Source of the DNA: an uncultured Verrucomicrobiae bacterium
GTDB taxonomy: Bacteria > Verrucomicrobiota > Verrucomicrobiia > Limisphaerales > JAFGQR01
NCBI GenBank assembly: GCA_963788655.1
Contig: CAWBHS010000057.1
Span: forward strand, 96,001 to 160,000
Reading direction: 5' to 3'
Length of the DNA: 64,000 nt
Shown: positions 1 to 64,000 of the stretch, in pieces
Layout: every line of letters starts with the position of its first letter
Numbering within the stretch: position 1 is the first letter of the stretch
Made by a program: the position numbers and the translations under genes
Notes under the pieces: model-generated
Told to the model about the DNA's origin: nothing
Seen by the model: the letters and a program-made list of their open reading frames with translations, nothing else
The model's database searches: none

Positions 1-1
1 G

Positions 2-3000
2 CGTATTCCAGCGCACAATTCCGCTACGAACCTGAAGCTCTTGATTTGGGGTGGCGCCCAAGAATCGCTGGCCGGCTTTGCCCGGTTGGTCCAACAGTCG
101 CCTTCGGCCGCTTCGCTCGAACCATTGACCCATGGCGGTCCCGCACATTGGAATCCCCAACTCACCACCCACGGCAAGCTGGGCGCCGACGATGGTCCCT
201 ACGCCATCGATACGCTGACGTGCCCGGAGCAAAATCCGTGGGATTCCTGGATGCGTTTCGGCGGGGTGGACTTTTTCGCGGACGGCAAACGCGCGGCCTT
301 GGGTACGTGGAGCGGCGATGTCTGGATTGTTTCCGGCATCAATGGCGCGCTCGAAAAACTCACCTGGCAACGGATCGCCACGGGCCTGTTTCAACCGTTG
401 GGCTTGCAGATTGTGAAGGGACAAATCTATGTCCTGGGCCGCGATCAGATCACGATCCTGCGCGATCTGAACGGCGACGGGGAAACGGACTTCTATCAGA
501 ACTTCAACAACGACTGCTTGGTCAGCGAGCACTTCCACGAGTTCGCCTTGGATCTCAAGACGGACCAAGACGGCAACTTCTATTACATCAAATGCGCCCG
601 GCACGCCTTGCCCGCGTTGCACCCGCACCACGGCACGTTGCTCAAGCTGCCGCCGGATGGCTCGAAACTTGAAGTCGTGGCGCGCGGCTTCCGGGCCGTC
701 AACGGACTAGGCGTTGGCCCAAATGGCGAGTTGACCTGCGTCGATAACCAGGGTTACTGGATGCCGGCCAACCGAATCAACTGGATCAAACCGGGCGGTT
801 GGTACGGCAACCAATGGGCGTGGAATCCCGAGAACCGCACCAACTACGACGAACCGCTTTGTTGGGTCCACAACTTCGTGGACCGCTCAGGCGGCACGCA
901 CTTGTGGGTGCCCACCGATCAATGGGGGCCGTTGCAAGACCAACTCATCACCTTGTCCTATGGCATGGGACGCATGTTCCTCGTATTGAAAGAAGAGGTG
1001 GACGGTTTGATGCAGGGAGGCTTGACCCGGTTTCCGATGGAGTTCGACACCGGAGTAATGCGGGGCGTGTTCCATCCGCAGGATCATCAACTCTACGCCT
1101 GCGGACTCTATGGCTGGGCGGGGAATAAAACCAAGCCCGGCGAATTCTATCGCATTCGTTACACCGGAAAGCCATTGAACATGCCGCAGCACTTGCACGT
1201 GGCCAGCGACGGGATGCTGGTCGGCTTTTCCGATCCGCTTGATCCCACCACGGCCACGGATTCCGGCAATTATGACGTGAAAGTGTGGAACTACCATTGG
1301 ACCGCAAACTACGGCTCGCCTGATTTCAAACCCAACGGGCAGGAAGGCCGTGAAACGTTGCCCGTCAAGTCCGCTACTCTGTCCGCCGACCGCAAGACGG
1401 TCTTCCTCGAACTGCCCGGCATCCAACCGGTCATGCAAATGCACATCGTCTTCAATTTGAAAGCGGTGGATGGTTCGCCAATCCAAAACTTCGTTCACAA
1501 TACCATTCATCATCTGGGACATAAACCCGGCCTGGAAATGCTCGGGACCGGCGCTTTGGCGAGCACGACTGGCGCCCAAATTACCCTGGCGCACGAAGCT
1601 CAGGGACTGATCCAGACGATCACCCGCCTGGACGAGCCGGCGCAAAGCGACATCCGCCACGCGCGACTGGCTGCTCTGTACGTTCCTGACGGCGCACCGC
1701 TGACACCGTTTCTTGACGCCGGAAGATGCCGCGTCCTTTGGTCCGGTTACCTAAAAATGGATCTCAATGACCATAGGGTTTTCGAGCCGGAAGGCGTGGG
1801 GACGTTGCGGCTGCGGATCAACGACCAACCAGTCCTGGACGTTCCCGAGGGGAAGCTGGACGGCCACGCCACGGCACCGGTTGCGTTGCGCAGTGGCCTC
1901 AACCGTTTCGAAATGACCTACCTCAGTCCGCGCGGCCGGGACGCCGAAGTGCGCCTCGCCTGGTCGTCCCCCGGGGTGCGCCGTGAACCGATTCCTTCGA
2001 CGGCGTTCGTTCACGATCCAACTCAACCAGCCTGGCGGGAAGCGCAATTGAAGCGCGAAGGCCGGTTGATACTTGCTTCCCGCCTTTGCTTGAAATGCCA
2101 CACGGATGGATCGCTTACCATGGTCACTTCCGAACCTGCCAACGCCATGCCCGAACTGAGCATGGACGCACCGGCGTTGGACGGAGTCGGCGACCGGCTT
2201 AAAGAAGCCTGGTTGTCAGAATGGCTCCGCAATCCAAGAGCATTTCGCACCGATTCGTTCATGCCGAAAATGTTGCACGGCTCTCCCGTTGAAATCACCA
2301 AGGATGCTCGTGACTTGGCAGCCTTCCTGGCTTCGCTCCAAAACGCTCCGCCGACCGCTAAGACCCCGGTCGCGGACATTACTTCGCCGACCTCGTTTGG
2401 AGCAGGCAAAAAGCTGTTTGCCGATTTGGGGTGCGTTGCTTGTCATCTGCTGCCGGGCGACCAACCGGTGGACAATGATCCCCGCCAATCCCTGGCGCAC
2501 GTCAAAGCCAAATGGCGTCTTCCGGCCTTGATGGCCTTTCTGCGCAATCCCACCCAGTATTACCGCTGGAACCGCATGCCGGATTTTCAACTGACCGAAA
2601 CCGAAGCCACGGTGCTGACCGCTTACATCCTTTCCCGAACCGAATCGGAGCCAACCGCGGATGCCGACCTCGCTCCCGCCGACGCCGAACACGGTCGTCA
2701 ACTGGCCATCAATTCCGGTTGCTTGAACTGCCATACGCTGAAGGGCGTGCAGAGCGAATTACCTGTGCCGACCTTGGTTGAACTCCAGCCCGGCAACTGG
2801 CGACAGGGTTGTTTGTCCGTTGATGCCTCAGTACAGTCGAAGGCTCCGGACTTCGGGTTCACCACCGAGCAGCGAAGCGCTTTGATCCAATTCGCGCAGA
2901 CGGGAATTCCCGCCGCGTTGCGGCGCACAGTGCCTTCCGAATTCACTGCCCGCGAGTATCGACAACTGCGGTGTAACGCCTGTCATTCCCGCGACGCCGA

Positions 3001-3652
3001 AAGCGATTTGTGGTCCAGTCTGAAACCGGAAAATGCGCTGGCCTTGGAAACCGTCGCCGCCAATCCCTTCGACAGCGATGATGAAGCCGAAGCGCCGTCA
3101 ACAGGCAGCGTTCACGTCGGACGGCCCAACTTGAGTTTTGCTGGAGAAAAACTATATGCCGATTGGATGAAACGATTCTTCACCGGCGTCTTGCCCTACA
3201 AACCGCGCTCAACGCTCCAAGGCCGCATGCCCGCGTTTCCGGCTTACGGGACAATGCTCGCGTATGGCCTGGCTCATCAGCACGGCTATTCCACCACCAC
3301 CCCTCCCCTGCCCTCTTTCGATCCCGCCCTAGCCGCAGCGGGCCAGCGCCTCACGCTGGTCAACGGCGGGTTCAGTTGCATCTCCTGCCACGATGTCGGC
3401 AGCCAGAAGGCACTCGCGGGTAAAGACACGGCTACGATTAATTTTGTCCACATCGCCGAGCGGCTCCGTCCGTCATACTACCGGCGCTACATTCGCGATC
3501 CGCAGCATCTCATTCCCGGCACCATGATGCCCACCTTCATCGGGGAAGACGGCACCACCCCCATCAAGTCCATTTTGGATGGCAATCCCGAACGACAGTT
3601 CACCGCGTTGTGGAATTACCTACTCTCGCTGCGGCAAGAAACAACGAATTAA
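2..3652 (+). CDS. PVC-type multiheme c-type cytochrome fusion protein (sorbosone-dehydrogenase-like beta-propeller/DUF6797-like region + PA14-like domain + 5 CxxCH); 5'-truncated by window
   Basis: Frame is open from position 2 with no stop before 41. Propeller-type repeats (LFQPLGL, DLNGDGETD, GFRAVNGLG), a PA14-like segment (WSGYLK...LRINDQ) and five heme motifs (CLKCH, CVACH, CLNCH, CNACH, CISCH) with downstream MP axial-Met motifs. Confidence 0.85.
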   Translation, partial: RIPAHNSATNLKLLIWGGAQESLAGFARLVQQSPSAASLEPLTHGGPAHWNPQLTTHGKLGADDGPYAIDTLTCPEQNPWDSWMRFGGVDFFADGKRAALGTWSGDVWIVSGINGALEKLTWQRIATGLFQPLGLQIVKGQIYVLGRDQITILRDLNGDGETDFYQNFNNDCLVSEHFHEFALDLKTDQDGNFYYIKCARHALPALHPHHGTLLKLPPDGSKLEVVARGFRAVNGLGVGPNGELTCVDNQGYWMPANRINWIKPGGWYGNQWAWNPENRTNYDEPLCWVHNFVDRSGGTHLWVPTDQWGPLQDQLITLSYGMGRMFLVLKEEVDGLMQGGLTRFPMEFDTGVMRGVFHPQDHQLYACGLYGWAGNKTKPGEFYRIRYTGKPLNMPQHLHVASDGMLVGFSDPLDPTTATDSGNYDVKVWNYHWTANYGSPDFKPNGQEGRETLPVKSATLSADRKTVFLELPGIQPVMQMHIVFNLKAVDGSPIQNFVHNTIHHLGHKPGLEMLGTGALASTTGAQITLAHEAQGLIQTITRLDEPAQSDIRHARLAALYVPDGAPLTPFLDAGRCRVLWSGYLKMDLNDHRVFEPEGVGTLRLRINDQPVLDVPEGKLDGHATAPVALRSGLNRFEMTYLSPRGRDAEVRLAWSSPGVRREPIPSTAFVHDPTQPAWREAQLKREGRLILASRLCLKCHTDGSLTMVTSEPANAMPELSMDAPALDGVGDRLKEAWLSEWLRNPRAFRTDSFMPKMLHGSPVEITKDARDLAAFLASLQNAPPTAKTPVADITSPTSFGAGKKLFADLGCVACHLLPGDQPVDNDPRQSLAHVKAKWRLPALMAFLRNPTQYYRWNRMPDFQLTETEATVLTAYILSRTESEPTADADLAPADAEHGRQLAINSGCLNCHTLKGVQSELPVPTLVELQPGNWRQGCLSVDASVQSKAPDFGFTTEQRSALIQFAQTGIPAALRRTVPSEFTAREYRQLRCNACHSRDAESDLWSSLKPENALALETVAANPFDSDDEAEAPSTGSVHVGRPNLSFAGEKLYADWMKRFFTGVLPYKPRSTLQGRMPAFPAYGTMLAYGLAHQHGYSTTTPPLPSFDPALAAAGQRLTLVNGGFSCISCHDVGSQKALAGKDTATINFVHIAERLRPSYYRRYIRDPQHLIPGTMMPTFIGEDGTTPIKSILDGNPERQFTALWNYLLSLRQETTN

Positions 3653-3772
3653 GTGGCCGTGCGCCGTGCCGTTCGTGGTGTTGAAAATGGCTTTTCGACG
3701 ACTGGGCTGCAGAGTACTCCTCCCATCATGCTGGCCGGCCGCAACAACTCCAGAATACGCTTCGCCGAAATA

Positions 3773-3913
3773 GGGAGCACAGGCGCCCCGCCGGTTGGCC
3801 GGTGCGCCCCGCGCCGGCCGCGAAGGGAACGACGTTTTCGATCCGGGGCGGACGCCTGTCGGCGAAGTCAACGGCGAGGCGCCGTTGGCTGCGCCCGAGG
3901 CGGGCGCGCTCCC
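3773..3913 (+). repeat. REP/MITE-like palindromic element, family A copy 1
   Basis: GGGAGCACAGGCGCC...GTCAACGGC...GCGCCCGAGGCGGGCGCGCTCCC; a clearly homologous copy is at 46639-46778; intergenic. Confidence 0.8.
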
Positions 3914-3950
3914 CTTGTTGCTACCTGCTTAAACGCGAAACGATTCCAGA

Positions 3951-5606
<1,656 letters not shown>

Positions 5607-5673
5607 CATCTGGAATTGTCCCGATCGGCTTTGGGTACTGTGACGGTTCAGTTGATCGCCACCGAACCTCCCG

Positions 5674-5810
5674 CAGCGCTTGGAGTGCGTCCGGCTTGCC
5701 GGGGCTTTCAGTGGGGAAGAAATTACCAAGCTATTGCTGATGCTGCTTTGCTCCGTGTGCCTGCTCTGACCAACGAAAGCGGGAGCAAGCTCCACGCACT
5801 CCAAGCGCTG
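5674..5810. repeat. REP-doublet/MITE-like element, family B copy 1
   Basis: Perfect 17-bp terminal inverted repeats CAGCGCTTGGAGTGCGT / ACGCACTCCAAGCGCTG; related copy at 48407-48542. Confidence 0.85.
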
Positions 5811-6074
5811 GCGCGACCATCATAAGCGCCGGAATCTCCGCCAGGGCTTGGACTGCGCCAGCCCGCCAGCGCTTTCCCTTCACTCCGGGATGAGATTATG
5901 GTGTCGAGCGAGACTGACTTTGATCTCCATTTTTTCCAGAGAATTCCAGCATTGCTTTTTTGTTAGGAAATTGCCACAATTCAGCCCACGCAATAATCCA
6001 TGTAATCCCGGCTTTTCTTGGAGGCTGCTGTTTTCAAGGGGCTGTGGCGTCACGGCGTTGTAACAAATGTGCCT

Positions 6075-9000
6075 ATGAATGCAAAATACGTGCGAAAGGG
6101 GATCGTCTTCTTCGCCTCCATCAGCGTGCTCTTGGGAACCCAAATCGGCCACGGACAAACCGTTGGCATCTACCGCGAGCTATGGTCGGGATTGAGTACC
6201 AGCGACACCAGTTTGAACGCACTGACCAATCCCGCCGTCAATGCGAACTGGCCGGCTCAACCCAATGCCACCTACAGCAAGGTGTTCACAGTATTCGAGA
6301 CGGAAACGAACCTCATGGATGGTTACGGCGAACGGTTGCGGGCCTTCATCGTGCCCCCGACCAACGGGCAGTATGTCTTTTGGATTGCTACCGACGATAG
6401 CGGATTGTTGTTGCTCAGTCAGGACGAACGCCCGGAACACGCCGAAGCCATCGCCTGGGTCAGCGGGTACGCCGGCGTCCGGGAATGGGGCAAAGAAGGC
6501 AACCAGCAATCCGATCTGATCTATCTCGTCGGCGGGCGGCGGTATTACCTCGAAGCCTTAATGAAAGAAGGCGGCGGCGGCGACAATCTGGCGGTGCGAT
6601 GGCAATTGCCAAATGGCGTGATCGAAGAACCCATCAGCGCCTCCACCGCCAATGGAACCTACTTGATTCCGTTTCGAGGGGTGGACGCTCCGCCCGGCAT
6701 CTTCCGGCAACCGGCCAAGGTATCTGGCCTCGAAGGTGGCACCGCCACCTTTTCGCTGCTGGTGACCAATCAAGGAGTGGTGGCGTACCAGTGGCAGGTC
6801 GATGGCAATGATATCGAGGATCCGTGGGCTCTATTCTCGGGGCTCACGATTACGAACCTGAACTACAACCTGCACCACGGCCGGCAGTATCGCTGCATCG
6901 TCTCGAATGCCCTCGGCCTCACGATCAGCGATGCCGCGTTGTTGGAAGTGATTCCCGACACGACGCCGCCAATGATCGTCTCGGCGATGAATGCTTTAAC
7001 CACCAATGTCGTGGTCCGGTTCTCGGAACCGCTGAATGCCCTGAGCGCCGTCGATGTCGAGAACTATGCGTTCGATGGCGGAGTGATGGTCATGAGCGCC
7101 CTGCTGCTGGATGATTCGACGATGCTGCTCAACGTTTCCCCGCTGAGTTTCGGCACGGAATACACCCTGACGGTCAATGGCGTGCGCGACCGGGCAGCGG
7201 CGAGAAACCTGATTGCTACCGATTCACAGGTCAGTTTCACCGCGTTCGTCTTTGCGCCACAGGACGTGGGATCCCCGGAGCCAGCGGGTTCATCAACCAA
7301 TCTGGACGGCGGCTTTGATCTGGCCGGCGGCGGGCTGGGCATCGGAGGCAGCGCCGATCAATTCCAATTCAACTACCAGTTGCGCGTGGATGATTTTGAT
7401 GTCCGGGTGCGGGTGCAATCGCTGAGCGACCTGGACGCCTGGACGAAAGCCGGCTTGATGGCCCGTGAATCGTTGGACGGCGGCAGTCGCTTTGCCGGAG
7501 TATTCGCCACGCCGGCGCTGGCGGGGACTTTCTTCGAATCGCGAACGGCCACCAGCAATGCGACCACCATTTCGCAATCGTTTCCAGTCAGTTATCCCGA
7601 CATGTGGTTGCGGTTGCAGCGCGTGGGCGACCAGTTCACCGGTTACGCCGGGATGGATGGCACGAACTGGGTGCAACTCGGCTTGGTGACGCTGCCAGTG
7701 CGCCCAGTGTATCTGGGCGTGGCCGTGACGAGCCGCAACACCAATCAAACAGCCCAAGCGGAATTGCGGGAATTCTCGCCAGTCACGGAAGCCTCGGTGG
7801 GCGAATTGACTTATCGGGGCGAGCCGTTGGGACCATCGAGCCGGCGAACACCCCTGGTCATTTCGGAGATCATGTATCATCCCCGCCACCCTGCGGGCGT
7901 ACCGGGCAGCCTTGAATTCATCGAACTGTACAATCCGCAAGCCTGGGACGAAGACTTGAGCGGTCACCGCCTTTCGGGCGCAGTTGATTACGCCTTTCCC
8001 TCGGGAACGGTCATCAAGCCCGGACATTTTCTGGTTGTGGCGCGCGCGCCGGGAACAGTGCAAAACTACTATGGGATTACCGGTGTGCTCGGCCCGTGGA
8101 TAGGCAGCGAAACGAACAGTCTGCCCGGCGGGGAAGGGACAGTGCGGTTGCGCAATCCGGCTGGAGCAGTGTTGTTGGAAGTGCAATATCGCGGTGGCAA
8201 TCCCTGGCCCATCGCGGCGGACGGCGCCGGCCATTCGTTGGTGCTGTGGCGTCCGTCTTTCGGCGAAAACAATCCGCTCGCCTGGACGGCCAGTTACTGG
8301 AAAGACGGGTCGCCGGGGAAAGCTGAACCGTTTGCTCACGATGCCTTGGAATCCGTGTTCATCAATGAATTCCTGGCGAACTCGGAAGCGCCGCTCGAGG
8401 ACTATCTCGAGTTGTATAACCACAGCAATGACCCGGTCGATTTGTCCGGCGCCTACTTGAGCGACGAGGCGGATACCAACAAGTTCCAAATTCCCAGCGG
8501 CACCGTCTTGCCGCCGCGCGGTTTCCTGAGCTTCGGCGAGAGCACGCTGGGCTTTGCGTTGCGCGCGACGGGAGAACGAATCTTCCTGGTGAATCGTGAC
8601 GACACCCGGGTGGTGGACACCATCGATTTTGCCGGACAAGCGAACGGCGTTTCGTCCGGGCGAGCGCCGGATGGTTCGCCGGACCTTTGTGAACTGGCAG
8701 CCCGCACTCCCGGCGCGCCCAACGGTTCACCGTTGCCACGGGACATTGTGATCAACGAAATCATGTACAGCCCGATTTCCGGCGACGCCGATGACGAATA
8801 CCTCGAGTTATACAACCGCGGTGCGCAGCCGGTCGATGTGAGCTTGTGGCAGTTTGTCGATGGCGTGAGCTTCACCATTCCCAACCAGACACTGATGCCG
8901 CCGGGCGGGTATTTGGTCGTGGCCCGCAATCGGACCAACCTGCTGGCGCACTATCCCGGCGTGCTCACGGACGCCAACACGGTTGGCAATTATTCCGGTT

Positions 9001-12000
9001 CGCTGGCCAACGGCGGCGAACGGCTGGCGTTGGCCATGCCGGAATACACGGTGACCACCGACCCCAACACGTATGCGGTCACCATCGACACCAATTATGT
9101 CGTCGTCAACGAAGTGACCTACGGCGACGGCGGTCGCTGGGGAACGTGGTCCGATGGGGGCGGCAGCAGTCTCGAACTCAAGGATCCGCGCAGTGACAAT
9201 CGGCGCGCAGCCAACTGGGCGGACAGCGACGAATTGGCGAAGAGCGAAGGATTGTGGACCACCATTGATTACACGAACACGCTGGGCGAAACCCTCGGCA
9301 GCCCCATCAACGATAAGCTCCAAGTCTATCTCCTCGACGTGGGCGAATGTCTGGTGGACAACCTCGAAGTGCGCAATTCCAACGGCACCGACGTCAATTC
9401 GCTCGGCGCCAATGGCACCTTTGAATCCGGCCAATCCGGCTGGACGTTTCTCGGTTCCCACGACATGAGCACGGTTGACAACGTGGGCTTCAGCAGTTCG
9501 CATTCGCTGCACTTGCGCGCGGCTTCCCGCGGTGACAACGGACCCAACATGCTGCTTTCTCCCGCCTTAAGCTCCGCTACCGTCGGCCAGGTGGCACTGC
9601 GGGCCAAAGCCCGGTGGTTGCGTGGTTGGCCGGAATTGTTGTTGCGTGTTCGTGGCGGCGGTATCGAAGTATCCACGCGTTTACAGGTACCGCCCAATTT
9701 GGGCAGTCCCGGTTTGGCCAACAGCCGTCGCATTGCTAACGCCGGACCGGCGATTTGGGACGTGGTTCACAGTCCGATCCTGCCCGCCGCCAGTGAAGCG
9801 GTGGTAGTCACGGCGCGGGCCATCGATCCGGACGGCATCGCTTCCATGCGAGTGCGCTACCGGCTGGATCCCAGCACCACGTTTGCCACAGCCAACATGA
9901 TGGACGACGGCACTGGTGGCGACGCGGTCGCGGGCGACGGCGTGTTCAGCGCCACCCTGCCGGGCCAGAGTTCGGGCGCGACGGTTGCGTTCTACCTGGA
10001 AGGTGTCGATAGCCTGAATGCGACCAATCTGTTCCCACAGGTCGTCTTCCCCACGGGCGGTACCCCTCGGCTGTTCCCGCTGGACGCCACGTCGAAGGAA
10101 TGCCTGATTCGCTGGGGTGAGGTGCAAAAGCCCGGCAGTTTTGCCACGTATCATGAATGGGTCTCTGCGGGCAATTTCAATCGCTGGGACACCCGCGCGC
10201 CTGCGCTGAACAACGCCTTTGTCGATTGCACGTTCGTCTATAACAACTACCGGGTCATTTACAATGCGCAGGCCCGCTATGCGGGCAGTCCGTGGCATCG
10301 CGGGCAAATGGATTCGCCCACCGCCGCCAACCGCGTGGATTTTGATTTTCACACGCGCGAGGATGATCTGTTGCTGGGGGAGACGGACTTTGTGTTTGCC
10401 AATCCGGGCAATCCCAGTGGCACTACGTTCAGCGACCTCAGTCTCCAGTCAGAACAAACGTCGTACCTGATATTTAAAGCCATTGGTCTGCCATACAACT
10501 ACCGCCGCTACATCCACTTCTTTTTGAATGGCAGCCAACGCAGCACCACCTCGGACCGCACCGGCGACATGTTGATGGAGGACGCCCAACAGCCTAACGG
10601 CAGCGTGGTGTCGGAATGGTACCCAGACAGCCCGAACAATGAATTCTTCAAAATAGAAGACTGGTTCGAGTTCCCGGACAACGGCTTCGATTTTACCGCC
10701 AACAACGATGCCGATATAACCCGCCGCACCGTGACCTACAACAACCAGACCAGCCTGACCACCGCGCCCTACCGTTACATGTTCCGACACCGGTCAGTGG
10801 GCACCGGCCACTCCGCAAGCGACTATTCCCAATTCTTCCGGTTGGTGGACGCGGCCAGTCCGCAAGCGAGTCCCAACGTGACCCCGGTTGATGTGAGTGC
10901 CCTGGAGACGGTCGCGAACGTCGAACAATGGATGCGCATCTTTGCCTGCCAACACACCGTGGGCAACTGGGATTCCTACGGCTACCGCCGCGGCAAGAAT
11001 TCGTACATGTATCTGAACGGTGATGGCCGTTACGAAATCTTGACCTGGGACATTGACTTTACAGTGGGTCTTGGCGGTGACGGTACCACTCAATCGTTCA
11101 TCACCTATTCGACTGCACCCGATGTGAATGTCTGCACCGACCCGCGCATCATTGCCATGTGGGACGCGCCCGCCATTCGGCGCATGTACTTTCGCGCCTT
11201 CAAAGACATCATCGACGGCCCGCTCAACGCTTCGTATCTGAATCCGATCCTGGACGCCAAGGCGGCCGCCTTCACCATGAACAACATCACCTACGATGCC
11301 GGCCAGTTGAATACCATCAAGAGCTACATAACCGGACGTAACAGTTACATCGCCGGCCAAATCCCCAGGGCCGACTTTACGGTCGCCGGCAGCGAAGTGT
11401 TTACCAACGCCAGCAACCTCGTCACCCTGACGGGCACGGCGCCGGTTGCGGCCAAGTTCATCGGGGTGAATGGCCAGCGGTATCCCGTGACCTGGACCAC
11501 CGCGGTGGGTTGGCAGTTGCAGGCGGTCCTCGAACCGGGCACCAATGTGTTGAACCTCCAGGGTTACGACCGGACTGGTCAAGCCCTCACGTCTGCGGTG
11601 GCAACGGTGACGGTCGTTTACGAAGGGCCAATGGAAAACCCGGAAGACCTCATGGTGATCAGCGAGATTCTTTACCACCCGGCAACACCCGGAACGTCCT
11701 TTGTGGAGCTTTACAATAGCGCCCCCAGTCAAGCTTTCGATCTGTCGGGATGGCGGCTCAACGGGGCGGACTTCACATTTCCGGACGGAACCGTGCTTCC
11801 CGCGGGGCAATACTGCGTGGTAGTCGCGGACCGTGCAGCGTTCGCGCTGGCCTTCGGTAATGATGCGCCCATTGTCGGGGTATTTGCCGGGCAATTGGAC
11901 AACGGCGGAGAAACGCTCGCGTTGGTCATTCCGGGCACTGCCGGTCAATCGGATGTCATCGTGGACCAGGTCCGTTATGACGACGAGTCGCCCTGGCCTG

Positions 12001-13991
12001 CCGCCGCCGATGGCAATGGTCCGTCCCTCCAACTCCTCGACCCCCACCAGGACCGGCGGCGGGTCAGCAATTGGTCGGAGGACAAAGGCTGGCGGCACGC
12101 GGTGCTGACGGGAGTGCCACGAGCGGGCCGACTGTCGTTCTTCCTGGAATCAGCCGGGGAGCTTTACCTGGACAACATCGAGGTGGTGGAAGGCGACGTG
12201 GCTGGCGTAGGTGACAATCTGGTCCAGAACGGCGGCTTCGAGGAACCACTAGGCACCGTATGGCGCAAGCTGGGCAACCATTCCATGTCTGACGTGAGCA
12301 GCGACGTGGCTTCGGAAGGAACCGGGAGCTTGCACATCATCGCCTCCGATTCCGGCAACGCATTCTTTAATGTATACCAAGTAATTTCCAGCATCGCGCA
12401 AAACTCCACCAACACCTACACGTTGAGTTTCGAGTATCTCACGACAACCAATGCCAGCCGCTTGGCGGTGCGCTTCGGCAGCGGGATCAGCGCCAGCCTG
12501 GTCGTGCAGCCGATCGATGCCACGCCCGGCGAATCGAATACGGTCGGACGGCAACTGCCGCCGTATGATCCGCTCTGGCTTAACGAGGTTCAGCCGGAAA
12601 ACGATACCGGCCTCACCGACGGCCACGGTGACGCGGAGCCGTGGATTGAACTCTACAACGCCGGCCCGGAGCCGCTGGATCTGAGCGGCTACTACCTGGC
12701 CAACAATTACACCAACCTGACCCAGTGGCCGTTCCCGGTCGGAACCATCATTGCCCCCAACGAATTCAAGATCGTCTGGGCCGACGGCGAACCGGACCAG
12801 ACCATCGGCACTGCGGAATTGCATACGAGCTTCGCATTGCCACCAGGGAACGGTGAAGTGGCACTGGTGCGATTGGTGCGAGACGAGCCGCAGATTACCG
12901 ACTATTTGAGTTACTCCGGTTTGGAACCTGGCTGGTCGTACGGAGATTATCCCGACGGCCAACCGCTCCGGCGCGAGAAGTTTTCAGCCGTGTCGCCGGG
13001 CGAAAATAATACCCCTTCCGTCGCGCCCGTATTCATCAATGAATGGATGGCCAGCAATAGTGGGTCCCTGCGTGATCCGGCGGACGATGATGCCGACGAT
13101 TGGCTCGAACTGTATAATCCGAACTCTTTCCCCGTGGACCTGAGCGGGTACTACTTGAGCGACAATTTGAACAATCCCACCAAGTTCCGGATCCCAGCGG
13201 GCACGGTGATTTCCGCCCAAGACTTCCTGCTGTTCTGGGCCGATGAGGAAGGCGGCCAAAACGGAGCGAACCATGAAGTTCACACCAACTTCAAACTCAG
13301 TGCCGACGGCGAAGAATTGGGATTGTACTCGCCGGCACGCTTGCCCGTCGATGCGGTCACGTTCGGTCAGCAATTCAATAATGTCAGCATGGGCCGTTAC
13401 CCAAATGGAACGAGCAACCTGGTCTATATGCCTAGCCCAACCCCCCGCATCAGTAATGTGCTGCAACCGCCGAACAGCGCTCCGGTGCTGGCTGCCATCG
13501 GCGACCAACAAATCAGGCCGGGACAAACGCTTAGTTTCCAAGCGGCGGCCAGCGATCCTGACGTGCCCACCCAAGGATTGCTCTACAGTATCGATCCGGG
13601 TGCGCCATTGGGAGCGAGCATCCATCCTTACAGCGGTCGGTTCGTCTGGAGTCCGCCCGCGGGAGAAGCGCCCAGCCAGTATTGGGTAACCTTGCGCGTG
13701 ACCGATACCGGAAACCCGCCGATGCAAGACAGCGCGAGCTTTTATCTCACCGTCATCCAACCGCCGGTGATGGACGGCCTCGCCCTGAGTTATGACAGCT
13801 TTGAATTCCGATTCTCGACCGCGCCGGGTAAAACCTATCGGGTGGAATCCACAGATTCGTTGGCACCGCCCGTTCAATGGCGGCCGCTGCGAGGCGCGGA
13901 ATCGATCAATGCCGCCGGTAACAGCATCACCGTCCGACACAGCCTGGACAACACCGCGCATCGATTCTATCGCGTGATCATGCTGGAATGA
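6075..13991 (+). CDS. Giant secreted lamin-tail-domain (LTD) / CotH kinase protein with PA14, Ig-like, CBM-like and cadherin/He_PIG-like modules
   Basis: Signal peptide from ATG 6075. PA14 (GQYVFWIATDD). About six LTD repeats (ISEIMYHP/INEFLA...EFIELYN). CotH motifs NWDSYGYRRGKNSYMY and TWDIDF. NSAPVLAAIGDQ cadherin-like domain. C-terminal RFYRV. Confidence 0.9.
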   Translation: MNAKYVRKGIVFFASISVLLGTQIGHGQTVGIYRELWSGLSTSDTSLNALTNPAVNANWPAQPNATYSKVFTVFETETNLMDGYGERLRAFIVPPTNGQYVFWIATDDSGLLLLSQDERPEHAEAIAWVSGYAGVREWGKEGNQQSDLIYLVGGRRYYLEALMKEGGGGDNLAVRWQLPNGVIEEPISASTANGTYLIPFRGVDAPPGIFRQPAKVSGLEGGTATFSLLVTNQGVVAYQWQVDGNDIEDPWALFSGLTITNLNYNLHHGRQYRCIVSNALGLTISDAALLEVIPDTTPPMIVSAMNALTTNVVVRFSEPLNALSAVDVENYAFDGGVMVMSALLLDDSTMLLNVSPLSFGTEYTLTVNGVRDRAAARNLIATDSQVSFTAFVFAPQDVGSPEPAGSSTNLDGGFDLAGGGLGIGGSADQFQFNYQLRVDDFDVRVRVQSLSDLDAWTKAGLMARESLDGGSRFAGVFATPALAGTFFESRTATSNATTISQSFPVSYPDMWLRLQRVGDQFTGYAGMDGTNWVQLGLVTLPVRPVYLGVAVTSRNTNQTAQAELREFSPVTEASVGELTYRGEPLGPSSRRTPLVISEIMYHPRHPAGVPGSLEFIELYNPQAWDEDLSGHRLSGAVDYAFPSGTVIKPGHFLVVARAPGTVQNYYGITGVLGPWIGSETNSLPGGEGTVRLRNPAGAVLLEVQYRGGNPWPIAADGAGHSLVLWRPSFGENNPLAWTASYWKDGSPGKAEPFAHDALESVFINEFLANSEAPLEDYLELYNHSNDPVDLSGAYLSDEADTNKFQIPSGTVLPPRGFLSFGESTLGFALRATGERIFLVNRDDTRVVDTIDFAGQANGVSSGRAPDGSPDLCELAARTPGAPNGSPLPRDIVINEIMYSPISGDADDEYLELYNRGAQPVDVSLWQFVDGVSFTIPNQTLMPPGGYLVVARNRTNLLAHYPGVLTDANTVGNYSGSLANGGERLALAMPEYTVTTDPNTYAVTIDTNYVVVNEVTYGDGGRWGTWSDGGGSSLELKDPRSDNRRAANWADSDELAKSEGLWTTIDYTNTLGETLGSPINDKLQVYLLDVGECLVDNLEVRNSNGTDVNSLGANGTFESGQSGWTFLGSHDMSTVDNVGFSSSHSLHLRAASRGDNGPNMLLSPALSSATVGQVALRAKARWLRGWPELLLRVRGGGIEVSTRLQVPPNLGSPGLANSRRIANAGPAIWDVVHSPILPAASEAVVVTARAIDPDGIASMRVRYRLDPSTTFATANMMDDGTGGDAVAGDGVFSATLPGQSSGATVAFYLEGVDSLNATNLFPQVVFPTGGTPRLFPLDATSKECLIRWGEVQKPGSFATYHEWVSAGNFNRWDTRAPALNNAFVDCTFVYNNYRVIYNAQARYAGSPWHRGQMDSPTAANRVDFDFHTREDDLLLGETDFVFANPGNPSGTTFSDLSLQSEQTSYLIFKAIGLPYNYRRYIHFFLNGSQRSTTSDRTGDMLMEDAQQPNGSVVSEWYPDSPNNEFFKIEDWFEFPDNGFDFTANNDADITRRTVTYNNQTSLTTAPYRYMFRHRSVGTGHSASDYSQFFRLVDAASPQASPNVTPVDVSALETVANVEQWMRIFACQHTVGNWDSYGYRRGKNSYMYLNGDGRYEILTWDIDFTVGLGGDGTTQSFITYSTAPDVNVCTDPRIIAMWDAPAIRRMYFRAFKDIIDGPLNASYLNPILDAKAAAFTMNNITYDAGQLNTIKSYITGRNSYIAGQIPRADFTVAGSEVFTNASNLVTLTGTAPVAAKFIGVNGQRYPVTWTTAVGWQLQAVLEPGTNVLNLQGYDRTGQALTSAVATVTVVYEGPMENPEDLMVISEILYHPATPGTSFVELYNSAPSQAFDLSGWRLNGADFTFPDGTVLPAGQYCVVVADRAAFALAFGNDAPIVGVFAGQLDNGGETLALVIPGTAGQSDVIVDQVRYDDESPWPAAADGNGPSLQLLDPHQDRRRVSNWSEDKGWRHAVLTGVPRAGRLSFFLESAGELYLDNIEVVEGDVAGVGDNLVQNGGFEEPLGTVWRKLGNHSMSDVSSDVASEGTGSLHIIASDSGNAFFNVYQVISSIAQNSTNTYTLSFEYLTTTNASRLAVRFGSGISASLVVQPIDATPGESNTVGRQLPPYDPLWLNEVQPENDTGLTDGHGDAEPWIELYNAGPEPLDLSGYYLANNYTNLTQWPFPVGTIIAPNEFKIVWADGEPDQTIGTAELHTSFALPPGNGEVALVRLVRDEPQITDYLSYSGLEPGWSYGDYPDGQPLRREKFSAVSPGENNTPSVAPVFINEWMASNSGSLRDPADDDADDWLELYNPNSFPVDLSGYYLSDNLNNPTKFRIPAGTVISAQDFLLFWADEEGGQNGANHEVHTNFKLSADGEELGLYSPARLPVDAVTFGQQFNNVSMGRYPNGTSNLVYMPSPTPRISNVLQPPNSAPVLAAIGDQQIRPGQTLSFQAAASDPDVPTQGLLYSIDPGAPLGASIHPYSGRFVWSPPAGEAPSQYWVTLRVTDTGNPPMQDSASFYLTVIQPPVMDGLALSYDSFEFRFSTAPGKTYRVESTDSLAPPVQWRPLRGAESINAAGNSITVRHSLDNTAHRFYRVIMLE

Positions 13992-14073
13992 AAGCCAGGT
14001 AGCCAGTTGCCAGGCTGACGCCTGCCGGCTTGTGCCTTGCGCTTTCAATGCGGCCCTGTAACACTTGGGCGCG

Positions 14074-15358
14074 ATGCGCATCGAACTGATCAACACCGGC
14101 AGCGAATTGATGCTGGGCCGGGTGCTGAATACCCACCAACAATGGCTGTGCCGCCAACTGGCGGACCGCGGTTACGTGGTCAATCGCCAGGTGGCCGTGG
14201 ACGATTCCGCGCCCGCCATTCAAGACGCGGTACGCGACGCGCTGGCGAGCGGCGGATTTGGTCATTACCACTGGCGGTTTGGGGCCGACCAGCGACGACC
14301 GCACGCGCGATCTGATTGCTCAATTGCTCGATCGGCCCCTGAAGGAAGATCCGACCATACGGCAGCGGATCGAGGAATTGATCGCCCGACGAGGACGCCG
14401 AGCCTTGCCCAGCTTACATGTGCAGGCGCTCGTGCCGGAAGGCGCGCTGGTGTTGCCCAATGCCCACGGCACTGCGCCCGGTCTGTTCCTCCGGATCAGT
14501 CCGAATTCGTTTCGTCCAAATGGTTGCCCGAGCCGATTGGTGATGTTGCCTGGACCGCCGCGCGAGTTGCGTCCCATGTTCCTCGACCAGTTGGTTCCCC
14601 TGCTCCGCCAGGAACTGCCCTTGGAGACGGACTTCGTCTGCCGTACGCTGCGCACCACCGGCCTGGGGGAGTCGCTGGTTGAAGCGCGAATTGCCGATCA
14701 ACTCACGGCGTTGACGGCCGCGGGAATGGATTTGGCCTTTTGCGCGCGGATCAGTGAAGTCGATGTCCGCCTGGCCGCTTATGGCCCCAATGCCAAGGCT
14801 CAGGTCAGCGAAGCCGAAGCCATCATTCGTCAACTCATCGGGGAGCTCATTTTCGGCGTGGATGATGACACGATGGAAGCCGTCATTGTGCGCATGTTGA
14901 CCGCGCGCAAGCAGACCGTGGCCTTGGCTGAGTCCTGCACGGGCGGGTTGCTGGCGCATCGTTTGACCAATGTGCCCGGCGCTTCGGTGGTGTTCCCCGG
15001 CGGCGTAGTTTCTTACAGCAACACTGCGAAGCAGGAATTACTGGGCGTGGCTGCCACCACCCTGGCTGAACATGGCGCCGTCAGTCAACACACCGCCCGC
15101 GAAATGGCTGTGGGCGCCCGCGCGCGGTTTGGTTCGGATTACGCGCTGGCAGTAACCGGCATTGCCGGCCCGACCGGCGGCAGCGAGGCCAAACCCGTGG
15201 GGACCGTTTTCATTGGCTTGGCGACTACGACCAACACCGAGGCCAGGAAATACTTCAATCCCGTCGATCGTGAAACGTTCAAATTCGTGACCTCCCAACA
15301 AGCATTGGAGCTGTTGCGCCGAGCCATGCGGAACGAAGCAGACGGAGAGGGTGGATAG
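14074..15358 (+). CDS. cinA: Competence/damage-inducible protein CinA (MoCF-like + PncC NMN deamidase domain); 1-base frameshift near 14250
   Basis: MRIELINTGSELMLGRVLNTH in one frame continues as LVITTGGLGPTSDDRT...AESCTGG...GIAGPTGG in another. Confidence 0.9.
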
Positions 15359-15373
15359 CCTTCTGAACCCTGA

Positions 15374-15448
15374 CGCAGCGGCACCTCGGAAGAGCGCCGC
15401 AAGTTAATTTTGCTCCAGATGGCGGCGCTCTACCGAGACGCTGCTACG
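15374..15448. repeat. Inverted REP pair (GTAG-type)
   Basis: CGCAGCGGCACCTCGGAAGAGCGCCGC ... GCGGCGCTCTACCGAGACGCTGCTACG are imperfect reverse complements between convergent genes. Confidence 0.6.
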
Positions 15449-15466
15449 ATCATTGCCTCTCGACAC

Positions 15467-15496
15467 AAAAAAGCCCGCAGTCTTTCCTGCGGGCTT
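15467..15496 (-). terminator. Rho-independent terminator of the ferredoxin gene
   Basis: AAGCCCGCAG-loop-CTGCGGGCTT stem with an A6 tract (U-tract on minus strand) just after the ferredoxin stop. Confidence 0.8.
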
Positions 15497-15513
15497 CTCG
15501 ATAAAATTACGGC

Positions 15514-15747
15514 CTACGCCCCGTCATCGCCAATAGCTTCCACCGGGCAGCCTTCTTTGGCTTCGGTACACTGTTTTTCTTCATCGTCGTTCTCCGGTTG
15601 TTTGGCGACGTAGGAATAACCACCGTCTTCATTGCGCTTAAAGTTGTTCGGGGCGGTTTCGCGGCACAGGTCGCAGTCAATGCATTGATTGTCCACGTAA
15701 TACTTGCCGGCGGTGTTTTCCGGATATTTGTTTGCGATATCTGCCAT
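15514..15747 (-). CDS. Ferredoxin (single Fe-S cluster type)
   Basis: YYVDNQCIDCDLCRETAP...CPVEAIG. Confidence 0.92.
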   Translation of the reverse strand: MADIANKYPENTAGKYYVDNQCIDCDLCRETAPNNFKRNEDGGYSYVAKQPENDDEEKQCTEAKEGCPVEAIGDDGA

Positions 15748-16019
15748 AAATTCAGTGTTTAATAGTTAAAAACTTCGGTGAGTTTTGCGGCTGGACGCCC
15801 AAATGGCAAGTCCCAATTCGTCCGCAGCCAAAATTACCTGTGCTTACCGCCAGAACCCACTGGGCACGATTGCGAACTCGAGCTATCCCCGTTCCGAATT
15901 ACGGGAGTTGCTCAGTCGCTGCGAGAGGACCGCTTGCTGGCGCAGTGCCTGCGCCAACTGCTAATTGAATCCCTGCGGACAGAGCCTTACCGTATTGCTG
16001 AACTCCTTCCGATTTGGCG

Positions 16020-16206
16020 CGAGATCGCGATTCATGCTTTCCAGCGCCGTCATGAACGCCTTCATGTGCGTGATTTCGCGCGTCATCAAAAATTGCAGCG
16101 CCGCATTCGAGCCCGCGTCATCGCAGAAATTAAGCAACCGTTCATAAGTGATTTTCGCCCGCGCTTCGGCGGCAAGGTCGCTGCGCAAATCCACGTCCAG
16201 TTCGCG
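16020..16206 (-). pseudogene. Manganese catalase C-terminal fragment
   Basis: ELDVDLRSDLAAEARAKITYERL...LQFLMTREITHMKAF is the Mn-catalase C-terminal helix signature; the N-terminal half is absent. Confidence 0.8.
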
Positions 16207-17332
16207 CCGCACGGTTTGGCGCCGGCCGCACGGACTCCGTCAACTTACGGGTCAGGCCGCCGGGCCGTTGTTCGCGGAGTTGTTGTTGCAGAAGGGTCAG
16301 GACGGCCGCTTCCTCCGGGCGCAACTTCCCCACCGACTGGCGGATTTCGCGTTCGGCTTTTTGACGCAACGTTTGGGTGAGCGTCCCGTCCAAATACGTT
16401 TCCCAGATGACCGGATGGACGTAGCATTTTTTGCAGATGGTAGGCGTGTTGCCCAGGCGTTCGGCCACGTGTTCGATGGCGCGCACAATGTTCTTCTTCG
16501 CCTGCGCTTGGGAGTCAATCTGCTCGAACTCCGCCAGGGCCAGCGCGGCGAGCACCGTGCCGGTCCACGTGCGAAAATCTTTGGCGGTGAAATCACGCCC
16601 GGAGATCTCGCGCAGGTAATCGTTGACCTCGGAGGACGTCACATCATGCCGCACGCCTTCCTGGTCCACGTATTGAAATAATTCCTGTCCAGGTAGATCG
16701 CGGCATTGGCGGATGACGCGGGCCAGTTTCGGATGATTCAGGTCAATGGTGTGTTCCTTGCCGAGTTTGCCGCGGAAATGAAATTGGACGCGCGAACCGT
16801 TGATCTTCGCATGACGGTCTTTCAGCGTGGTCAGACCGTAGGACTTGTTCGTACGGGCATATTCATCGTTGCCAACGCGGATGCAGCTCAGTTCCAGCAA
16901 ACGCACAATGGCCGCCAGCACTTTGTCGCGCGTGAGGCCGGGCTGGCGGAGATGTTGGCGCGCCTGGCGCCGGATCTTCGGCAACGCTTTGCCGAAATCG
17001 ACCATGCGATCATACTTCAATTCGTCGCGCACCTTCCGCCAGCGCGCGTGATACCGGTACTGCTTGCGCCCGCGGGCATCCCGTCCTGTGGCCTGCAAAT
17101 GGCCCTGGGCGTCGGAACAGATCCAGACGTCGGTCCACGCCGGTGGGATCGCCAAGGATTTAATTCGCTGAAGCTGGCGGACGTCGCGCAAGGATTTGCC
17201 TTCTGGTCCGACGTAACGAAATCCTTTGCCCGCCCGCACCCGCCGGATGCCGGGCCGGTCGTCGGTAACATAGTGCAAGCCGGCTTGATCGGCGGACGCT
17301 GCGGGTTCAAGAATGGGCGGCTGGGCATGCAC
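16142..17332 (-). CDS. DNA topoisomerase IB (bacterial, poxvirus-like)
   Basis: AIPPAWTDVWIC, GRDARGRKQYRYH, IRVGNDEY, FRGKLGKEH, KDFRTW, LGNTPTICKKCYVHP (catalytic Tyr). Start (GTG 17332) is approximate. The C-terminus reads into the catalase remnant. Confidence 0.92.
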   Translation of the reverse strand: MHAQPPILEPAASADQAGLHYVTDDRPGIRRVRAGKGFRYVGPEGKSLRDVRQLQRIKSLAIPPAWTDVWICSDAQGHLQATGRDARGRKQYRYHARWRKVRDELKYDRMVDFGKALPKIRRQARQHLRQPGLTRDKVLAAIVRLLELSCIRVGNDEYARTNKSYGLTTLKDRHAKINGSRVQFHFRGKLGKEHTIDLNHPKLARVIRQCRDLPGQELFQYVDQEGVRHDVTSSEVNDYLREISGRDFTAKDFRTWTGTVLAALALAEFEQIDSQAQAKKNIVRAIEHVAERLGNTPTICKKCYVHPVIWETYLDGTLTQTLRQKAEREIRQSVGKLRPEEAAVLTLLQQQLREQRPGGLTRKLTESVRPAPNRAARTGRGFAQRPCRRSAGENHL

Positions 17333-17388
17333 GAGGGAATCGGCCAAAATAAAAATTGCGGATGACTCGCCACACGGAATCCCGGCGC

Positions 17389-18262
17389 TCAACTGAACAT
17401 GCTGCGGCCGCCGTTGGCATGGATCACCTGGCCGGTGATATAAGACGAATCGGCTTCGGACGCGAGGAAGACATAACTGGGCGCCATCTCCGCCGGTTGA
17501 CCGGGGCGTTTCATGGGAGTCAACAGTCCGAACTCTTCCACGTCCTCCGCGCGGAACGACGCGGGAATCAACGGCGTCCAAACCGGTCCCGGCGCCACCG
17601 CGTTCACACGAATGCCTTTCGCAACCAATTCCTTCGCCAGCGAGCGGGTGAAGCTCAAAATGCCAGCCTTGGTGCACGGCATAATCCATCAACGACGGCG
17701 ACGGATCATAGGCTTGCACGGAAGTGGTATTGATCATCGAAGCGCCGGCCCGCAGATACGGCAGGGCCGCGCGGGTGAGATAAAAGAAGCCAAACAAGTT
17801 CGTCCGGAACGTCCGTTCCACCTGCTCGGGCGTCAAGGCTTCCACTCCTTCAATGTCGTCTTGCTTCGCGGCATTGTTGACGATGATGTCCAATTGCCCG
17901 AATGCCTCCCGCGTCTCATCCACTACCTTTTGACAAAACGCGTCGTCGCCGATGTCCCCCGCCATTTTCAGCACGCGGCTGCCCAGTTCCTCGATTCGCC
18001 CGGCTGTTTGATCGGCATCTTCGTGTTCGTTCAAATACACGATGGCCACGTCCGCGCCTTCCTTGGCGAAGAGCAACGCCACCGCCCGGCCAATGCCACT
18101 GTCGCCTCCAGTGATAATCGCCACTTTATCCTTCAGTTTGCCGGCGGGACGGTAGGCGGGGTCTTCGTCCAACGGTCGCGGTTGCATGGCGGCTTCGCTG
18201 CCGGGCAGTTCTTGTTCCTGAGGTGGCGGGCTTCCCGGTTGCTTCTCCATTTTTTGGAACAT
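17389..18262 (-). CDS. SDR oxidoreductase, general stress protein YdaD/YghA-like; frameshift near 17677
   Basis: PPPQEQELPG N-terminus, TGGDSGIG, NNAA, and YxxTK split across two frames (DYA|CTKAGI...NAVAPGPVWT). Confidence 0.9.
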
Positions 18263-18501
18263 AACAAAATATCAAGTTTTGTATCCAGTGATTCCCATGC
18301 GGGCCGCATTGGAGTTCAACCTTCAGATGGTTTGAACGGCCTACATCCATTTGCCCAAGCTGAAGCTTGAATTCCAGCAGTTGCGCAACGGATCCCAACG
18401 CCAACATGAGCATTGCGATTGCGTTATCTGAACGGTGAATGAATTGCCGTCAGCAAGATCCAGCCGAACTGGTACAGCGCTCATTCACCGCTGATCTTTT
18501 A

Positions 18502-18516
18502 GCATTTGGGTTGCCA
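18502..18516 (-). promoter_or_regulatory. Putative sigma54 -24/-12 promoter for SDR-topIB
   Basis: Minus strand TGGCAA-CCCAA-ATGC(T), GG-N10-GC. Confidence 0.55.
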
Positions 18517-18582
18517 GGCTCGCGCGGCCTCCAATGCTCAAAGATTGGCGCAGTTGCCGCCGCGCAGCATACGCCCAACGCC

Positions 18583-18625
18583 TGCAATCTGCACGGCGAG
18601 CGGAGCCAGCAGTCTGCAAGTTGCA
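18583..18625. promoter_or_regulatory. Tandem TGCA-N3-TGCA palindromes (putative activator sites)
   Basis: TGCAATCTGCA (18583) and TGCAAGTTGCA (18615), 32 bp apart, between divergent sigma54-like promoters. Confidence 0.65.
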
Positions 18626-18713
18626 TTCGCGCTGGCAGCCGACGCAGTGCCGGGAGCGGTTCCTTTGTGAAGTCCTTGCCCAATCGGAGGTGGAAAATCC
18701 TCGCCGCCTGCTT

Positions 18714-18728
18714 CGGCACGCTTCCGGC
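18714..18728 (+). promoter_or_regulatory. Putative sigma54 promoter for the CYP152 unit
   Basis: CGGCAC-GCTTC-CGGC(T), GG-N10-GC. Confidence 0.55.
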
Positions 18729-18981
18729 TTGAAGAAACGGGAAATGACGCAGGGCGATTCAGTTGAACTGGGGAACGCACACGTGTCGCCAGAGCCAGTC
18801 AGCGACACGCCGGCGGGGACAGCCGGAGAGTTGCGCTCCCCAATCCAATTGAAGGGTTACGTGGAAGAGCCTGTTTTAACCTCGGGCGAGGAACCTGGTC
18901 GAATTTCAAAACCGGCTCTAAGTCCGTTCCCTCCATGAAAGACACGAATCGACGGAACATCATCGTGATCGGCGAGGCATT

Positions 18982-20241
18982 ATGACGCGCATCCCCCGCG
19001 ACAAAAGCCCGGACAGCACGCTGGCGCTGCTGCGCGATCCCTATCGGTTCATCTCCAAACGCTGCCAGTGGCATGGTTCGGATATCTTCGAAACCCGGCT
19101 CCTGTTGCGCCGCACGATATGCCTGCGAGGCCGCGAGGCGGCGCGCCTTTTCTACAATCAGGAGCGCTTCGTTCGTCATGGCGCGCCGCCCGGGCGAATT
19201 CAGAAGACGCTCTTTGGCCGAGGCGGCGTTCAAAGTCTGGACGACGGCGCCCATACGCATCGCAAACAGATGTTCATGGCGCTCGTGACGGGGGAACAGG
19301 TGCGCGCCTTGACGGAAATCATGACCGCGGTCTGGCGGCAGACACTGCCTGACTGGGAAGCGCGCGGAACGATTGTCCTTTACGAGGAAACCCGCGAGAT
19401 CCTGACGCGCGCCGTCTGCCGCTGGGCCGGCGTGCCGCTGGAAGAACGCGACGTGGCACGGCGGACGCGAGACTTGACGGCGCTGTTCGACAATGCCGGA
19501 AACATCGGACCGCAGCACTGGTGGGCGCGCTATGCCCGCCGGCGGGCCAATCGGTGGATCGAAGAAGTGGTGGCGCGGATTCGCCGCGGTGAAGTGGAGG
19601 CACCGGCGGCAAGCGCCGTACAGGTCATTGCGCAGCACCGTGATTTAAGCGGCGAGCGGTTGCCGCTCCGCGTGGCGGCAGTCGAGGTATTGAACCTCCT
19701 GCGGCCGACTGTGGCCGTGGCGGTTTATATCACGCTCGCGGCGCACGCACTGCGCACTCAGCCCGAATGCCGGAAGAAATTGGCCGGGGGCGCCAACGGA
19801 TACACGGACAGCTTTGTGCAAGAGGTCCGCCGCTTTTATCCGTTCTTTCCGGCACTCGTGGCGCGGGTGCGACGCGATTTTGAATGGCTCAATTACCCGT
19901 TTCCAAAAGGCAGACGCGTGATGCTGGATCTGTACGGCACCAACCATGATGCACGCCTATGGGATGCCCCGGAAGAATTTCGGCCAGAACGCTTTGATGG
20001 CTGGCGGGGGGATCCGTTCGGCTTCGTGCCGCAAGGCGGCGGTGAGGCAGAGATCCATCATCGATGTCCGGGAGAAGGCATCGCGATGGAATTAACGAAG
20101 ACCGCGGTCCGAATCCTCTTGCAGCACATCACTTATGAGGTGCCGGAACAAGACTTGAAGATTGACTACACCCGCCTCCCCGCGCTGCCCCGGAGTCATT
20201 TTATCCTGACCGAAATCCGGAGCCGTTCGCCTTTACTTTGA
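18982..20241 (+). CDS. Cytochrome P450 CYP152 family fatty-acid peroxygenase
   Basis: LFGRGGVQSLDD, I-helix NLLRPTVA (Arg-Pro of peroxygenases), EVRRFYPF, HRCPGE heme ligand. Confidence 0.93.
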   Translation: MTRIPRDKSPDSTLALLRDPYRFISKRCQWHGSDIFETRLLLRRTICLRGREAARLFYNQERFVRHGAPPGRIQKTLFGRGGVQSLDDGAHTHRKQMFMALVTGEQVRALTEIMTAVWRQTLPDWEARGTIVLYEETREILTRAVCRWAGVPLEERDVARRTRDLTALFDNAGNIGPQHWWARYARRRANRWIEEVVARIRRGEVEAPAASAVQVIAQHRDLSGERLPLRVAAVEVLNLLRPTVAVAVYITLAAHALRTQPECRKKLAGGANGYTDSFVQEVRRFYPFFPALVARVRRDFEWLNYPFPKGRRVMLDLYGTNHDARLWDAPEEFRPERFDGWRGDPFGFVPQGGGEAEIHHRCPGEGIAMELTKTAVRILLQHITYEVPEQDLKIDYTRLPALPRSHFILTEIRSRSPLL

Positions 20242-20316
20242 CCGTTCCAAACCAGGTGCCTTCCCCCCATGCATTAGGCAATAGGCGCGCGGGCTTGAAA
20301 CTAATTCGGGCAATCC

Positions 20317-21599
20317 TCATCCTTCAGCGGAGGCGGGCTGTCCCTGGTGATGCTGGTCTTCGCGAGCTTCCTTGTTTTGAGTTCGGCCAAGCCAGCGCGA
20401 GAACGGCGTGGCGGTAAGGCCATGGAGGACCAGCGAAACGGTAATCACGAGACTGGTCAGCGGCCAGACCAGTTCACTGCCGGTCTTATGATGAGCATAG
20501 GTGGCGTAAAAGAGCGCCGCAATGCCCACGGGGCCAAACCAGCTCAGGAACAGGATTTCCCGCCACGTGTGCAGGCTTTTGTAGAATGGGCGTAACATCA
20601 GAACGGTCGGGATCCGTCTCCCGAACACAATGCACACAGCCGCAAAAACTCCGCCCCAGCCCCACGTCTTCCATTGCTCGATAGGCAACTCCAACCCGAG
20701 CAGAATGAAGATCGGAACGATGAAAAAGCGGTTAATCATTTCCTGTTCCTGTTTCTGTTCCTTTTCTTCGCGCTTGCCGAGAACATGTACGAGAACACTG
20801 CCCCGGTCACGAAGACGCCGAGGATGGCGTTCGCGTTGAGCAAACGGATCACCGCCAGCGCCGTGAGCGAAAGGGCGATTCTAAATCCCCCGTGCGCCGA
20901 CGACTCCATCCATTCCCGCTGCTCCACGAACTTGAACGCGCGGGCAGCCAGAAACCCAAGCATGGCCCCGATCGCAATGCCCATTCCCTGCTCGTGCAAC
21001 AGCGATTGGGTCGCCCACTCGGACCAACCTTTTGCGGGGATTGGGTGCGTCAGCATCATAATCGGCAGCGTGGCGAAAATGAATGCCAGCCCGTCATTCG
21101 CCCCTGATTCGGCGGAGATATTGTAGCGCACTTGATCCGGCAGATTCTTTTCGGCAATCGAGCCGGTAACGATGGGCGTAGAGACCACTGGATCGGTCGG
21201 AGTTACGATCGCGCCGGCCATCAATGAAGTCCAAAAACCGACCTCCCAGAACCAATGCACCAGCGCGCTGGAGATGAACCACATCATGAACATGCCGGCC
21301 AGGAGAATCGTCACCAGCCAATTCCGATTTCGGGCCCAATAGAAGCTCGGCAGCCGCAGCGCGATACCCATCAGACCAATCGCCAAGGTAAACCGCGCGG
21401 CATCCTCCAGCACGCGCATTGGCTCGCCAAAGTTTTCGAGTCGGACCCAACCCAGCACATGCGGTCCGGCCACGAACCCGATAACCAGCGCCAGCAATGG
21501 ATCGCAGAGCCACACGGAGCGCGCGCGGGCGGACACCGCGTTCAGCAGCAGGACGGCGCCGGCGAGCACAGCGACGACTATGAATAGGTTGTTGGGCAT
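20317..21599 (-). CDS. Cation:proton antiporter (CPA1/NhaP/Sod2-like); frameshift at about 20760-20785
   Basis: TPTDPV, AESGANDG and WFGPVGIAA motifs; multiple TM helices split over two ORFs. Confidence 0.88.
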
Positions 21600-21817
21600 A
21601 TGCAGAATCTTGGATTCACGCGCGGACGGATGCGGTCACGCCGCCGCGTATCCTGTCTGACCTCTCCGGAATCGCCGTGCTGTCGCCGTTCATCGTTTTG
21701 CCTGGCCATCGCCGCGACCCCACCGCGTCAGGATCGCTTCCCGATGATAGAATAGGTTTGGTTTCGTCCATCGCATTTTTGTGTTGGCCGCGGCCTGCGG
21801 CATCTTCGGAGCATTCC

Positions 21818-21832
21818 GCAAACACCGTGCCA
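21818..21832 (-). promoter_or_regulatory. Sigma54 -24/-12 promoter upstream of the antiporter
   Basis: Minus strand TGGCACG-GTGT-TTGC, an exact match to the TGGCACG-N4-TTGC consensus. Confidence 0.7.
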
Positions 21833-22048
21833 CCCTCTCCCGAGCCTTGAGTCGCGCCGGAGGCGTAACGATTCAATCAGGACCAGAGACAACAGGAAAT
21901 GATTTGGTATTTTATAAGGACGACGCAAACTCGTCGTCCAGTGACTGCGTCCATGCGCCACCCAAGCCTCTTGCCGAGCGTGCCCCAGCCTCTAGGTTCT
22001 CGGTCGCCTTGGTTCATTGTGGGGGTTCAAAGGATTCCTACTTCAGGC

Positions 22049-23119
22049 TCATTGCGGCTTTTCGTGAAGGATATCTTCCAGATAGAGCGTCTGCACCACG
22101 ACCATGGCGACGACGATCAACGGCGTTGCCCACAACACGCCCCAAATCCCAAAAAGGCTGCCGAGCAGAAGCTGGCCGCTAATCAACAACGCAGGCGGTA
22201 CCGCCACAGTCCGCTTCTGAATGAGTGGCGTGATCAGATTACCTTCCAATGCCTGCGCTACCACATACACAATCAGCGCGTAGAGCACCGTCATCCGTCC
22301 TTGCGTCCACGCCACCAGAAGTCCCGGGATCGCCGCCACGATGGGACCGATGAAGGGCACGAAGGTTAGCAAACCAGCGATCAGTCCCAGGGCCAACGCC
22401 ATGGGCACCCCGGCAATCCACAGCCCCAAACCGGTGAGGGTACCGGTGACCGCCATGGACGCAAAGCGCCCAACAAACCACCACCGCAGCGTGGTCCCCA
22501 GCCGCGCCGCCACCTCGCCATAACGCGCACGTCGTTCGGGGGGCACCAGGCGCAGGGTGTGATGCCGATAGAAGCCGGGATTCACCGCCAGGTAAATCGC
22601 GGTGACCGCCAGGATCAACAAGTTGGTCACGGCACCCAAGGCCGTCGAAAAAATGCTGCGCGTGGAATTCCAAATCGAGCGGAGGCTCAGGCTCGACCCG
22701 CTGCTGCCCTTGAATGCGTCGCCAGAAACCAACGGTCGAGTCCAATCGTTCTGCCGCAGCAATCCCTCCACCTGATTGACTCCTTGCGACGCCCGTTGCG
22801 AGATTTGGTTGAATTGGCTGCTGATGCGGGCGCCCAGCAGCCAGCCAACGGCGACGGGCACACCCAGGCTCAACAGGATAAAAAGCAGCAAGCCGAGCCA
22901 TCGCGGCAGACGGACGTTGCGCGCCAGCCAAACACTGACGCCATCCATCAGCACGGCCAGGACAGTGGCGCCGAAGAGCACCAACAACACGTGCGCAAAG
23001 GTCGGCAACAGCCGCAATGCAATGAGGACCACCACAACGATGGCCCACAAAACGATCGGCCGCTTCAACCAAGAACCGGAACGTGTGCCTTTCTGCTGTG
23101 CCGCGTTGCCCGCCATCAA
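22049..23119 (-). CDS. AI-2E family transporter
   Basis: Polytopic membrane protein; LLTFVPFIGP, QALEGNLITPLIQ, VPPAL, WATPL. Confidence 0.9.
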   Translation of the reverse strand: MMAGNAAQQKGTRSGSWLKRPIVLWAIVVVVLIALRLLPTFAHVLLVLFGATVLAVLMDGVSVWLARNVRLPRWLGLLLFILLSLGVPVAVGWLLGARISSQFNQISQRASQGVNQVEGLLRQNDWTRPLVSGDAFKGSSGSSLSLRSIWNSTRSIFSTALGAVTNLLILAVTAIYLAVNPGFYRHHTLRLVPPERRARYGEVAARLGTTLRWWFVGRFASMAVTGTLTGLGLWIAGVPMALALGLIAGLLTFVPFIGPIVAAIPGLLVAWTQGRMTVLYALIVYVVAQALEGNLITPLIQKRTVAVPPALLISGQLLLGSLFGIWGVLWATPLIVVAMVVVQTLYLEDILHEKPQ

Positions 23120-23123
23120 ACCA

Positions 23124-24124
23124 TCACTTCCTTGATTTGGCCGCCAGTCCTACAGCGGCGCCCAGGGCACCCAATCCCGTCCACAACCAACCGCGGTTCT
23201 TGGTCAGCCAAAGCTGACGGCTTCGCGGCCGCGCCATTTGGTCGAAGGCGCCGTGGGCGCCATGATCCCCTGGCAACGGTTCGATCAAATTGTCCGCGCG
23301 GTCCGGTTCGACCGGTTGACCGCGGAGCTGGCTTTGGTACCCGTGGCGGCCCAGATACCGGTCCAGCAGCCGGGGCGCGAAACGATTGGCCCAAATCGTC
23401 GCCACCGAGGACGCCCCCACAAAGATCTCATTCCGTTTGTGGCGCGAGGCGAAGACGATCGCATCGGCGGCCACCTCGGGCTGATAAATGGGGGGGACCG
23501 GCTGCGCTTTGCGCGGCAGCCGATTGCGCACCCAGCCGAACTGCGGGGTGTTCAACGCCGGCATCTGGACCATGCAAATGCGAAGCTGACTCCGGTCGTG
23601 CATCAATTCGCAGCGGACCGACTCGGTGAATCCTTGAATGGCATGTTTGCAGGCGCAGTAAGCGGACTGGAGGGGAATGCCCCGGTAGGCCAGCGCGGAA
23701 CCGACCTGCACCACCACGCCGGTATTGCGCGGCCGCATCCGACGCAAGGCCGCCAGCGTGCCCCAAACGAATCCCAGATATGTCACGTCGGTGACGCGTT
23801 TGTATTCCGCGGGCGTCATTTCGATCGCCGGCGAAAACACGGTGACCATGGCGTTGTTCACCCACACATCAATCGGCCCCAGTTCGCGTTCAGCGGCTTC
23901 GGCAGCGGCTTCCACCTGATCCGGATCCGCCACGTCCGCCGGATGAACGAGGGCCCGGCCGCCAATCGCTTCGACTTCGCGCTTGGCCTGTTCAAGTCCT
24001 TCTTGGCCGCGCGCGATCAGGCAAATGTTGGCGTGCTCGCGGGCGAAGGCCCGGGCGGTCGCGCGTCCGACTCCGGCCGAGGCGCCAGTGATGACAATCG
24101 TTCTTGCGGGTGGTTGGTGCTCAT
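23124..24124 (-). CDS. SDR oxidoreductase; 1-base deletion near 24101
   Basis: MSTNHPQ(E)|TIVITGASAGVGRATA...WVNNA...YCACK; the frame is continuous with ORF 23124-23933. Confidence 0.88.
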
Positions 24125-24211
24125 TTTAATTCAACTTTTGATAGAGAGGAGACTTCGTTCAACGGTTTGCCATTGGCAGTGAATTCCGAAAAATCCCGCA
24201 CTATCCCTTCA

Positions 24212-24226
24212 GCCTAGTCTGTGCCA
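24212..24226 (-). promoter_or_regulatory. Putative sigma54 promoter for SDR-AI-2E
   Basis: Minus strand TGGCAC-AGACT-AGGC(T). Confidence 0.65.
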
Positions 24227-24303
24227 GCGAGTTCTGATCGTCCCAGTCCACTGTTTTACTGTTGTATTTGGTTCTCACCAATGGATGAGAATTCCTGCTG
24301 GTC

Positions 24304-24346
24304 TGCAAATTGCCATTGAACGGGTGCTGGCACCTTGCAGAACGCA
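24304..24346. promoter_or_regulatory. Tandem TGCA-N3-TGCA-like palindromes
   Basis: TGCAAATTGCC (24304) and TGCAGAACGCA (24336), 32 bp apart. Confidence 0.55.
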
Positions 24347-24406
24347 ACGGCAAAACGAGCGGTGATTGCGCTTCTATTTATCCTGCTGACGCTAATTTCA
24401 TGCTTG

Positions 24407-26143
24407 CTAGAACCTCAGCTCAGCCGCGCATTCGAGCATCAGGGCATGCACAAAGGCTTGCGGCAGGTTCCCGCGCAATTCTCTTTGGACCACATCATAT
24501 TCTTCGGCGAACAGCCCGGGCGGGCCGCACGCCGTCCGGGCCCGTTCGAACCAGCGGGCCGCCTCCGTCCATCGTCCGAGTTGCGCATACGCCAGCGCCA
24601 TCCAATATCCGCAGATCGTGAAGGCACCCTCGCTTTCACTGAGCGGCAGGCTGGAACGGAACCGATAACAATACCCGTCCTGAACCAGCTCCTGCTCGAT
24701 GGCGCGAAGGGTCGCCAGGTGACGCGGATCCTGCGGTTCAACTGCTCCTCGCAAGGCCGGTAACAACAGCGAGGCATCCACGCGTTCATCCTCCGCTGAA
24801 CGCTGCCAGCGCCCGGTCGGATGCAATGCATGGGCGTCCGTCTCCGCCACGATGGCGTCCGCCAGAGCCGTCCAGCGGGCGGCAACCGGCGGTGGCGCTG
24901 CCCCCTTGGCGAGGCTACGTAGGCCCGCCACACAAATCAGGCGGCTATGGGTCCAGCAGCGGTCCTCAACTTCCCAAATGCCGGAGCCCGGTTCATGCCA
25001 CCGCTGCTCGATGGCGGCAACAGCAAGCTCCGCCGCCCGCCAATCTTCCGCGTCGAAACAGCCGGCTCGGGCGGCGGCGGCAAATAGCAACAACGCTTCC
25101 GCCAGCGCATCGAGTTGAAATTGTTTTCCCGCCCGGTTGCCAATGATCACCTGGTCGCCTCCCGCATAACCAAGCAGATGATCCAGCTTGGATTCATCTG
25201 GCACTTTGCCACCGGCGGTGGTGTACGCCGGCCGCAAGTGGGGCCCATCCTCCAGTAGCCGCGCACGGACGAACTGAACGAACTGGCGCAGTAGCGGCTT
25301 TGCTCCCACTGCTGCAGCGGCCTGACCGGCGTAGCATTGATCGCGAATCCACACATAGCGGTAATCGTAATTCCGGCCGGAGTTGGCGCGCTCAGGCAGC
25401 GAGGTCGTGGCCGCCGCCACCAATCCGCCCCTGGAGGTCGTCAGTCCGCGCAGCACGGCGCAGGCATGTCTCGCGTCGCGTTCGGCTACACTGATGCGCA
25501 GATCGGTAACCGCTTCCTGCCAGCCCTTTTCGGTTCTGGCCCACAACGCCCCAGCGTCCGGTGGCGGGTCATGAAAAGGTTGCCGGGACATTTCCAGCAC
25601 GAGGTCGTAGCATTGCCCTTCATTGACGTTCAACTCGAGTGCCAGTCCGCCTTCCTTCCGCTTTCGGGCATGGTCCCCACCGTTCCAACGCACGTGAAAC
25701 GCGCCGGTGCGCGCCGTCCAAATCCCGTGATCGCAATGCTGCAGATGCCGCAGCGGTTGGCGGCCAAAGTCCGCCCGTGGATCCAGCGCCACGCGAACGT
25801 GGGCCTGTCCTTTTCGCGCGAGCACCCGCCGCAACAGGATGACGCGTTCGGGATCAGCCGGAAACGCCAACGCTTCCCGGCACTCGATTTCTCCTCCGCC
25901 AACCAACACCCACCGGCTTCGCCAGATGAGCGATCCCGCCTCGTAATAGCCGCCCCAAACGAATTCCTCGATGGGCGTCACGGCATAAGCGCCGGCGCCG
26001 CCCAGCAGCGACGTGAAGACCGCCTCGCCGTCCCAGGACGGGAGGCACATCCACACCATCTCCCCTGCCGGACCGACCAGCGCACCACGCTCCCCGTCCG
26101 CAATCAATGCGAACAGTCTAAGAATCGGCAGCATGAGGATCAC
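24407..26143 (-). CDS. Glycoside hydrolase family 15 (trehalase/glucoamylase-like)
   Basis: AAATTSLPE, YDYRYVWIRD, GIWE, EGAFTICGYW, LFAEE, GNLPQAFVH. Confidence 0.93.
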   Translation of the reverse strand: MILMLPILRLFALIADGERGALVGPAGEMVWMCLPSWDGEAVFTSLLGGAGAYAVTPIEEFVWGGYYEAGSLIWRSRWVLVGGGEIECREALAFPADPERVILLRRVLARKGQAHVRVALDPRADFGRQPLRHLQHCDHGIWTARTGAFHVRWNGGDHARKRKEGGLALELNVNEGQCYDLVLEMSRQPFHDPPPDAGALWARTEKGWQEAVTDLRISVAERDARHACAVLRGLTTSRGGLVAAATTSLPERANSGRNYDYRYVWIRDQCYAGQAAAAVGAKPLLRQFVQFVRARLLEDGPHLRPAYTTAGGKVPDESKLDHLLGYAGGDQVIIGNRAGKQFQLDALAEALLLFAAAARAGCFDAEDWRAAELAVAAIEQRWHEPGSGIWEVEDRCWTHSRLICVAGLRSLAKGAAPPPVAARWTALADAIVAETDAHALHPTGRWQRSAEDERVDASLLLPALRGAVEPQDPRHLATLRAIEQELVQDGYCYRFRSSLPLSESEGAFTICGYWMALAYAQLGRWTEAARWFERARTACGPPGLFAEEYDVVQRELRGNLPQAFVHALMLECAAELRF

Positions 26144-26409
26144 CTGTGGCGGCAGACGGCTCGTCGCGCGAGAAGCGCTGCCAGTCGGAAGATAGATTTT
26201 TCTTTGTCATCAAAAATACTTTCCCATTCGTCCGCGGATGCAAGACCGCAGGTTTTACGCCGACCTTGTTGAAGTCGTGCCTTCGCGCGCTGCAGGTTCG
26301 CGCATCCTTGCCGGGACTTCCGCTTCGCGAGTCTTTTGGTCAAGCCGAGCGTTTCTGGGATCATCACCGAGAGAGACAAGTCCCTCTGAAGCTATCCTCG
26401 CACCTTCAC

Positions 26410-26453
26410 TGCAATTTGCCTGATTCCCAGCCTGGTCCGGGTTGCAGATTGCC
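26410..26453. promoter_or_regulatory. Tandem TGCA-N3-TGCC palindromes
   Basis: TGCAATTTGCC (26410) and TGCAGATTGCC (26443), 33 bp apart. Confidence 0.55.
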
Positions 26454-26562
26454 ATGATGCTCGCCCGCCAGTGCGCCGGGGCGGATTGCTCCGGCTCTTC
26501 AATCCGCGAATTTTCGCGGCGAACTGAAGGCGAGAACGCACAATTCATAGGCCGCAGCCCGA

Positions 26563-26577
26563 TGGCATGCAGCAGGC
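26563..26577 (+). promoter_or_regulatory. Putative sigma54 promoter for tandem DUF892 gene
   Basis: TGGCAT-GCAGC-AGGC(T). Confidence 0.6.
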
Positions 26578-26592
26578 TAACTGAGACGACCA

Positions 26593-27562
26593 ATGGCACG
26601 AAACCATCGAGAAGAGCTGGTTCACTTTCTGAGTGATCTTTATTCGATTGAACTGCAGGCCCTCGCGCAACTGGTCACCGCGCCCGACATGGCCGGCGAT
26701 CCAGGCGTGGCTGCGGATTTCCGCATCCACTGCGCCGAGACTGAACGGCAGGCCGAACAGGTCCGGGCGCGTCTTGAAGCTCTGGGCGGTTCGCCGTCGA
26801 AGATCAAGGACGCCGTGATGCAACTCGGCGGCAAGGGCTTTCTGCTGTTTGCCCAGCTCCAAAACCAAACTCCCGGGCGGCTGGTGGCCCATGCTTACTG
26901 GTACGAAGCGATGGAATGGGCCGGATACGCAGTTCTGGCTCGCACGGCGGAACTGGCCGACGATCCGGAGACGGTCGAGGTTGCCCGGTCCATCCAGGCC
27001 GAGGAACGCACGATGATGGAGCGGTTGGAGCGGGACTTCGACGCCGTCGAGACTGCGGCCCTTGGCGATGTGGCGCCCAGCGATTTGCCCACTCACATCC
27101 GGAACCATTTGGCGGCCGGCCACGCGTTAAACGTCCAGAGCGCCAAGCTCCTTCAGAAGGGAGCCGATGGGACCGCAAGCACCGAGCTGGCTCAGCTCTT
27201 CAAGCAACCCGCGCTGGACACCGCTCATCAACTCACCCGGATCGAGGAGCGTCTCGACAGGCTCGGCGCCAGCAGGTCGGCGATTGAGGACGCCGCCATG
27301 AAGCTCGGCGCGCTGAACTGGAGCGCGTTCTTCCGCGCACAGCGTGACACACCCTTCAAGTATCTTGCTTTCAGCTACGCGGTCGAACATCTGGTCATTG
27401 CCGGATTTCGAGCTCCTGCAGCGGACCGCGCAGCGGGCGGGTGACACGGCCACGGCAGGACTGTGCCAACAGCTCATCGCCGGTAAACGGTCCATCGCCC
27501 AGCAATTGGCCGACGGCGTGGACTTGGCCGTCAGGACAACGCTCGTCGAATTGCAGACTTAA
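26593..27562 (+). CDS. Tandem ferritin-like (DUF892/YciF-like) protein; frameshift near 27407
   Basis: Two repeats of LSDLYSIE...H..ET..Q...RLEALG.SPS.IKD / RLDRLGASRSAIED...AVEHLVIAG|FELLQRTA. Confidence 0.8.
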
Positions 27563-27679
27563 TCCGCCATTTTGCCACGTCCCGCCAACGCGTGCGAAGC
27601 GCGGGCGGCTGCTCAAATTGCACATTGTTCGACAGCTGCTCCTTCGAAAACGACAGATCACAACACCGACAGGCCAGAA

Positions 27680-28273
27680 ATGAGAAGAGTATTCATCATC
27701 GCTGGATTGGTTCTGCTGACGGCAACGCCGGTCTTTGCCTTGGGTGATACGCCTGACGCTCGAGACTATCCTGGACCGGCGTGGTCGCCCTACGTGGTCG
27801 GTGGCCTGATTGGAGTTTTGACTTGGTTCACCCTGCTGTTCTCGAGCAAACCCATAGGTGCTTCGTCGGCATTCGCGACGGCCGCCGGATTGATCGGGAG
27901 AGCGGTGGCTCCCCGATACACAAAGAGGCTGAAGTATTACCAGGACAACCCGCCAAAGTTGGACTGGGGGCTAGTCTTTATTGGAGCCACGGTGGTGGGA
28001 GCTTTTCTGGCAGCGTGGCATGGGGGCGAACTTACCCAACGGTGGCTCCCGTCGTTTTGGGAAGACCGTTTTGGTGAAGGCAGCATCCGGTTGCGCGCCA
28101 GCGTGGCCTTCCTGGGCGGCGCCCTAATGGCCTTGGGCGCGCGCATGGCTGGCGGCTGCACCAGCGGCCACGGCATCAGCGGAACGCTGCAACTGAACGT
28201 CGCCTCCTGGATTGCTCTGCTCTGCTTCTTCGCGGGCGGCGCACTCGTCGCCAACCTCATGTATCGACTCTAA
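27680..28273 (+). CDS. YeeE/YedE family sulfur-compound transporter subunit
   Basis: WSPYVVGGLIG, GARMAGGCTSGHGISG. Confidence 0.9.
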   Translation: MRRVFIIAGLVLLTATPVFALGDTPDARDYPGPAWSPYVVGGLIGVLTWFTLLFSSKPIGASSAFATAAGLIGRAVAPRYTKRLKYYQDNPPKLDWGLVFIGATVVGAFLAAWHGGELTQRWLPSFWEDRFGEGSIRLRASVAFLGGALMALGARMAGGCTSGHGISGTLQLNVASWIALLCFFAGGALVANLMYRL

Positions 28274-28276
28274 ACG

Positions 28277-28870
28277 ATGAGGGACAAGCGTATGCCTGAA
28301 AACCAGAACTCATCCCCACCGCGAAATCGGCCGTCTGCCTGGCGAACCTACGGCTTGGCGGTACTGTTCGGTCTGGTGTTTGGGTTCCTGCTGCAAAAGG
28401 GCGGGGTGGCGAAATACCACGTGCTGGTCGGCGTTTTGTTATTCCAGGATTTCACTGTCATCAAAGTCATGCTCTCGGCCATCGTCGTCGGGATGCTCGG
28501 CGTCTTTGCATTGCGGAGCCTGGGCCTGGTGGAATTGAAAGTCAAAACCACCCGGCTGGGAGAGCAGATTCTGGGCGGTTTGATCTTCGGATTTGGCTTT
28601 GCCGCCAGCGGCTATTGCCCGGGCACTGGGGCAGCCGCCTTGGGTCAAAATAACTGGGATGCCATCTTTACCATACTCGGCATGATAGCCGGTTCGTACG
28701 GATTTGCCATGGTTTCCGCCGCATTGTCCCGCACGGTCCACCATTGGGGAAACCGCGGCCCGCTTCGATTGCCGGACTTGTTTCACGTCCGGCTGACGCC
28801 CTTTGTGATCGTGTTCGGGCTGTTGTTGATCGGCGGGCTTTGGCTGCTCGAGTATCTCACAGTCCGCTAA
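28277..28870 (+). CDS. YeeE/YedE family transporter subunit (DUF6691-like)
   Basis: GLVFGFLLQKGG, GGLIFGFGFAASGYCPGT. Confidence 0.9.
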   Translation: MRDKRMPENQNSSPPRNRPSAWRTYGLAVLFGLVFGFLLQKGGVAKYHVLVGVLLFQDFTVIKVMLSAIVVGMLGVFALRSLGLVELKVKTTRLGEQILGGLIFGFGFAASGYCPGTGAAALGQNNWDAIFTILGMIAGSYGFAMVSAALSRTVHHWGNRGPLRLPDLFHVRLTPFVIVFGLLLIGGLWLLEYLTVR

Positions 28871-28919
28871 CTTTGTTCGCTCGATACATCCACGCGATGA
28901 GTCATCGGAACTGCATTCA

Positions 28920-29939
28920 TCATCCGTGGCGCGATGGAGCATGATCAATCTCCAGGGGCTTCTTAAAGGTGAGGGTGCGATACGGGAACGGAATCTCTAT
29001 GCCCGCCTCATCCAGTGCCCGTTTGACCACGGTAACCACTTCATCTTTGGACTGCCGGATGTCCACTGGCCGAGGGCCCGTCCACCAGGTCACCTCGAAA
29101 TTGATGCTGCTATCGGCAAATTCGCAGGCAAATACTTGAATCGGCTTTTCATCCGACACGGTTTCGCAGGCTTTCACCGCCTTTTCGATGACGGCGCGAG
29201 ATTGATCCACGTCCTCGCCGTAAGCCACCCCGGCAATGATCGTCGCGCGCCGCAGCTTCTCGTCAGTCAGGATCTGAACCGGATTCTTGAAGATGGTGGA
29301 GTTGGGCACCACCACCAGCTCTCCGGATGTCCGGCGAATAAACGTATTCCGAATGGTGACCTCGACCAGGCTTCCCTCGATGTCCTGGCAACAGATGTAA
29401 TCGCCGTTCTCAAACGGGAACCGCCACAAGATCAGGATGCCGGCGAAGAAATTCTCGAAGATATCCTTGAAGGCAAAACCAATGGCGACGGAGCCCAGCC
29501 CCAAACCCGCCAGTGCTTTGCTCGGCGTCAAATTCGGGAAGATGATGGTGAGCGTGGTCAAAATTCCCAACAACCAGATCAGGATGATCAAGAACCGCGA
29601 GATCAGTGTCCGTTGGGATTGCTTAAGCCGAAAGTGCTTGAGCAATCCTCCAGCGAATCTCGAGCACAATTTGGCCACCCCAATGGTCAGGACAAGAATG
29701 ATAATGCCGCCAACGATCCTTGGGACATCGCTCAGGAAACCGTTCCACAGGTGGATCACCGAGTCCCAGATTTTTTGGAAAGAACTCTGACCCGATTGAC
29801 TGCCCGTGTCGGCAGCCGCAGCCAGAATAGTGTTCATAAAGGCCATCGAAGGGCAGACGCCTGCACCAATTGGCTGCCGGCTTTCGTGAGCGGCCGTGGC
29901 CTCGGTCGTTGTCGTGGTCGCCTGTTCCCTTGCCGTCAT
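28920..29939 (-). CDS. Small-conductance mechanosensitive channel (MscS family)
   Basis: AIGFAFKDIFENFFAG, VVVPNS, FADSSINF, IEIPFP. The ATG at 29939 overlaps the upstream stop (ATGA); start uncertain. Confidence 0.9.
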   Translation of the reverse strand: MTAREQATTTTTEATAAHESRQPIGAGVCPSMAFMNTILAAAADTGSQSGQSSFQKIWDSVIHLWNGFLSDVPRIVGGIIILVLTIGVAKLCSRFAGGLLKHFRLKQSQRTLISRFLIILIWLLGILTTLTIIFPNLTPSKALAGLGLGSVAIGFAFKDIFENFFAGILILWRFPFENGDYICCQDIEGSLVEVTIRNTFIRRTSGELVVVPNSTIFKNPVQILTDEKLRRATIIAGVAYGEDVDQSRAVIEKAVKACETVSDEKPIQVFACEFADSSINFEVTWWTGPRPVDIRQSKDEVVTVVKRALDEAGIEIPFPYRTLTFKKPLEIDHAPSRHG

Positions 29940-31334
29940 TGTTTGGGTTTCTCCAAAGGGTACCCGGCGCACTTCCAGGCTTGCATGCTCCCGGGAACAT
30001 TGCAGACGCGTTCGAAGCCTTCCTGTTGCAAAATGCTGGCGGCAATGCTCGCGCGGAAACCGCTGCCGCAGTAGGTGACTACCGGTTCGGCGCGATTCAG
30101 ATCCTTCGCCTGTTTCCGCAGGTCCGGCACGAAGATATGCCGGGCGCCGGGAATATGCCCCGTCGCCCATTCACTGGGGGTGCGCACGTCGAGCACCTGC
30201 ACGTTGGCGCCGAGGCGCTTCAATTCATGCACGCTCATTTGCGGCGTCTCCACAAAGGGCAGGCCCGCGGTCTCCCAGGCGTTCATGCCGCCGGCAAGAT
30301 AACCGGCAAAATTCGTAAAGGCGGTGCGCCACAGCAAGGTCACAACGGGTTCCAGCCGGTCATCGCTGTCGAGCACGAGCAGTATCGAATCACTAAATTC
30401 GAGCAGGCGTCCCGCCCACACGGAAAGTTCGGGGCGTGCGGCAATGTTCAACGCGCCGTCAATATGCCCGCCGCCGAAGCTCAACATGTCCCGCGTATCG
30501 AGCAACACGTGCTGTCCGCTTTCCACCGCTTGCTGGAATGCCTTTGCCGGCAGTGCGGGAATGGGCGGTAATCCCCCGAATGTCTTGGATCCTGCCGCAT
30601 TGACCTGTTTCATCGGCCGGTAATGCCGTGGCTCGGGCGGCGCGGTGGCCAGCACTTTTTGCGTAAACTGCTTTCGGTCGCTTATTCCCAAGTAGGGATT
30701 GAACTGCTTTTCATACCCAATCGTGCTGCTCTTGCGGTCCCCAATGTCCGGGCCGCACGCGGAGCCGGCGCCGTGTCCGGGATACAGAATGACGCCGTCG
30801 TCGAGCTGCCAGTAAAATTCGCGGATGCTTTTGAAGAGTTGTCCCGCCAGTTCTTCGGTCTCGTCTTCGCCCAGCAAATCCGGACGCCCCACGGAATCGA
30901 CGAACACCGTGTCACCCGAAAAGACGCCAAAGGACTTCTTACGCCGGGCTTCGGCGATGAGAAAGGAAATGTGCTCCGGTGTATGACCGGGCGTATGCCG
31001 GGCCGTCAGCACCACGTCGCCCAACTCAAAGGTCTGGCCGTCGGTTACCTTTTCAGTAGCGAAGCCGGTACTGGGCGCCGCCCGCATGGCTAACGCAAAT
31101 GGGGATCTCGCCCAGACGGTGACTTAACTCGCGCGCCCCGCTCATGAAGTCGGCGTGGATATGAGTTTCGAAAATTTGCGTGATGGCCACGCGATGTTGG
31201 CGGGCCAGTTGAAGGTAGATATTGCAGTCCGGCCGGGGATCGATAACCACCGCCGTGCCCGCCCTGCTGTCGCCCACCAGATAGGACAGTTGGGCGATGC
31301 CTTCGGTATGGACGCGTTCGAAGATCAATGACAT
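29936..31334 (-). CDS. MBL-fold persulfide dioxygenase-like hydrolase fused to two rhodanese domains; frameshift near 31067
   Basis: ETHIHADF, HTPGHTPEH, GDTVFVDSVGRPDL, PGHGAGSACG; C-terminal rhodanese with YCGSGFRA. Confidence 0.9.
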
Positions 31335-31340
31335 GACCGT

Positions 31341-31676
31341 TTAGCTTCGTTTGGATTTCTCGTTGTTCTTTTGGCTGCGGCGGTGCGGCGATCCATCGTG
31401 GCCCCGCACAAGCTTGCGATATTGCTCCTTGGTGGCCATGATCTTTTGCTTCTGTGGCGCCGGCAGGTTGCGGCCCGCGCGGTTCTGATAAAAGTTCAGC
31501 ATCGAGATGCCCGAGGAAAGCACGCTGCCCTTTTTGCGCTTCGACGATTTGACGGATCGCAGGAGCGACTGGGCGATGGCGTGCGGTGATTTCTTTTGGA
31601 ACAGCCCCGGCTCAAGATCCAGTGCGTCGCTGGAGGATTGAGCTTGGCGCACCCAATTTGTGTTCTTGGTTGGCAT
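31341..31676 (-). CDS. DUF3175 family protein
   Basis: SDALDLEPGLF...IAQSL...SMLNFYQNRAGRNL. Confidence 0.8.
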   Translation of the reverse strand: MPTKNTNWVRQAQSSSDALDLEPGLFQKKSPHAIAQSLLRSVKSSKRKKGSVLSSGISMLNFYQNRAGRNLPAPQKQKIMATKEQYRKLVRGHDGSPHRRSQKNNEKSKRS

Positions 31677-31870
31677 CGCGTGCGAATGACCGTTGGGTTC
31701 GTTGGTCCGCAGTATTCGTCTTCGCCGCCCTTCCCTCCGAAGACATTGGCAGCAACCGGGGAAACTCCCGGAAGCGGCCCGCGCGGGAAGAATGCCGCCC
31801 CACCTTCACACCCGCGGCTGGGGCGGGGGTCAATCGGGGCGGCTTTCCCAGCCGCGGCGCGGCCCATTCA

Positions 31871-33777
31871 TCAACGGTTTTGGATGGTCACATCGTCCTG
31901 CACTCGTTTGACCCCTTTGATGTCCTGAATCTTTTCTTTGAGGTTTTGCAGGGCGGCTTGGGAGTCGGCCTTGCCGTAGAGCTGCACGACGCCATTATCC
32001 ACCTTCGCATGTATGCTGGAACCCGGAGTCGTTCGCACCTCGCGGTCAATCGTGGCCTGGATCTTTCGCTCCAGTTTGCGATCGTCCAATTGCATCAAGT
32101 CCGCGGCGCCTGCGCCTTTTGAAGCGTCCGGGGCGCTTTGATCCAACGTTTGTTGACCGGCATTCTCCTCGCGATTACGGGTATATTGGCGATCTTCCAT
32201 GCGGGTGCCAGAACCTCGCTGAAATGAGGCCTGGCCAAAATAAGCATCGACGCCCTGTTGCCACTGGGCCCGCTGACGCGCGTTCATGAACTGCGCCTTG
32301 GTTGCCGCGATTAACACGGCGTCCCCATTGCGCGCCGGGCGCAAGGCGCGGACCGGCACCAGCACATCGGTTTCACCAATCCCCAATGCGCCGCCGTAAG
32401 AAATGATGGCAAATGGCATTGCGCCGCGTTGCAAGTCCACAATCAAATCACTCACGTTTCCCACCGACTCGCCATCCTGTCCCCTTACGTCCCGACCGAT
32501 CAACGAACTGGCTTTCATGGTCGAGCGATTCCGCTCGTTCAGCATCTGGCGGTTACTACCCGAACGCTCCGGCGGCAGAGCTCCCCGGCGAGACGCCTCG
32601 CGATGGGACCAGCCTGCTTCCTCGCTTTGCCACTCGGGCTCCTGCCCGCGGGCGAACTGCCGGTTCTGCTGGTTGTAGCCCTCATTTTGCTGGTTGTAGG
32701 ATTGATTCGGTTGGTTGTAATGGGCATTCCACGTCTCGGATTGGTGCGGGGCGCCAGTGAAAAAACGATCAATGTCCTGCGCCCACTTTTCCTGCTCCAT
32801 ACCCGTCCAATTGCGGTCGGGCCGCTGGGGTGCGTTCTGAAGCTGCTCCTCGGTCGCCGAGAGCATCAGTTGTTTGCCGCTGGACGACCGCAAGGTGCGA
32901 AGGGGCACGAGGACATTGCTTTTACCCAGGCCCGCTATACCCCCAGTGGCAATCACGGCGAAGGGCGCCTGGCCGCTGCGCAGATTGATGATCAAATCCT
33001 TGACCTCGCCGAGCGATTCGTTCTGGTCATTGGTTACCTTTTTGCCGATGAGCGTGCTGGCGCGGCAGGAGTTGTGGGCGATTTCACTGCGCTCCCAATC
33101 GGAACGTCCTTGCCCGGCTTGCGTCTGATCCTCGTCGGTGTTTTCGCGCGCTGAACGATCCGTGCGACTCGTCTCCTGTTCCCGCGTGTATTGACGGTCC
33201 TGAGCGGATGTCGTGAACCGATCGCGGCGGTACTGGGACTGCGACTGATTGCGGCGGAACGGCTGGCCATAATAGGCATCAATGCCGTCCGCCCATTCTT
33301 CGTTTTGGACCGCGGAAGCCCACGCGCCCTGCGGTTGTTCACTGGCGTTTTCGAATGACTGCTTGGACGCGGACAGCAACAGTTCATTGGCACGATCGGA
33401 CTGGTTCAGATCCTCAATGGGCACCAGAACATCCGTGGCGCCGATCCCCAATGCCCCACCGGTACGTAATGATGGCAAATGGGGCCCGCCCCGCGGCGAG
33501 GTTGACGATCAAGTCATTGACCTTGCCGAGGTTCTCGCCTTGGTCGTTCTTGACCGCTTTGCCCATCACGTCGCTCGCTCGGCATGTTTCCTTGGGCATT
33601 CGGCGAGCTCCGCGGCTGCGGGATGTTTCTTGGTACATGTCGATCGCCCTGGTCATGACTGCGCTGGCCCTGATACGACTGATCACCCGTGCGACCGGAC
33701 TGGGCGCCGGCGTTGACGGTCAGCATCACGCCGGTGGCCGCTAGGACGACGGCAAATTGATGTAATTGAATTCTCAT
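31871..33777 (-). CDS. Secreted protein with three PRC-barrel domains and a C-terminal BON domain; frameshifts near 33640 and 33465
   Basis: Signal peptide MRIQLHQFAVVLAATG; three RAS.L.G..V.N..GE.LG.V.DLI.NL repeats; C-terminal IHAKVDNGVVQLYG...IKGVKRVQD. Confidence 0.82.
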
Positions 33778-33858
33778 GTATATCCTTATGTTTTTGTCGA
33801 TTGATGGGTACAATGTTTTCACGCCGCCGTTCGCGGCGGCCCGATGAGTATCTTAATA

Positions 33859-33873
33859 GCCATTGACATGCCA
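33859..33873 (-). promoter_or_regulatory. Putative sigma54 promoter for the PRC-BON unit
   Basis: Minus strand TGGCAT-GTCAA-TGGC(T). Confidence 0.65.
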
Positions 33874-33985
33874 TCGGCTTGAAAGACTGGTGGCACGCAC
33901 CGTTCACCCGCGTACTTCTGTGCCATTCGGACCTTCGCTCGTTTCAACCGGTTGGCAGACGGCGGAGAACACCGGTCGATTGAAA

Positions 33986-34028
33986 TGCAAAGTGCAATTC
34001 TCCCCACCGCCGAAGCCTGCATTCTGCA
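33986..34028. promoter_or_regulatory. Tandem TGCA-N3-TGCA palindromes
   Basis: TGCAAAGTGCA (33986) and TGCATTCTGCA (34018), 32 bp apart. Confidence 0.65.
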
Positions 34029-34051
34029 TAATGAGGGCTTCATAAAACGAT

Positions 34052-34960
34052 TCACGCATGGTCGAGTTGCAAGGCCCGGCCATAGGCCGCCTGCGTAAAG
34101 GCCGCGAAAGCCTGGTCGAGGTTCAGGGCGGGAAATTCCATCTGTTCGAGATCCGTGGTGCCCAAGCCGAGCCGGCCCGCCTCCCACAAGTGATGGACGC
34201 CACGGACCGTGAATCCCAACAGCATCGCTCCCACCACGTCGGCGGCGATTGGATCGTTGCTGGCCATGGCCAGCCCGGTTTCCACCGTATGTCCGCCAAT
34301 GGGTCCGAGGCCAACCATCGCCGGATGTCCAACGGTCACGGCGAATTGCGCCGGGAAACGTCGCGCCATGGCGGCGATGAACGAATGCATGTCGTCGAAA
34401 AACTGATGCCCATGTTCGTACGAGCCCCGCGGATGGCCATAGTAATCCGCCGCGGGAAAGGACATGGCGACGTTTTTCAATCCCAAGGTGACAGTCGCCG
34501 TTTCGTGGACTTTGAGTTGGTTCAGCGTGATCAGCGTTTCGTACGTCAACACGCGCGGGTTCACCATGACACTGGACTGGGGGCCTGCCACGTCACGGTT
34601 CGGCGCGTATTCCAGCGTTACTTCCTTAAACGGCGGCCGGTTGTGGTCGAAGAATTCCGCGTACTCTTCTTCCACCACATCCATGAGGCCGGCCAGGCGG
34701 AAGATCTCGTCCGTTTCGCCGGCCCCCGAGCCTCCCGTCACCACGAGTTCCTTTGGGTGGAACTGTTTTATGTAACGCAACACGGCCCGTAACGAATCCG
34801 GTTGCGTGACGGCAGTCGTATCGTCCGTATCCGCCCAGGTGTCGTTGGGTTTGATCGCGACGACTTTGTTACGGAGCAGGGACTCGAGGTCAAAATGCCC
34901 CATTGCTTGGACAATGGCGTCTTGGATCTCCCCGTTTTGCGTGATGGCGACTTTGGGCAT
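34052..34960 (-). CDS. DUF362 domain protein
   Basis: KVVAIKPN, QLKVH...VTLGLKN, ASNDPIAAD. Confidence 0.85.
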   Translation of the reverse strand: MPKVAITQNGEIQDAIVQAMGHFDLESLLRNKVVAIKPNDTWADTDDTTAVTQPDSLRAVLRYIKQFHPKELVVTGGSGAGETDEIFRLAGLMDVVEEEYAEFFDHNRPPFKEVTLEYAPNRDVAGPQSSVMVNPRVLTYETLITLNQLKVHETATVTLGLKNVAMSFPAADYYGHPRGSYEHGHQFFDDMHSFIAAMARRFPAQFAVTVGHPAMVGLGPIGGHTVETGLAMASNDPIAADVVGAMLLGFTVRGVHHLWEAGRLGLGTTDLEQMEFPALNLDQAFAAFTQAAYGRALQLDHA

Positions 34961-34979
34961 AAGACACTGTGCGGTCGGT

Positions 34980-35663
34980 TCAATGGGCGTGCTGCGCATG
35001 ATGGGCATGCTTCGCCATTTCTTTCGGATTGTGCATGCCTTCTTTGATGCCCCAATGAATGAGGAGAACGTTCACCGGGTAAGCCGCCAGCAACCCCATG
35101 GAGAGGGAAATGATCAAGCTGCTCCAAAAGAGCGGATCGTTCCAACCGGCCTTGCCGCCCAGCCAAAGGTCCACGCCAACGGCGACAATTTCCATCACCG
35201 CGATGCTAGCCGATTCGCTGTACGCCGCGTCTCGCAATGCCTGGCTCCAGCTTTCTCCCTCCTGCAACAACGGGCCCATGGTCAGCGCAAACCCCATCGC
35301 ATACGCCAATACGAACGTAATGCCGCTGATCCACCAGTTGGAGAGGGAAAGCAAGCCGGCGGCAATCATAACGCCAATAACTTCACCGGCGCCGCAGCCC
35401 GAATAGCAATGGGCAACCGAACGAAAGCCTTTTCGCCAAAGGGAGTCGCGAGTAATCTGCTTTCGTCCCGAGCCATAGTAAATGGCCAACCCGACGGGGC
35501 CGGAGTAGAGGACGGTCAGGATCCACACGACCTTCATCAGCGACATCAACTCCGGGTTCCGGCTGCGCAGATCGTAAATCACCACCGCGAGGCAAATCAA
35601 CATCACCGTCACCCAGACTCCCATGACCCACAAATTCGTAATCGCCGCGCGGAGCGTTTCCAT
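34980..35663 (-). CDS. DUF4396 membrane protein
   Basis: HCYSGCGAGEVIG, SIAVMEI, AYPVNVLLIHWGIKEGM, His-rich tail. Confidence 0.85.
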   Translation of the reverse strand: METLRAAITNLWVMGVWVTVMLICLAVVIYDLRSRNPELMSLMKVVWILTVLYSGPVGLAIYYGSGRKQITRDSLWRKGFRSVAHCYSGCGAGEVIGVMIAAGLLSLSNWWISGITFVLAYAMGFALTMGPLLQEGESWSQALRDAAYSESASIAVMEIVAVGVDLWLGGKAGWNDPLFWSSLIISLSMGLLAAYPVNVLLIHWGIKEGMHNPKEMAKHAHHAQHAH

Positions 35664-35885
35664 ACAGCCTCGTCTCGCTTGCCAATGGCTGTGACCGGAA
35701 CGGACTTACCCCTCGGCGGGCGCTTGGCCAAGCTCGGCCACGTGGTTCCCGCTACGGTTAACCAAGGCGAAACGCACCGGGAGAAGGTGCCGTGATGCTA
35801 CTTCCCGCACGTAATTCACCCCGTCCGCTGCGCGCTTCTGGTTCTCCGTTCCGGTCATTCTTTGCATCCAGTCTCAGCCCATGGC

Positions 35886-36380
35886 TTACACCGCTTGGGC
35901 GGCTTTGGGATTCGCGGAGGCTGACGCGAGCTGGGTCAGCTTTTGGTCGGCGGCTTTTTCCTCGGCGAGGTTTTCTTTCAGCAGCGAGAGCGCCTCGGTG
36001 TGGCCCATTCGTTTGGCCCAGGCGCAGAGGCTGCCGTAAGAAGCCACCTCGTAATGCTCCGTCTTCTGGGCGGCGCAAATCAAAGCGGCATTTAATTCCT
36101 CGGATTGCTTGTGTTGGGACATCACTTCTTCGCCCTCGGCAATGATTCCCTCGATCCCTTTGCATTTTTTCCGTTTGGGCGATTCGTCCAACGATTGAAA
36201 CACTTGATCCAGGCGAGAGACGTGATTCTCCGTTTCTTTAAGGTGCATTTCGAAGGCTTCCCGCAGCTCGTCACTCTCCGCCGCCTTGGCCAATTTGGGC
36301 AGCGCTTTGGTCAATTGTTGTTCGGCGCTGTACATGTCCGCCAGTTCATCCAAAAACAGTTCGTGCAATCCGTTATTCAT
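35886..36380 (-). CDS. Ferritin-like DUF892 (YciE/YciF) protein
   Basis: LADMYSAEQQL, HLKETENHVSRL, AQKTEHYEVASYG, EEKAAD. Confidence 0.93.
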   Translation of the reverse strand: MNNGLHELFLDELADMYSAEQQLTKALPKLAKAAESDELREAFEMHLKETENHVSRLDQVFQSLDESPKRKKCKGIEGIIAEGEEVMSQHKQSEELNAALICAAQKTEHYEVASYGSLCAWAKRMGHTEALSLLKENLAEEKAADQKLTQLASASANPKAAQAV

Positions 36381-36460
36381 AATATCTCGAGTTTTCGTTT
36401 AGTTGTTTGAGAGGCGACGGCGGGCTTTACGCCATACCCGTCCCTGAGATAAATCATAGA

Positions 36461-36475
36461 GCCGTAACCGTGCCA
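36461..36475 (-). promoter_or_regulatory. Putative sigma54 promoter for DUF892-DUF4396-DUF362
   Basis: Minus strand TGGCAC-GGTTA-CGGC(T). Confidence 0.65.
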
Positions 36476-36542
36476 CGAGGCTGGCTTCGGGAGAGGGCCT
36501 GAAGATCAACACACTCACGCAAGCGCTCCCTCCAACTGCTCA

Positions 36543-36585
36543 TGCAGAATGCATTAAACTCGCCCCAAAGCTCATGCAAGTTGCA
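36543..36585. promoter_or_regulatory. Tandem TGCA-N3-TGCA palindromes
   Basis: TGCAGAATGCA (36543) and TGCAAGTTGCA (36575), 32 bp apart. Confidence 0.65.
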
Positions 36586-36852
36586 GCGGGTTTTGCGAAT
36601 GATCTCCTGGGGTGAACATGGCGGCAGAGCCAAGGCCGCCCTCACCACTTCACAAAAATCCTCTTTGGAAATCCCTCCACGCCGCCCGTCCCAATGATGG
36701 AGTTGGGCTAGCGGATTCCACGATTCCGAGTTGCGTTTTCCGCGGTGGGAAGAATCAGGTTTGATCTGATTGTAGCGGGGCCACTTTGCAGTAGGCTTGA
36801 GCGTATGACTTTAAGCGCAACGCAACAACCGGAGCGTCCGGAACCGGCGTCT

Positions 36853-37347
36853 ATGAAAACGATAATTATCTACGTTGACACCGCCATGGCGGCGGCGGTG
36901 AATGCGACATTGGACAGCGTATCAAGCCAGGCAAACGAGTGGTGCCAGTGGCACGTGCAGCCATGGCGGGCGGAGGGGTTGAAGCTCCCGCTCGCCGCGA
37001 CGGAAGCGCTGACGGAAGCCGCCGATGCGCACGTCGTGGTCTTCGCCCTGGCACAATCCAGGGTCCTCCCCGGGTGGTTGATTGACTGGCTGGAATGATG
37101 GGCGCAAGGCCGGCACATCCCCGATGCTGCCGTGGCGGTGTACGGGCGCACCCCCGGCCACGCCGTTTGGCGGGATGGCGAGGACGATTTGTTGGATTTC
37201 GCCTCCCGCCATGGTTTGCCCCTCATCATGGACCCGGCTAGCCTGGTCGAAACTGAAACCGCCTCCGGATTTCACTTCCCCTCTGAACGCGGGTCTTCTG
37301 GCAGCGATGAACATCCTGGCTGGGGAAGGAATGAATCAACCGCATAG
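36853..37347 (+). pseudogene. Verrucomicrobial hypothetical protein interrupted by in-frame TGA (37096-37098)
   Basis: ORFs 36745-37098 and 37132-37347 share a frame and read ...WLIDWLE*WAQGR...FASRHGL...WGRNE. Confidence 0.55.
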
Positions 37348-37599
37348 CCGGCACAGCGCTACGGCTGATTGGTAAGAGCATTGCCGGTTTTCAAGGCGGG
37401 GAGGCGGCTCTTCCACAGCGGCATTTTGAGGTCCAACTTTGTTTCACCATGTCCGTTTATGCCCCCCAATAAAGGCCCGGCGACATCCGACGATGCTGCA
37501 CAAGGCAGTTGAGATTCCCAAATGATTGTCCTAAGTTGCGCTGTTCCTTGGTCGTAATGAGGAACGAATGAAACAAACAATAAACGACCTACAAAACCC

Positions 37600-38040
37600 A
37601 TGAGTACGACAACAAATCGAGTCATCCAACCCTACCTGTTCTTCAACGGGCGCTGCGAAGATGCGGTGAACTTCTACAAACGTGCGCTCGGAGCCGAAGT
37701 GCAGATGATGATGCGTTACAAGGAAAGCCCGGAACCGTCCTCGCCAGATCATCCGATGCCGCCGGATTGGGGCGACAAGATCATGCACGCGAGCATGAAG
37801 ATCGGTGAAACCGTGGTGATGGCCTCCGATGGTTGCGACGAGAAGACCTTGTTCCAGGGATTCTCCCTTTCGATCACCGTCCCGGACGAGGCGGATGCGG
37901 ATCGCGTGTTCGCCGCGCTGAGTGAAGGCGGGCAGGTTCGGCTGCCGCTGACCAAAACGTTTTGGTCGCCGCGCTTCGGCATGTTGCAAGACAAGTTCGG
38001 CGTGGGCTGGATGATCGGGGTGATGCCGGCCAGCACGTGA
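37600..38040 (+). CDS. VOC family protein (PhnB/YjdN-like)
   Basis: IQPYLFFNGRCEDAVNFY, IMHA, TFWSPRFGMLQDKFGVGW. Confidence 0.92.
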   Translation: MSTTTNRVIQPYLFFNGRCEDAVNFYKRALGAEVQMMMRYKESPEPSSPDHPMPPDWGDKIMHASMKIGETVVMASDGCDEKTLFQGFSLSITVPDEADADRVFAALSEGGQVRLPLTKTFWSPRFGMLQDKFGVGWMIGVMPAST

Positions 38041-38095
38041 CACACGGATGCCGCCTGCGGCCTAGCGGGCAACGCAGCGCGCTGCCCAAGAATCC

Positions 38096-38120
38096 GTAGC
38101 GGCAGGCAGTCTTGCCTGTC
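38096..38120 (+). repeat. Single GTAG-type REP palindrome
   Basis: GTAGCG-GCAGGCA-GTCT-TGCCTGT-C, intergenic. Confidence 0.45.
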
Positions 38121-38150
38121 ACTGCAAATGCAACTGGAAAGCAAAAGCGC

Positions 38151-38603
38151 ATGAGCAACGGCGCATCACAAACAATGGAAACTCAAGGCGCCAAGGGAAA
38201 TTCGTTCGACCGCGTTGGGCCGGCCATCGTGCGAGTGCTGTTGGGCCTGATGTTCCTCGTGTTTGGCTTAAATGGCTTCTTGAACTTCATGCCGGCGCCG
38301 AAGGATATGCCCCAGGACATCCTGACGGTGATGGGGGCTCTGATGCAGGCGGGATATATGAACGTGGTTTCGGGGGCAGAAGTGATCGTCGCCGTGTTGT
38401 TGCTGACGAACCGCTTCGTGCCGCTAGCCCTGGCGCTGCTCGCGCCGATCATCGTTGGCATCCTGACGTTTCACATCGCCATGCAGCCAGCGACGATTGG
38501 TCCCGGCATCGTTGTCACCGTCATGGAATTATATCTGGCCTGGGCCTACCGCAGCGCGTTCAAGCCAATGCTCCGCGTGCGCACCAGGCCAGGCGACAAC
38601 TGA
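38151..38603 (+). CDS. DoxX family membrane protein
   Basis: RVLLGLMFLVFGLNGF, NRFVPLALALLAP...FH. Confidence 0.85.
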   Translation: MSNGASQTMETQGAKGNSFDRVGPAIVRVLLGLMFLVFGLNGFLNFMPAPKDMPQDILTVMGALMQAGYMNVVSGAEVIVAVLLLTNRFVPLALALLAPIIVGILTFHIAMQPATIGPGIVVTVMELYLAWAYRSAFKPMLRVRTRPGDN

Positions 38604-38638
38604 ACATCAAACCATCCCATCGAAAGAAACAAAAGATT

Positions 38639-39085
38639 ATGCCCAATAACACGATTAAGCTTCACCGCGTGCTTCGCTCCCCACCCGAGCGAGTCTATTG
38701 CGCATTCCTCGATGCCGACGCGATGACCAAATGGCTTCCACCCAACGGATTCACCGGCAAGGTGCATCACCTGGACGCCAAAGTGGGCGGCAGCTACAAA
38801 ATGTCGTTCACTAATTTCACCACGGGCAAGAGCCACTCCTTTGGCGGGAGCTATCTTGAACTCGTGCCCAACGAGCGTATTTGCCACACCGACAAATTCG
38901 ACGACCCAAATCTGCCTGGCGAGATGCGCGTGACGATCCAGTTGAAGAAAGTCTCGTGCGGGACCGAATTGACTGTCGTGCAGGAGGATGTCCCCGCCGC
39001 AATTCCTGTCGAGGCTTGCTATCTTGGCTGGCAGGAATCACTGGTGCTTTTGGCGAAATTGGTTGAGGCGGAGATTCCGGATTAG
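38639..39085 (+). CDS. SRPBCC (AHSA1-like) family protein
   Basis: PERVYCAFLD...KWLPPNGF...CYLGWQESL. Confidence 0.92.
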   Translation: MPNNTIKLHRVLRSPPERVYCAFLDADAMTKWLPPNGFTGKVHHLDAKVGGSYKMSFTNFTTGKSHSFGGSYLELVPNERICHTDKFDDPNLPGEMRVTIQLKKVSCGTELTVVQEDVPAAIPVEACYLGWQESLVLLAKLVEAEIPD

Positions 39086-39261
39086 TGAATAACCCAGAAC
39101 AGATAGACTCGTTGACAGTTTTGCTTTATCACGAGGGGCTCGCCGAAGAACTCGGCTGACGGCTCAGGGATCGCGCGTCGCCCGGTCGCCGCCAGGAGCG
39201 CCGTTGGAACCAGAGCTGGTTCGGGAGAAAAACCATTTCGAAAACAACAGCCAAAGCAAAA

Positions 39262-39738
39262 ATGCAAATGAAAATCACACCATTCCTTTGGTTCGATGAT
39301 CAAGCCGAGCAGGCTGCGAAGTTTTACACCTCCATTTTCAAGAAATCGAAAATCAAAAGCGTCACGCGCTACAGCGACGCGGGGCCCGGCCCGAAAGGCT
39401 CGGTGATGACTGTGACATTCGAGATCGAGGGGCGGGAGTTCATCGCGCTGAACGGCGGGCCGCAGTACCAGTTCAACGAATCCGTCTCGTTTATGGTGCA
39501 TTGTAAAACGCAGGCGGAGGTGGACCGCTATTGGAAGAAACTCACGTCCGGCGGCGGCAAGGAAGTGGCGTGCGGCTGGCTCAAGGACAAATACGGCCTA
39601 TGCTGGCAGATCGTGCCCACCGTGCTCCTCGAACTCATATCCTCCAAAGACGCGGCCAAATCACAACGCGTCATGCAAGCCATGATGAACATGGTCAAGC
39701 TCGACATCAGAAGATTGAAGCAGGCAGCCAGAGGCTAG
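39262..39738 (+). CDS. VOC family protein (3-demethylubiquinone-9 3-methyltransferase-like)
   Basis: ITPFLWFDDQAEQAA.FY, ALNGGP, CGWLKDKYGLCWQIVP. Confidence 0.92.
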   Translation: MQMKITPFLWFDDQAEQAAKFYTSIFKKSKIKSVTRYSDAGPGPKGSVMTVTFEIEGREFIALNGGPQYQFNESVSFMVHCKTQAEVDRYWKKLTSGGGKEVACGWLKDKYGLCWQIVPTVLLELISSKDAAKSQRVMQAMMNMVKLDIRRLKQAARG

Positions 39739-39744
39739 CGGTCC

Positions 39745-40302
39745 ATGAATATTCGCATCGCGTTATTCCGGGGCATCAACGTTGGAGGCAAACACAGTTT
39801 GCCAATGAAAGAACTGGTGTCGTTATTGGAAGCTCTCGGTTGCCGGAACGTTCGCACCTACATTCAGAGCGGCAATGCCGTGTTCGAGAGCGGCGAGAAG
39901 AACGCGACGAAGTTGGCGAATCGGATCAGCACCGAAGTCGGAAAATGCCGCGGGTTCAAGCCTTCCGTTTTGGTTCTCGGCATTGGCGAATTCGAGAAGG
40001 CGATGCAGCAAAATCCGTTTCCCGCGGCGGAAGCTGATCCCAAATCGCTGCACCTGGGTTTCCTCGCCGCCATCCCCAAACGTCCCGACCTGAAACGGCT
40101 TGAAGTCCTCAAAAAGAACAGTGAACAGTTTCGCCTCATTGGCCGGATATTTTACTTGCACGCGCCCGAAGGCGTCGGACGGTCCAAACTGGCCGCCGGC
40201 ATCGAACAGTGTCTCGGCGTGCCACTGACGGTTCGTAATTGGCGAACCGTCTGCAAGCTCCTGGAACTGGCAAGCGAGATGAACCGGAGCCGCCCGGCCT
40301 GA
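39745..40302 (+). CDS. DUF1697 domain protein
   Basis: IALFRGINVGG, VRTYIQSGN, TVRNWRTV. Confidence 0.92.
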   Translation: MNIRIALFRGINVGGKHSLPMKELVSLLEALGCRNVRTYIQSGNAVFESGEKNATKLANRISTEVGKCRGFKPSVLVLGIGEFEKAMQQNPFPAAEADPKSLHLGFLAAIPKRPDLKRLEVLKKNSEQFRLIGRIFYLHAPEGVGRSKLAAGIEQCLGVPLTVRNWRTVCKLLELASEMNRSRPA

Positions 40303-40314
40303 TGAGATCAGGCT

Positions 40315-40635
40315 GGCTGCAGTTACACAACGAATATCCGAAATATCTACTGGAGAGACGAAGAGGCATTCTGGCGGCTCGTAGTATGATGCTTCGGACG
40401 TTTTTGGTGTAGTTCCCGTGACGATTTGACCGAGTTCAGCAATCTGAATTTGTTGCTTTTCACTTCCGCTCAGCGCGTCTTCAAACCACGCCTCCTGTGC
40501 AACAACGGCTGAAGACAAGAGCTTGCCTTGAGCCTGTGCGACTTCATCCACCGCCCAGAGGATTTCGGCGCTGCGGCGCTGCTGGTCGAGCGGCGGGAGG
40601 TCGAACTCCTCCAGCTTGAGCGTCGTCCAGTTGAA
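40315..40635 (-). pseudogene. Type I restriction-modification specificity subunit (HsdS) internal fragment
   Basis: NWTTLKLEEFDLPPLDQQRRSAEILWAVDE (conserved helical region) followed by a TRD start, ELGQIVTGTTPKT...Y; the TRD part is visibly AT-richer; no start or partner genes. Confidence 0.7.
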
Positions 40636-40820
40636 GGCGTACCAACTGTGGGGTAACGACCACGAGGATCCGCCTCTCCTACCGCGCGTCGAGAACCTGG
40701 TCAACAAGGAAGGGATTATGCCTGAAATAGAGCCCTCAGGTCCGCGACTGGAACAAATTCGTCACCGGCTGGGTTTTAACCGGCCGTCCCGAGTCGGCGT
40801 TGGTGCGCGACCTAACGGGG

Positions 40821-42038
40821 CTAAGCAGGCTGTGCCGTCGGGGCCATCGGTTTGCTACCCCAGCCGAACAGGCTCTTCAGCCATAGCCAGAATGCCCGGT
40901 ATCCTTTGACCAGACTTAAGTCGCGCACTTCGGAAAGCGCGTAAATCTGTGCAATGGTTTCTTCGTGCGAACGAAAACGGGGCGGCAACGTGAGATACGT
41001 TTTGGTCGTAGCGCCCTCCACGCGCATCAACTCCGGAAAGATCATTCCGCGGCCCAGGGCATATTGTCCCTCTGGCAATGGCAACGTGCGCGCCGGCAGG
41101 ACCAGTAACGGACGATACCGCAGCACGAACTCGCCCGAATCGGAGCGGGTTAGTTTGCCGTAAGTCCGCACCGGCACCTGGTCGATTTTGCGGGCGGTGA
41201 ACATCCAGTTGCCGGCGGGTTTGGGGACAAAGCGTTTTTGGCGTAACGTCAACAAATCCCACGCGAACACGTTGCCGAACACCGTGAGACGAAAGGACCA
41301 ACCGGCCAAAAAATAGGCGGCAACGATCAGCACCAGGGACCACACCGCGCCCCAGTATGGGTGGGCGAAGGACGTCAGCGTGACGGTCGAGAGCAAAAAC
41401 AAGCGCACGGATTTCAACCCGGCGTCCACCGTGGCAAACGGGCTGATAACAATCAGCACGTTGATGACATGGGAAACCATCCACACCAGCGCAAACGCGA
41501 ATATGGCGAGGGGGATGGTCAGGAAATTCACCAACACGCTCGGATCAAACGCCGCCAATCCGAGGCCTTGCCGCAGCGACTCCTCCGGGGAAGCCGCCTG
41601 GAAGAGCGTGGCCATGATCGGGACAAACGCGCCGGCGGCAATCAAACCACTGAGCTTGTTTTCAAATAACTCGAGGGCGTCCAGCGGCTTTTTGAGGACG
41701 GTGGGCACCGCCGGTCCCATTACATCTTTGGCAAAACAGAAACTGACGATTACCAAGGCCGGAATCCAAAACCACGGTTGCGCAAACCAGGGGAGTCGCG
41801 CCCGTTGCGCGGCCGCTGCGTGCAGGTATTTCCAGGCACCCACCGCGCTGACGCCCAGCAGTGGCGAAATGGCCACGCCCGTAATCGTGGACAACGCCTG
41901 GGCCGCGCGCACACCGGCCGAGGGATGGGCGGCGACCGTGGGCGTTGAGGCGGGAGCCGTTGTCGGCGGCGCGGCTTGGGCGACCAATAACGCGCTGACG
42001 GCCAACACTCCCAGGCAAAGCCAGATCCGTGTGTTCAT
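40821..42038 (-). CDS. Hypothetical membrane protein with signal peptide
   Basis: 405-aa ORF with signal peptide, several TM helices and a soluble C-terminal domain. Confidence 0.75.
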   Translation of the reverse strand: MNTRIWLCLGVLAVSALLVAQAAPPTTAPASTPTVAAHPSAGVRAAQALSTITGVAISPLLGVSAVGAWKYLHAAAAQRARLPWFAQPWFWIPALVIVSFCFAKDVMGPAVPTVLKKPLDALELFENKLSGLIAAGAFVPIMATLFQAASPEESLRQGLGLAAFDPSVLVNFLTIPLAIFAFALVWMVSHVINVLIVISPFATVDAGLKSVRLFLLSTVTLTSFAHPYWGAVWSLVLIVAAYFLAGWSFRLTVFGNVFAWDLLTLRQKRFVPKPAGNWMFTARKIDQVPVRTYGKLTRSDSGEFVLRYRPLLVLPARTLPLPEGQYALGRGMIFPELMRVEGATTKTYLTLPPRFRSHEETIAQIYALSEVRDLSLVKGYRAFWLWLKSLFGWGSKPMAPTAQPA

Positions 42039-42118
42039 GAGGCCAGAACTTGCCTGAGACGGTATTGGGGTAAAAGGGTAAAGTCGGTGGGCGAATCAGT
42101 ATCGCCTTCGCAGACCAC

Positions 42119-42676
42119 TCATTCTTCCGTGGCGGCACCGGACGCTTTCGCCCACTCCTCCACCATTGAGCCATAGGCACTGCGCAGCGGTTGGAGAACG
42201 CGCACCAATTCGCCATCGCGCCCCAACAAATGATCCGCGTATTGGATAATCAGACGATTCGGGAACGCTTCCGGCCGAGCGGCCTGCACCAGGCGTAGCG
42301 CCGCCTCCGCCTGGCTGGCGCCGAAGGCCTGGGCCGCCAGCACAAACGAGGCGGCCGTGGACCGGCTGATGCCCGCAAAACAATGGACAAGCGCATGCAC
42401 CGGGCCGGAACGGGATGCTTCCAGACAACGCTCGCCAAAGCTGAGGATCTCCGCCACTTGGGCTCGCGTCGGCGCGGCGGCTTGAAACAGCCTGGCTTCG
42501 TCCGTGCTTTCGACATCGTGGAACCAGAGCTGCAAATGCTCGCCGTGAAACCAGGACGGCGTTTCTTTGGGCGTCTGCGGATCTTCGAGCGACAACAAGT
42601 GCGTAAGGCGTTGGCGCGCGAATTGTTCAATTTCGCGCTTGCCACAAATCGAGAAGCGGTAAGGCATTTTCTTCAT
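42119..42676 (-). CDS. Protein-tyrosine-phosphatase-like protein
   Basis: WFHD acid loop, HCFAGISRS (CX5R), RP.A.PN; start approximate. Confidence 0.85.
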   Translation of the reverse strand: MKKMPYRFSICGKREIEQFARQRLTHLLSLEDPQTPKETPSWFHGEHLQLWFHDVESTDEARLFQAAAPTRAQVAEILSFGERCLEASRSGPVHALVHCFAGISRSTAASFVLAAQAFGASQAEAALRLVQAARPEAFPNRLIIQYADHLLGRDGELVRVLQPLRSAYGSMVEEWAKASGAATEE

Positions 42677-42788
42677 CAGGCAACTGCCGGTTGCGTCTTC
42701 GTGCTGGACAACATTAATCGCATTCACGAAGCGTCTTCGCAAGCTGACTGCCTGCCAATCTGGCTGGATTTCCAAAAAATCTACGAAG

Positions 42789-43547
42789 TCACCGGTGCAT
42801 GACCGGCGGAAACAAATTTGAATCCACCCACCGCATCAACGCCAAACGATACAGGAATGCCGTGCGCACACAGCCCCAGCCGTATTCCAGGCTGCGGCGG
42901 AAATTGATGGATGAGGCCTCGGGAAAATATTTGGTCGGGCAGGTGACTTCGCCAATGGTGTAGCCAAACCAGAGCACTTGCAGGAGCACCTGGTTGTCGA
43001 AAACAAAATCATCCGAGTTGTCCGCCAACGGCAGCCGTTCGAGGATTTCCCGCGAGAACGCCCGGTAACCGGTGTGGTATTCGGACAATTTTGCGCCAGT
43101 GAGTAGATTTTCGACCAACGTGAGCACCCGGTTGGCCAGGTATTTCCACCACGGCATGCCGCCCTGGAGCGCGTAGCCGCCCAGAATGCGCGACCCCAGT
43201 ACGCACGGATATAGCCCTTGTTCCACCAGGGAAGCCATCACCGGCAACAGCTTGGGAGTGTATTGGTAATCCGGGTGGAGCATGATCACAATGTCCGCGC
43301 CGGCTTCCAGCGCCAGACGATAGCACGTTTTCTGATTGGCACCGTATCCCTGATTGTGTTCGTGCCGGTGCGCCTGCACCTTGACCAGCCGTTGCGCGAT
43401 GGTCAGCGTTTCGTCCTGGCTCGCATCGTCCACCAGGATGATCAAGTCCACGAACGGGTGCGCCGTGACTTCCTCATAAGTCTGCTGCAAGGTTCGAGCC
43501 GCATTGTAAGCCGGCATCACCACCACCACTTTTTTTCCGTTTAGCAT
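42789..43547 (-). CDS. Glycosyltransferase family 2
   Basis: VVMPAYNAA, VDDASQD, NQGYGANQKTCY, HPDYQY, GYRAF. Confidence 0.93.
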   Translation of the reverse strand: MLNGKKVVVVMPAYNAARTLQQTYEEVTAHPFVDLIILVDDASQDETLTIAQRLVKVQAHRHEHNQGYGANQKTCYRLALEAGADIVIMLHPDYQYTPKLLPVMASLVEQGLYPCVLGSRILGGYALQGGMPWWKYLANRVLTLVENLLTGAKLSEYHTGYRAFSREILERLPLADNSDDFVFDNQVLLQVLWFGYTIGEVTCPTKYFPEASSINFRRSLEYGWGCVRTAFLYRLALMRWVDSNLFPPVMHR

Positions 43548-43678
43548 CGCGTGCGCACGCAGCCTGTCTTCAGCCAGGGCGTGCGGGCAAACCCTTAACC
43601 TGAGTTGGGAAAATGTGCGAGGACTATTGCTCGTCCAATCCATCGGCCAAGGTTGCTTCGGTCGGGAATTTGCCGATA

Positions 43679-44587
43679 ATGGCTCCAGTGCAATTCATAC
43701 GAGACATCTACGCCTCGAAGCAAGCGACCCGCCGGCCGGTCGTTTCGGTGGAATATTTTACACCCAAGACCCCCGAGGGCGAACGCAACCTGTTGGCGAA
43801 GACCGTGCCGGCCCTCAACCAATTGGGGCTGGACTACTGCTCCGTCACCTACGGCGCCGGTGGCAGCACCCGGGAGAAAACCCTCGAAATCGTCGAGCGC
43901 ATCCAGCGGGACCATGGCTTGACCGCCATGGCGCACCTCACCTGCGTCAGCACCACCCGCCACCAGATTGGTGAGGTGCTGTTGGAAGCCAAGGAGCGGG
44001 GCATCCAAAACATCCTCGCGCTACGGGGCGATCCGCCGGGCGGGGAAGGTGAATTTCAAATCCTCGAGGGCGGCTTCGAATACGCTTACGAACTGGTGGA
44101 ATTGATCCGGCGGATCGGCGGATTCAGCACCGGCGTGGCCGGGTTTCCCGAAGGGCACATCGCCTGTCAGGCCGGCAAACTTGCCGACTGGCAATATCTG
44201 AAACGCAAGGTGGATTGTGGGGCCGACTTTGTCATCACTCAGCTTTTCTTCGACAATGCCGACTTTTATGAGTTCCGTGACCACCTGACCCAAAAACTGG
44301 GCGTCACGGTCCCGCTGGTTCCGGGTATCATTCCCATTCTGAGTGCCTCCCAGATTAAGAAGTTCACTTCGCTGTGCGGCGCTCGCATTCCGGAACGGCT
44401 GGCCCAACAACTGGAAAAGTTCGGTGATGACAACGAAGCCACCGGCCGGTTCGGCATCGACTACGCCACGCAACAATGCGAAGATCTGCTGCGACAAGGT
44501 GTGCCCGGACTCCATTTTTATACGTTGAACAAAGTCGGGGCCACCGCGCAGATTCTAAAGAACCTCCAGCTTGCCGCCGGTGCCTGA
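43679..44587 (+). CDS. metF: 5,10-methylenetetrahydrofolate reductase
   Basis: SVEYFTPK, SVTYGAGGST, AHLTCV, ALRGDPP, ITQLFFD, HFYTLN. Confidence 0.95.
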   Translation: MAPVQFIRDIYASKQATRRPVVSVEYFTPKTPEGERNLLAKTVPALNQLGLDYCSVTYGAGGSTREKTLEIVERIQRDHGLTAMAHLTCVSTTRHQIGEVLLEAKERGIQNILALRGDPPGGEGEFQILEGGFEYAYELVELIRRIGGFSTGVAGFPEGHIACQAGKLADWQYLKRKVDCGADFVITQLFFDNADFYEFRDHLTQKLGVTVPLVPGIIPILSASQIKKFTSLCGARIPERLAQQLEKFGDDNEATGRFGIDYATQQCEDLLRQGVPGLHFYTLNKVGATAQILKNLQLAAGA

Positions 44588-44619
44588 ACGGACCTTACCG
44601 CACTTACATTGCCGGCCGC

Positions 44620-44864
44620 AACGTGCTGCCGGCATCTTGCCGGCAGACTGGAATGGGCCGTTCGGTCAAAGCCCAATTTCCAATGACCAATGACCAGAGC
44701 ATGACCAAGATCCAAGGTCCAATTACCCACCGGCTCACAGCAGGGATTGTGAAAGTGTCTTGGTGCTTGAGCAGTGGGCTTTCTTTGGTCATTGGAGGTT
44801 GGCCGTTGGTCATTCCCACCCGCTGTTCGATTCGTTTCTGCCGGCGAGACGCCGGCAGCACGTT
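44620..44864. repeat. Composite palindromic element with AACGTGCTGCCGGCATCTTGCCGGCAGA ends and internal CCAATGA/TCATTGG heptamer repeats
   Basis: Ends 44620-44647 and 44837-44864 are near reverse complements; internal tandem heptamers. Confidence 0.8.
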
Positions 44865-44922
44865 GACCACGCGCCATCCCGCCGCTTGACACTGACCGGG
44901 AAAGGCCGAACGCTTTCCACGC

Positions 44923-45405
44923 GTGAAATTCGGGTTCAATCTCAAGTCCCTGGCGTGGCTGTTCGTGATCGTGTTGGCCGCATACATTGCCGGCTTCTAC
45001 GGCATCGAGCATTTGCGGCATCGCCGGGGCCCGTGGGTGGTGACGTTTATCACGGACACAAATGGCCAGCCGGCCATCGTGATTGATCAGCCTGCCTTGA
45101 ACATTGCGGAGGTCACCATTCACTTTCTCGGCGAACATGCCGCGTCGGCCGGGTTGCGTCGAACCGTTCGCTTCAGTGCTCCGTTAACGCCGGTGCCCTT
45201 TGGCAAAGTCATTAATGAAGACTTGAGATTCCTGCCTGGCGTGGTGACCTTCGATCTGTTCGGACATGAAATCGAATTACGGCCGCCGGTGCTGTCGGTC
45301 AATCGCCGGGAGATTCCGTGGAAACGCAATCGGATGATCAAACTAACCGCCGCGGACAAGCCCGCCGAACCACTGGGTTCAACGGATAATTCAGGCGGGC
45401 ATTGA
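44923..45405 (+). CDS. Hypothetical protein with N-terminal TM helix
   Basis: 160-aa ORF with a hydrophobic N-terminus, filling the gap between two repeat elements. Confidence 0.7.
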   Translation: MKFGFNLKSLAWLFVIVLAAYIAGFYGIEHLRHRRGPWVVTFITDTNGQPAIVIDQPALNIAEVTIHFLGEHAASAGLRRTVRFSAPLTPVPFGKVINEDLRFLPGVVTFDLFGHEIELRPPVLSVNRREIPWKRNRMIKLTAADKPAEPLGSTDNSGGH

Positions 45406-45428
45406 TTACCGAGAGGGGGCCGGAGGCG

Positions 45429-45627
45429 CAATGACCAACGTCCAATGACCAATGACCAGAGAAGATCCAAGCCCGAATGCCCAAGACCAAGGTGAGCGGA
45501 GGTCCGATGCCGGCCGAATGGTATTTGCTTGGTGGAACTTGGTCAGTCCCTGGTCATTGGTCATTGGACATTGGACATTGACCGAACGGCCCGTTCCAAT
45601 CTGCCGGCAAGATGCCGGCAGCACGTT
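45429..45627. repeat. Second copy (inverted) of the heptamer-containing palindromic element
   Basis: 45530-45627 is the reverse complement of about 44620-44720 at high identity. Confidence 0.8.
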
Positions 45628-45685
45628 CGCCGGAGAATAAGATTGTGTTTTCCGGTCCAAGGGAGCCTGATTGGGGCTCGCACGC

Positions 45686-46611
45686 ATGGACCGGAAACTT
45701 CCATACCCACCGTTGGAGCCGCCATCCTGATGACGCTGGCCGTCATCGGTCTGCAAATCGTCTTGATCATTCCTATCCAGATCGCCGCGACCATCTTCGC
45801 TCACACGCAGGGAGGGGACGCTCGATCCATTATAGAACATCCGGCCATGCTGGCCGTGGTCAACATCATTGCTCTCGGTGCGGTGATCTATTGGGGCGTT
45901 CACCGCAACCCCGTGCCATGGCAGCAAGTCCTGCCGTTGCGAGCCATCCCTTGGCGAGTGGTGCTGGCCATCGCGGTGATGGTTCCGGGCATGGGCATCC
46001 TGCTTTCCGAGATCGACAATTTGTTTCGCCGAGTGGTGCCAGTGCCGGACTTTGTGGCCGAGTTGTTCAAGGATCTGTTACACAATCCCGCGCACTTGTG
46101 GGCGGCTGCTGTTACCATGATCCTGGTCGCACCCGCCACCGAGGAACCGTTGTTTCGCGGGGTGATCCTGCGAGGCTTGCTGGGGCATTGCCGGACGGGG
46201 ACCGCCATCGTTGCCAGCTCCTTGTTGTTCGGCCTGGCGCACTTGAATCCCTGGCAGTTCATTTCCGCCACGCTACTGGGAATGGTTTTTGCCTGGTGGT
46301 ATGTCCGGACCCAATCACTGTTACCCGGACTGATTGGCCATGCCCTGGCCAATGGCCTGGTGTTTTGTGCTCCCTATTTCCCCTTCGAAATCCGAGGCTT
46401 CAATCGACTGAGCGATTACCAAACGCTTGAACTTCAGCCAGTCTGGTTCGATGGACTGGGACTCGCCCTCGTGCTGTTGGGTGCCTGGTTGTTCCGACGA
46501 TGGACACCCAAATCTTCAGGGGAGGAATCGGCGCCGCCCGTCATCGATGCGTGGCCGGCAAGTCCGGTGGGAACGAGTGACGTGCCCGGCCAACCCAGCA
46601 GCAGCGAATAG
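45686..46611 (+). CDS. CPBP (Abi/CAAX) intramembrane metalloprotease; probable 1-base deletion near 45707
   Basis: APATEEPLFRG, FGLAHLNPWQ, GHALANG; likely N-terminus MDRKLPYP|TVGAAIL. Confidence 0.85.
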
Positions 46612-46638
46612 ATCCCAACGGCACGGTAACCAAGCAAG

Positions 46639-46778
46639 GGGAGCACAGGCGCCTCGCCTGTTGGGCGGGGCGCCTCGCGCCGACCGCGAATGGAACGACG
46701 CGGGCGATTTGAAAACGGCGGCGGTTTGCGAGTCAACGGCAGGGCGCCGTTGACTGCGCCCGAAGCGGGCGCGCTCCC
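46639..46778 (+). repeat. REP/MITE-like element, family A copy 2
   Basis: Homologous to 3773-3913, same orientation. Confidence 0.8.
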
Positions 46779-46847
46779 TGCTTATGGCGTGAGCCACACT
46801 TCATCCCTGCGTTGACGCTTCGAAATGTTCCCGGCAAGGTGAAGTCC

Positions 46848-48236
46848 ATGAAAACACTGCTGCGTGGTTGGATTGGACTCTTGGCTATAACTGGTGTGGC
46901 TTGGGGCGCTGCTTCCGAACGGGGAGCCACCTTGCTTCTCCAATGGCAACAACCGACACCGCGCATGCATTCGACGGTTTCGGCGAAACCATTCCTGTTC
47001 CTTGGTCCGATGCTGGGGAATGTCAGTTCCACCCAAGCGATGATTTGGGGGCGGGCGTCCGGACCGGCGCAATTGGCCGTGCGCGTTGGTCCGCGCGACG
47101 ATTTGACCAACGCACGACAAGTCAACGGCCCGAAGCTGGTCGCGGAAAGCGGCTTCATGGGAACCACAACGGTTGCCGGGCTCGAACCCTCCCGGCGCTA
47201 TTACTACTGCCTCTTGTTGGACGGCCAACCCGCCATGCTGCCGCCCTATCCATCGTTCACAACCCCACCGCCGGAAGGCACCCCGGGACATCTGCGGTTT
47301 GCCTTTGTTTCGTGCGTCGGCTACCACGGTTACGACGCCGCGCCCAGTTACGCGGATATGGCGTCACGGACCAATCTCGATCTGGTGTTGATGCTGGGCG
47401 ACAACCATTACGCCAACACTACCGATCCGGTTAAACAGCGCGCCTATTACGCCGACCAGCGCCGGCAGGCCGGCTGGCGCGAACTGGCGGCGCACACACC
47501 GATCTATGCGGTTTGGGACGACCACGACTTTGGTCCGGACAACAGCGACAGCACCTTGAAAGGGAAAGCGCGATCGCTCCAAACATTCAAAGAACATTGG
47601 GCCAATCCGGCGTACGGAGAAACCAACAATCCTGGCGTCTATTTCAAATTCACTCGCGACAACGTGGAGTTCTTCATGCTGGACGACCGCTATCACCGCT
47701 CGCCGAACAAAGTCAAAGACGGACCGAACAAGACCATGCTCGGCGCCGAGCAAGTCGCATGGTTGAAGCGTGAGTTGCTGGCTTCCACCGCGCCCATCAA
47801 GGTCCTCGCCGCCGGGGGGGAATGGGAATCCCATGGCACGGACGATTCCTGGGCCAGCTTCGCGCGGGAACGAGACGATATCTTCCAATTTATCCGCGAC
47901 CACAATATCAAGGGAGTGCTTCTCATTTCCGGAGACCGGCATTTCACCGGCGCCTACCAGGTCCAAGGCCGATGGATCGAAGTGACCTCCGGCCCGCTCG
48001 GCAGTTCCAATGCGAAAACAAAAAACTTGCCGGAGATGTTCCTGAACCTTAGCGATTCGAAGGCCAAATACTATTGCATTTATGACCTTGATACGCGCCC
48101 GGCGAAACCCGCCGTCACGCTGGAGGTGTATCGCGTGGGCGAAGGATTGGTAACACGCCGGGCGTTCACGTGGGCAGAAGTGCTGGGCGAAAAGAAAATC
48201 CCTCCCCTGGCCGCAGGCGCAACCACCACGAAATAG
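46848..48236 (+). CDS. Alkaline phosphatase D (PhoD) family metallophosphatase
   Basis: FAFVSC, LGDNHYA, WDDHDF, LDDRYHR, SGDRH; N-terminal FN3/PAP-like domain and signal peptide. Confidence 0.88.
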   Translation: MKTLLRGWIGLLAITGVAWGAASERGATLLLQWQQPTPRMHSTVSAKPFLFLGPMLGNVSSTQAMIWGRASGPAQLAVRVGPRDDLTNARQVNGPKLVAESGFMGTTTVAGLEPSRRYYYCLLLDGQPAMLPPYPSFTTPPPEGTPGHLRFAFVSCVGYHGYDAAPSYADMASRTNLDLVLMLGDNHYANTTDPVKQRAYYADQRRQAGWRELAAHTPIYAVWDDHDFGPDNSDSTLKGKARSLQTFKEHWANPAYGETNNPGVYFKFTRDNVEFFMLDDRYHRSPNKVKDGPNKTMLGAEQVAWLKRELLASTAPIKVLAAGGEWESHGTDDSWASFARERDDIFQFIRDHNIKGVLLISGDRHFTGAYQVQGRWIEVTSGPLGSSNAKTKNLPEMFLNLSDSKAKYYCIYDLDTRPAKPAVTLEVYRVGEGLVTRRAFTWAEVLGEKKIPPLAAGATTTK

Positions 48237-48264
48237 CAACCAAGAAAGCCGCACTTCGGTAACG

Positions 48265-48381
48265 GTAGGACAGGCGTCCCGCCTGTATCGGATTCTTAAA
48301 CGGCGTTCGCCGTTCTGCGTAACGCTCAGCGGCGGAATGAGCGCCTTTGAAAGTTCGGGACAGCCGGGACGGCTGTCCTAC
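48265..48381. repeat. Inverted pair of GTAG-type REPs
   Basis: GTAGGACAGGCGTCCCGCCTGT ... GACAGCCGGGACGGCTGTCCTAC; a third copy is at 62724-62746. Confidence 0.75.
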
Positions 48382-48406
48382 GGGGGGAGGACCTCCGAAC
48401 CTCGCG

Positions 48407-48542
48407 CAGCGTTTGGAGCGCATGGAGCTTGCTTCCGCTTTCGTCGGACAGGAACGCACTAAAAGGCCGGGAACGCACATAAGAATTTGATCGCCTCCCT
48501 CCAAATGAAAGCGCCGGCAAGCCGGACGCACTCCAAACGCTG
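48407..48542. repeat. REP-doublet element, family B copy 2
   Basis: CAGCGTTTGGAGCGC...ACGCACTCCAAACGCTG, related to 5674-5810. Confidence 0.8.
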
Positions 48543-48674
48543 GCGCGACCAACTGCATACCGTTCCCGAATGCGCGCCTTCCGTGCGAGTATTCATCTGT
48601 TTCACGCTTCACGCTTCAACAGTTGAACCCCTTGCCCGTCACAAAACTCATCCGATCCATTTCCGAATGCCCCC

Positions 48675-50027
48675 TCACCCTTGCAACTGATCCCGATTCG
48701 CATAGACCTTGAGGATGGCGTCGGCGATGTCGTCCATGTCTTCCTTGGTGCCAAGCAAAGGCCCCGAAGCCCAAAGCATCACCATTTCCTGGCAAACCTG
48801 ATCGCAGCGCGGACACGCCAGTTCCTCGCGATAGCGTTTCAGCCGGGCGGGCGAATACATTTTCTGGTACACCTTCGAATTCAATACGTGGTCCACCCAC
48901 GGTTCCCGGTGCAGTCCGCGCGCAATGTAAGGGCTGAGGCTGACGCCTTCAGCGGCGAGCGCCTTGAGAAAAAGGCTGCGGTCCGCGCCGTTGAAGTGCT
49001 CCTTGCGATAGGTCATTGCGTAAAGATAAAACGAGCCGCTGGCCGTGCCCGGGTAGAGTTTCTGCGGCACCACGCCAGGGCAATCTTTGAGGCGAGCCGT
49101 CAGGTGAGCCGCGTTTTCATTGCGGCGCTGAAAGCGTTCCTGCACGCCGGGCATTTGACCCAGCAGAACGGCGGCTTCAAACTCGTTCATCCGGTATTTG
49201 GGCCCGATCACTTCGGTACGTCCGCGGCGCGAGGTGCCATGGTTGTGGACGGTGTAACATTGGTCCATCAACGCTTCGTCGTCCCCAACGATGCCGCCGC
49301 CTTCGCCGCAAGCAATGGTTTTGCTGGTTTGAAAACTGAAACAGCCCAAGTCGCCAATGGTGCCGAGTTTCTTGCCCTGATATTCGGCGAGGTGGGCCTG
49401 GCAGGTATCTTCGATCACTTTCAAATTGTGCTTCCGGGCCAGCGCCATGATGCGCTCCAAGTCGCACGGCTGGCCCATCATGTGGACGGGCATAATGGCG
49501 CGGGTGTTCTCCGTGATGCGACGTTCCACGTCGGCGGGATCAAGCTGATACGATTCGAGGTCCAGATCGGCCAGCACCGGCAACGCGCGGCTCGAAAGTA
49601 TCGAAGCCGTAGTTCCCGGATCGGTGTACGGTGACGTGATGACTTCATCGCCAGGACCAATGCCCAGGGCTTCGACACACGTGTGCAACGCCTGCGTTCC
49701 CGAACCGGTGAGCACGCAGAGTTTGGCGCCCACCAAACGGGCAAATTCCTTCTCAAACGTCGGCACCGTACCGGACTGGGATTGGATGCGGCACCAAATC
49801 CCGCTTTTGGTGGTTTTCACAATCGAGTCCACCACCTGTTCATCCCAATACGGCCAGGACGGCCAGCTCTTGTTTTTGCGGACGGGTTCACCGCCCCGCA
49901 GCGCCAGTTTGCCCGCCTTACGCACAACGTCCCCGTACGCCGGAAGGGTCCGGGAGGTGACCGCGGCAATCGAAGTGGCGGACGCGGTCGCGATGAATTG
50001 TCGCCGGGTGTAATTGGTCTTTTTCAT
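48675..50027 (-). CDS. DegT/DnrJ/EryC1/StrS PLP-dependent aminotransferase with Tat signal
   Basis: TRRQFI twin-arginine motif; SGTQAL, PVHMMG, IEDTCQAH, FSFQTSK (PLP Lys)...GEGG. Confidence 0.92.
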   Translation of the reverse strand: MKKTNYTRRQFIATASATSIAAVTSRTLPAYGDVVRKAGKLALRGGEPVRKNKSWPSWPYWDEQVVDSIVKTTKSGIWCRIQSQSGTVPTFEKEFARLVGAKLCVLTGSGTQALHTCVEALGIGPGDEVITSPYTDPGTTASILSSRALPVLADLDLESYQLDPADVERRITENTRAIMPVHMMGQPCDLERIMALARKHNLKVIEDTCQAHLAEYQGKKLGTIGDLGCFSFQTSKTIACGEGGGIVGDDEALMDQCYTVHNHGTSRRGRTEVIGPKYRMNEFEAAVLLGQMPGVQERFQRRNENAAHLTARLKDCPGVVPQKLYPGTASGSFYLYAMTYRKEHFNGADRSLFLKALAAEGVSLSPYIARGLHREPWVDHVLNSKVYQKMYSPARLKRYREELACPRCDQVCQEMVMLWASGPLLGTKEDMDDIADAILKVYANRDQLQG

Positions 50028-50039
50028 TTCCGGACCTTT

Positions 50040-51424
50040 CTATTGAGGGTTGGGGATGCTGATCAAGTCGGTCACCGTTTTGCCATTCCGCTTGATCCGT
50101 GAAAGCGTATAGACCGTGCTGTCCTTTCCCACGGCGATCGAGTTCACGTAGGCGGGCCGGTCGCCATTTTCAAAAAGAATGGGGCCGTGGTCGCGATAAG
50201 TGCGGGAGGGGATGTGGTAGGTGATCAGGTGAAGGTTCTCGACGCCTTTCGATTCGCCCATGGCGGTGGACTCCTTGCCCTTGACGCGTTGGCCGTCCAC
50301 ATAGACCGGTCCACCGGTAAGATAATAAATGGTCTGCCGGTCCGGCCCCAGCGTGAAGCCGAGATACCCGTAGCTGAATTGGTCGAACATGCCGCTGCGC
50401 TTGGAGGGCAAGGACGTGATGCGGTCCAGAACCTCGACCCGGTTCTGCGCCGGGAGCGTAACGGAACAAGTAACCCGAATTGCCGTGCACGGCGTAAACA
50501 GCCTTCTCCGGCGCATACCAAATCGTCTGCCGCCAGTTGTAGCCCATGTGACCGGGAGAGGTTGGATCATACAAACCGAAGTAATCCTTTTTCAAATCCT
50601 CGCCCTGGATGGTTTCAATCGCGTCCTTATCGGCACGATAACGCAGAATGGCGCCGTCGCCGGTGCTGAAGTAAGCCGAGCCATCGTCCGAATCGACCGC
50701 CAACGAACGGCAAAGAGTGCGGTAAGCTTGACCTTTGCCGTTTTCGCCGTCCCGGGAAAACTTGCCAAGGTTCTTCAAGTCCCGCCTGGCCAAGTCCAGC
50801 CGAAGGACGTATCCGCTGGGCCACGTGATCCCGAACAGGCGGCCGCGCCGGGTGTCCATGTTCATGGTGATAATGCCCTCGCCATGCGGCGCAATGCCTA
50901 GTTCCTCGGTACTGGTCCGTGGCCAAGTCGTAGCTGAGGAAATGGCCGCCGGGATAAGGCCGATAACCGGGGGGCGGGATGCCAATCTTCTCCATGCCGT
51001 CGATGATGCTGTAATAGCCAACGTGCGTCGCGAAATAGAGCTTGCCGCCGGACTCGACGAAGTTGACATGTGATTTACCCTGCGGAATGGCTTTCAGTCC
51101 CGCCTCCCCGCAGGCCTCGGTGAGATCGCCCAAGTAGCGAACAGCATTATCGCGCGGATCGTAGGCATACATTTTGGCGCCCCCATCGATGGACTCCGAG
51201 GACAGGACGTAATAGATACGGCCACCGCTGGCCGCGAGCATGCCGTTGTACGTATCGTGCGCCAGTGCGAAACCCGAGTTGTGCGTTTGGGCGATCAGTT
51301 TGCCAGCGCGCGCAGATCGGGCCGTGGAAGCAATCTCAACCTGGGCAGCACGCAGCAGATCAGTGGGTTGAACGAAGGCCAGCCCGAAGGCCGCGAACCA
51401 TAGGGGGAACAACGATGTTTTCAT
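50040..51424 (-). CDS. Secreted beta-propeller-like hypothetical protein; frameshifts near 50908 and 50452
   Basis: Signal peptide; blade-like repeats (GKLYFATH, GRLFGITWPSG, GSAYFSTG, TIYYLTGG) continuing across three frames. Confidence 0.7.
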
Positions 51425-51460
51425 CTCTGATTACTTGAATGGTTGAAGTGACCGCATACC

Positions 51461-52798
51461 CTACTTGTGCGCGTCAAGCACTTTGGAGGACATCAGCGTA
51501 GCGTGCAGGATATGCCCGTGCAGCTTGCAGCGCCCAATCACCGTAACACTGTCGCCGCCTTTGGTGCCTGGAAACGAAATGTCGTAGCTGCTTTTGGTGG
51601 GATCGAAGTTGGCCCAGCTTTTGACCTTCAACAGCGCATTGGTTTTGTCGCTCGGACACACCAGGGCACTGGGCTCTTTAAGTTGCTCCTTTAAGCAGAA
51701 AATGTTCGTCGGCAAAGCGCCGCCGTGATCAAAGGCCCACAACTGCACCGCCAGGCCAAAGAACTCCAAACGGCTGCGACACGCGACTGATTCCGCCGCT
51801 CGCTGCTCCGGGCTTTCTGCCGGCGGCGATTGGGAGACTGGGCTGGGCTTGGTTGATCGGTGCCACAGACTCATGCCGATGAACAGCAACGCCAACAGTC
51901 CCGCGAACACGGGAAGACGCCAGAGTTTCCAAACGCGGGAACGCGACTTCATCCAGGCCACGCCCATCCGGGTGGGATGATACAGCACGGCAACCGTATC
52001 GCCAGCAGCCGCGTTGGGCGACAATTCATTGGGTGTCGGTTTCAATGTGCCCACGCTGCCGTCAGCCCGACGATAGGTCACCACCGGCTGGCTCTCGTCT
52101 CCTACGGCGGCTGGTTGATTTTCAATCACGCCTTCCGCCGTCCGGTACCGCAATAAAAAAGCCAGCCACACCACTACCAGCACCAAGGCAAAACCGCCGA
52201 AGCCAAACAGCAGCCAACGAATCCCGCGGTGCAATAGGGCCATGGCGAACTGCTGTCCCCGACTGGTTTGCAGCTTCGCTGCAACCTTGTGAAATTTGTC
52301 AGCCACCTTCTGAAAGAAACCTTGATCGCCGCCCGGAGCCGGTTTGGCAGTGGCTGGCCGAGCCGCTTTGTTCGGCTTATCCGGCTTCGAAGCTACGGCG
52401 CCTTTGGGGGCGTTTTGCACTGGCGCCGGAGACTTGGAAAACGCTGGACGTTGACCAGGGTTATCTGGTTTCTGTCGGCGCGGACGCGCCAGTTCTGCCA
52501 GACTCGGAATATGGTTGGTGATTTCGTTCGAGTAATCGGATTCCAATCCCGCCGCGTTCGTCGAGGTAATGGCGAAATACCATGTCACCCCTTCTTTTAA
52601 TCCGTACACCGTGGCGGTGGTGACGTTGCCCACGTTGGTGTGATACGGATAATCCCGGCTGGCGTTACCGTAATAAATGATGTAAGCGCGCACATCCGGC
52701 TCGGGATTGGGGTCCCACGCAATCGTCACGCTCTGGTCGGCCCGCACAATACCGGCCAGCGCCAGCAACATGGTTATCAGCACCCTCGGGCGGTTCAT
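51461..52798 (-). CDS. Mosaic membrane protein: signal peptide + FN3 + linker + DUF3592-like TM domain + pilin-like C-terminal domain
   Basis: SVTIAWDPNPEPDV.AY..YYG...YFAIT..N..G.ESDYSNE (FN3); TM-AEGVI...P.V.Y...GDTVAVLYHP-TM; C..RL...GLA...WA.DH...LP...L.CPSD. Confidence 0.65.
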   Translation of the reverse strand: MNRPRVLITMLLALAGIVRADQSVTIAWDPNPEPDVRAYIIYYGNASRDYPYHTNVGNVTTATVYGLKEGVTWYFAITSTNAAGLESDYSNEITNHIPSLAELARPRRQKPDNPGQRPAFSKSPAPVQNAPKGAVASKPDKPNKAARPATAKPAPGGDQGFFQKVADKFHKVAAKLQTSRGQQFAMALLHRGIRWLLFGFGGFALVLVVVWLAFLLRYRTAEGVIENQPAAVGDESQPVVTYRRADGSVGTLKPTPNELSPNAAAGDTVAVLYHPTRMGVAWMKSRSRVWKLWRLPVFAGLLALLFIGMSLWHRSTKPSPVSQSPPAESPEQRAAESVACRSRLEFFGLAVQLWAFDHGGALPTNIFCLKEQLKEPSALVCPSDKTNALLKVKSWANFDPTKSSYDISFPGTKGGDSVTVIGRCKLHGHILHATLMSSKVLDAHK

Positions 52799-52982
52799 GC
52801 CGCCAAAGCTAATTCATCCGGCCCAATTGGCAATCCCAAACGCCCCACCCGGCGGCGCCGCAAGGCAGTTGCATTCGCCGGTAAAATTCCTGTAATTCCC
52901 GCCGCATTTTCCTTCTGTAACCAATAGATGCGAAAAGAATTGAAACGACGCGATGAAATGAAAACTGCGAACGGAGCAAGTT

Positions 52983-53192
52983 ATGAAAGCGATTATCGAC
53001 ACGCAGCACAATTATTCGGAGGGCCTGAACCTTGGCGCCAGTTCCGCGCGGGCCGTTACCATGGACCGGCTTATCGCCTCGCTGGCCAGTTCCAAGTCCG
53101 GCCGCGTCATCCTGCACGCGGTCTGTCTCTTTCGGCATCCCAGCCACGCGCAATGGCACTGGCGGGGTATGGTGCGGGAGCTTGCGGGTTAA
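52983..53192 (+). CDS. Small hypothetical protein
   Basis: 69-aa ORF with GGAG Shine-Dalgarno-like sequence upstream, followed by hairpins at 53221-53240 and 53243-53292. Confidence 0.45.
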   Translation: MKAIIDTQHNYSEGLNLGASSARAVTMDRLIASLASSKSGRVILHAVCLFRHPSHAQWHWRGMVRELAG

Positions 53193-53334
53193 CGGCCGCT
53201 TGGAAATGTTTTTAGAATTTGCCCGCTCGAGTGGGCGGGCTGGCGGGTTTTGGTGATGAACAAAAAATTTCTGTGTGTGCGCCAAAACCCGCTTTACCTT
53301 TTTGACGGGTTCTTGAATTGGATTAAATATCAGT

Positions 53335-56122
53335 ATGCGCAAATCCCCAGAGCGCTCCCGCGTATGGAAGCAAGCCCGCCGCACCCTTGGTCTGGGCTTC
53401 CTGCTGGCGCTAACGTTGTGGCTTGCCGAATCGAGGTCCGGTCCGCGTCCTTCCGCCGCCCCTGAAGCGCCGGTTCAAAACGGCATCCAAGCCACCGCTC
53501 ACAATGGTCCAGCGCCCGGACCATCCATGCGGGCCAATGCTTCCGCGCAAGCAATCCTCCACTCCGCCGCTGCTGCGCTGCCAGCCAAGGCGTCAGCTTC
53601 AGCTTCGTTCCCAGTCGCTGGCTCCGCCAACCAGGCATTTCCAACCAATGTCATTGTGCAATTCAACGGCCAGCGTTACGGCTTCACGGCGGACGCCGAT
53701 CATCAACTGGCGGCGTTTCAAACCGGCTTGGGCGCGGGAAACAGTTCCGTGGTCCTGCTGGGATTGCTGGCCGCGCCAGCACCAACGTTGAGGACGGCGT
53801 TCGCAGCACAAGGCGTGGACCTGCTGGCGTACGTTCCAGACAACGGTTGGATCGCCCGTATCCACGGCGCGGAGCAAGGGGGCAGGTTCGAACACGTGTC
53901 GTTCTTCCGGAAGCTGGATGCCGAGATGCGGATTCACACCAGCCTGCGCATCTTCCCACCACCGGGCGCCGAAGTGCCGGTGTATGTTCACCTGGTGCCA
54001 GACCGGCCGGGATTTGGTCTGATCTCCAGACTGGCGGCGGCCGGTTTTGACCAACTCACCGTCCAGTCCATCGGACCGAGTTCGTACCTGGCGGGCAAAG
54101 TCGGCGGCGCAAAACTCGCCGAGTTCCTGGCTCTGACCGCGGTGCAACCGGACGTGCAACTGATCGAACGCGGCAGCCAGGCGCGGCTATTGAACGACAA
54201 TGCCATGCGCACCACGCAGTCCGGATATTTCCTGGGCGGAACGCCCTATTTCGACCACGGCATTTACGGGTCCAACCAAGTCATTGCTATTTGCGATACC
54301 GGACTGGACGTGGATTCGTGCTTTTTCCGCGACGACACTGGAGTGCTCCCCCCCACCAACCGGATCGACGGCACCAACATCGACCTGGGTTTACGCAAAG
54401 TGATTGCGGCCGATTTCCTTTACGAAGGCGATGATCCTGCCAATCCGTTGGACTGGGACAACCATGGCCACGGAACGTCGGTGGCCGGTTGCGCTGCCGG
54501 CTCAGAGATCTATGCGCCCTTCGACACGTTTTCCAACAACGGCATGGCGCCCGGCGCAAAACTCATCATGCAGGACGCCGGATATGCGGGCACGGACGCG
54601 TGCGCGGACTTGGTCGAGCTGGGTTGCCCGGTGACCAATTTTTATCCGATCCTGCTCCAAGCCGTGGCCCAGGGCGCGGTCATTCACAATGACAGTTGGG
54701 GCGATCAGGAGGATGCCGTGCAGCAAAACATTTACACCGAGGCCTGCCGGGAACTGGACCTGGTGAGCTGGTCGAACAGACAATTCCTGGTAGTTTGCGC
54801 CGCGGGGAACAATGCACTGAGCAACACTGTCGGCAGCCCGTCGGTGGCCAAAAACAGTCTCAGCGTGGCAGCCACGATGTCGGGTTCGAGCCAGGAAAAG
54901 ATCGCCAGTTACTCGAGCCGGGGCTGGGCCAGCGACGGACGGTTTAAACCGGACCTCGCCGTTCCCGGTCACAATCTAAGTACGGCGGGCAGTGATGGCG
55001 ACATCACTACGGATAATTGCTACCTCACGGGCCGTTCCGGAACCAGTTTCGCTTCGCCGATTGTGGCCGGATTGGCAGCGCTCGTCCGCGACTACTTTGC
55101 GCAGGGCTTCTACCCAACCGGCACCGCGGAAGCGACGAACTGCCAACCGGACGTGAGCGCGGCCCTGGTCAAAGCCGTGCTCATTAATTCCGCCGTCGCC
55201 ATGTCCAACGCAATGGCCGCTCCGCCGGCGCGCGACCAGGGGTGGGGCCGGGTGGATCTTTCGCAGACTTTGCGCCTGGACAATGGTGCCCGTTCCCTGT
55301 TCGCCGTGGATCACCCGGTTGTGTTCGAGGAAACTCCGGCGTTTCCATACCTGACTTATTTGAAACTGAACTCGACGAATGAACCAGTCAAAGTCACGCT
55401 GGTATGGACCGATTACCCGGCCACTCCCGGCGCCGAACAGCATTTGGTGAATGACCTCGATTTGCGGGTGCGCACGCACGATTTCTCCCTCAAAGGCAAT
55501 GTCTTCACCAATGGACAATCCCTCGCCGGTGGTGACTATGATCGGCTCAACAACGTGGAACAGGTGCTCTGGGTGCCGGCCACGAACGGGATCGTGGAGA
55601 TTTCGGTGTGGGCGCATTTGATTGCGACCGGATCGCAGGATTTCGCGCTGGTGGCGACCGGCGATTTTGAGGTAATCCCGCCGACGCAGGACGAAGACAG
55701 CGACGGCCTGTCGGACGGTTGGGAACTGTGGCATTTCGGCAACCTCGAGCAAACGGCTAACGGCGATCCTGACCTCGACCACGTTCCCAACGCGGCCGAA
55801 GAAGCGGCCAACACCCAGCCGGACGACTTCAACTCGAAAGCCAGCCCTAACTTGGGTGTCCGTGACCAACGCTGTGGTGACGTTGCAAATGAACGTCAGC
55901 GAAGGCCGGCGTTATACATTGGAATACTTGGACGGTGCTGAGCCGGGTGCGTCGGGCTCCGAATTGGCGGGTGCGTTTCCCATTGGAGCATGGTCGGTAG
56001 CGGCGGACAGATTCCTCGTCGGCGAACCGCTTGGAGAAACAACCCATTTCTTCACCAACGTCCTGCCCACGGACGCCACCGCTCCCAAGTCGCGCTTTTA
56101 CCGCGTGCGCATCGACCGTTAA
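53335..56122 (+). CDS. S8 family subtilisin-like serine peptidase (KP-43-like), secreted; frameshift near 55846
   Basis: Catalytic triad DTGLD, HGTSVAG, SGTSFASP; QGWGRVDL; LVWTD/NDLDL/NNVEQ beta-domain; DSDGLSDGWE repeat; C-terminal RFYRV in ORF 55856-56122. Confidence 0.92.
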
Positions 56123-56410
56123 ACCGGAGCGACAACATTCCTTTCGGCTCGAATCGCAGCCCGGCAGGATAGCCTTCCCGGCTGTCTCAAATACCGGAAA
56201 CCATCCAAAGACGATGGAACGGTTCGAACGCTTTTCGTCACCCCCGCGCTAGCAGGAGAGAACGTGAGGAGGCGCACTGTTCTGCCAACCAGCAAACCAA
56301 TGTCTCCTCACGAGTCTCCTGCATTTTAGGGGGCGATGCAAAACGTATTGAACCGCTTGACGCTTCCCAACGGTCGCGGCTCGGTTCCAAGCTCATTTCC
56401 CGCCAGGCGG

Positions 56411-59400
56411 CTATGAACACCCCAAGCTTTCGCCGCAGTTCAGGCATTTGTAACAGGCGCCGTTGCGGACCGCCACGTGGCCACAGGTCGGACAACTGGG
56501 GGCGTCTTGTTGGTAGTGGGCAATGGCGTCGTTGAGGGTCTTGATCGCCCGTCCATGGGTGGTCCCATCTTTACGGGCGCCATTGCCCGAAGCTTCGATC
56601 TCCTTCAAGGTGATCACGTCGGTATCATCCGAGATCGGCAATTCCGGCACCGGCCGGTTCACCTTTTTCTTCAGTTCTTCCTGCAGGCCGGGCATCGGCA
56701 GCTCCGGCTGCTTGCGGTTGCGTGCGTGCGCCTCCCGGTAGCCGGGCACGAATTGGATCGCCATCCAGCGGAACACGTAGTCGGTGATCGAGGACGCGTT
56801 GCGGAATGTCACGGTTCTTCGTGAAGCCGCTGGGCTCGAAACGTTGGTGGGCGAACTTCTTGACCAGCGCTTCCAGCGGCACGCCGTATTGCAGGGCCAG
56901 GCTCGTCAGGGTGCCGACGCTGTCCATCAATCCGCCAATGGTGGAACCTTCCTTGGCCATGGTGATGAACAGTTCGCCCGGCTGGCCGTCCTCGAACAGG
57001 CCGACCGTGAGGTAGCCTTCGTGACCGGCGATGTCGAATTTGTGCGTGACCGCCGTGCGCGTTTCCGGCAACCGCCGGCGCAGCGGCTTGCCAGGCTTGC
57101 TCGCGCAGTTGCGCCATCTCCTGCCTCGAGTTCCTTGATGCGTTTCGAGCAAGCGGTTGACATCGTTGGCCGGAATTCGCTCGCCGCCTTCGCTGGTTCT
57201 TTTGGTGTTGAGCGGCTGGCGAGCGTTTCGAGCCGTCGCGGTAAATGGCCACGCATTTGAGGCCCATCTTCCAGGCCTGAACGATAGGCATCGCGAATGT
57301 CCGCGACGGTGCATTCGTTGGGCATGTTGACGGTCTTGGAAATCGCGCCGCTGATGAACGGCTGCGCCGCGCCCATCATTTTGAGATGCGCCAGGTAATG
57401 AATGCTGCGCTGGCCGCGATACGGCTTGAAGGCGCAATCGAACACCGCCAAGTGTTCCGGCTTGAGGCCGCTGCGCACCGTCGGTGCCGTCTTCCTGCGT
57501 CACGTCTTCAATCGTGTCGTATTTCTCGATGTGCGCGATGATGCCTTTGATGATGTCGTCGCTCGTAGCCCAGCCGGTGCAAGGCATCCGGAACGGTCGC
57601 GGTTGACGATCTTCAACATGCCGCCGCCGGCCAGCAGTTTGTATTTCACCAGCGCGATGTCCGGTTCCACGCCGGTGGTGTCGCAATCCATCAGGAAGGC
57701 GATGGTGCCGGTCGGGGCGAGCACGGTGACCTGCGCGTTGCGGTAGCCATGCTTGCGGCCTTGCGTCCAGTGCGCGGTCCCAGCAGTGGCGGGCTTCTTC
57801 TTTCAGGTAATCGAATTCCTCGCTGGGCTGAATTGCTTCGACGGCGTCGCGGTGCTGTTGGATGACGCCGAGCATGGACTCGACGTTGTTCTTCTTGAGC
57901 GGCTTGCGACACGTGCGCGCAACGGGCGTCGCTGGTAGCCGGGGAACGCGCCCGATCGTGCGCGGCGATCTCCGCGGATTGCTCGTAGGCGTGACCGGTC
58001 ATGATCGCGGTGATGGCGCCGGCCAAGCGCGCGGCCTTCGTCCGAATCGTAGGCCAAACCGTAGCTCATGATGAGCGAGCCGAGGTTGGCGTAACCGAGA
58101 CCCAGCGTGCGGAAAATGTGCGAGTTCTCGGCGATTTGCTTGCGTCGGATAGCTGGCGTTGTCCACAAGGATTTCCTGCGCCGTGATGAAGATGCGCACG
58201 GCGGCCTTGAAGCGTTCGACGTCGAACACGCCGTCCGGCCGCTTGAACTTCATCAGGTTCAGCGAGGCCAGGTTGCACGCGGTGTTGTTGAGGAAGACGT
58301 ATTCGGAGCAGGGATTGGTGGAATGGATCGGCTCGGTGCCTTTGCAGGTGTGCCACTTCTGGATGGCGCCGTCGTATTGCAGTCCCGGGATCGCCGCAAA
58401 CCCAGGTGCCCTCGGCGATCTTGTCCAGCAGCTTGCTGGCGTCCTTCTTCTCCAGCGGCTTGCCGGTGGTGATGGAGCGGGTCCACCATTCCTTGCCGAT
58501 CCACGCCGCCTGCATGAACTCGTCGCTGACGCGGACGGAAAGATTTTCGTTCTGATACATGACGCTGCCGTAGGCGTCGCCGTTGTAAGGAGCCGTCGTA
58601 ACCCTGCTCGATCAAGCGCCCAGGCTTTCTTTTCTTCCTTTTGTTTCGCGTCAATGAATTCCTCGATGTCGCCGTGCCAGTCGCGCAGGGTGTTCATCTT
58701 CGCCGCGCGCCGGGTTTTGCCGCCGGACTTTTCACGACGTTGGCCACCTGGTCATAAACCTTGAGGAAGGACAGTCGGTCCGCTCGGCCGGCCGCCGCCG
58801 CTGAGCTTCTCTTTGCTGGACCGGATCGGGGAGAGGTCCGTGCCGGTGCCGGAGCCGATACTTGAAGAGCATCGCCTCGCTGTAGGCCAGGTGCATGATG
58901 CTTTCCATGTTGTCGTCCACGGACTGGATGAAGCACGCGCTGCCCTGCGGATACTTCGTATTGGGTGGCGGCGCGCTCGGCCTGTCCGGTCTTGCGGGTT
59001 GTAATGCCAGTTGCCGCGTGCCGGAGTTCTTGCCGACGCCGTACTGGTGATAGAGGCCGACATTGAACCAGACCGGCGAATTGAACGCGCCGTATTGGTT
59101 GACGCACAGCCAGGTCAGTTCCTCGTAGAACACTTCGCCGTCTGCCTTGCTGAAGTAGCCGTCCTTGCACGCCCCAATCGGCAATGGTCCGCGTAACCCG
59201 ATGGATGAGCTGCCGCACCGAGGTTTCGCGCTCGGGGGTGTTCTGTTCGCCGTAGAAATATTTGGACACCACCACCTTGGTCGCCAGCTGGGACCAGGAC
59301 TTGGGCACCTCGACGTTGTCCTGCTTGAAAATGACCTTGCCGCCGTCATCGGTGATTTCGGCCGTGCGCTTTTCCCATTGAATCTGGTCAAAGGGGTGAG

Positions 59401-59548
59401 TTTTTGGGTTGCTAAAGACCCGTGCAAACCGCAGCGCCTTCCGGGATCGCCCTTTGCGGGGCGAATTCAGGGAAGTCGCTCGTGCCGCCGATCGCATTTG
59501 GGATTTCGATCGTGTCATCATCAATGATCCATCGCGTACGTCAATCAT
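56411..59548 (-). CDS. nrdJ: Vitamin B12-dependent (class II) ribonucleotide reductase; many frameshifts
   Basis: [65 protein letters not shown]-like C-terminal region and CPTC/CLNC zinc ribbon, scattered over alternating frames. Confidence 0.93.
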
Positions 59549-59689
59549 GGCTTCAAATCCTAATTATAAGTTCCAACTATCCAATTTCAGTCCTGAAGAC
59601 AAAAAGACCCGCCCATCGTTGTTGCTGCTTTTATCGGTCTATTGCCTACGCCCCCCGGCAGTACCCAACCGACGCCTTTTTGCCATCTA

Positions 59690-59737
59690 CCCCATCATTT
59701 TGGGGGCAAGGGCGACACTATCCACAACATATAGCGT
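59690..59737. promoter_or_regulatory. Tandem NrdR boxes upstream of nrdJ
   Basis: CCACAACATATAGCGT (59722-59737) matches acaCwAtATaTwGtgt at 13/16; weaker CCCCATCATTTTGGGG is 32 bp away (59690-59705). Confidence 0.7.
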
Positions 59738-60101
59738 CATCAAGGGAAAAATCGAGAAAAGTTGCTCAATAGTTGTACCCCGTTGATTTCGCGATTGTTC
59801 CGGTGGAAAAAGAGGTTTTCCTGCCAGTTATTCGCACGTGTGAATAACCGCCAATGGGCATAACCTTCAAGATCGCAGTTGGCCGTTGCCCGCTCTGGCA
59901 GAGGCAGGGTGGGCACTGCTGCGCCGCGCCAACCATGCACTTCGGAAAGGAGGACTGTCTTCGCGGAGCGCGCGGCTTGGAGGCCTTCATTATTCACAAT
60001 CAAGCTGCACAATGAGACCAGCCAACAGCTCAACCGGATCAGAGATCGGTTCATTTTCGGCTCGCAGCGTGGCGGACGATATTGTATGCCCTCGCTCCAA
60101 C

Positions 60102-61631
60102 ATGGTTGCTTTGGGCGGGACATTGTCGGAACGGGAGCAACGCTTCGACCGTTGGCGGCGGCGACTGGGCCGGCTGCTGGGGCCCATGGTGTTCTTATTG
60201 GTGTGGTTTCTACCGCTCAGCAGCTTGGACGTACCGGCGCACCGGTTGTTGGCGGTCTTCGGCCTGGTCGTCACCTTTTGGGTTACTGAGGCCATTCCCT
60301 TGCCAGTCACCGCGCTGCTCGGACCGGCTTTGTGCGTGGTGTGCGGCGTGGCCACCGGCAAGGAGGTGTTCAAGAACTTCGGGCATCCGATCATCTTTTT
60401 GTTTCTCGGCAGCTTTCTGTTGGCGCAAGGCATGTTTCGTCACGGTCTCAACCGGCGGATTGCCTTTGGCATTATCGGCCTGAAAGGTGTGGGCCAGAAT
60501 CCTGCGCTGCTGCTGGGGGCCTTTGGTGGCATTACGGCTTTCCTGTCGATGTGGATTTCGAATACCACGTCCGCGGCCATGATGTTTCCCATCGGCACCG
60601 CGATTCTCAGCGAAATGGCTCGCCAGCAAGCCCAGCAAACCGGGCGGGAAATCCATTTCACCCAGTTGAAATACGGCACGGGCCTGATGCTCACCACGGC
60701 GTTCGCAGCGTCCATTGGCGGACTGGCTACACCCGTGGGCACACCGCCCAATTTGATCGGCATCAGTCAGCTCGAAAAAGCCGGGATCATCAACATTACC
60801 TTCTTCCAATGGATGGCGCTTGGACTTCCGTTGGCCGTGGCGCTGACCATCTTTCTTGTGCTTTACCTTGGCCGCGCCTGTCCCGCCGAAGCCAGTTTTT
60901 CGGGCGCAAATCCAGCTTGGATTCAACAGGAAAAAGCCAAGCTTGGCTCGATGTCCCGCGGTGAACTCAATGTTTGCATTGCCTTCGGAATTACCGTTGC
61001 GCTGTGGTTGCTGCCGGGAATCGCCAGCCTGGTGCTGGGCAGTGAATCACCGGCGTATCAGTGGTTGCGCGGCCACGTGCCCGAAAGTGTCGCTGCGCTC
61101 ATCGGAGCGACGCTCCTGTTTCTGTTGCCCGTCAAGGCAAGCGACGGAGAATTCACCCTCCGCTGGGCCGATGCCGGACAAATCGATTGGGGAACCATCC
61201 TGCTCTTCGGTGGCGGCTTGGCGTTGGGCGAAGTCATGTTTTCGACCGGGCTGGCCAAATGGGCCGGCGAAGGTCTGGTGGATGTTTTTCAAGTTCATTC
61301 CTCGCTCGGTCTGACGGTGTTGTTCGCGGTCGTCGGCGTTTTGTTGACCGAAACAACCTCGAACACTGCGTCCGCCACGATGATCGTTCCGGTGGCCATT
61401 GCGGTCGCGCAAGCCGCAAAGATCAATCCGGTGCCGCCGGCGCTGGCTGCGTGTCTGGGCGCTTCGCTGGCGTTCATGCTGCCGGTATCCACCCCACCCA
61501 ACGCCATCGTATTCGGGTCTGGCTGCGTGCCGCTGACGAAGATGGTGCGCCACGGCGTGGTGGTGGACATTGTCGGCGTCGTCCTGATCGTGGCCATCGT
61601 TCAGTGGTGGGTGCCGGTGGTTTTCATGTAG
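60102..61631 (+). CDS. SLC13/DASS family anion permease
   Basis: WVTEAIPLPVT, SMWISNT, GTPPN, IDWGTILLFGGG, ETTSNTA, STPPNAI. Confidence 0.93.
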   Translation: MVALGGTLSEREQRFDRWRRRLGRLLGPMVFLLVWFLPLSSLDVPAHRLLAVFGLVVTFWVTEAIPLPVTALLGPALCVVCGVATGKEVFKNFGHPIIFLFLGSFLLAQGMFRHGLNRRIAFGIIGLKGVGQNPALLLGAFGGITAFLSMWISNTTSAAMMFPIGTAILSEMARQQAQQTGREIHFTQLKYGTGLMLTTAFAASIGGLATPVGTPPNLIGISQLEKAGIINITFFQWMALGLPLAVALTIFLVLYLGRACPAEASFSGANPAWIQQEKAKLGSMSRGELNVCIAFGITVALWLLPGIASLVLGSESPAYQWLRGHVPESVAALIGATLLFLLPVKASDGEFTLRWADAGQIDWGTILLFGGGLALGEVMFSTGLAKWAGEGLVDVFQVHSSLGLTVLFAVVGVLLTETTSNTASATMIVPVAIAVAQAAKINPVPPALAACLGASLAFMLPVSTPPNAIVFGSGCVPLTKMVRHGVVVDIVGVVLIVAIVQWWVPVVFM

Positions 61632-61699
61632 TTGGGCGCCGGTTGATTTCGGCCTTCGGATTTCGGGTTAGCTTGGTTCCGCCACGTTAGTTCCTGGGC

Positions 61700-62065
61700 T
61701 ATAATGGAGTATTTGCTGGCAAAAGAGGATCCCACGGCGGATGAAGTACCATGCTGAGTACAGTAAAGAAAGTCTAAACAATTCGAAAAGGTTTTGGGCA
61801 ATAAGGGTGAGAAGGCTTTGCGTGCGCTCTTGACGGAATCCGCCATAAAGCTAAAAAGGTTATTGGCACAAACGGCATGAGCATCGCGACAGGGAACGTC
61901 TCCAGATTGCGTTCGCGATCGGCTTGGAGAACGAAGGAACTGCACCCGCAGAATATGTAGGCATTCATTTGCATTTTCCTGACGGCTTTCAGCTTTTTGA
62001 GGGAGACGATTACGTTTCGGAAGCTCCCGATCCAAACCCGGCTAACCGACCTGGCAGTAAGCTGT
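61700..62065 (+). pseudogene. Degraded AT-richer gene remnant (possibly C-terminal part of a PIN-like domain protein)
   Basis: Interrupted frames; segment IAFAIGLENEGTAPAEYVGIHLHFPDGFQLFEGDD looks protein-like; visibly lower GC than flanks. Family assignment is tentative. Confidence 0.3.
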
Positions 62066-62081
62066 TTGGTATGCAGGGTGA

Positions 62082-62588
62082 TCATCGGGGACTCAAAACG
62101 TGATTCCAGTCAGACCGCAGGTAGTCTCCCAATTGGTAACTACTCGTGAACAACACTTGCCCATCGTAAAGCAGGATGTTGCCGCGGCGCTCATGAATCC
62201 CCGGCTGCCAGCGTGAAGGTATCCCGGAACGTTGTCCGCTCGGGTCCAGAAGCCCGGCCGCCGTGACCCCACTGGAACAATTCCGATTAGACCCACCCAC
62301 GTCAATGTTCCGATCCGCCGCGACCAACAACCGCAGCCGGCTCGGCCTCACCTCCAGGCCCACCAAATAGCTCAGCGCATGATTGCGGAAGGTCGGATTC
62401 ATGAAGCCTCCCTCCGCCGTCGTCGAGAAGTCGCGGGCCACGCGCGCGGTGTCGTCGTCCGGGCAGGCCAGGATGCGCGGCGTGCCCAGCTCATTGGAAA
62501 TCCAGGCGTAGTGGAACCAAGCATTGTTGATGAAGCCACGCCAGTCGGGCAAGGGCGTCTCGCCGCACGTCGTCACATTGATTTGCAA
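62082..62588 (-). pseudogene. C-terminal part of a verrucomicrobial pilin-like H-X9-DG protein lacking its prepilin N-terminus
   Basis: SNELGTPRILACPDD, LSYLVG, AADRNI, H-ERRGNILLY-DG motif; no FTLIELL leader found upstream. Confidence 0.65.
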
Positions 62589-62723
62589 TCCGCCCGCGCA
62601 ATAGGGCGTGCGGATGGGACAGCATCCTCATCTGTCTCGAATCGCCAAGAACATCCTCCCCTGTTGGTGATCTGGAAAGACTTCCTACGCCGCGGTGCAA
62701 ATCGATGGTTGGCAGTCGTTCGA

Positions 62724-62746
62724 GACCGGCGGGACGCCCGTCCTAC
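62724..62746 (-). repeat. GTAG-type REP
   Basis: Reverse complement GTAGGACGGGCGTCCCGCCGGTC, same family as 48265. Confidence 0.6.
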
Positions 62747-63183
62747 TGAATTGTCACGGCGACGGAGATCAGCCTCTCCGCACGTTGACCCAAGATTCGA
62801 CACACGATCGTCGCGGGCACGAGTGGAGTTGGGCGGTGCGATGGGCCAAATCTTTACGCACTTTCAGAATGGGAACGGGTTTTGATTGCCCGACCCGCGG
62901 AGCGCGCGTTTCCCTTGATTTGCCCTGGTCAATGTTCTTCTTGGCTCCCAGCCCTTCTGGGCACGAAACGACGGCATCACTCTTGCTTAATTTACCCGGA
63001 TTTTTTGAAACCATTTTGAGCGTCGGCAGGCAAAACTTGAATCAAGAACGGTGTTCGGGAAAACTCTGGTTGACCGGGCTGTGCCCACCTGCCAAACCTG
63101 TGGACGGCAGATTTGTGGTGACCCGCGGTATTTCGATGGCTGAGTACTTTGGTGGCAATTCAGATTCTGAATAATCAAGCGTG

Positions 63184-64000
63184 ATGTTCCAGCATGTGGA
63201 CACAAAGAATCCGGCGGCGGTCGAACTGGCAGTCCGACGGATTTACGCCGCGATGTTTCCGCAGCGCGAGGCCGGATTTGTGGCGCGTGCCTTTGACTGG
63301 GCGCGCCAGTGTTTTGAAGGGCGATATGATGATTATCAGGCCATCGACGCTTGGTACCATGATTTCGAGCACACCCTCCAAGGCACACTGTGCCTGGCGC
63401 AGCTCCTCGCCGGCCGGCATCGAGCCGGGGCCCATCCCACCATGACCGCACGCATGTTTGAATTGGGATTGCTGGCCATTCTTTTCCACGATACCGGCTA
63501 CCTCAAAAAGCGAGACGATCCGAAAGGCACCGGCGCCAAATACACGCTGATTCACGTGGGGCGCAGTGCCATGTTCGCCAAAGAATTCTTGACCGGTCAA
63601 CATTACTCGCCGGAAGACATCACCGCGGTGCAAAACATGATCCGCTGCACTGGCGTGAATGCCGACGTCACGGCAATTCTGTTCCGCACCGAACTCGAAA
63701 TGTTGGTGGGATTCGCCTTGGGCACGGCCGATTTGCTGGGCCAGATGGCCGCCCACGATTACGTCGAAAAACTGCCCATCCTTTATCTTGAGTTTGCGGA
63801 AACTGCCCGCGCAGGCGGCGAGCAGGCCGCCCGTTTTGCCGCCTATACCAGCGCCGACGTGTTAATGAAGAAGACGCCCGGATTCTGGGAGGGTTACGTC
63901 CGGCAACGCATCGAATTGGATTTTATTGGGCTGTACAAATACCTGAATGACCCCTATCCGGACGGCCCGAATCCTTACCTCCAGCGAATCGAGGAAAACA
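63184..64000 (+). CDS. HD-domain metal-dependent phosphohydrolase, 3'-truncated by window
   Basis: Manual translation gives MFQHVDTKNP...YHDFEHTLQ...LFHDTGYLK...HVGRS...GTADLLGQ; open to the window end. Confidence 0.88.
   Translation, partial: MFQHVDTKNPAAVELAVRRIYAAMFPQREAGFVARAFDWARQCFEGRYDDYQAIDAWYHDFEHTLQGTLCLAQLLAGRHRAGAHPTMTARMFELGLLAILFHDTGYLKKRDDPKGTGAKYTLIHVGRSAMFAKEFLTGQHYSPEDITAVQNMIRCTGVNADVTAILFRTELEMLVGFALGTADLLGQMAAHDYVEKLPILYLEFAETARAGGEQAARFAAYTSADVLMKKTPGFWEGYVRQRIELDFIGLYKYLNDPYPDGPNPYLQRIEEN

Follow-up and report, generated by a model that had tools for sequence, protein, structure and literature searches.

Paired TGCA-N3-TGCA boxes in an uncultured Verrucomicrobiae genome as probable sigma-54 enhancers of an AlgB-clade activator

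Five tandem pairs of TGCA-N3-TGCA palindromes are a real feature of the window, the 64,000-nucleotide stretch of an uncultured Verrucomicrobiae genome analysed here. Judged from sequence, they are very probably sigma-54 enhancers of an AlgB-clade activator (best candidate P0001), which would drive about 14 promoters of a general-stress regulon. The evidence below supports reading the pairs, in preference to other explanations, as tandem upstream activator sites for a sigma-54 enhancer-binding protein whose gene lies outside the window. The pair motif itself is already known as the AlgB site. An earlier note on this DNA had left the sigma-54 activator unnamed; motif and spacing are those of the published AlgB site and the genome carries the AlgB clade, so a name can be given, and because the pairs precede stress genes an AlgB relative elsewhere in the genome likely controls the stress programme.

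Box pairs, promoter motifs and predicted targets

The earlier note had placed ten 11-mers in intergenic DNA, each exact or one mismatch away from the palindrome. All ten are found at those positions with the same start-to-start spacings (32, 32, 33, 32 and 32 bp); pairs 1, 4 and 5 are exact, pairs 2 and 3 carry one mismatch per box, and none of the five overlaps a called gene. The spacer between boxes is 21–22 bp. Promoters of the GG-N10-GC type, said to lie 65–115 bp off in the correct orientation, occur at 67, 78, 110, 113 and 68 bp from pairs 1 to 5, respectively, each pointing away from its pair. The features are as follows.

18583..18625, no strand: putative enhancer pair 1; boxes 18583-18593 and 18615-18625, both exact TGCA-N3-TGCA, spacing 32
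18501..18516, minus strand: sigma-54 -24/-12 box of pair 1, 67 bp away, facing the SDR/topoisomerase IB genes
18714..18729, plus strand: weaker divergent sigma-54 box of pair 1, 89 bp away, facing the cytochrome P450 gene
16142..18262, minus strand: SDR running into bacterial topoisomerase IB, one 706-aa ORF; predicted target of pair 1
18982..20241, plus strand: cytochrome P450; possible divergent target of pair 1
24304..24346, no strand: putative enhancer pair 2, directly beyond the GH15 stop codon; one mismatch in each box, spacing 32
24211..24226, minus strand: sigma-54 box of pair 2, 78 bp away
20317..24124, minus strand: predicted target unit of pair 2; SDR, AI-2E transporter, Na+/H+ exchanger
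26410..26453, no strand: putative enhancer pair 3; one mismatch in each box, spacing 33
26563..26578, plus strand: sigma-54 box of pair 3, 110 bp away; predicted leader only about 4 nt
26593..27444, plus strand: predicted target of pair 3; ferritin-like protein with tandem DUF892, after which come two ORFs of sulphur-transport (YeeE/YedE) type
33986..34028, no strand: putative enhancer pair 4, directly beyond the DUF362 stop codon; both boxes exact, spacing 32
33858..33873, minus strand: sigma-54 box of pair 4, 113 bp away
31341..33777, minus strand: PRC-barrel/BON protein, then DUF3175; target unit predicted for pair 4
36543..36585, no strand: putative enhancer pair 5; both boxes exact, spacing 32
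36460..36475, minus strand: sigma-54 box of pair 5, 68 bp away
34052..36380, minus strand: target unit predicted for pair 5; DUF892 (35886-36380), a 227-aa protein that belongs to no Pfam family, and DUF362

Single boxes of this type are not enriched in the window (24 observed; order-2 and order-3 Markov resamplings gave 26 and 22, respectively). Pairs are: five were observed against a maximum of two in any of 600 resamplings, a comparison with shuffled sequence of the kind that the earlier note had raised. Transcription from the box of pair 3 would begin only some 4 nt ahead of the ATG at 26593, so that the mRNA would be nearly leaderless unless another box is used. For the GH15 gene (24407-26143), which lies inside the island, no separate sigma-54 box is evident.

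The whole genome (G000) contains 17 pairs at 30–33 bp spacing (expected 0.66 per spacing), with spacers of 19–22 bp; 14 are intergenic, and 13 of these have a sigma-54 box 67–113 bp off, while the three in coding regions are without a promoter box under a strict rule. A weight matrix trained on the 14 intergenic pairs scores them at 26.7–33.7 (a circular result for those sites) and the next-best site at 18.6, and a search with it found no further strong sites in the genome. Most pairs precede general-stress genes; the target families include DUF892, PRC-barrel, PfpI, a TPP enzyme, a trypsin-like protease and SDRs, with no alginate link seen among them. The earlier proposal that the whole stress island is co-activated is supported as to activation but not as to extent: the regulon would be genome-wide, with 14 promoters on six contigs, and GH15 falls outside it as far as an evident box is concerned.

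There is one rpoN gene in the genome. The distances from pair to promoter appear to be phased: 33 gaps group around 56, 67, 79 and 90 bp (Rayleigh R 0.65 for a period of about 11.5 bp; 0/20000 under two nulls, in a set whose kin are not independent). The exact IHF consensus is absent from all six pair-promoter intervals checked. A scan of viral contigs, used as background only, gave a promoter box in 9 of the 120 matches listed, and a scan of a genome collection, which is no census of taxa, listed at least 122 matches.

AlgB-clade activators and their co-occurrence with the pairs

Four of the 19 sigma-54-activator-like proteins of the genome cluster by their AAA core with the named AlgB proteins of P. 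putida and S. stutzeri (SH-aLRT 96, in a quick tree without bootstrap whose references do not include P. aeruginosa AlgB). Orthology to pseudomonad AlgB is indicated by reciprocal best hits at 48–49%, and no candidate reached an NCBIfam equivalog cut-off among the best 25 families listed. The candidate most likely to act here is the following.

383533-384876 of contig C60, genome G000: P0001, best candidate activator, AlgB clade

Three of the four proteins are full-length. The copies on C60 and C39 have a receiver-AAA+-Fis-type HTH architecture by Pfam, and the phospho-acceptor Asp and Walker motifs align in all three, the C81 receiver being more diverged. Walker A and B and the arginine fingers are intact throughout, and the sigma-54-contact loop reads GSFTGA instead of GAFTGA, a variant also listed for D. 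vulgaris DVU3220. The recognition helix is LGID-x-[AV]-TLYRKR in all three (the AlgB counterpart is LGIDASTLYRKRK), and LGID-x-x-TLYRKRK occurs in 3 of the 19 activator-like proteins. The earlier note had inferred one activator encoded outside the window; the location holds, but 'one' does not follow when three full-length paralogues share a recognition helix. NtrC and AtoC were ruled out as the activator by motif length and helix, in agreement with the earlier remark that the motif differs from the NtrC site.

All three genes lie among stress genes, at C60 with three pairs within 6 kb, at C39 flanked by two pairs and at C81 directly before Ku. One full-length gene stands 144 bp from a pair; the pair adjoining P0001 has no box toward P0001, and its only one, 183 bp off, faces the truncated paralogue. 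This fourth member, P0002, is truncated and catalytically altered. A hidden HTH beyond its stop codon was sought with tblastn and rejected, as was a conserved family of HTH-less paralogues: among the best 120 matches (about 50% identity) only the query is shorter than 430 aa.

The kinase co-transcribed at C60 is a GAF-PAS-PAS-PAS-HisKA-HATPase protein whose core shares 46% identity with the HAMP kinase of a relative and 25% with the P. putida KinB part. A KinB sensor gene lies downstream of the pseudomonad reference algB; at C60 no KinB with a periplasmic sensor was found downstream. The bacteriophytochrome BphP (PF00360, PHY domain) had no match in the 86% complete genome, while a Deinococcus control matched. 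Relatives carry KinB-like HAMP kinases or CHASE3-hybrid plus REC-kinase relays.

Within the order, an exact pair is present in 15 of the 33 genomes that encode an AlgB-like C-terminus and in 2 of the 117 that do not (Fisher 7e-10; permutation within families, p=0.002); a separate sample of the rest of the phylum gave 8 of 25 AlgB-like-positive against 1 of 175 other genomes. A same-genus genome (G050) has neither gene nor pair. The exact pair is missing from 18/33 and 17/25 of the positive genomes, respectively, and mismatched pairs account for some, not all, of these. Exceptions of the opposite kind are G121, with a pair among DUF3309-like genes and no AlgB-like protein found at 95% completeness, and G282.

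The 38 loci (638 kb) around relatives' AlgB-like genes hold 31 pairs at 30–33 bp (expected 0.15 per spacing). The association with sigma-54 motifs that the earlier note had suggested checking is present in both sets, with boxes at 13/14 pairs of this genome and 20/31 of the relatives' locus pairs (185/3000 random positions). Under the rule used, only 11 of 27 exact-pair loci of Verrucomicrobiota relatives have such a box. In Pseudomonadaceae it lies 56–70 bp downstream of 17/19 exact pairs against 231/2474 random positions, in a sample of one exact pair per genome in which the promoter was not part of the query. BON and DUF1328 targets are common to Verrucomicrobiota and pseudomonad pairs, and the wiring of box pair to sigma-54 appears to recur from Verrucomicrobia to pseudomonads.

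Induction may proceed as follows. A histidine kinase, for which the GAF-PAS-PAS-PAS protein of C60 is the candidate, would phosphorylate the receiver domain. Each 11-bp box would take one activator dimer, and two boxes three helical turns apart on one DNA face could nucleate the AAA+ ring. A DNA loop across the 67–113 bp would bring the activator to the sigma-54 holoenzyme at -24/-12, where ATP hydrolysis would open the promoter.

Related systems and alternative readings

The closest comparison is the KinB-AlgB-BphP system of P. aeruginosa (PMC12780092, PMC6932827, PMC8599809), from which binding of AlgB to the pairs is carried over here by analogy. At the dimA promoter, AlgB is reported to bind two TGCANNNTGCA boxes 20 bp apart; scrambling the site abolished binding, and induction required AlgB but not AlgU (PMC12780092). 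The predicted site has the same two TGCANNNTGCA boxes about 20 bp apart, and the activators share the REC-AAA+-HTH architecture, clade and recognition helix. Here, unlike there, the boxes are tied to sigma-54 motifs at 67–113 bp and head a broad general-stress set, the spacer varies (19–22 bp, as against mostly 20 in the published accounts), three paralogues and a truncated one occur, and the kinase input is GAF-PAS, without the KinB sensor and with no PHY domain found.

The layout resembles that of NtrC, a phosphorylation-controlled AAA+ activator that at glnAp2 acts from two palindromes spaced by about three turns, roughly 100–150 bp upstream of the sigma-54 start. The NtrC site is longer, its helix is GRNTLTRK (in a pseudomonad NtrC-like sequence) and its targets are nitrogen genes. 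DUF892/YciF, CsbD, OsmY/BON, PRC-barrel, PfpI and Ku are families typical of general stress, and in its targets the regulon resembles those of RpoS, SigB and EcfG-PhyR-NepR, whereas control here would use sigma-54 and an activator ATPase. In the 86% complete genome, searches with TIGR02980 and TIGR02394 gave no RpoS or SigB/F/G match above curated cut-off, and one with PF22233 found no PhyR domain. DVU3334 (kdp) and DVU3305 (a lon-linked stress module, described as belonging to the general stress response) of D. vulgaris are likewise sigma-54 two-component activators, as far as the published descriptions go with small local regulons and other target genes (PMC3333781, PMC4641369).

It is improbable that the reader of these enhancers is the OrpR-like PAS activator encoded at C60:377012-378313, alone or alongside the AlgB family, as part of a redox-sensing regulon. 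The OrpR site of Desulfovibrio vulgaris Hildenborough, given as GGGCGYRTTTTGCGCCC, shares the GCA-N3-TGC core of the palindrome and serves a sigma-54 activator, although OrpR is described as a PAS/Fe-S one-component protein with two local operons (PMC8359166) and belongs to a separate clade in the tree made here. Exact pairs adjoin OrpR-like genes in G102, G153 and G154, pairs of this kind stand before NifB/NifX-family and DUF5320 genes in records from delta-proteobacteria and planctomycetes, and the OrpR-like gene of this genome lies about 5 kb from the AlgB-like gene. Since OrpR-like activators adjoin the same pair type elsewhere, the box is not exclusive to AlgB. Co-occurrence nevertheless led to rejection of OrpR as the reader: of the 16 genomes in the order that encode an OrpR-like C-terminus, only 1 carries an exact pair (Fisher p=0.70), and G050 has the gene without the pair. 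The OrpR-like gene here has degenerate CGCA-type boxes of its own, 32 bp apart, before a divergent NifB/NifX-family gene, and the targets in the window are neither NifB/NifX nor DUF5320.

Equally small is the probability that an AlgB-clade protein binds the pairs independently of sigma-54, as a repressor or at a sigma-70-family promoter, with the GG-N10-GC boxes incidental or antagonistic. At algD, AlgB acts through a sigma-70-family promoter. Binding there is reportedly the subject of Leech 2008, and Damron 2012 is said to deal with the KinB/RpoN regulon. A review has unphosphorylated AlgB activating algD (PMC10418997), in P. aeruginosa biofilm and virulence outputs are under AlgB repression (PMC6932827), the dimA study makes no mention of RpoN (PMC12780092), and 16/27 relatives' pairs lack a box under the rule used. 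Against this reading stand the boxes at 13/14 and 17/19 pairs, helically phased, as compared with 6–9% of random positions, and the intact ATPase motifs and GSFTGA loop of all three paralogues.

That the pairs are relics of an imported or decaying island, with sites no longer working in this organism, is very unlikely. Frame changes in several island genes do suggest that part of it may be decaying, and at least four predicted targets are affected. The SDR and topoisomerase IB read as a single ORF because the SDR frame shifts near 17670 (SDR homology goes on in another frame, which rules out a genuine chimeric protein); in the pair 2 unit the SDR changes frame shortly beyond its ATG at 24124 and, beside an AI-2E transporter at 22049-23116, the Na+/H+ exchanger is split over two ORFs; and the PRC-barrel/BON protein (ATG 33777, signal-peptide-like start) changes frame before 33478. 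The truncated paralogue and the same-genus genome devoid of regulator and pairs point the same way. Against this, intact pairs are spread over six contigs, the frames of the three regulators are open over their full length, and split genes, non-stress genes included, also occur on other contigs (2/153 to 13/271 adjacent gene pairs on the five contigs tested), which fits assembly indels. Chance matching of a short palindrome, compatible with the frequency of single boxes, can practically be dismissed given the excess of pairs over resampled sequence, the spacing peak, the intergenic placement and the cross-genome co-occurrence.

Meaning for stress control

A sigma-54/AlgB general-stress regulon in a genome in which RpoS, SigB and PhyR were not found was not met in the searchable literature, outside which two key AlgB papers lie, and the literature covered names no sigma-54-driven target of AlgB, although AlgB has the sigma-54-contact loop. 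AlgB regulation of these promoters would give the anonymous motif a named regulator and predicts a switch for stress genes in this uncultured Verrucomicrobiota lineage.

A wider proposal, for which the odds are somewhat short of even, is that AlgB acts fundamentally as master activator of a sigma-54-dependent general stress response, which would add a fourth type to those of RpoS, SigB and EcfG. If so, the same pair and phased -24/-12 promoter would stand before BON/OsmY, DUF1328 and ferritin-like genes all the way from Verrucomicrobiota to Pseudomonadaceae, the input kinases (light, GAF-PAS, CHASE3, KinB-like) would be interchangeable, and AlgB with sigma-54 would stand in for a stress sigma factor in this lineage. 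Pseudomonad AlgB would gain the direct sigma-54 targets that it has lacked, among them small secreted proteins whose WVF/LVF tails suit them as input to the AlgW-AlgU cascade under this proposal. The old Pseudomonas question on the sigma-54 targets of AlgB becomes directly testable, as the list of promoters with fixed box-to-promoter geometry (BON/OsmY, DUF2383, DUF3509, DUF1328 and WVF-tail microproteins) can be assayed in P. putida, and the box-promoter unit may provide a compact marker of stress regulons in uncultured genomes.

Box pairs and promoters in the source genome

The five tandem pairs of TGCA-N3-TGCA boxes in the window are real. All ten boxes lie where the earlier note had placed them (18583/18615, 24304/24336, 26410/26443, 33986/34018 and 36543/36575), with start-to-start spacings of 32, 32, 33, 32 and 32 bp, and they are intergenic as claimed, none overlapping a gene called by a purpose-made hexamer-model caller. 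Single boxes with at most one mismatch do not exceed background (24 in the window versus 26 and 22 under Markov resampling), whereas pairs at 30–33 bp do (five versus a maximum of two across 600 resamplings). Four of the five TGGCAY-N7-GCW boxes in the window adjoin a pair; at the third pair (26410/26443) the position of the promoter box (the GG-N10-GC sigma-54 motif) leaves almost no leader, which counts against the reading.

The source genome (8.96 Mb in 115 contigs, 86% complete; the window is C57:96001-160000) contains 2429 boxes and 17 pairs at 30–33 bp versus 0.66 expected per spacing. Judged by what its nearest protein homologues are called, it belongs to Verrucomicrobiota close to Pedosphaera. 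Fourteen pairs are intergenic, on six contigs, and three are coding, the latter with one mismatch per box and, by the strict rule, lacking a promoter box. A GG-N10-GC box aimed at the next gene is found at 67–113 bp from 13 of the 14 intergenic pairs; at the fourteenth the box lies 183 bp away. A minor excess also occurs at 38 bp spacing (five pairs versus 0.66 expected), which may reflect three-box arrays or overlap effects. The downstream genes, which we take to represent general-stress families, are the following.

Genes downstream of box pairs in the source genome
DUF892 (twice), PRC-barrel and BON proteins, DUF1328
Small protein, then DUF3008 and BON genes
TPP enzyme then PfpI; trypsin-like protease
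SDRs with AI-2E transporter, Na+/H+ exchanger, topoisomerase IB
DUF6655; two unknowns

Several stress genes near the window's pairs change frame, and because split genes are also present on four other contigs, decay and assembly error serve alike as explanations. The 706-aa ORF joining an SDR to topoisomerase IB (window 16142-18262) was rejected as a true fusion, being a product of such a frame change. A class II ribonucleotide reductase occupies three ORFs (56625-59548), which together with the other splits suggests assembly indel errors. The stress island is adjoined by a cluster devoid of an enhancer pair (37600-40302; glyoxalase-like, DoxX-like, AHSA1, PF06983 and DUF1697), and the protein encoded at 6018-13991 (2,657 aa) combines six lamin-tail domains with a CotH kinase domain.

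Candidate activators

The earlier note attributed the pairs to an unnamed activator; this part did not stand, because both the site and its family of regulators had already been described, and the activator is very probably an AlgB. The Pseudomonas aeruginosa dimA promoter is reported to carry two TGCANNNTGCA repeats 20 bp apart, in a fragment that is shifted by AlgB unless the repeats are scrambled, and dimA induction requires AlgB and BphP but not AlgU (PMC12780092). In the literature searched, the TGCANNNTGCA string was found in that paper alone; its main text has zero mentions of RpoN or sigma54, and for the DAP-seq motif it refers to PMC8599809, where AlgB peaks are described 226 bp before PA5483 and near PA3368, PA4740 and PA2747a, with many others intragenic.

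The source genome encodes a single rpoN and 25 PF00158 matches, 19 of them strong sigma-54-activator domains. Four proteins form its AlgB-like clade and a fifth resembles OrpR, the PAS-type sigma-54 activator of Desulfovibrio vulgaris.

Activators of the source genome (contig coordinates)
C60:383533, P0001: full-length AlgB-clade candidate; start 144 bp from a pair, two further pairs within 6 kb
C39:20655, P0003: full-length candidate; pairs on both flanks (two), CsbD follows
C81:43999, C81 copy: full-length candidate; immediately upstream of Ku
C60:385352-386464 (L027:13353-14465), P0002: truncated paralogue, oriented away from P0001 with an enhancer pair between the two; own sigma-54 box
C60:377012-379094 (L027:5013-7095): OrpR-like PAS sigma-54 activator and divergent NifB/NifX-family gene

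AlgB is the JGI name for many of the best homologues. The best match in both P. putida QH1 and a Stutzerimonas genome bears the name AlgB, is 448 aa long and precedes a KinB sensor-domain gene, and its best match back is P0001; a quick tree built from 53 AAA cores places the four proteins with these pseudomonad AlgBs (SH-aLRT 96, without bootstrap). In the three full-length candidates the Asp, both Walker motifs (A and B) and the arginine fingers are intact, the loop reads GSFTGA and the helix LGID-x-[AV]-TLYRKR. P0002 retains the receiver Asp, has an altered Walker B and arginine finger, and lacks an HTH and a GAFTGA-type loop; no close short homologue occurs among its best 120 matches, and it could be a feedback decoy, a phosphate sink or a decaying duplicate.

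OrpR-like activators are candidate rival readers of the pairs: they are reported to read a site related to TGCA-N3-TGCA (PMC8359166) and adjoin exact pairs in three genomes, therefore the box alone cannot identify the activator. In the sample of the order, however, 16 genomes are positive for an OrpR-like protein and only one of them carries a pair. The OrpR-like activators beside exact pairs (L396, L397, L046 and L246; planctomycete, delta-proteobacterium and comparison genome G102) have helices resembling that of AlgB (IDPSTLYRK, IDKTTLWRK, INPSTLFRK) and AAA cores in another clade. The OrpR-like locus of the source genome has degenerate CGCA-type boxes of its own, spaced 32 bp and lying before the NifB/NifX-family gene, as well as a sigma-54 box; OrpR-like proteins would be a second activator family with the same geometry.

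Co-occurrence in Verrucomicrobiota and Pseudomonadaceae

Among 150 genomes of the order, 33 encode an AlgB-like C-terminus, and 15 of these carry the exact pair versus 2 of the other 117 (p=0.002 with labels permuted within families); 200 further genomes of the phylum gave 8 of 25 versus 1 of 175. The majority of AlgB-like-positive genomes lack the exact pair, and in G121 and G282 the pair is present with no AlgB-like match found. Around 38 of the 39 AlgB-like matches of the order, a fragment being excluded, 638 kb of DNA holds 31 pairs at 30–33 bp versus 0.15 expected per spacing. Co-occurrence with sigma-54 motifs, which the earlier note had proposed as a check, was found for 20 of these 31 pairs versus 185 of 3000 random positions; across Verrucomicrobiota exact-pair loci only 11 of 27 have the promoter box under our rule. 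Seven of 20 ORFs called downstream in these relatives have a Pfam family (PfpI, DUF1328 twice, PRC-BON, CsbD, DUF3185, DUF5670). The 33 pair-to-promoter gaps, 20 of them from relatives and 13 from the source genome (whose boxes at 89 and 183 bp are not counted), show a period of about 11.5 bp (R 0.65; 0/20000 in each of two nulls), with a coarser period grid in the nulls and kin that are not independent. In G183 and G214 the reversed control pattern gives 110 and 125 matches, probably owing to a repeat family.

A species-collection scan for pair plus promoter (at least 122 rows) gave, among the matches listed, pseudomonads in 60 of 80 titled rows and a gap of 65–68 bp in 100 of 125 matches, 65–95 bp being allowed. 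With the promoter left out of the query, 19 of 41 Pseudomonadaceae genomes contain the exact pair and one of the 41 its reversed control, and the box lies at 56–70 bp in 17 of 19 loci (one per genome) versus 231 of 2474 random positions. The targets are BON proteins, DUF2383, DUF3509, DUF1328 and secreted proteins of small size, most of them with a WVF or LVF tail. At L203, L448, L455, L268 and related pseudomonad loci the small secreted proteins behind the pair and sigma-54 box belong to no Pfam family and end in WVF, LVF or FVF; they resemble MucE/DimA-type AlgW activators, WVF being the MucE motif according to a supplementary file of PMC12780092.

Inputs and predicted regulon

In P. syringae, phytochrome is reported to induce water-stress genes and to do so in part without AlgU (PMC10515139), a result compatible with an AlgB/sigma-54 stress reading and not a test of it; AlgB goes unmentioned in that paper. 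No PHY domain was found in the source genome, where P0001 is followed by a GAF-PAS-PAS-PAS-HisKA-HATPase kinase. Among 19 kinases tested, out of 44 near AlgB-like genes of relatives, six have HAMP (about 600 aa, KinB-like layout), nine are CHASE3-kinase-receiver hybrids, three kinase-receiver hybrids and one a receiver-kinase; different sensors appear to be exchanged around a conserved output module. A recurrent operon of relatives (L337, L343, L344, L350, L353, L357) encodes a CHASE3-kinase-receiver, a receiver-kinase and an AlgB-like protein, a putative alternative phosphorelay input. ECF sigma factors apart, the search of the incomplete source genome yielded neither RpoS or SigB/F/G over cut-off nor a PhyR domain.

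In the text searched, which excludes motif figures and the alignment of the dimA promoter, no publication was found that ties the AlgB site to phased sigma-54 promoters and a general-stress regulon, be it for Verrucomicrobiota or for several phyla; Leech 2008 and Damron 2012 may contain RpoN-dependent targets of AlgB. An AlgB-clade activator very probably works the pairs and sigma-54 promoters of a general-stress regulon.
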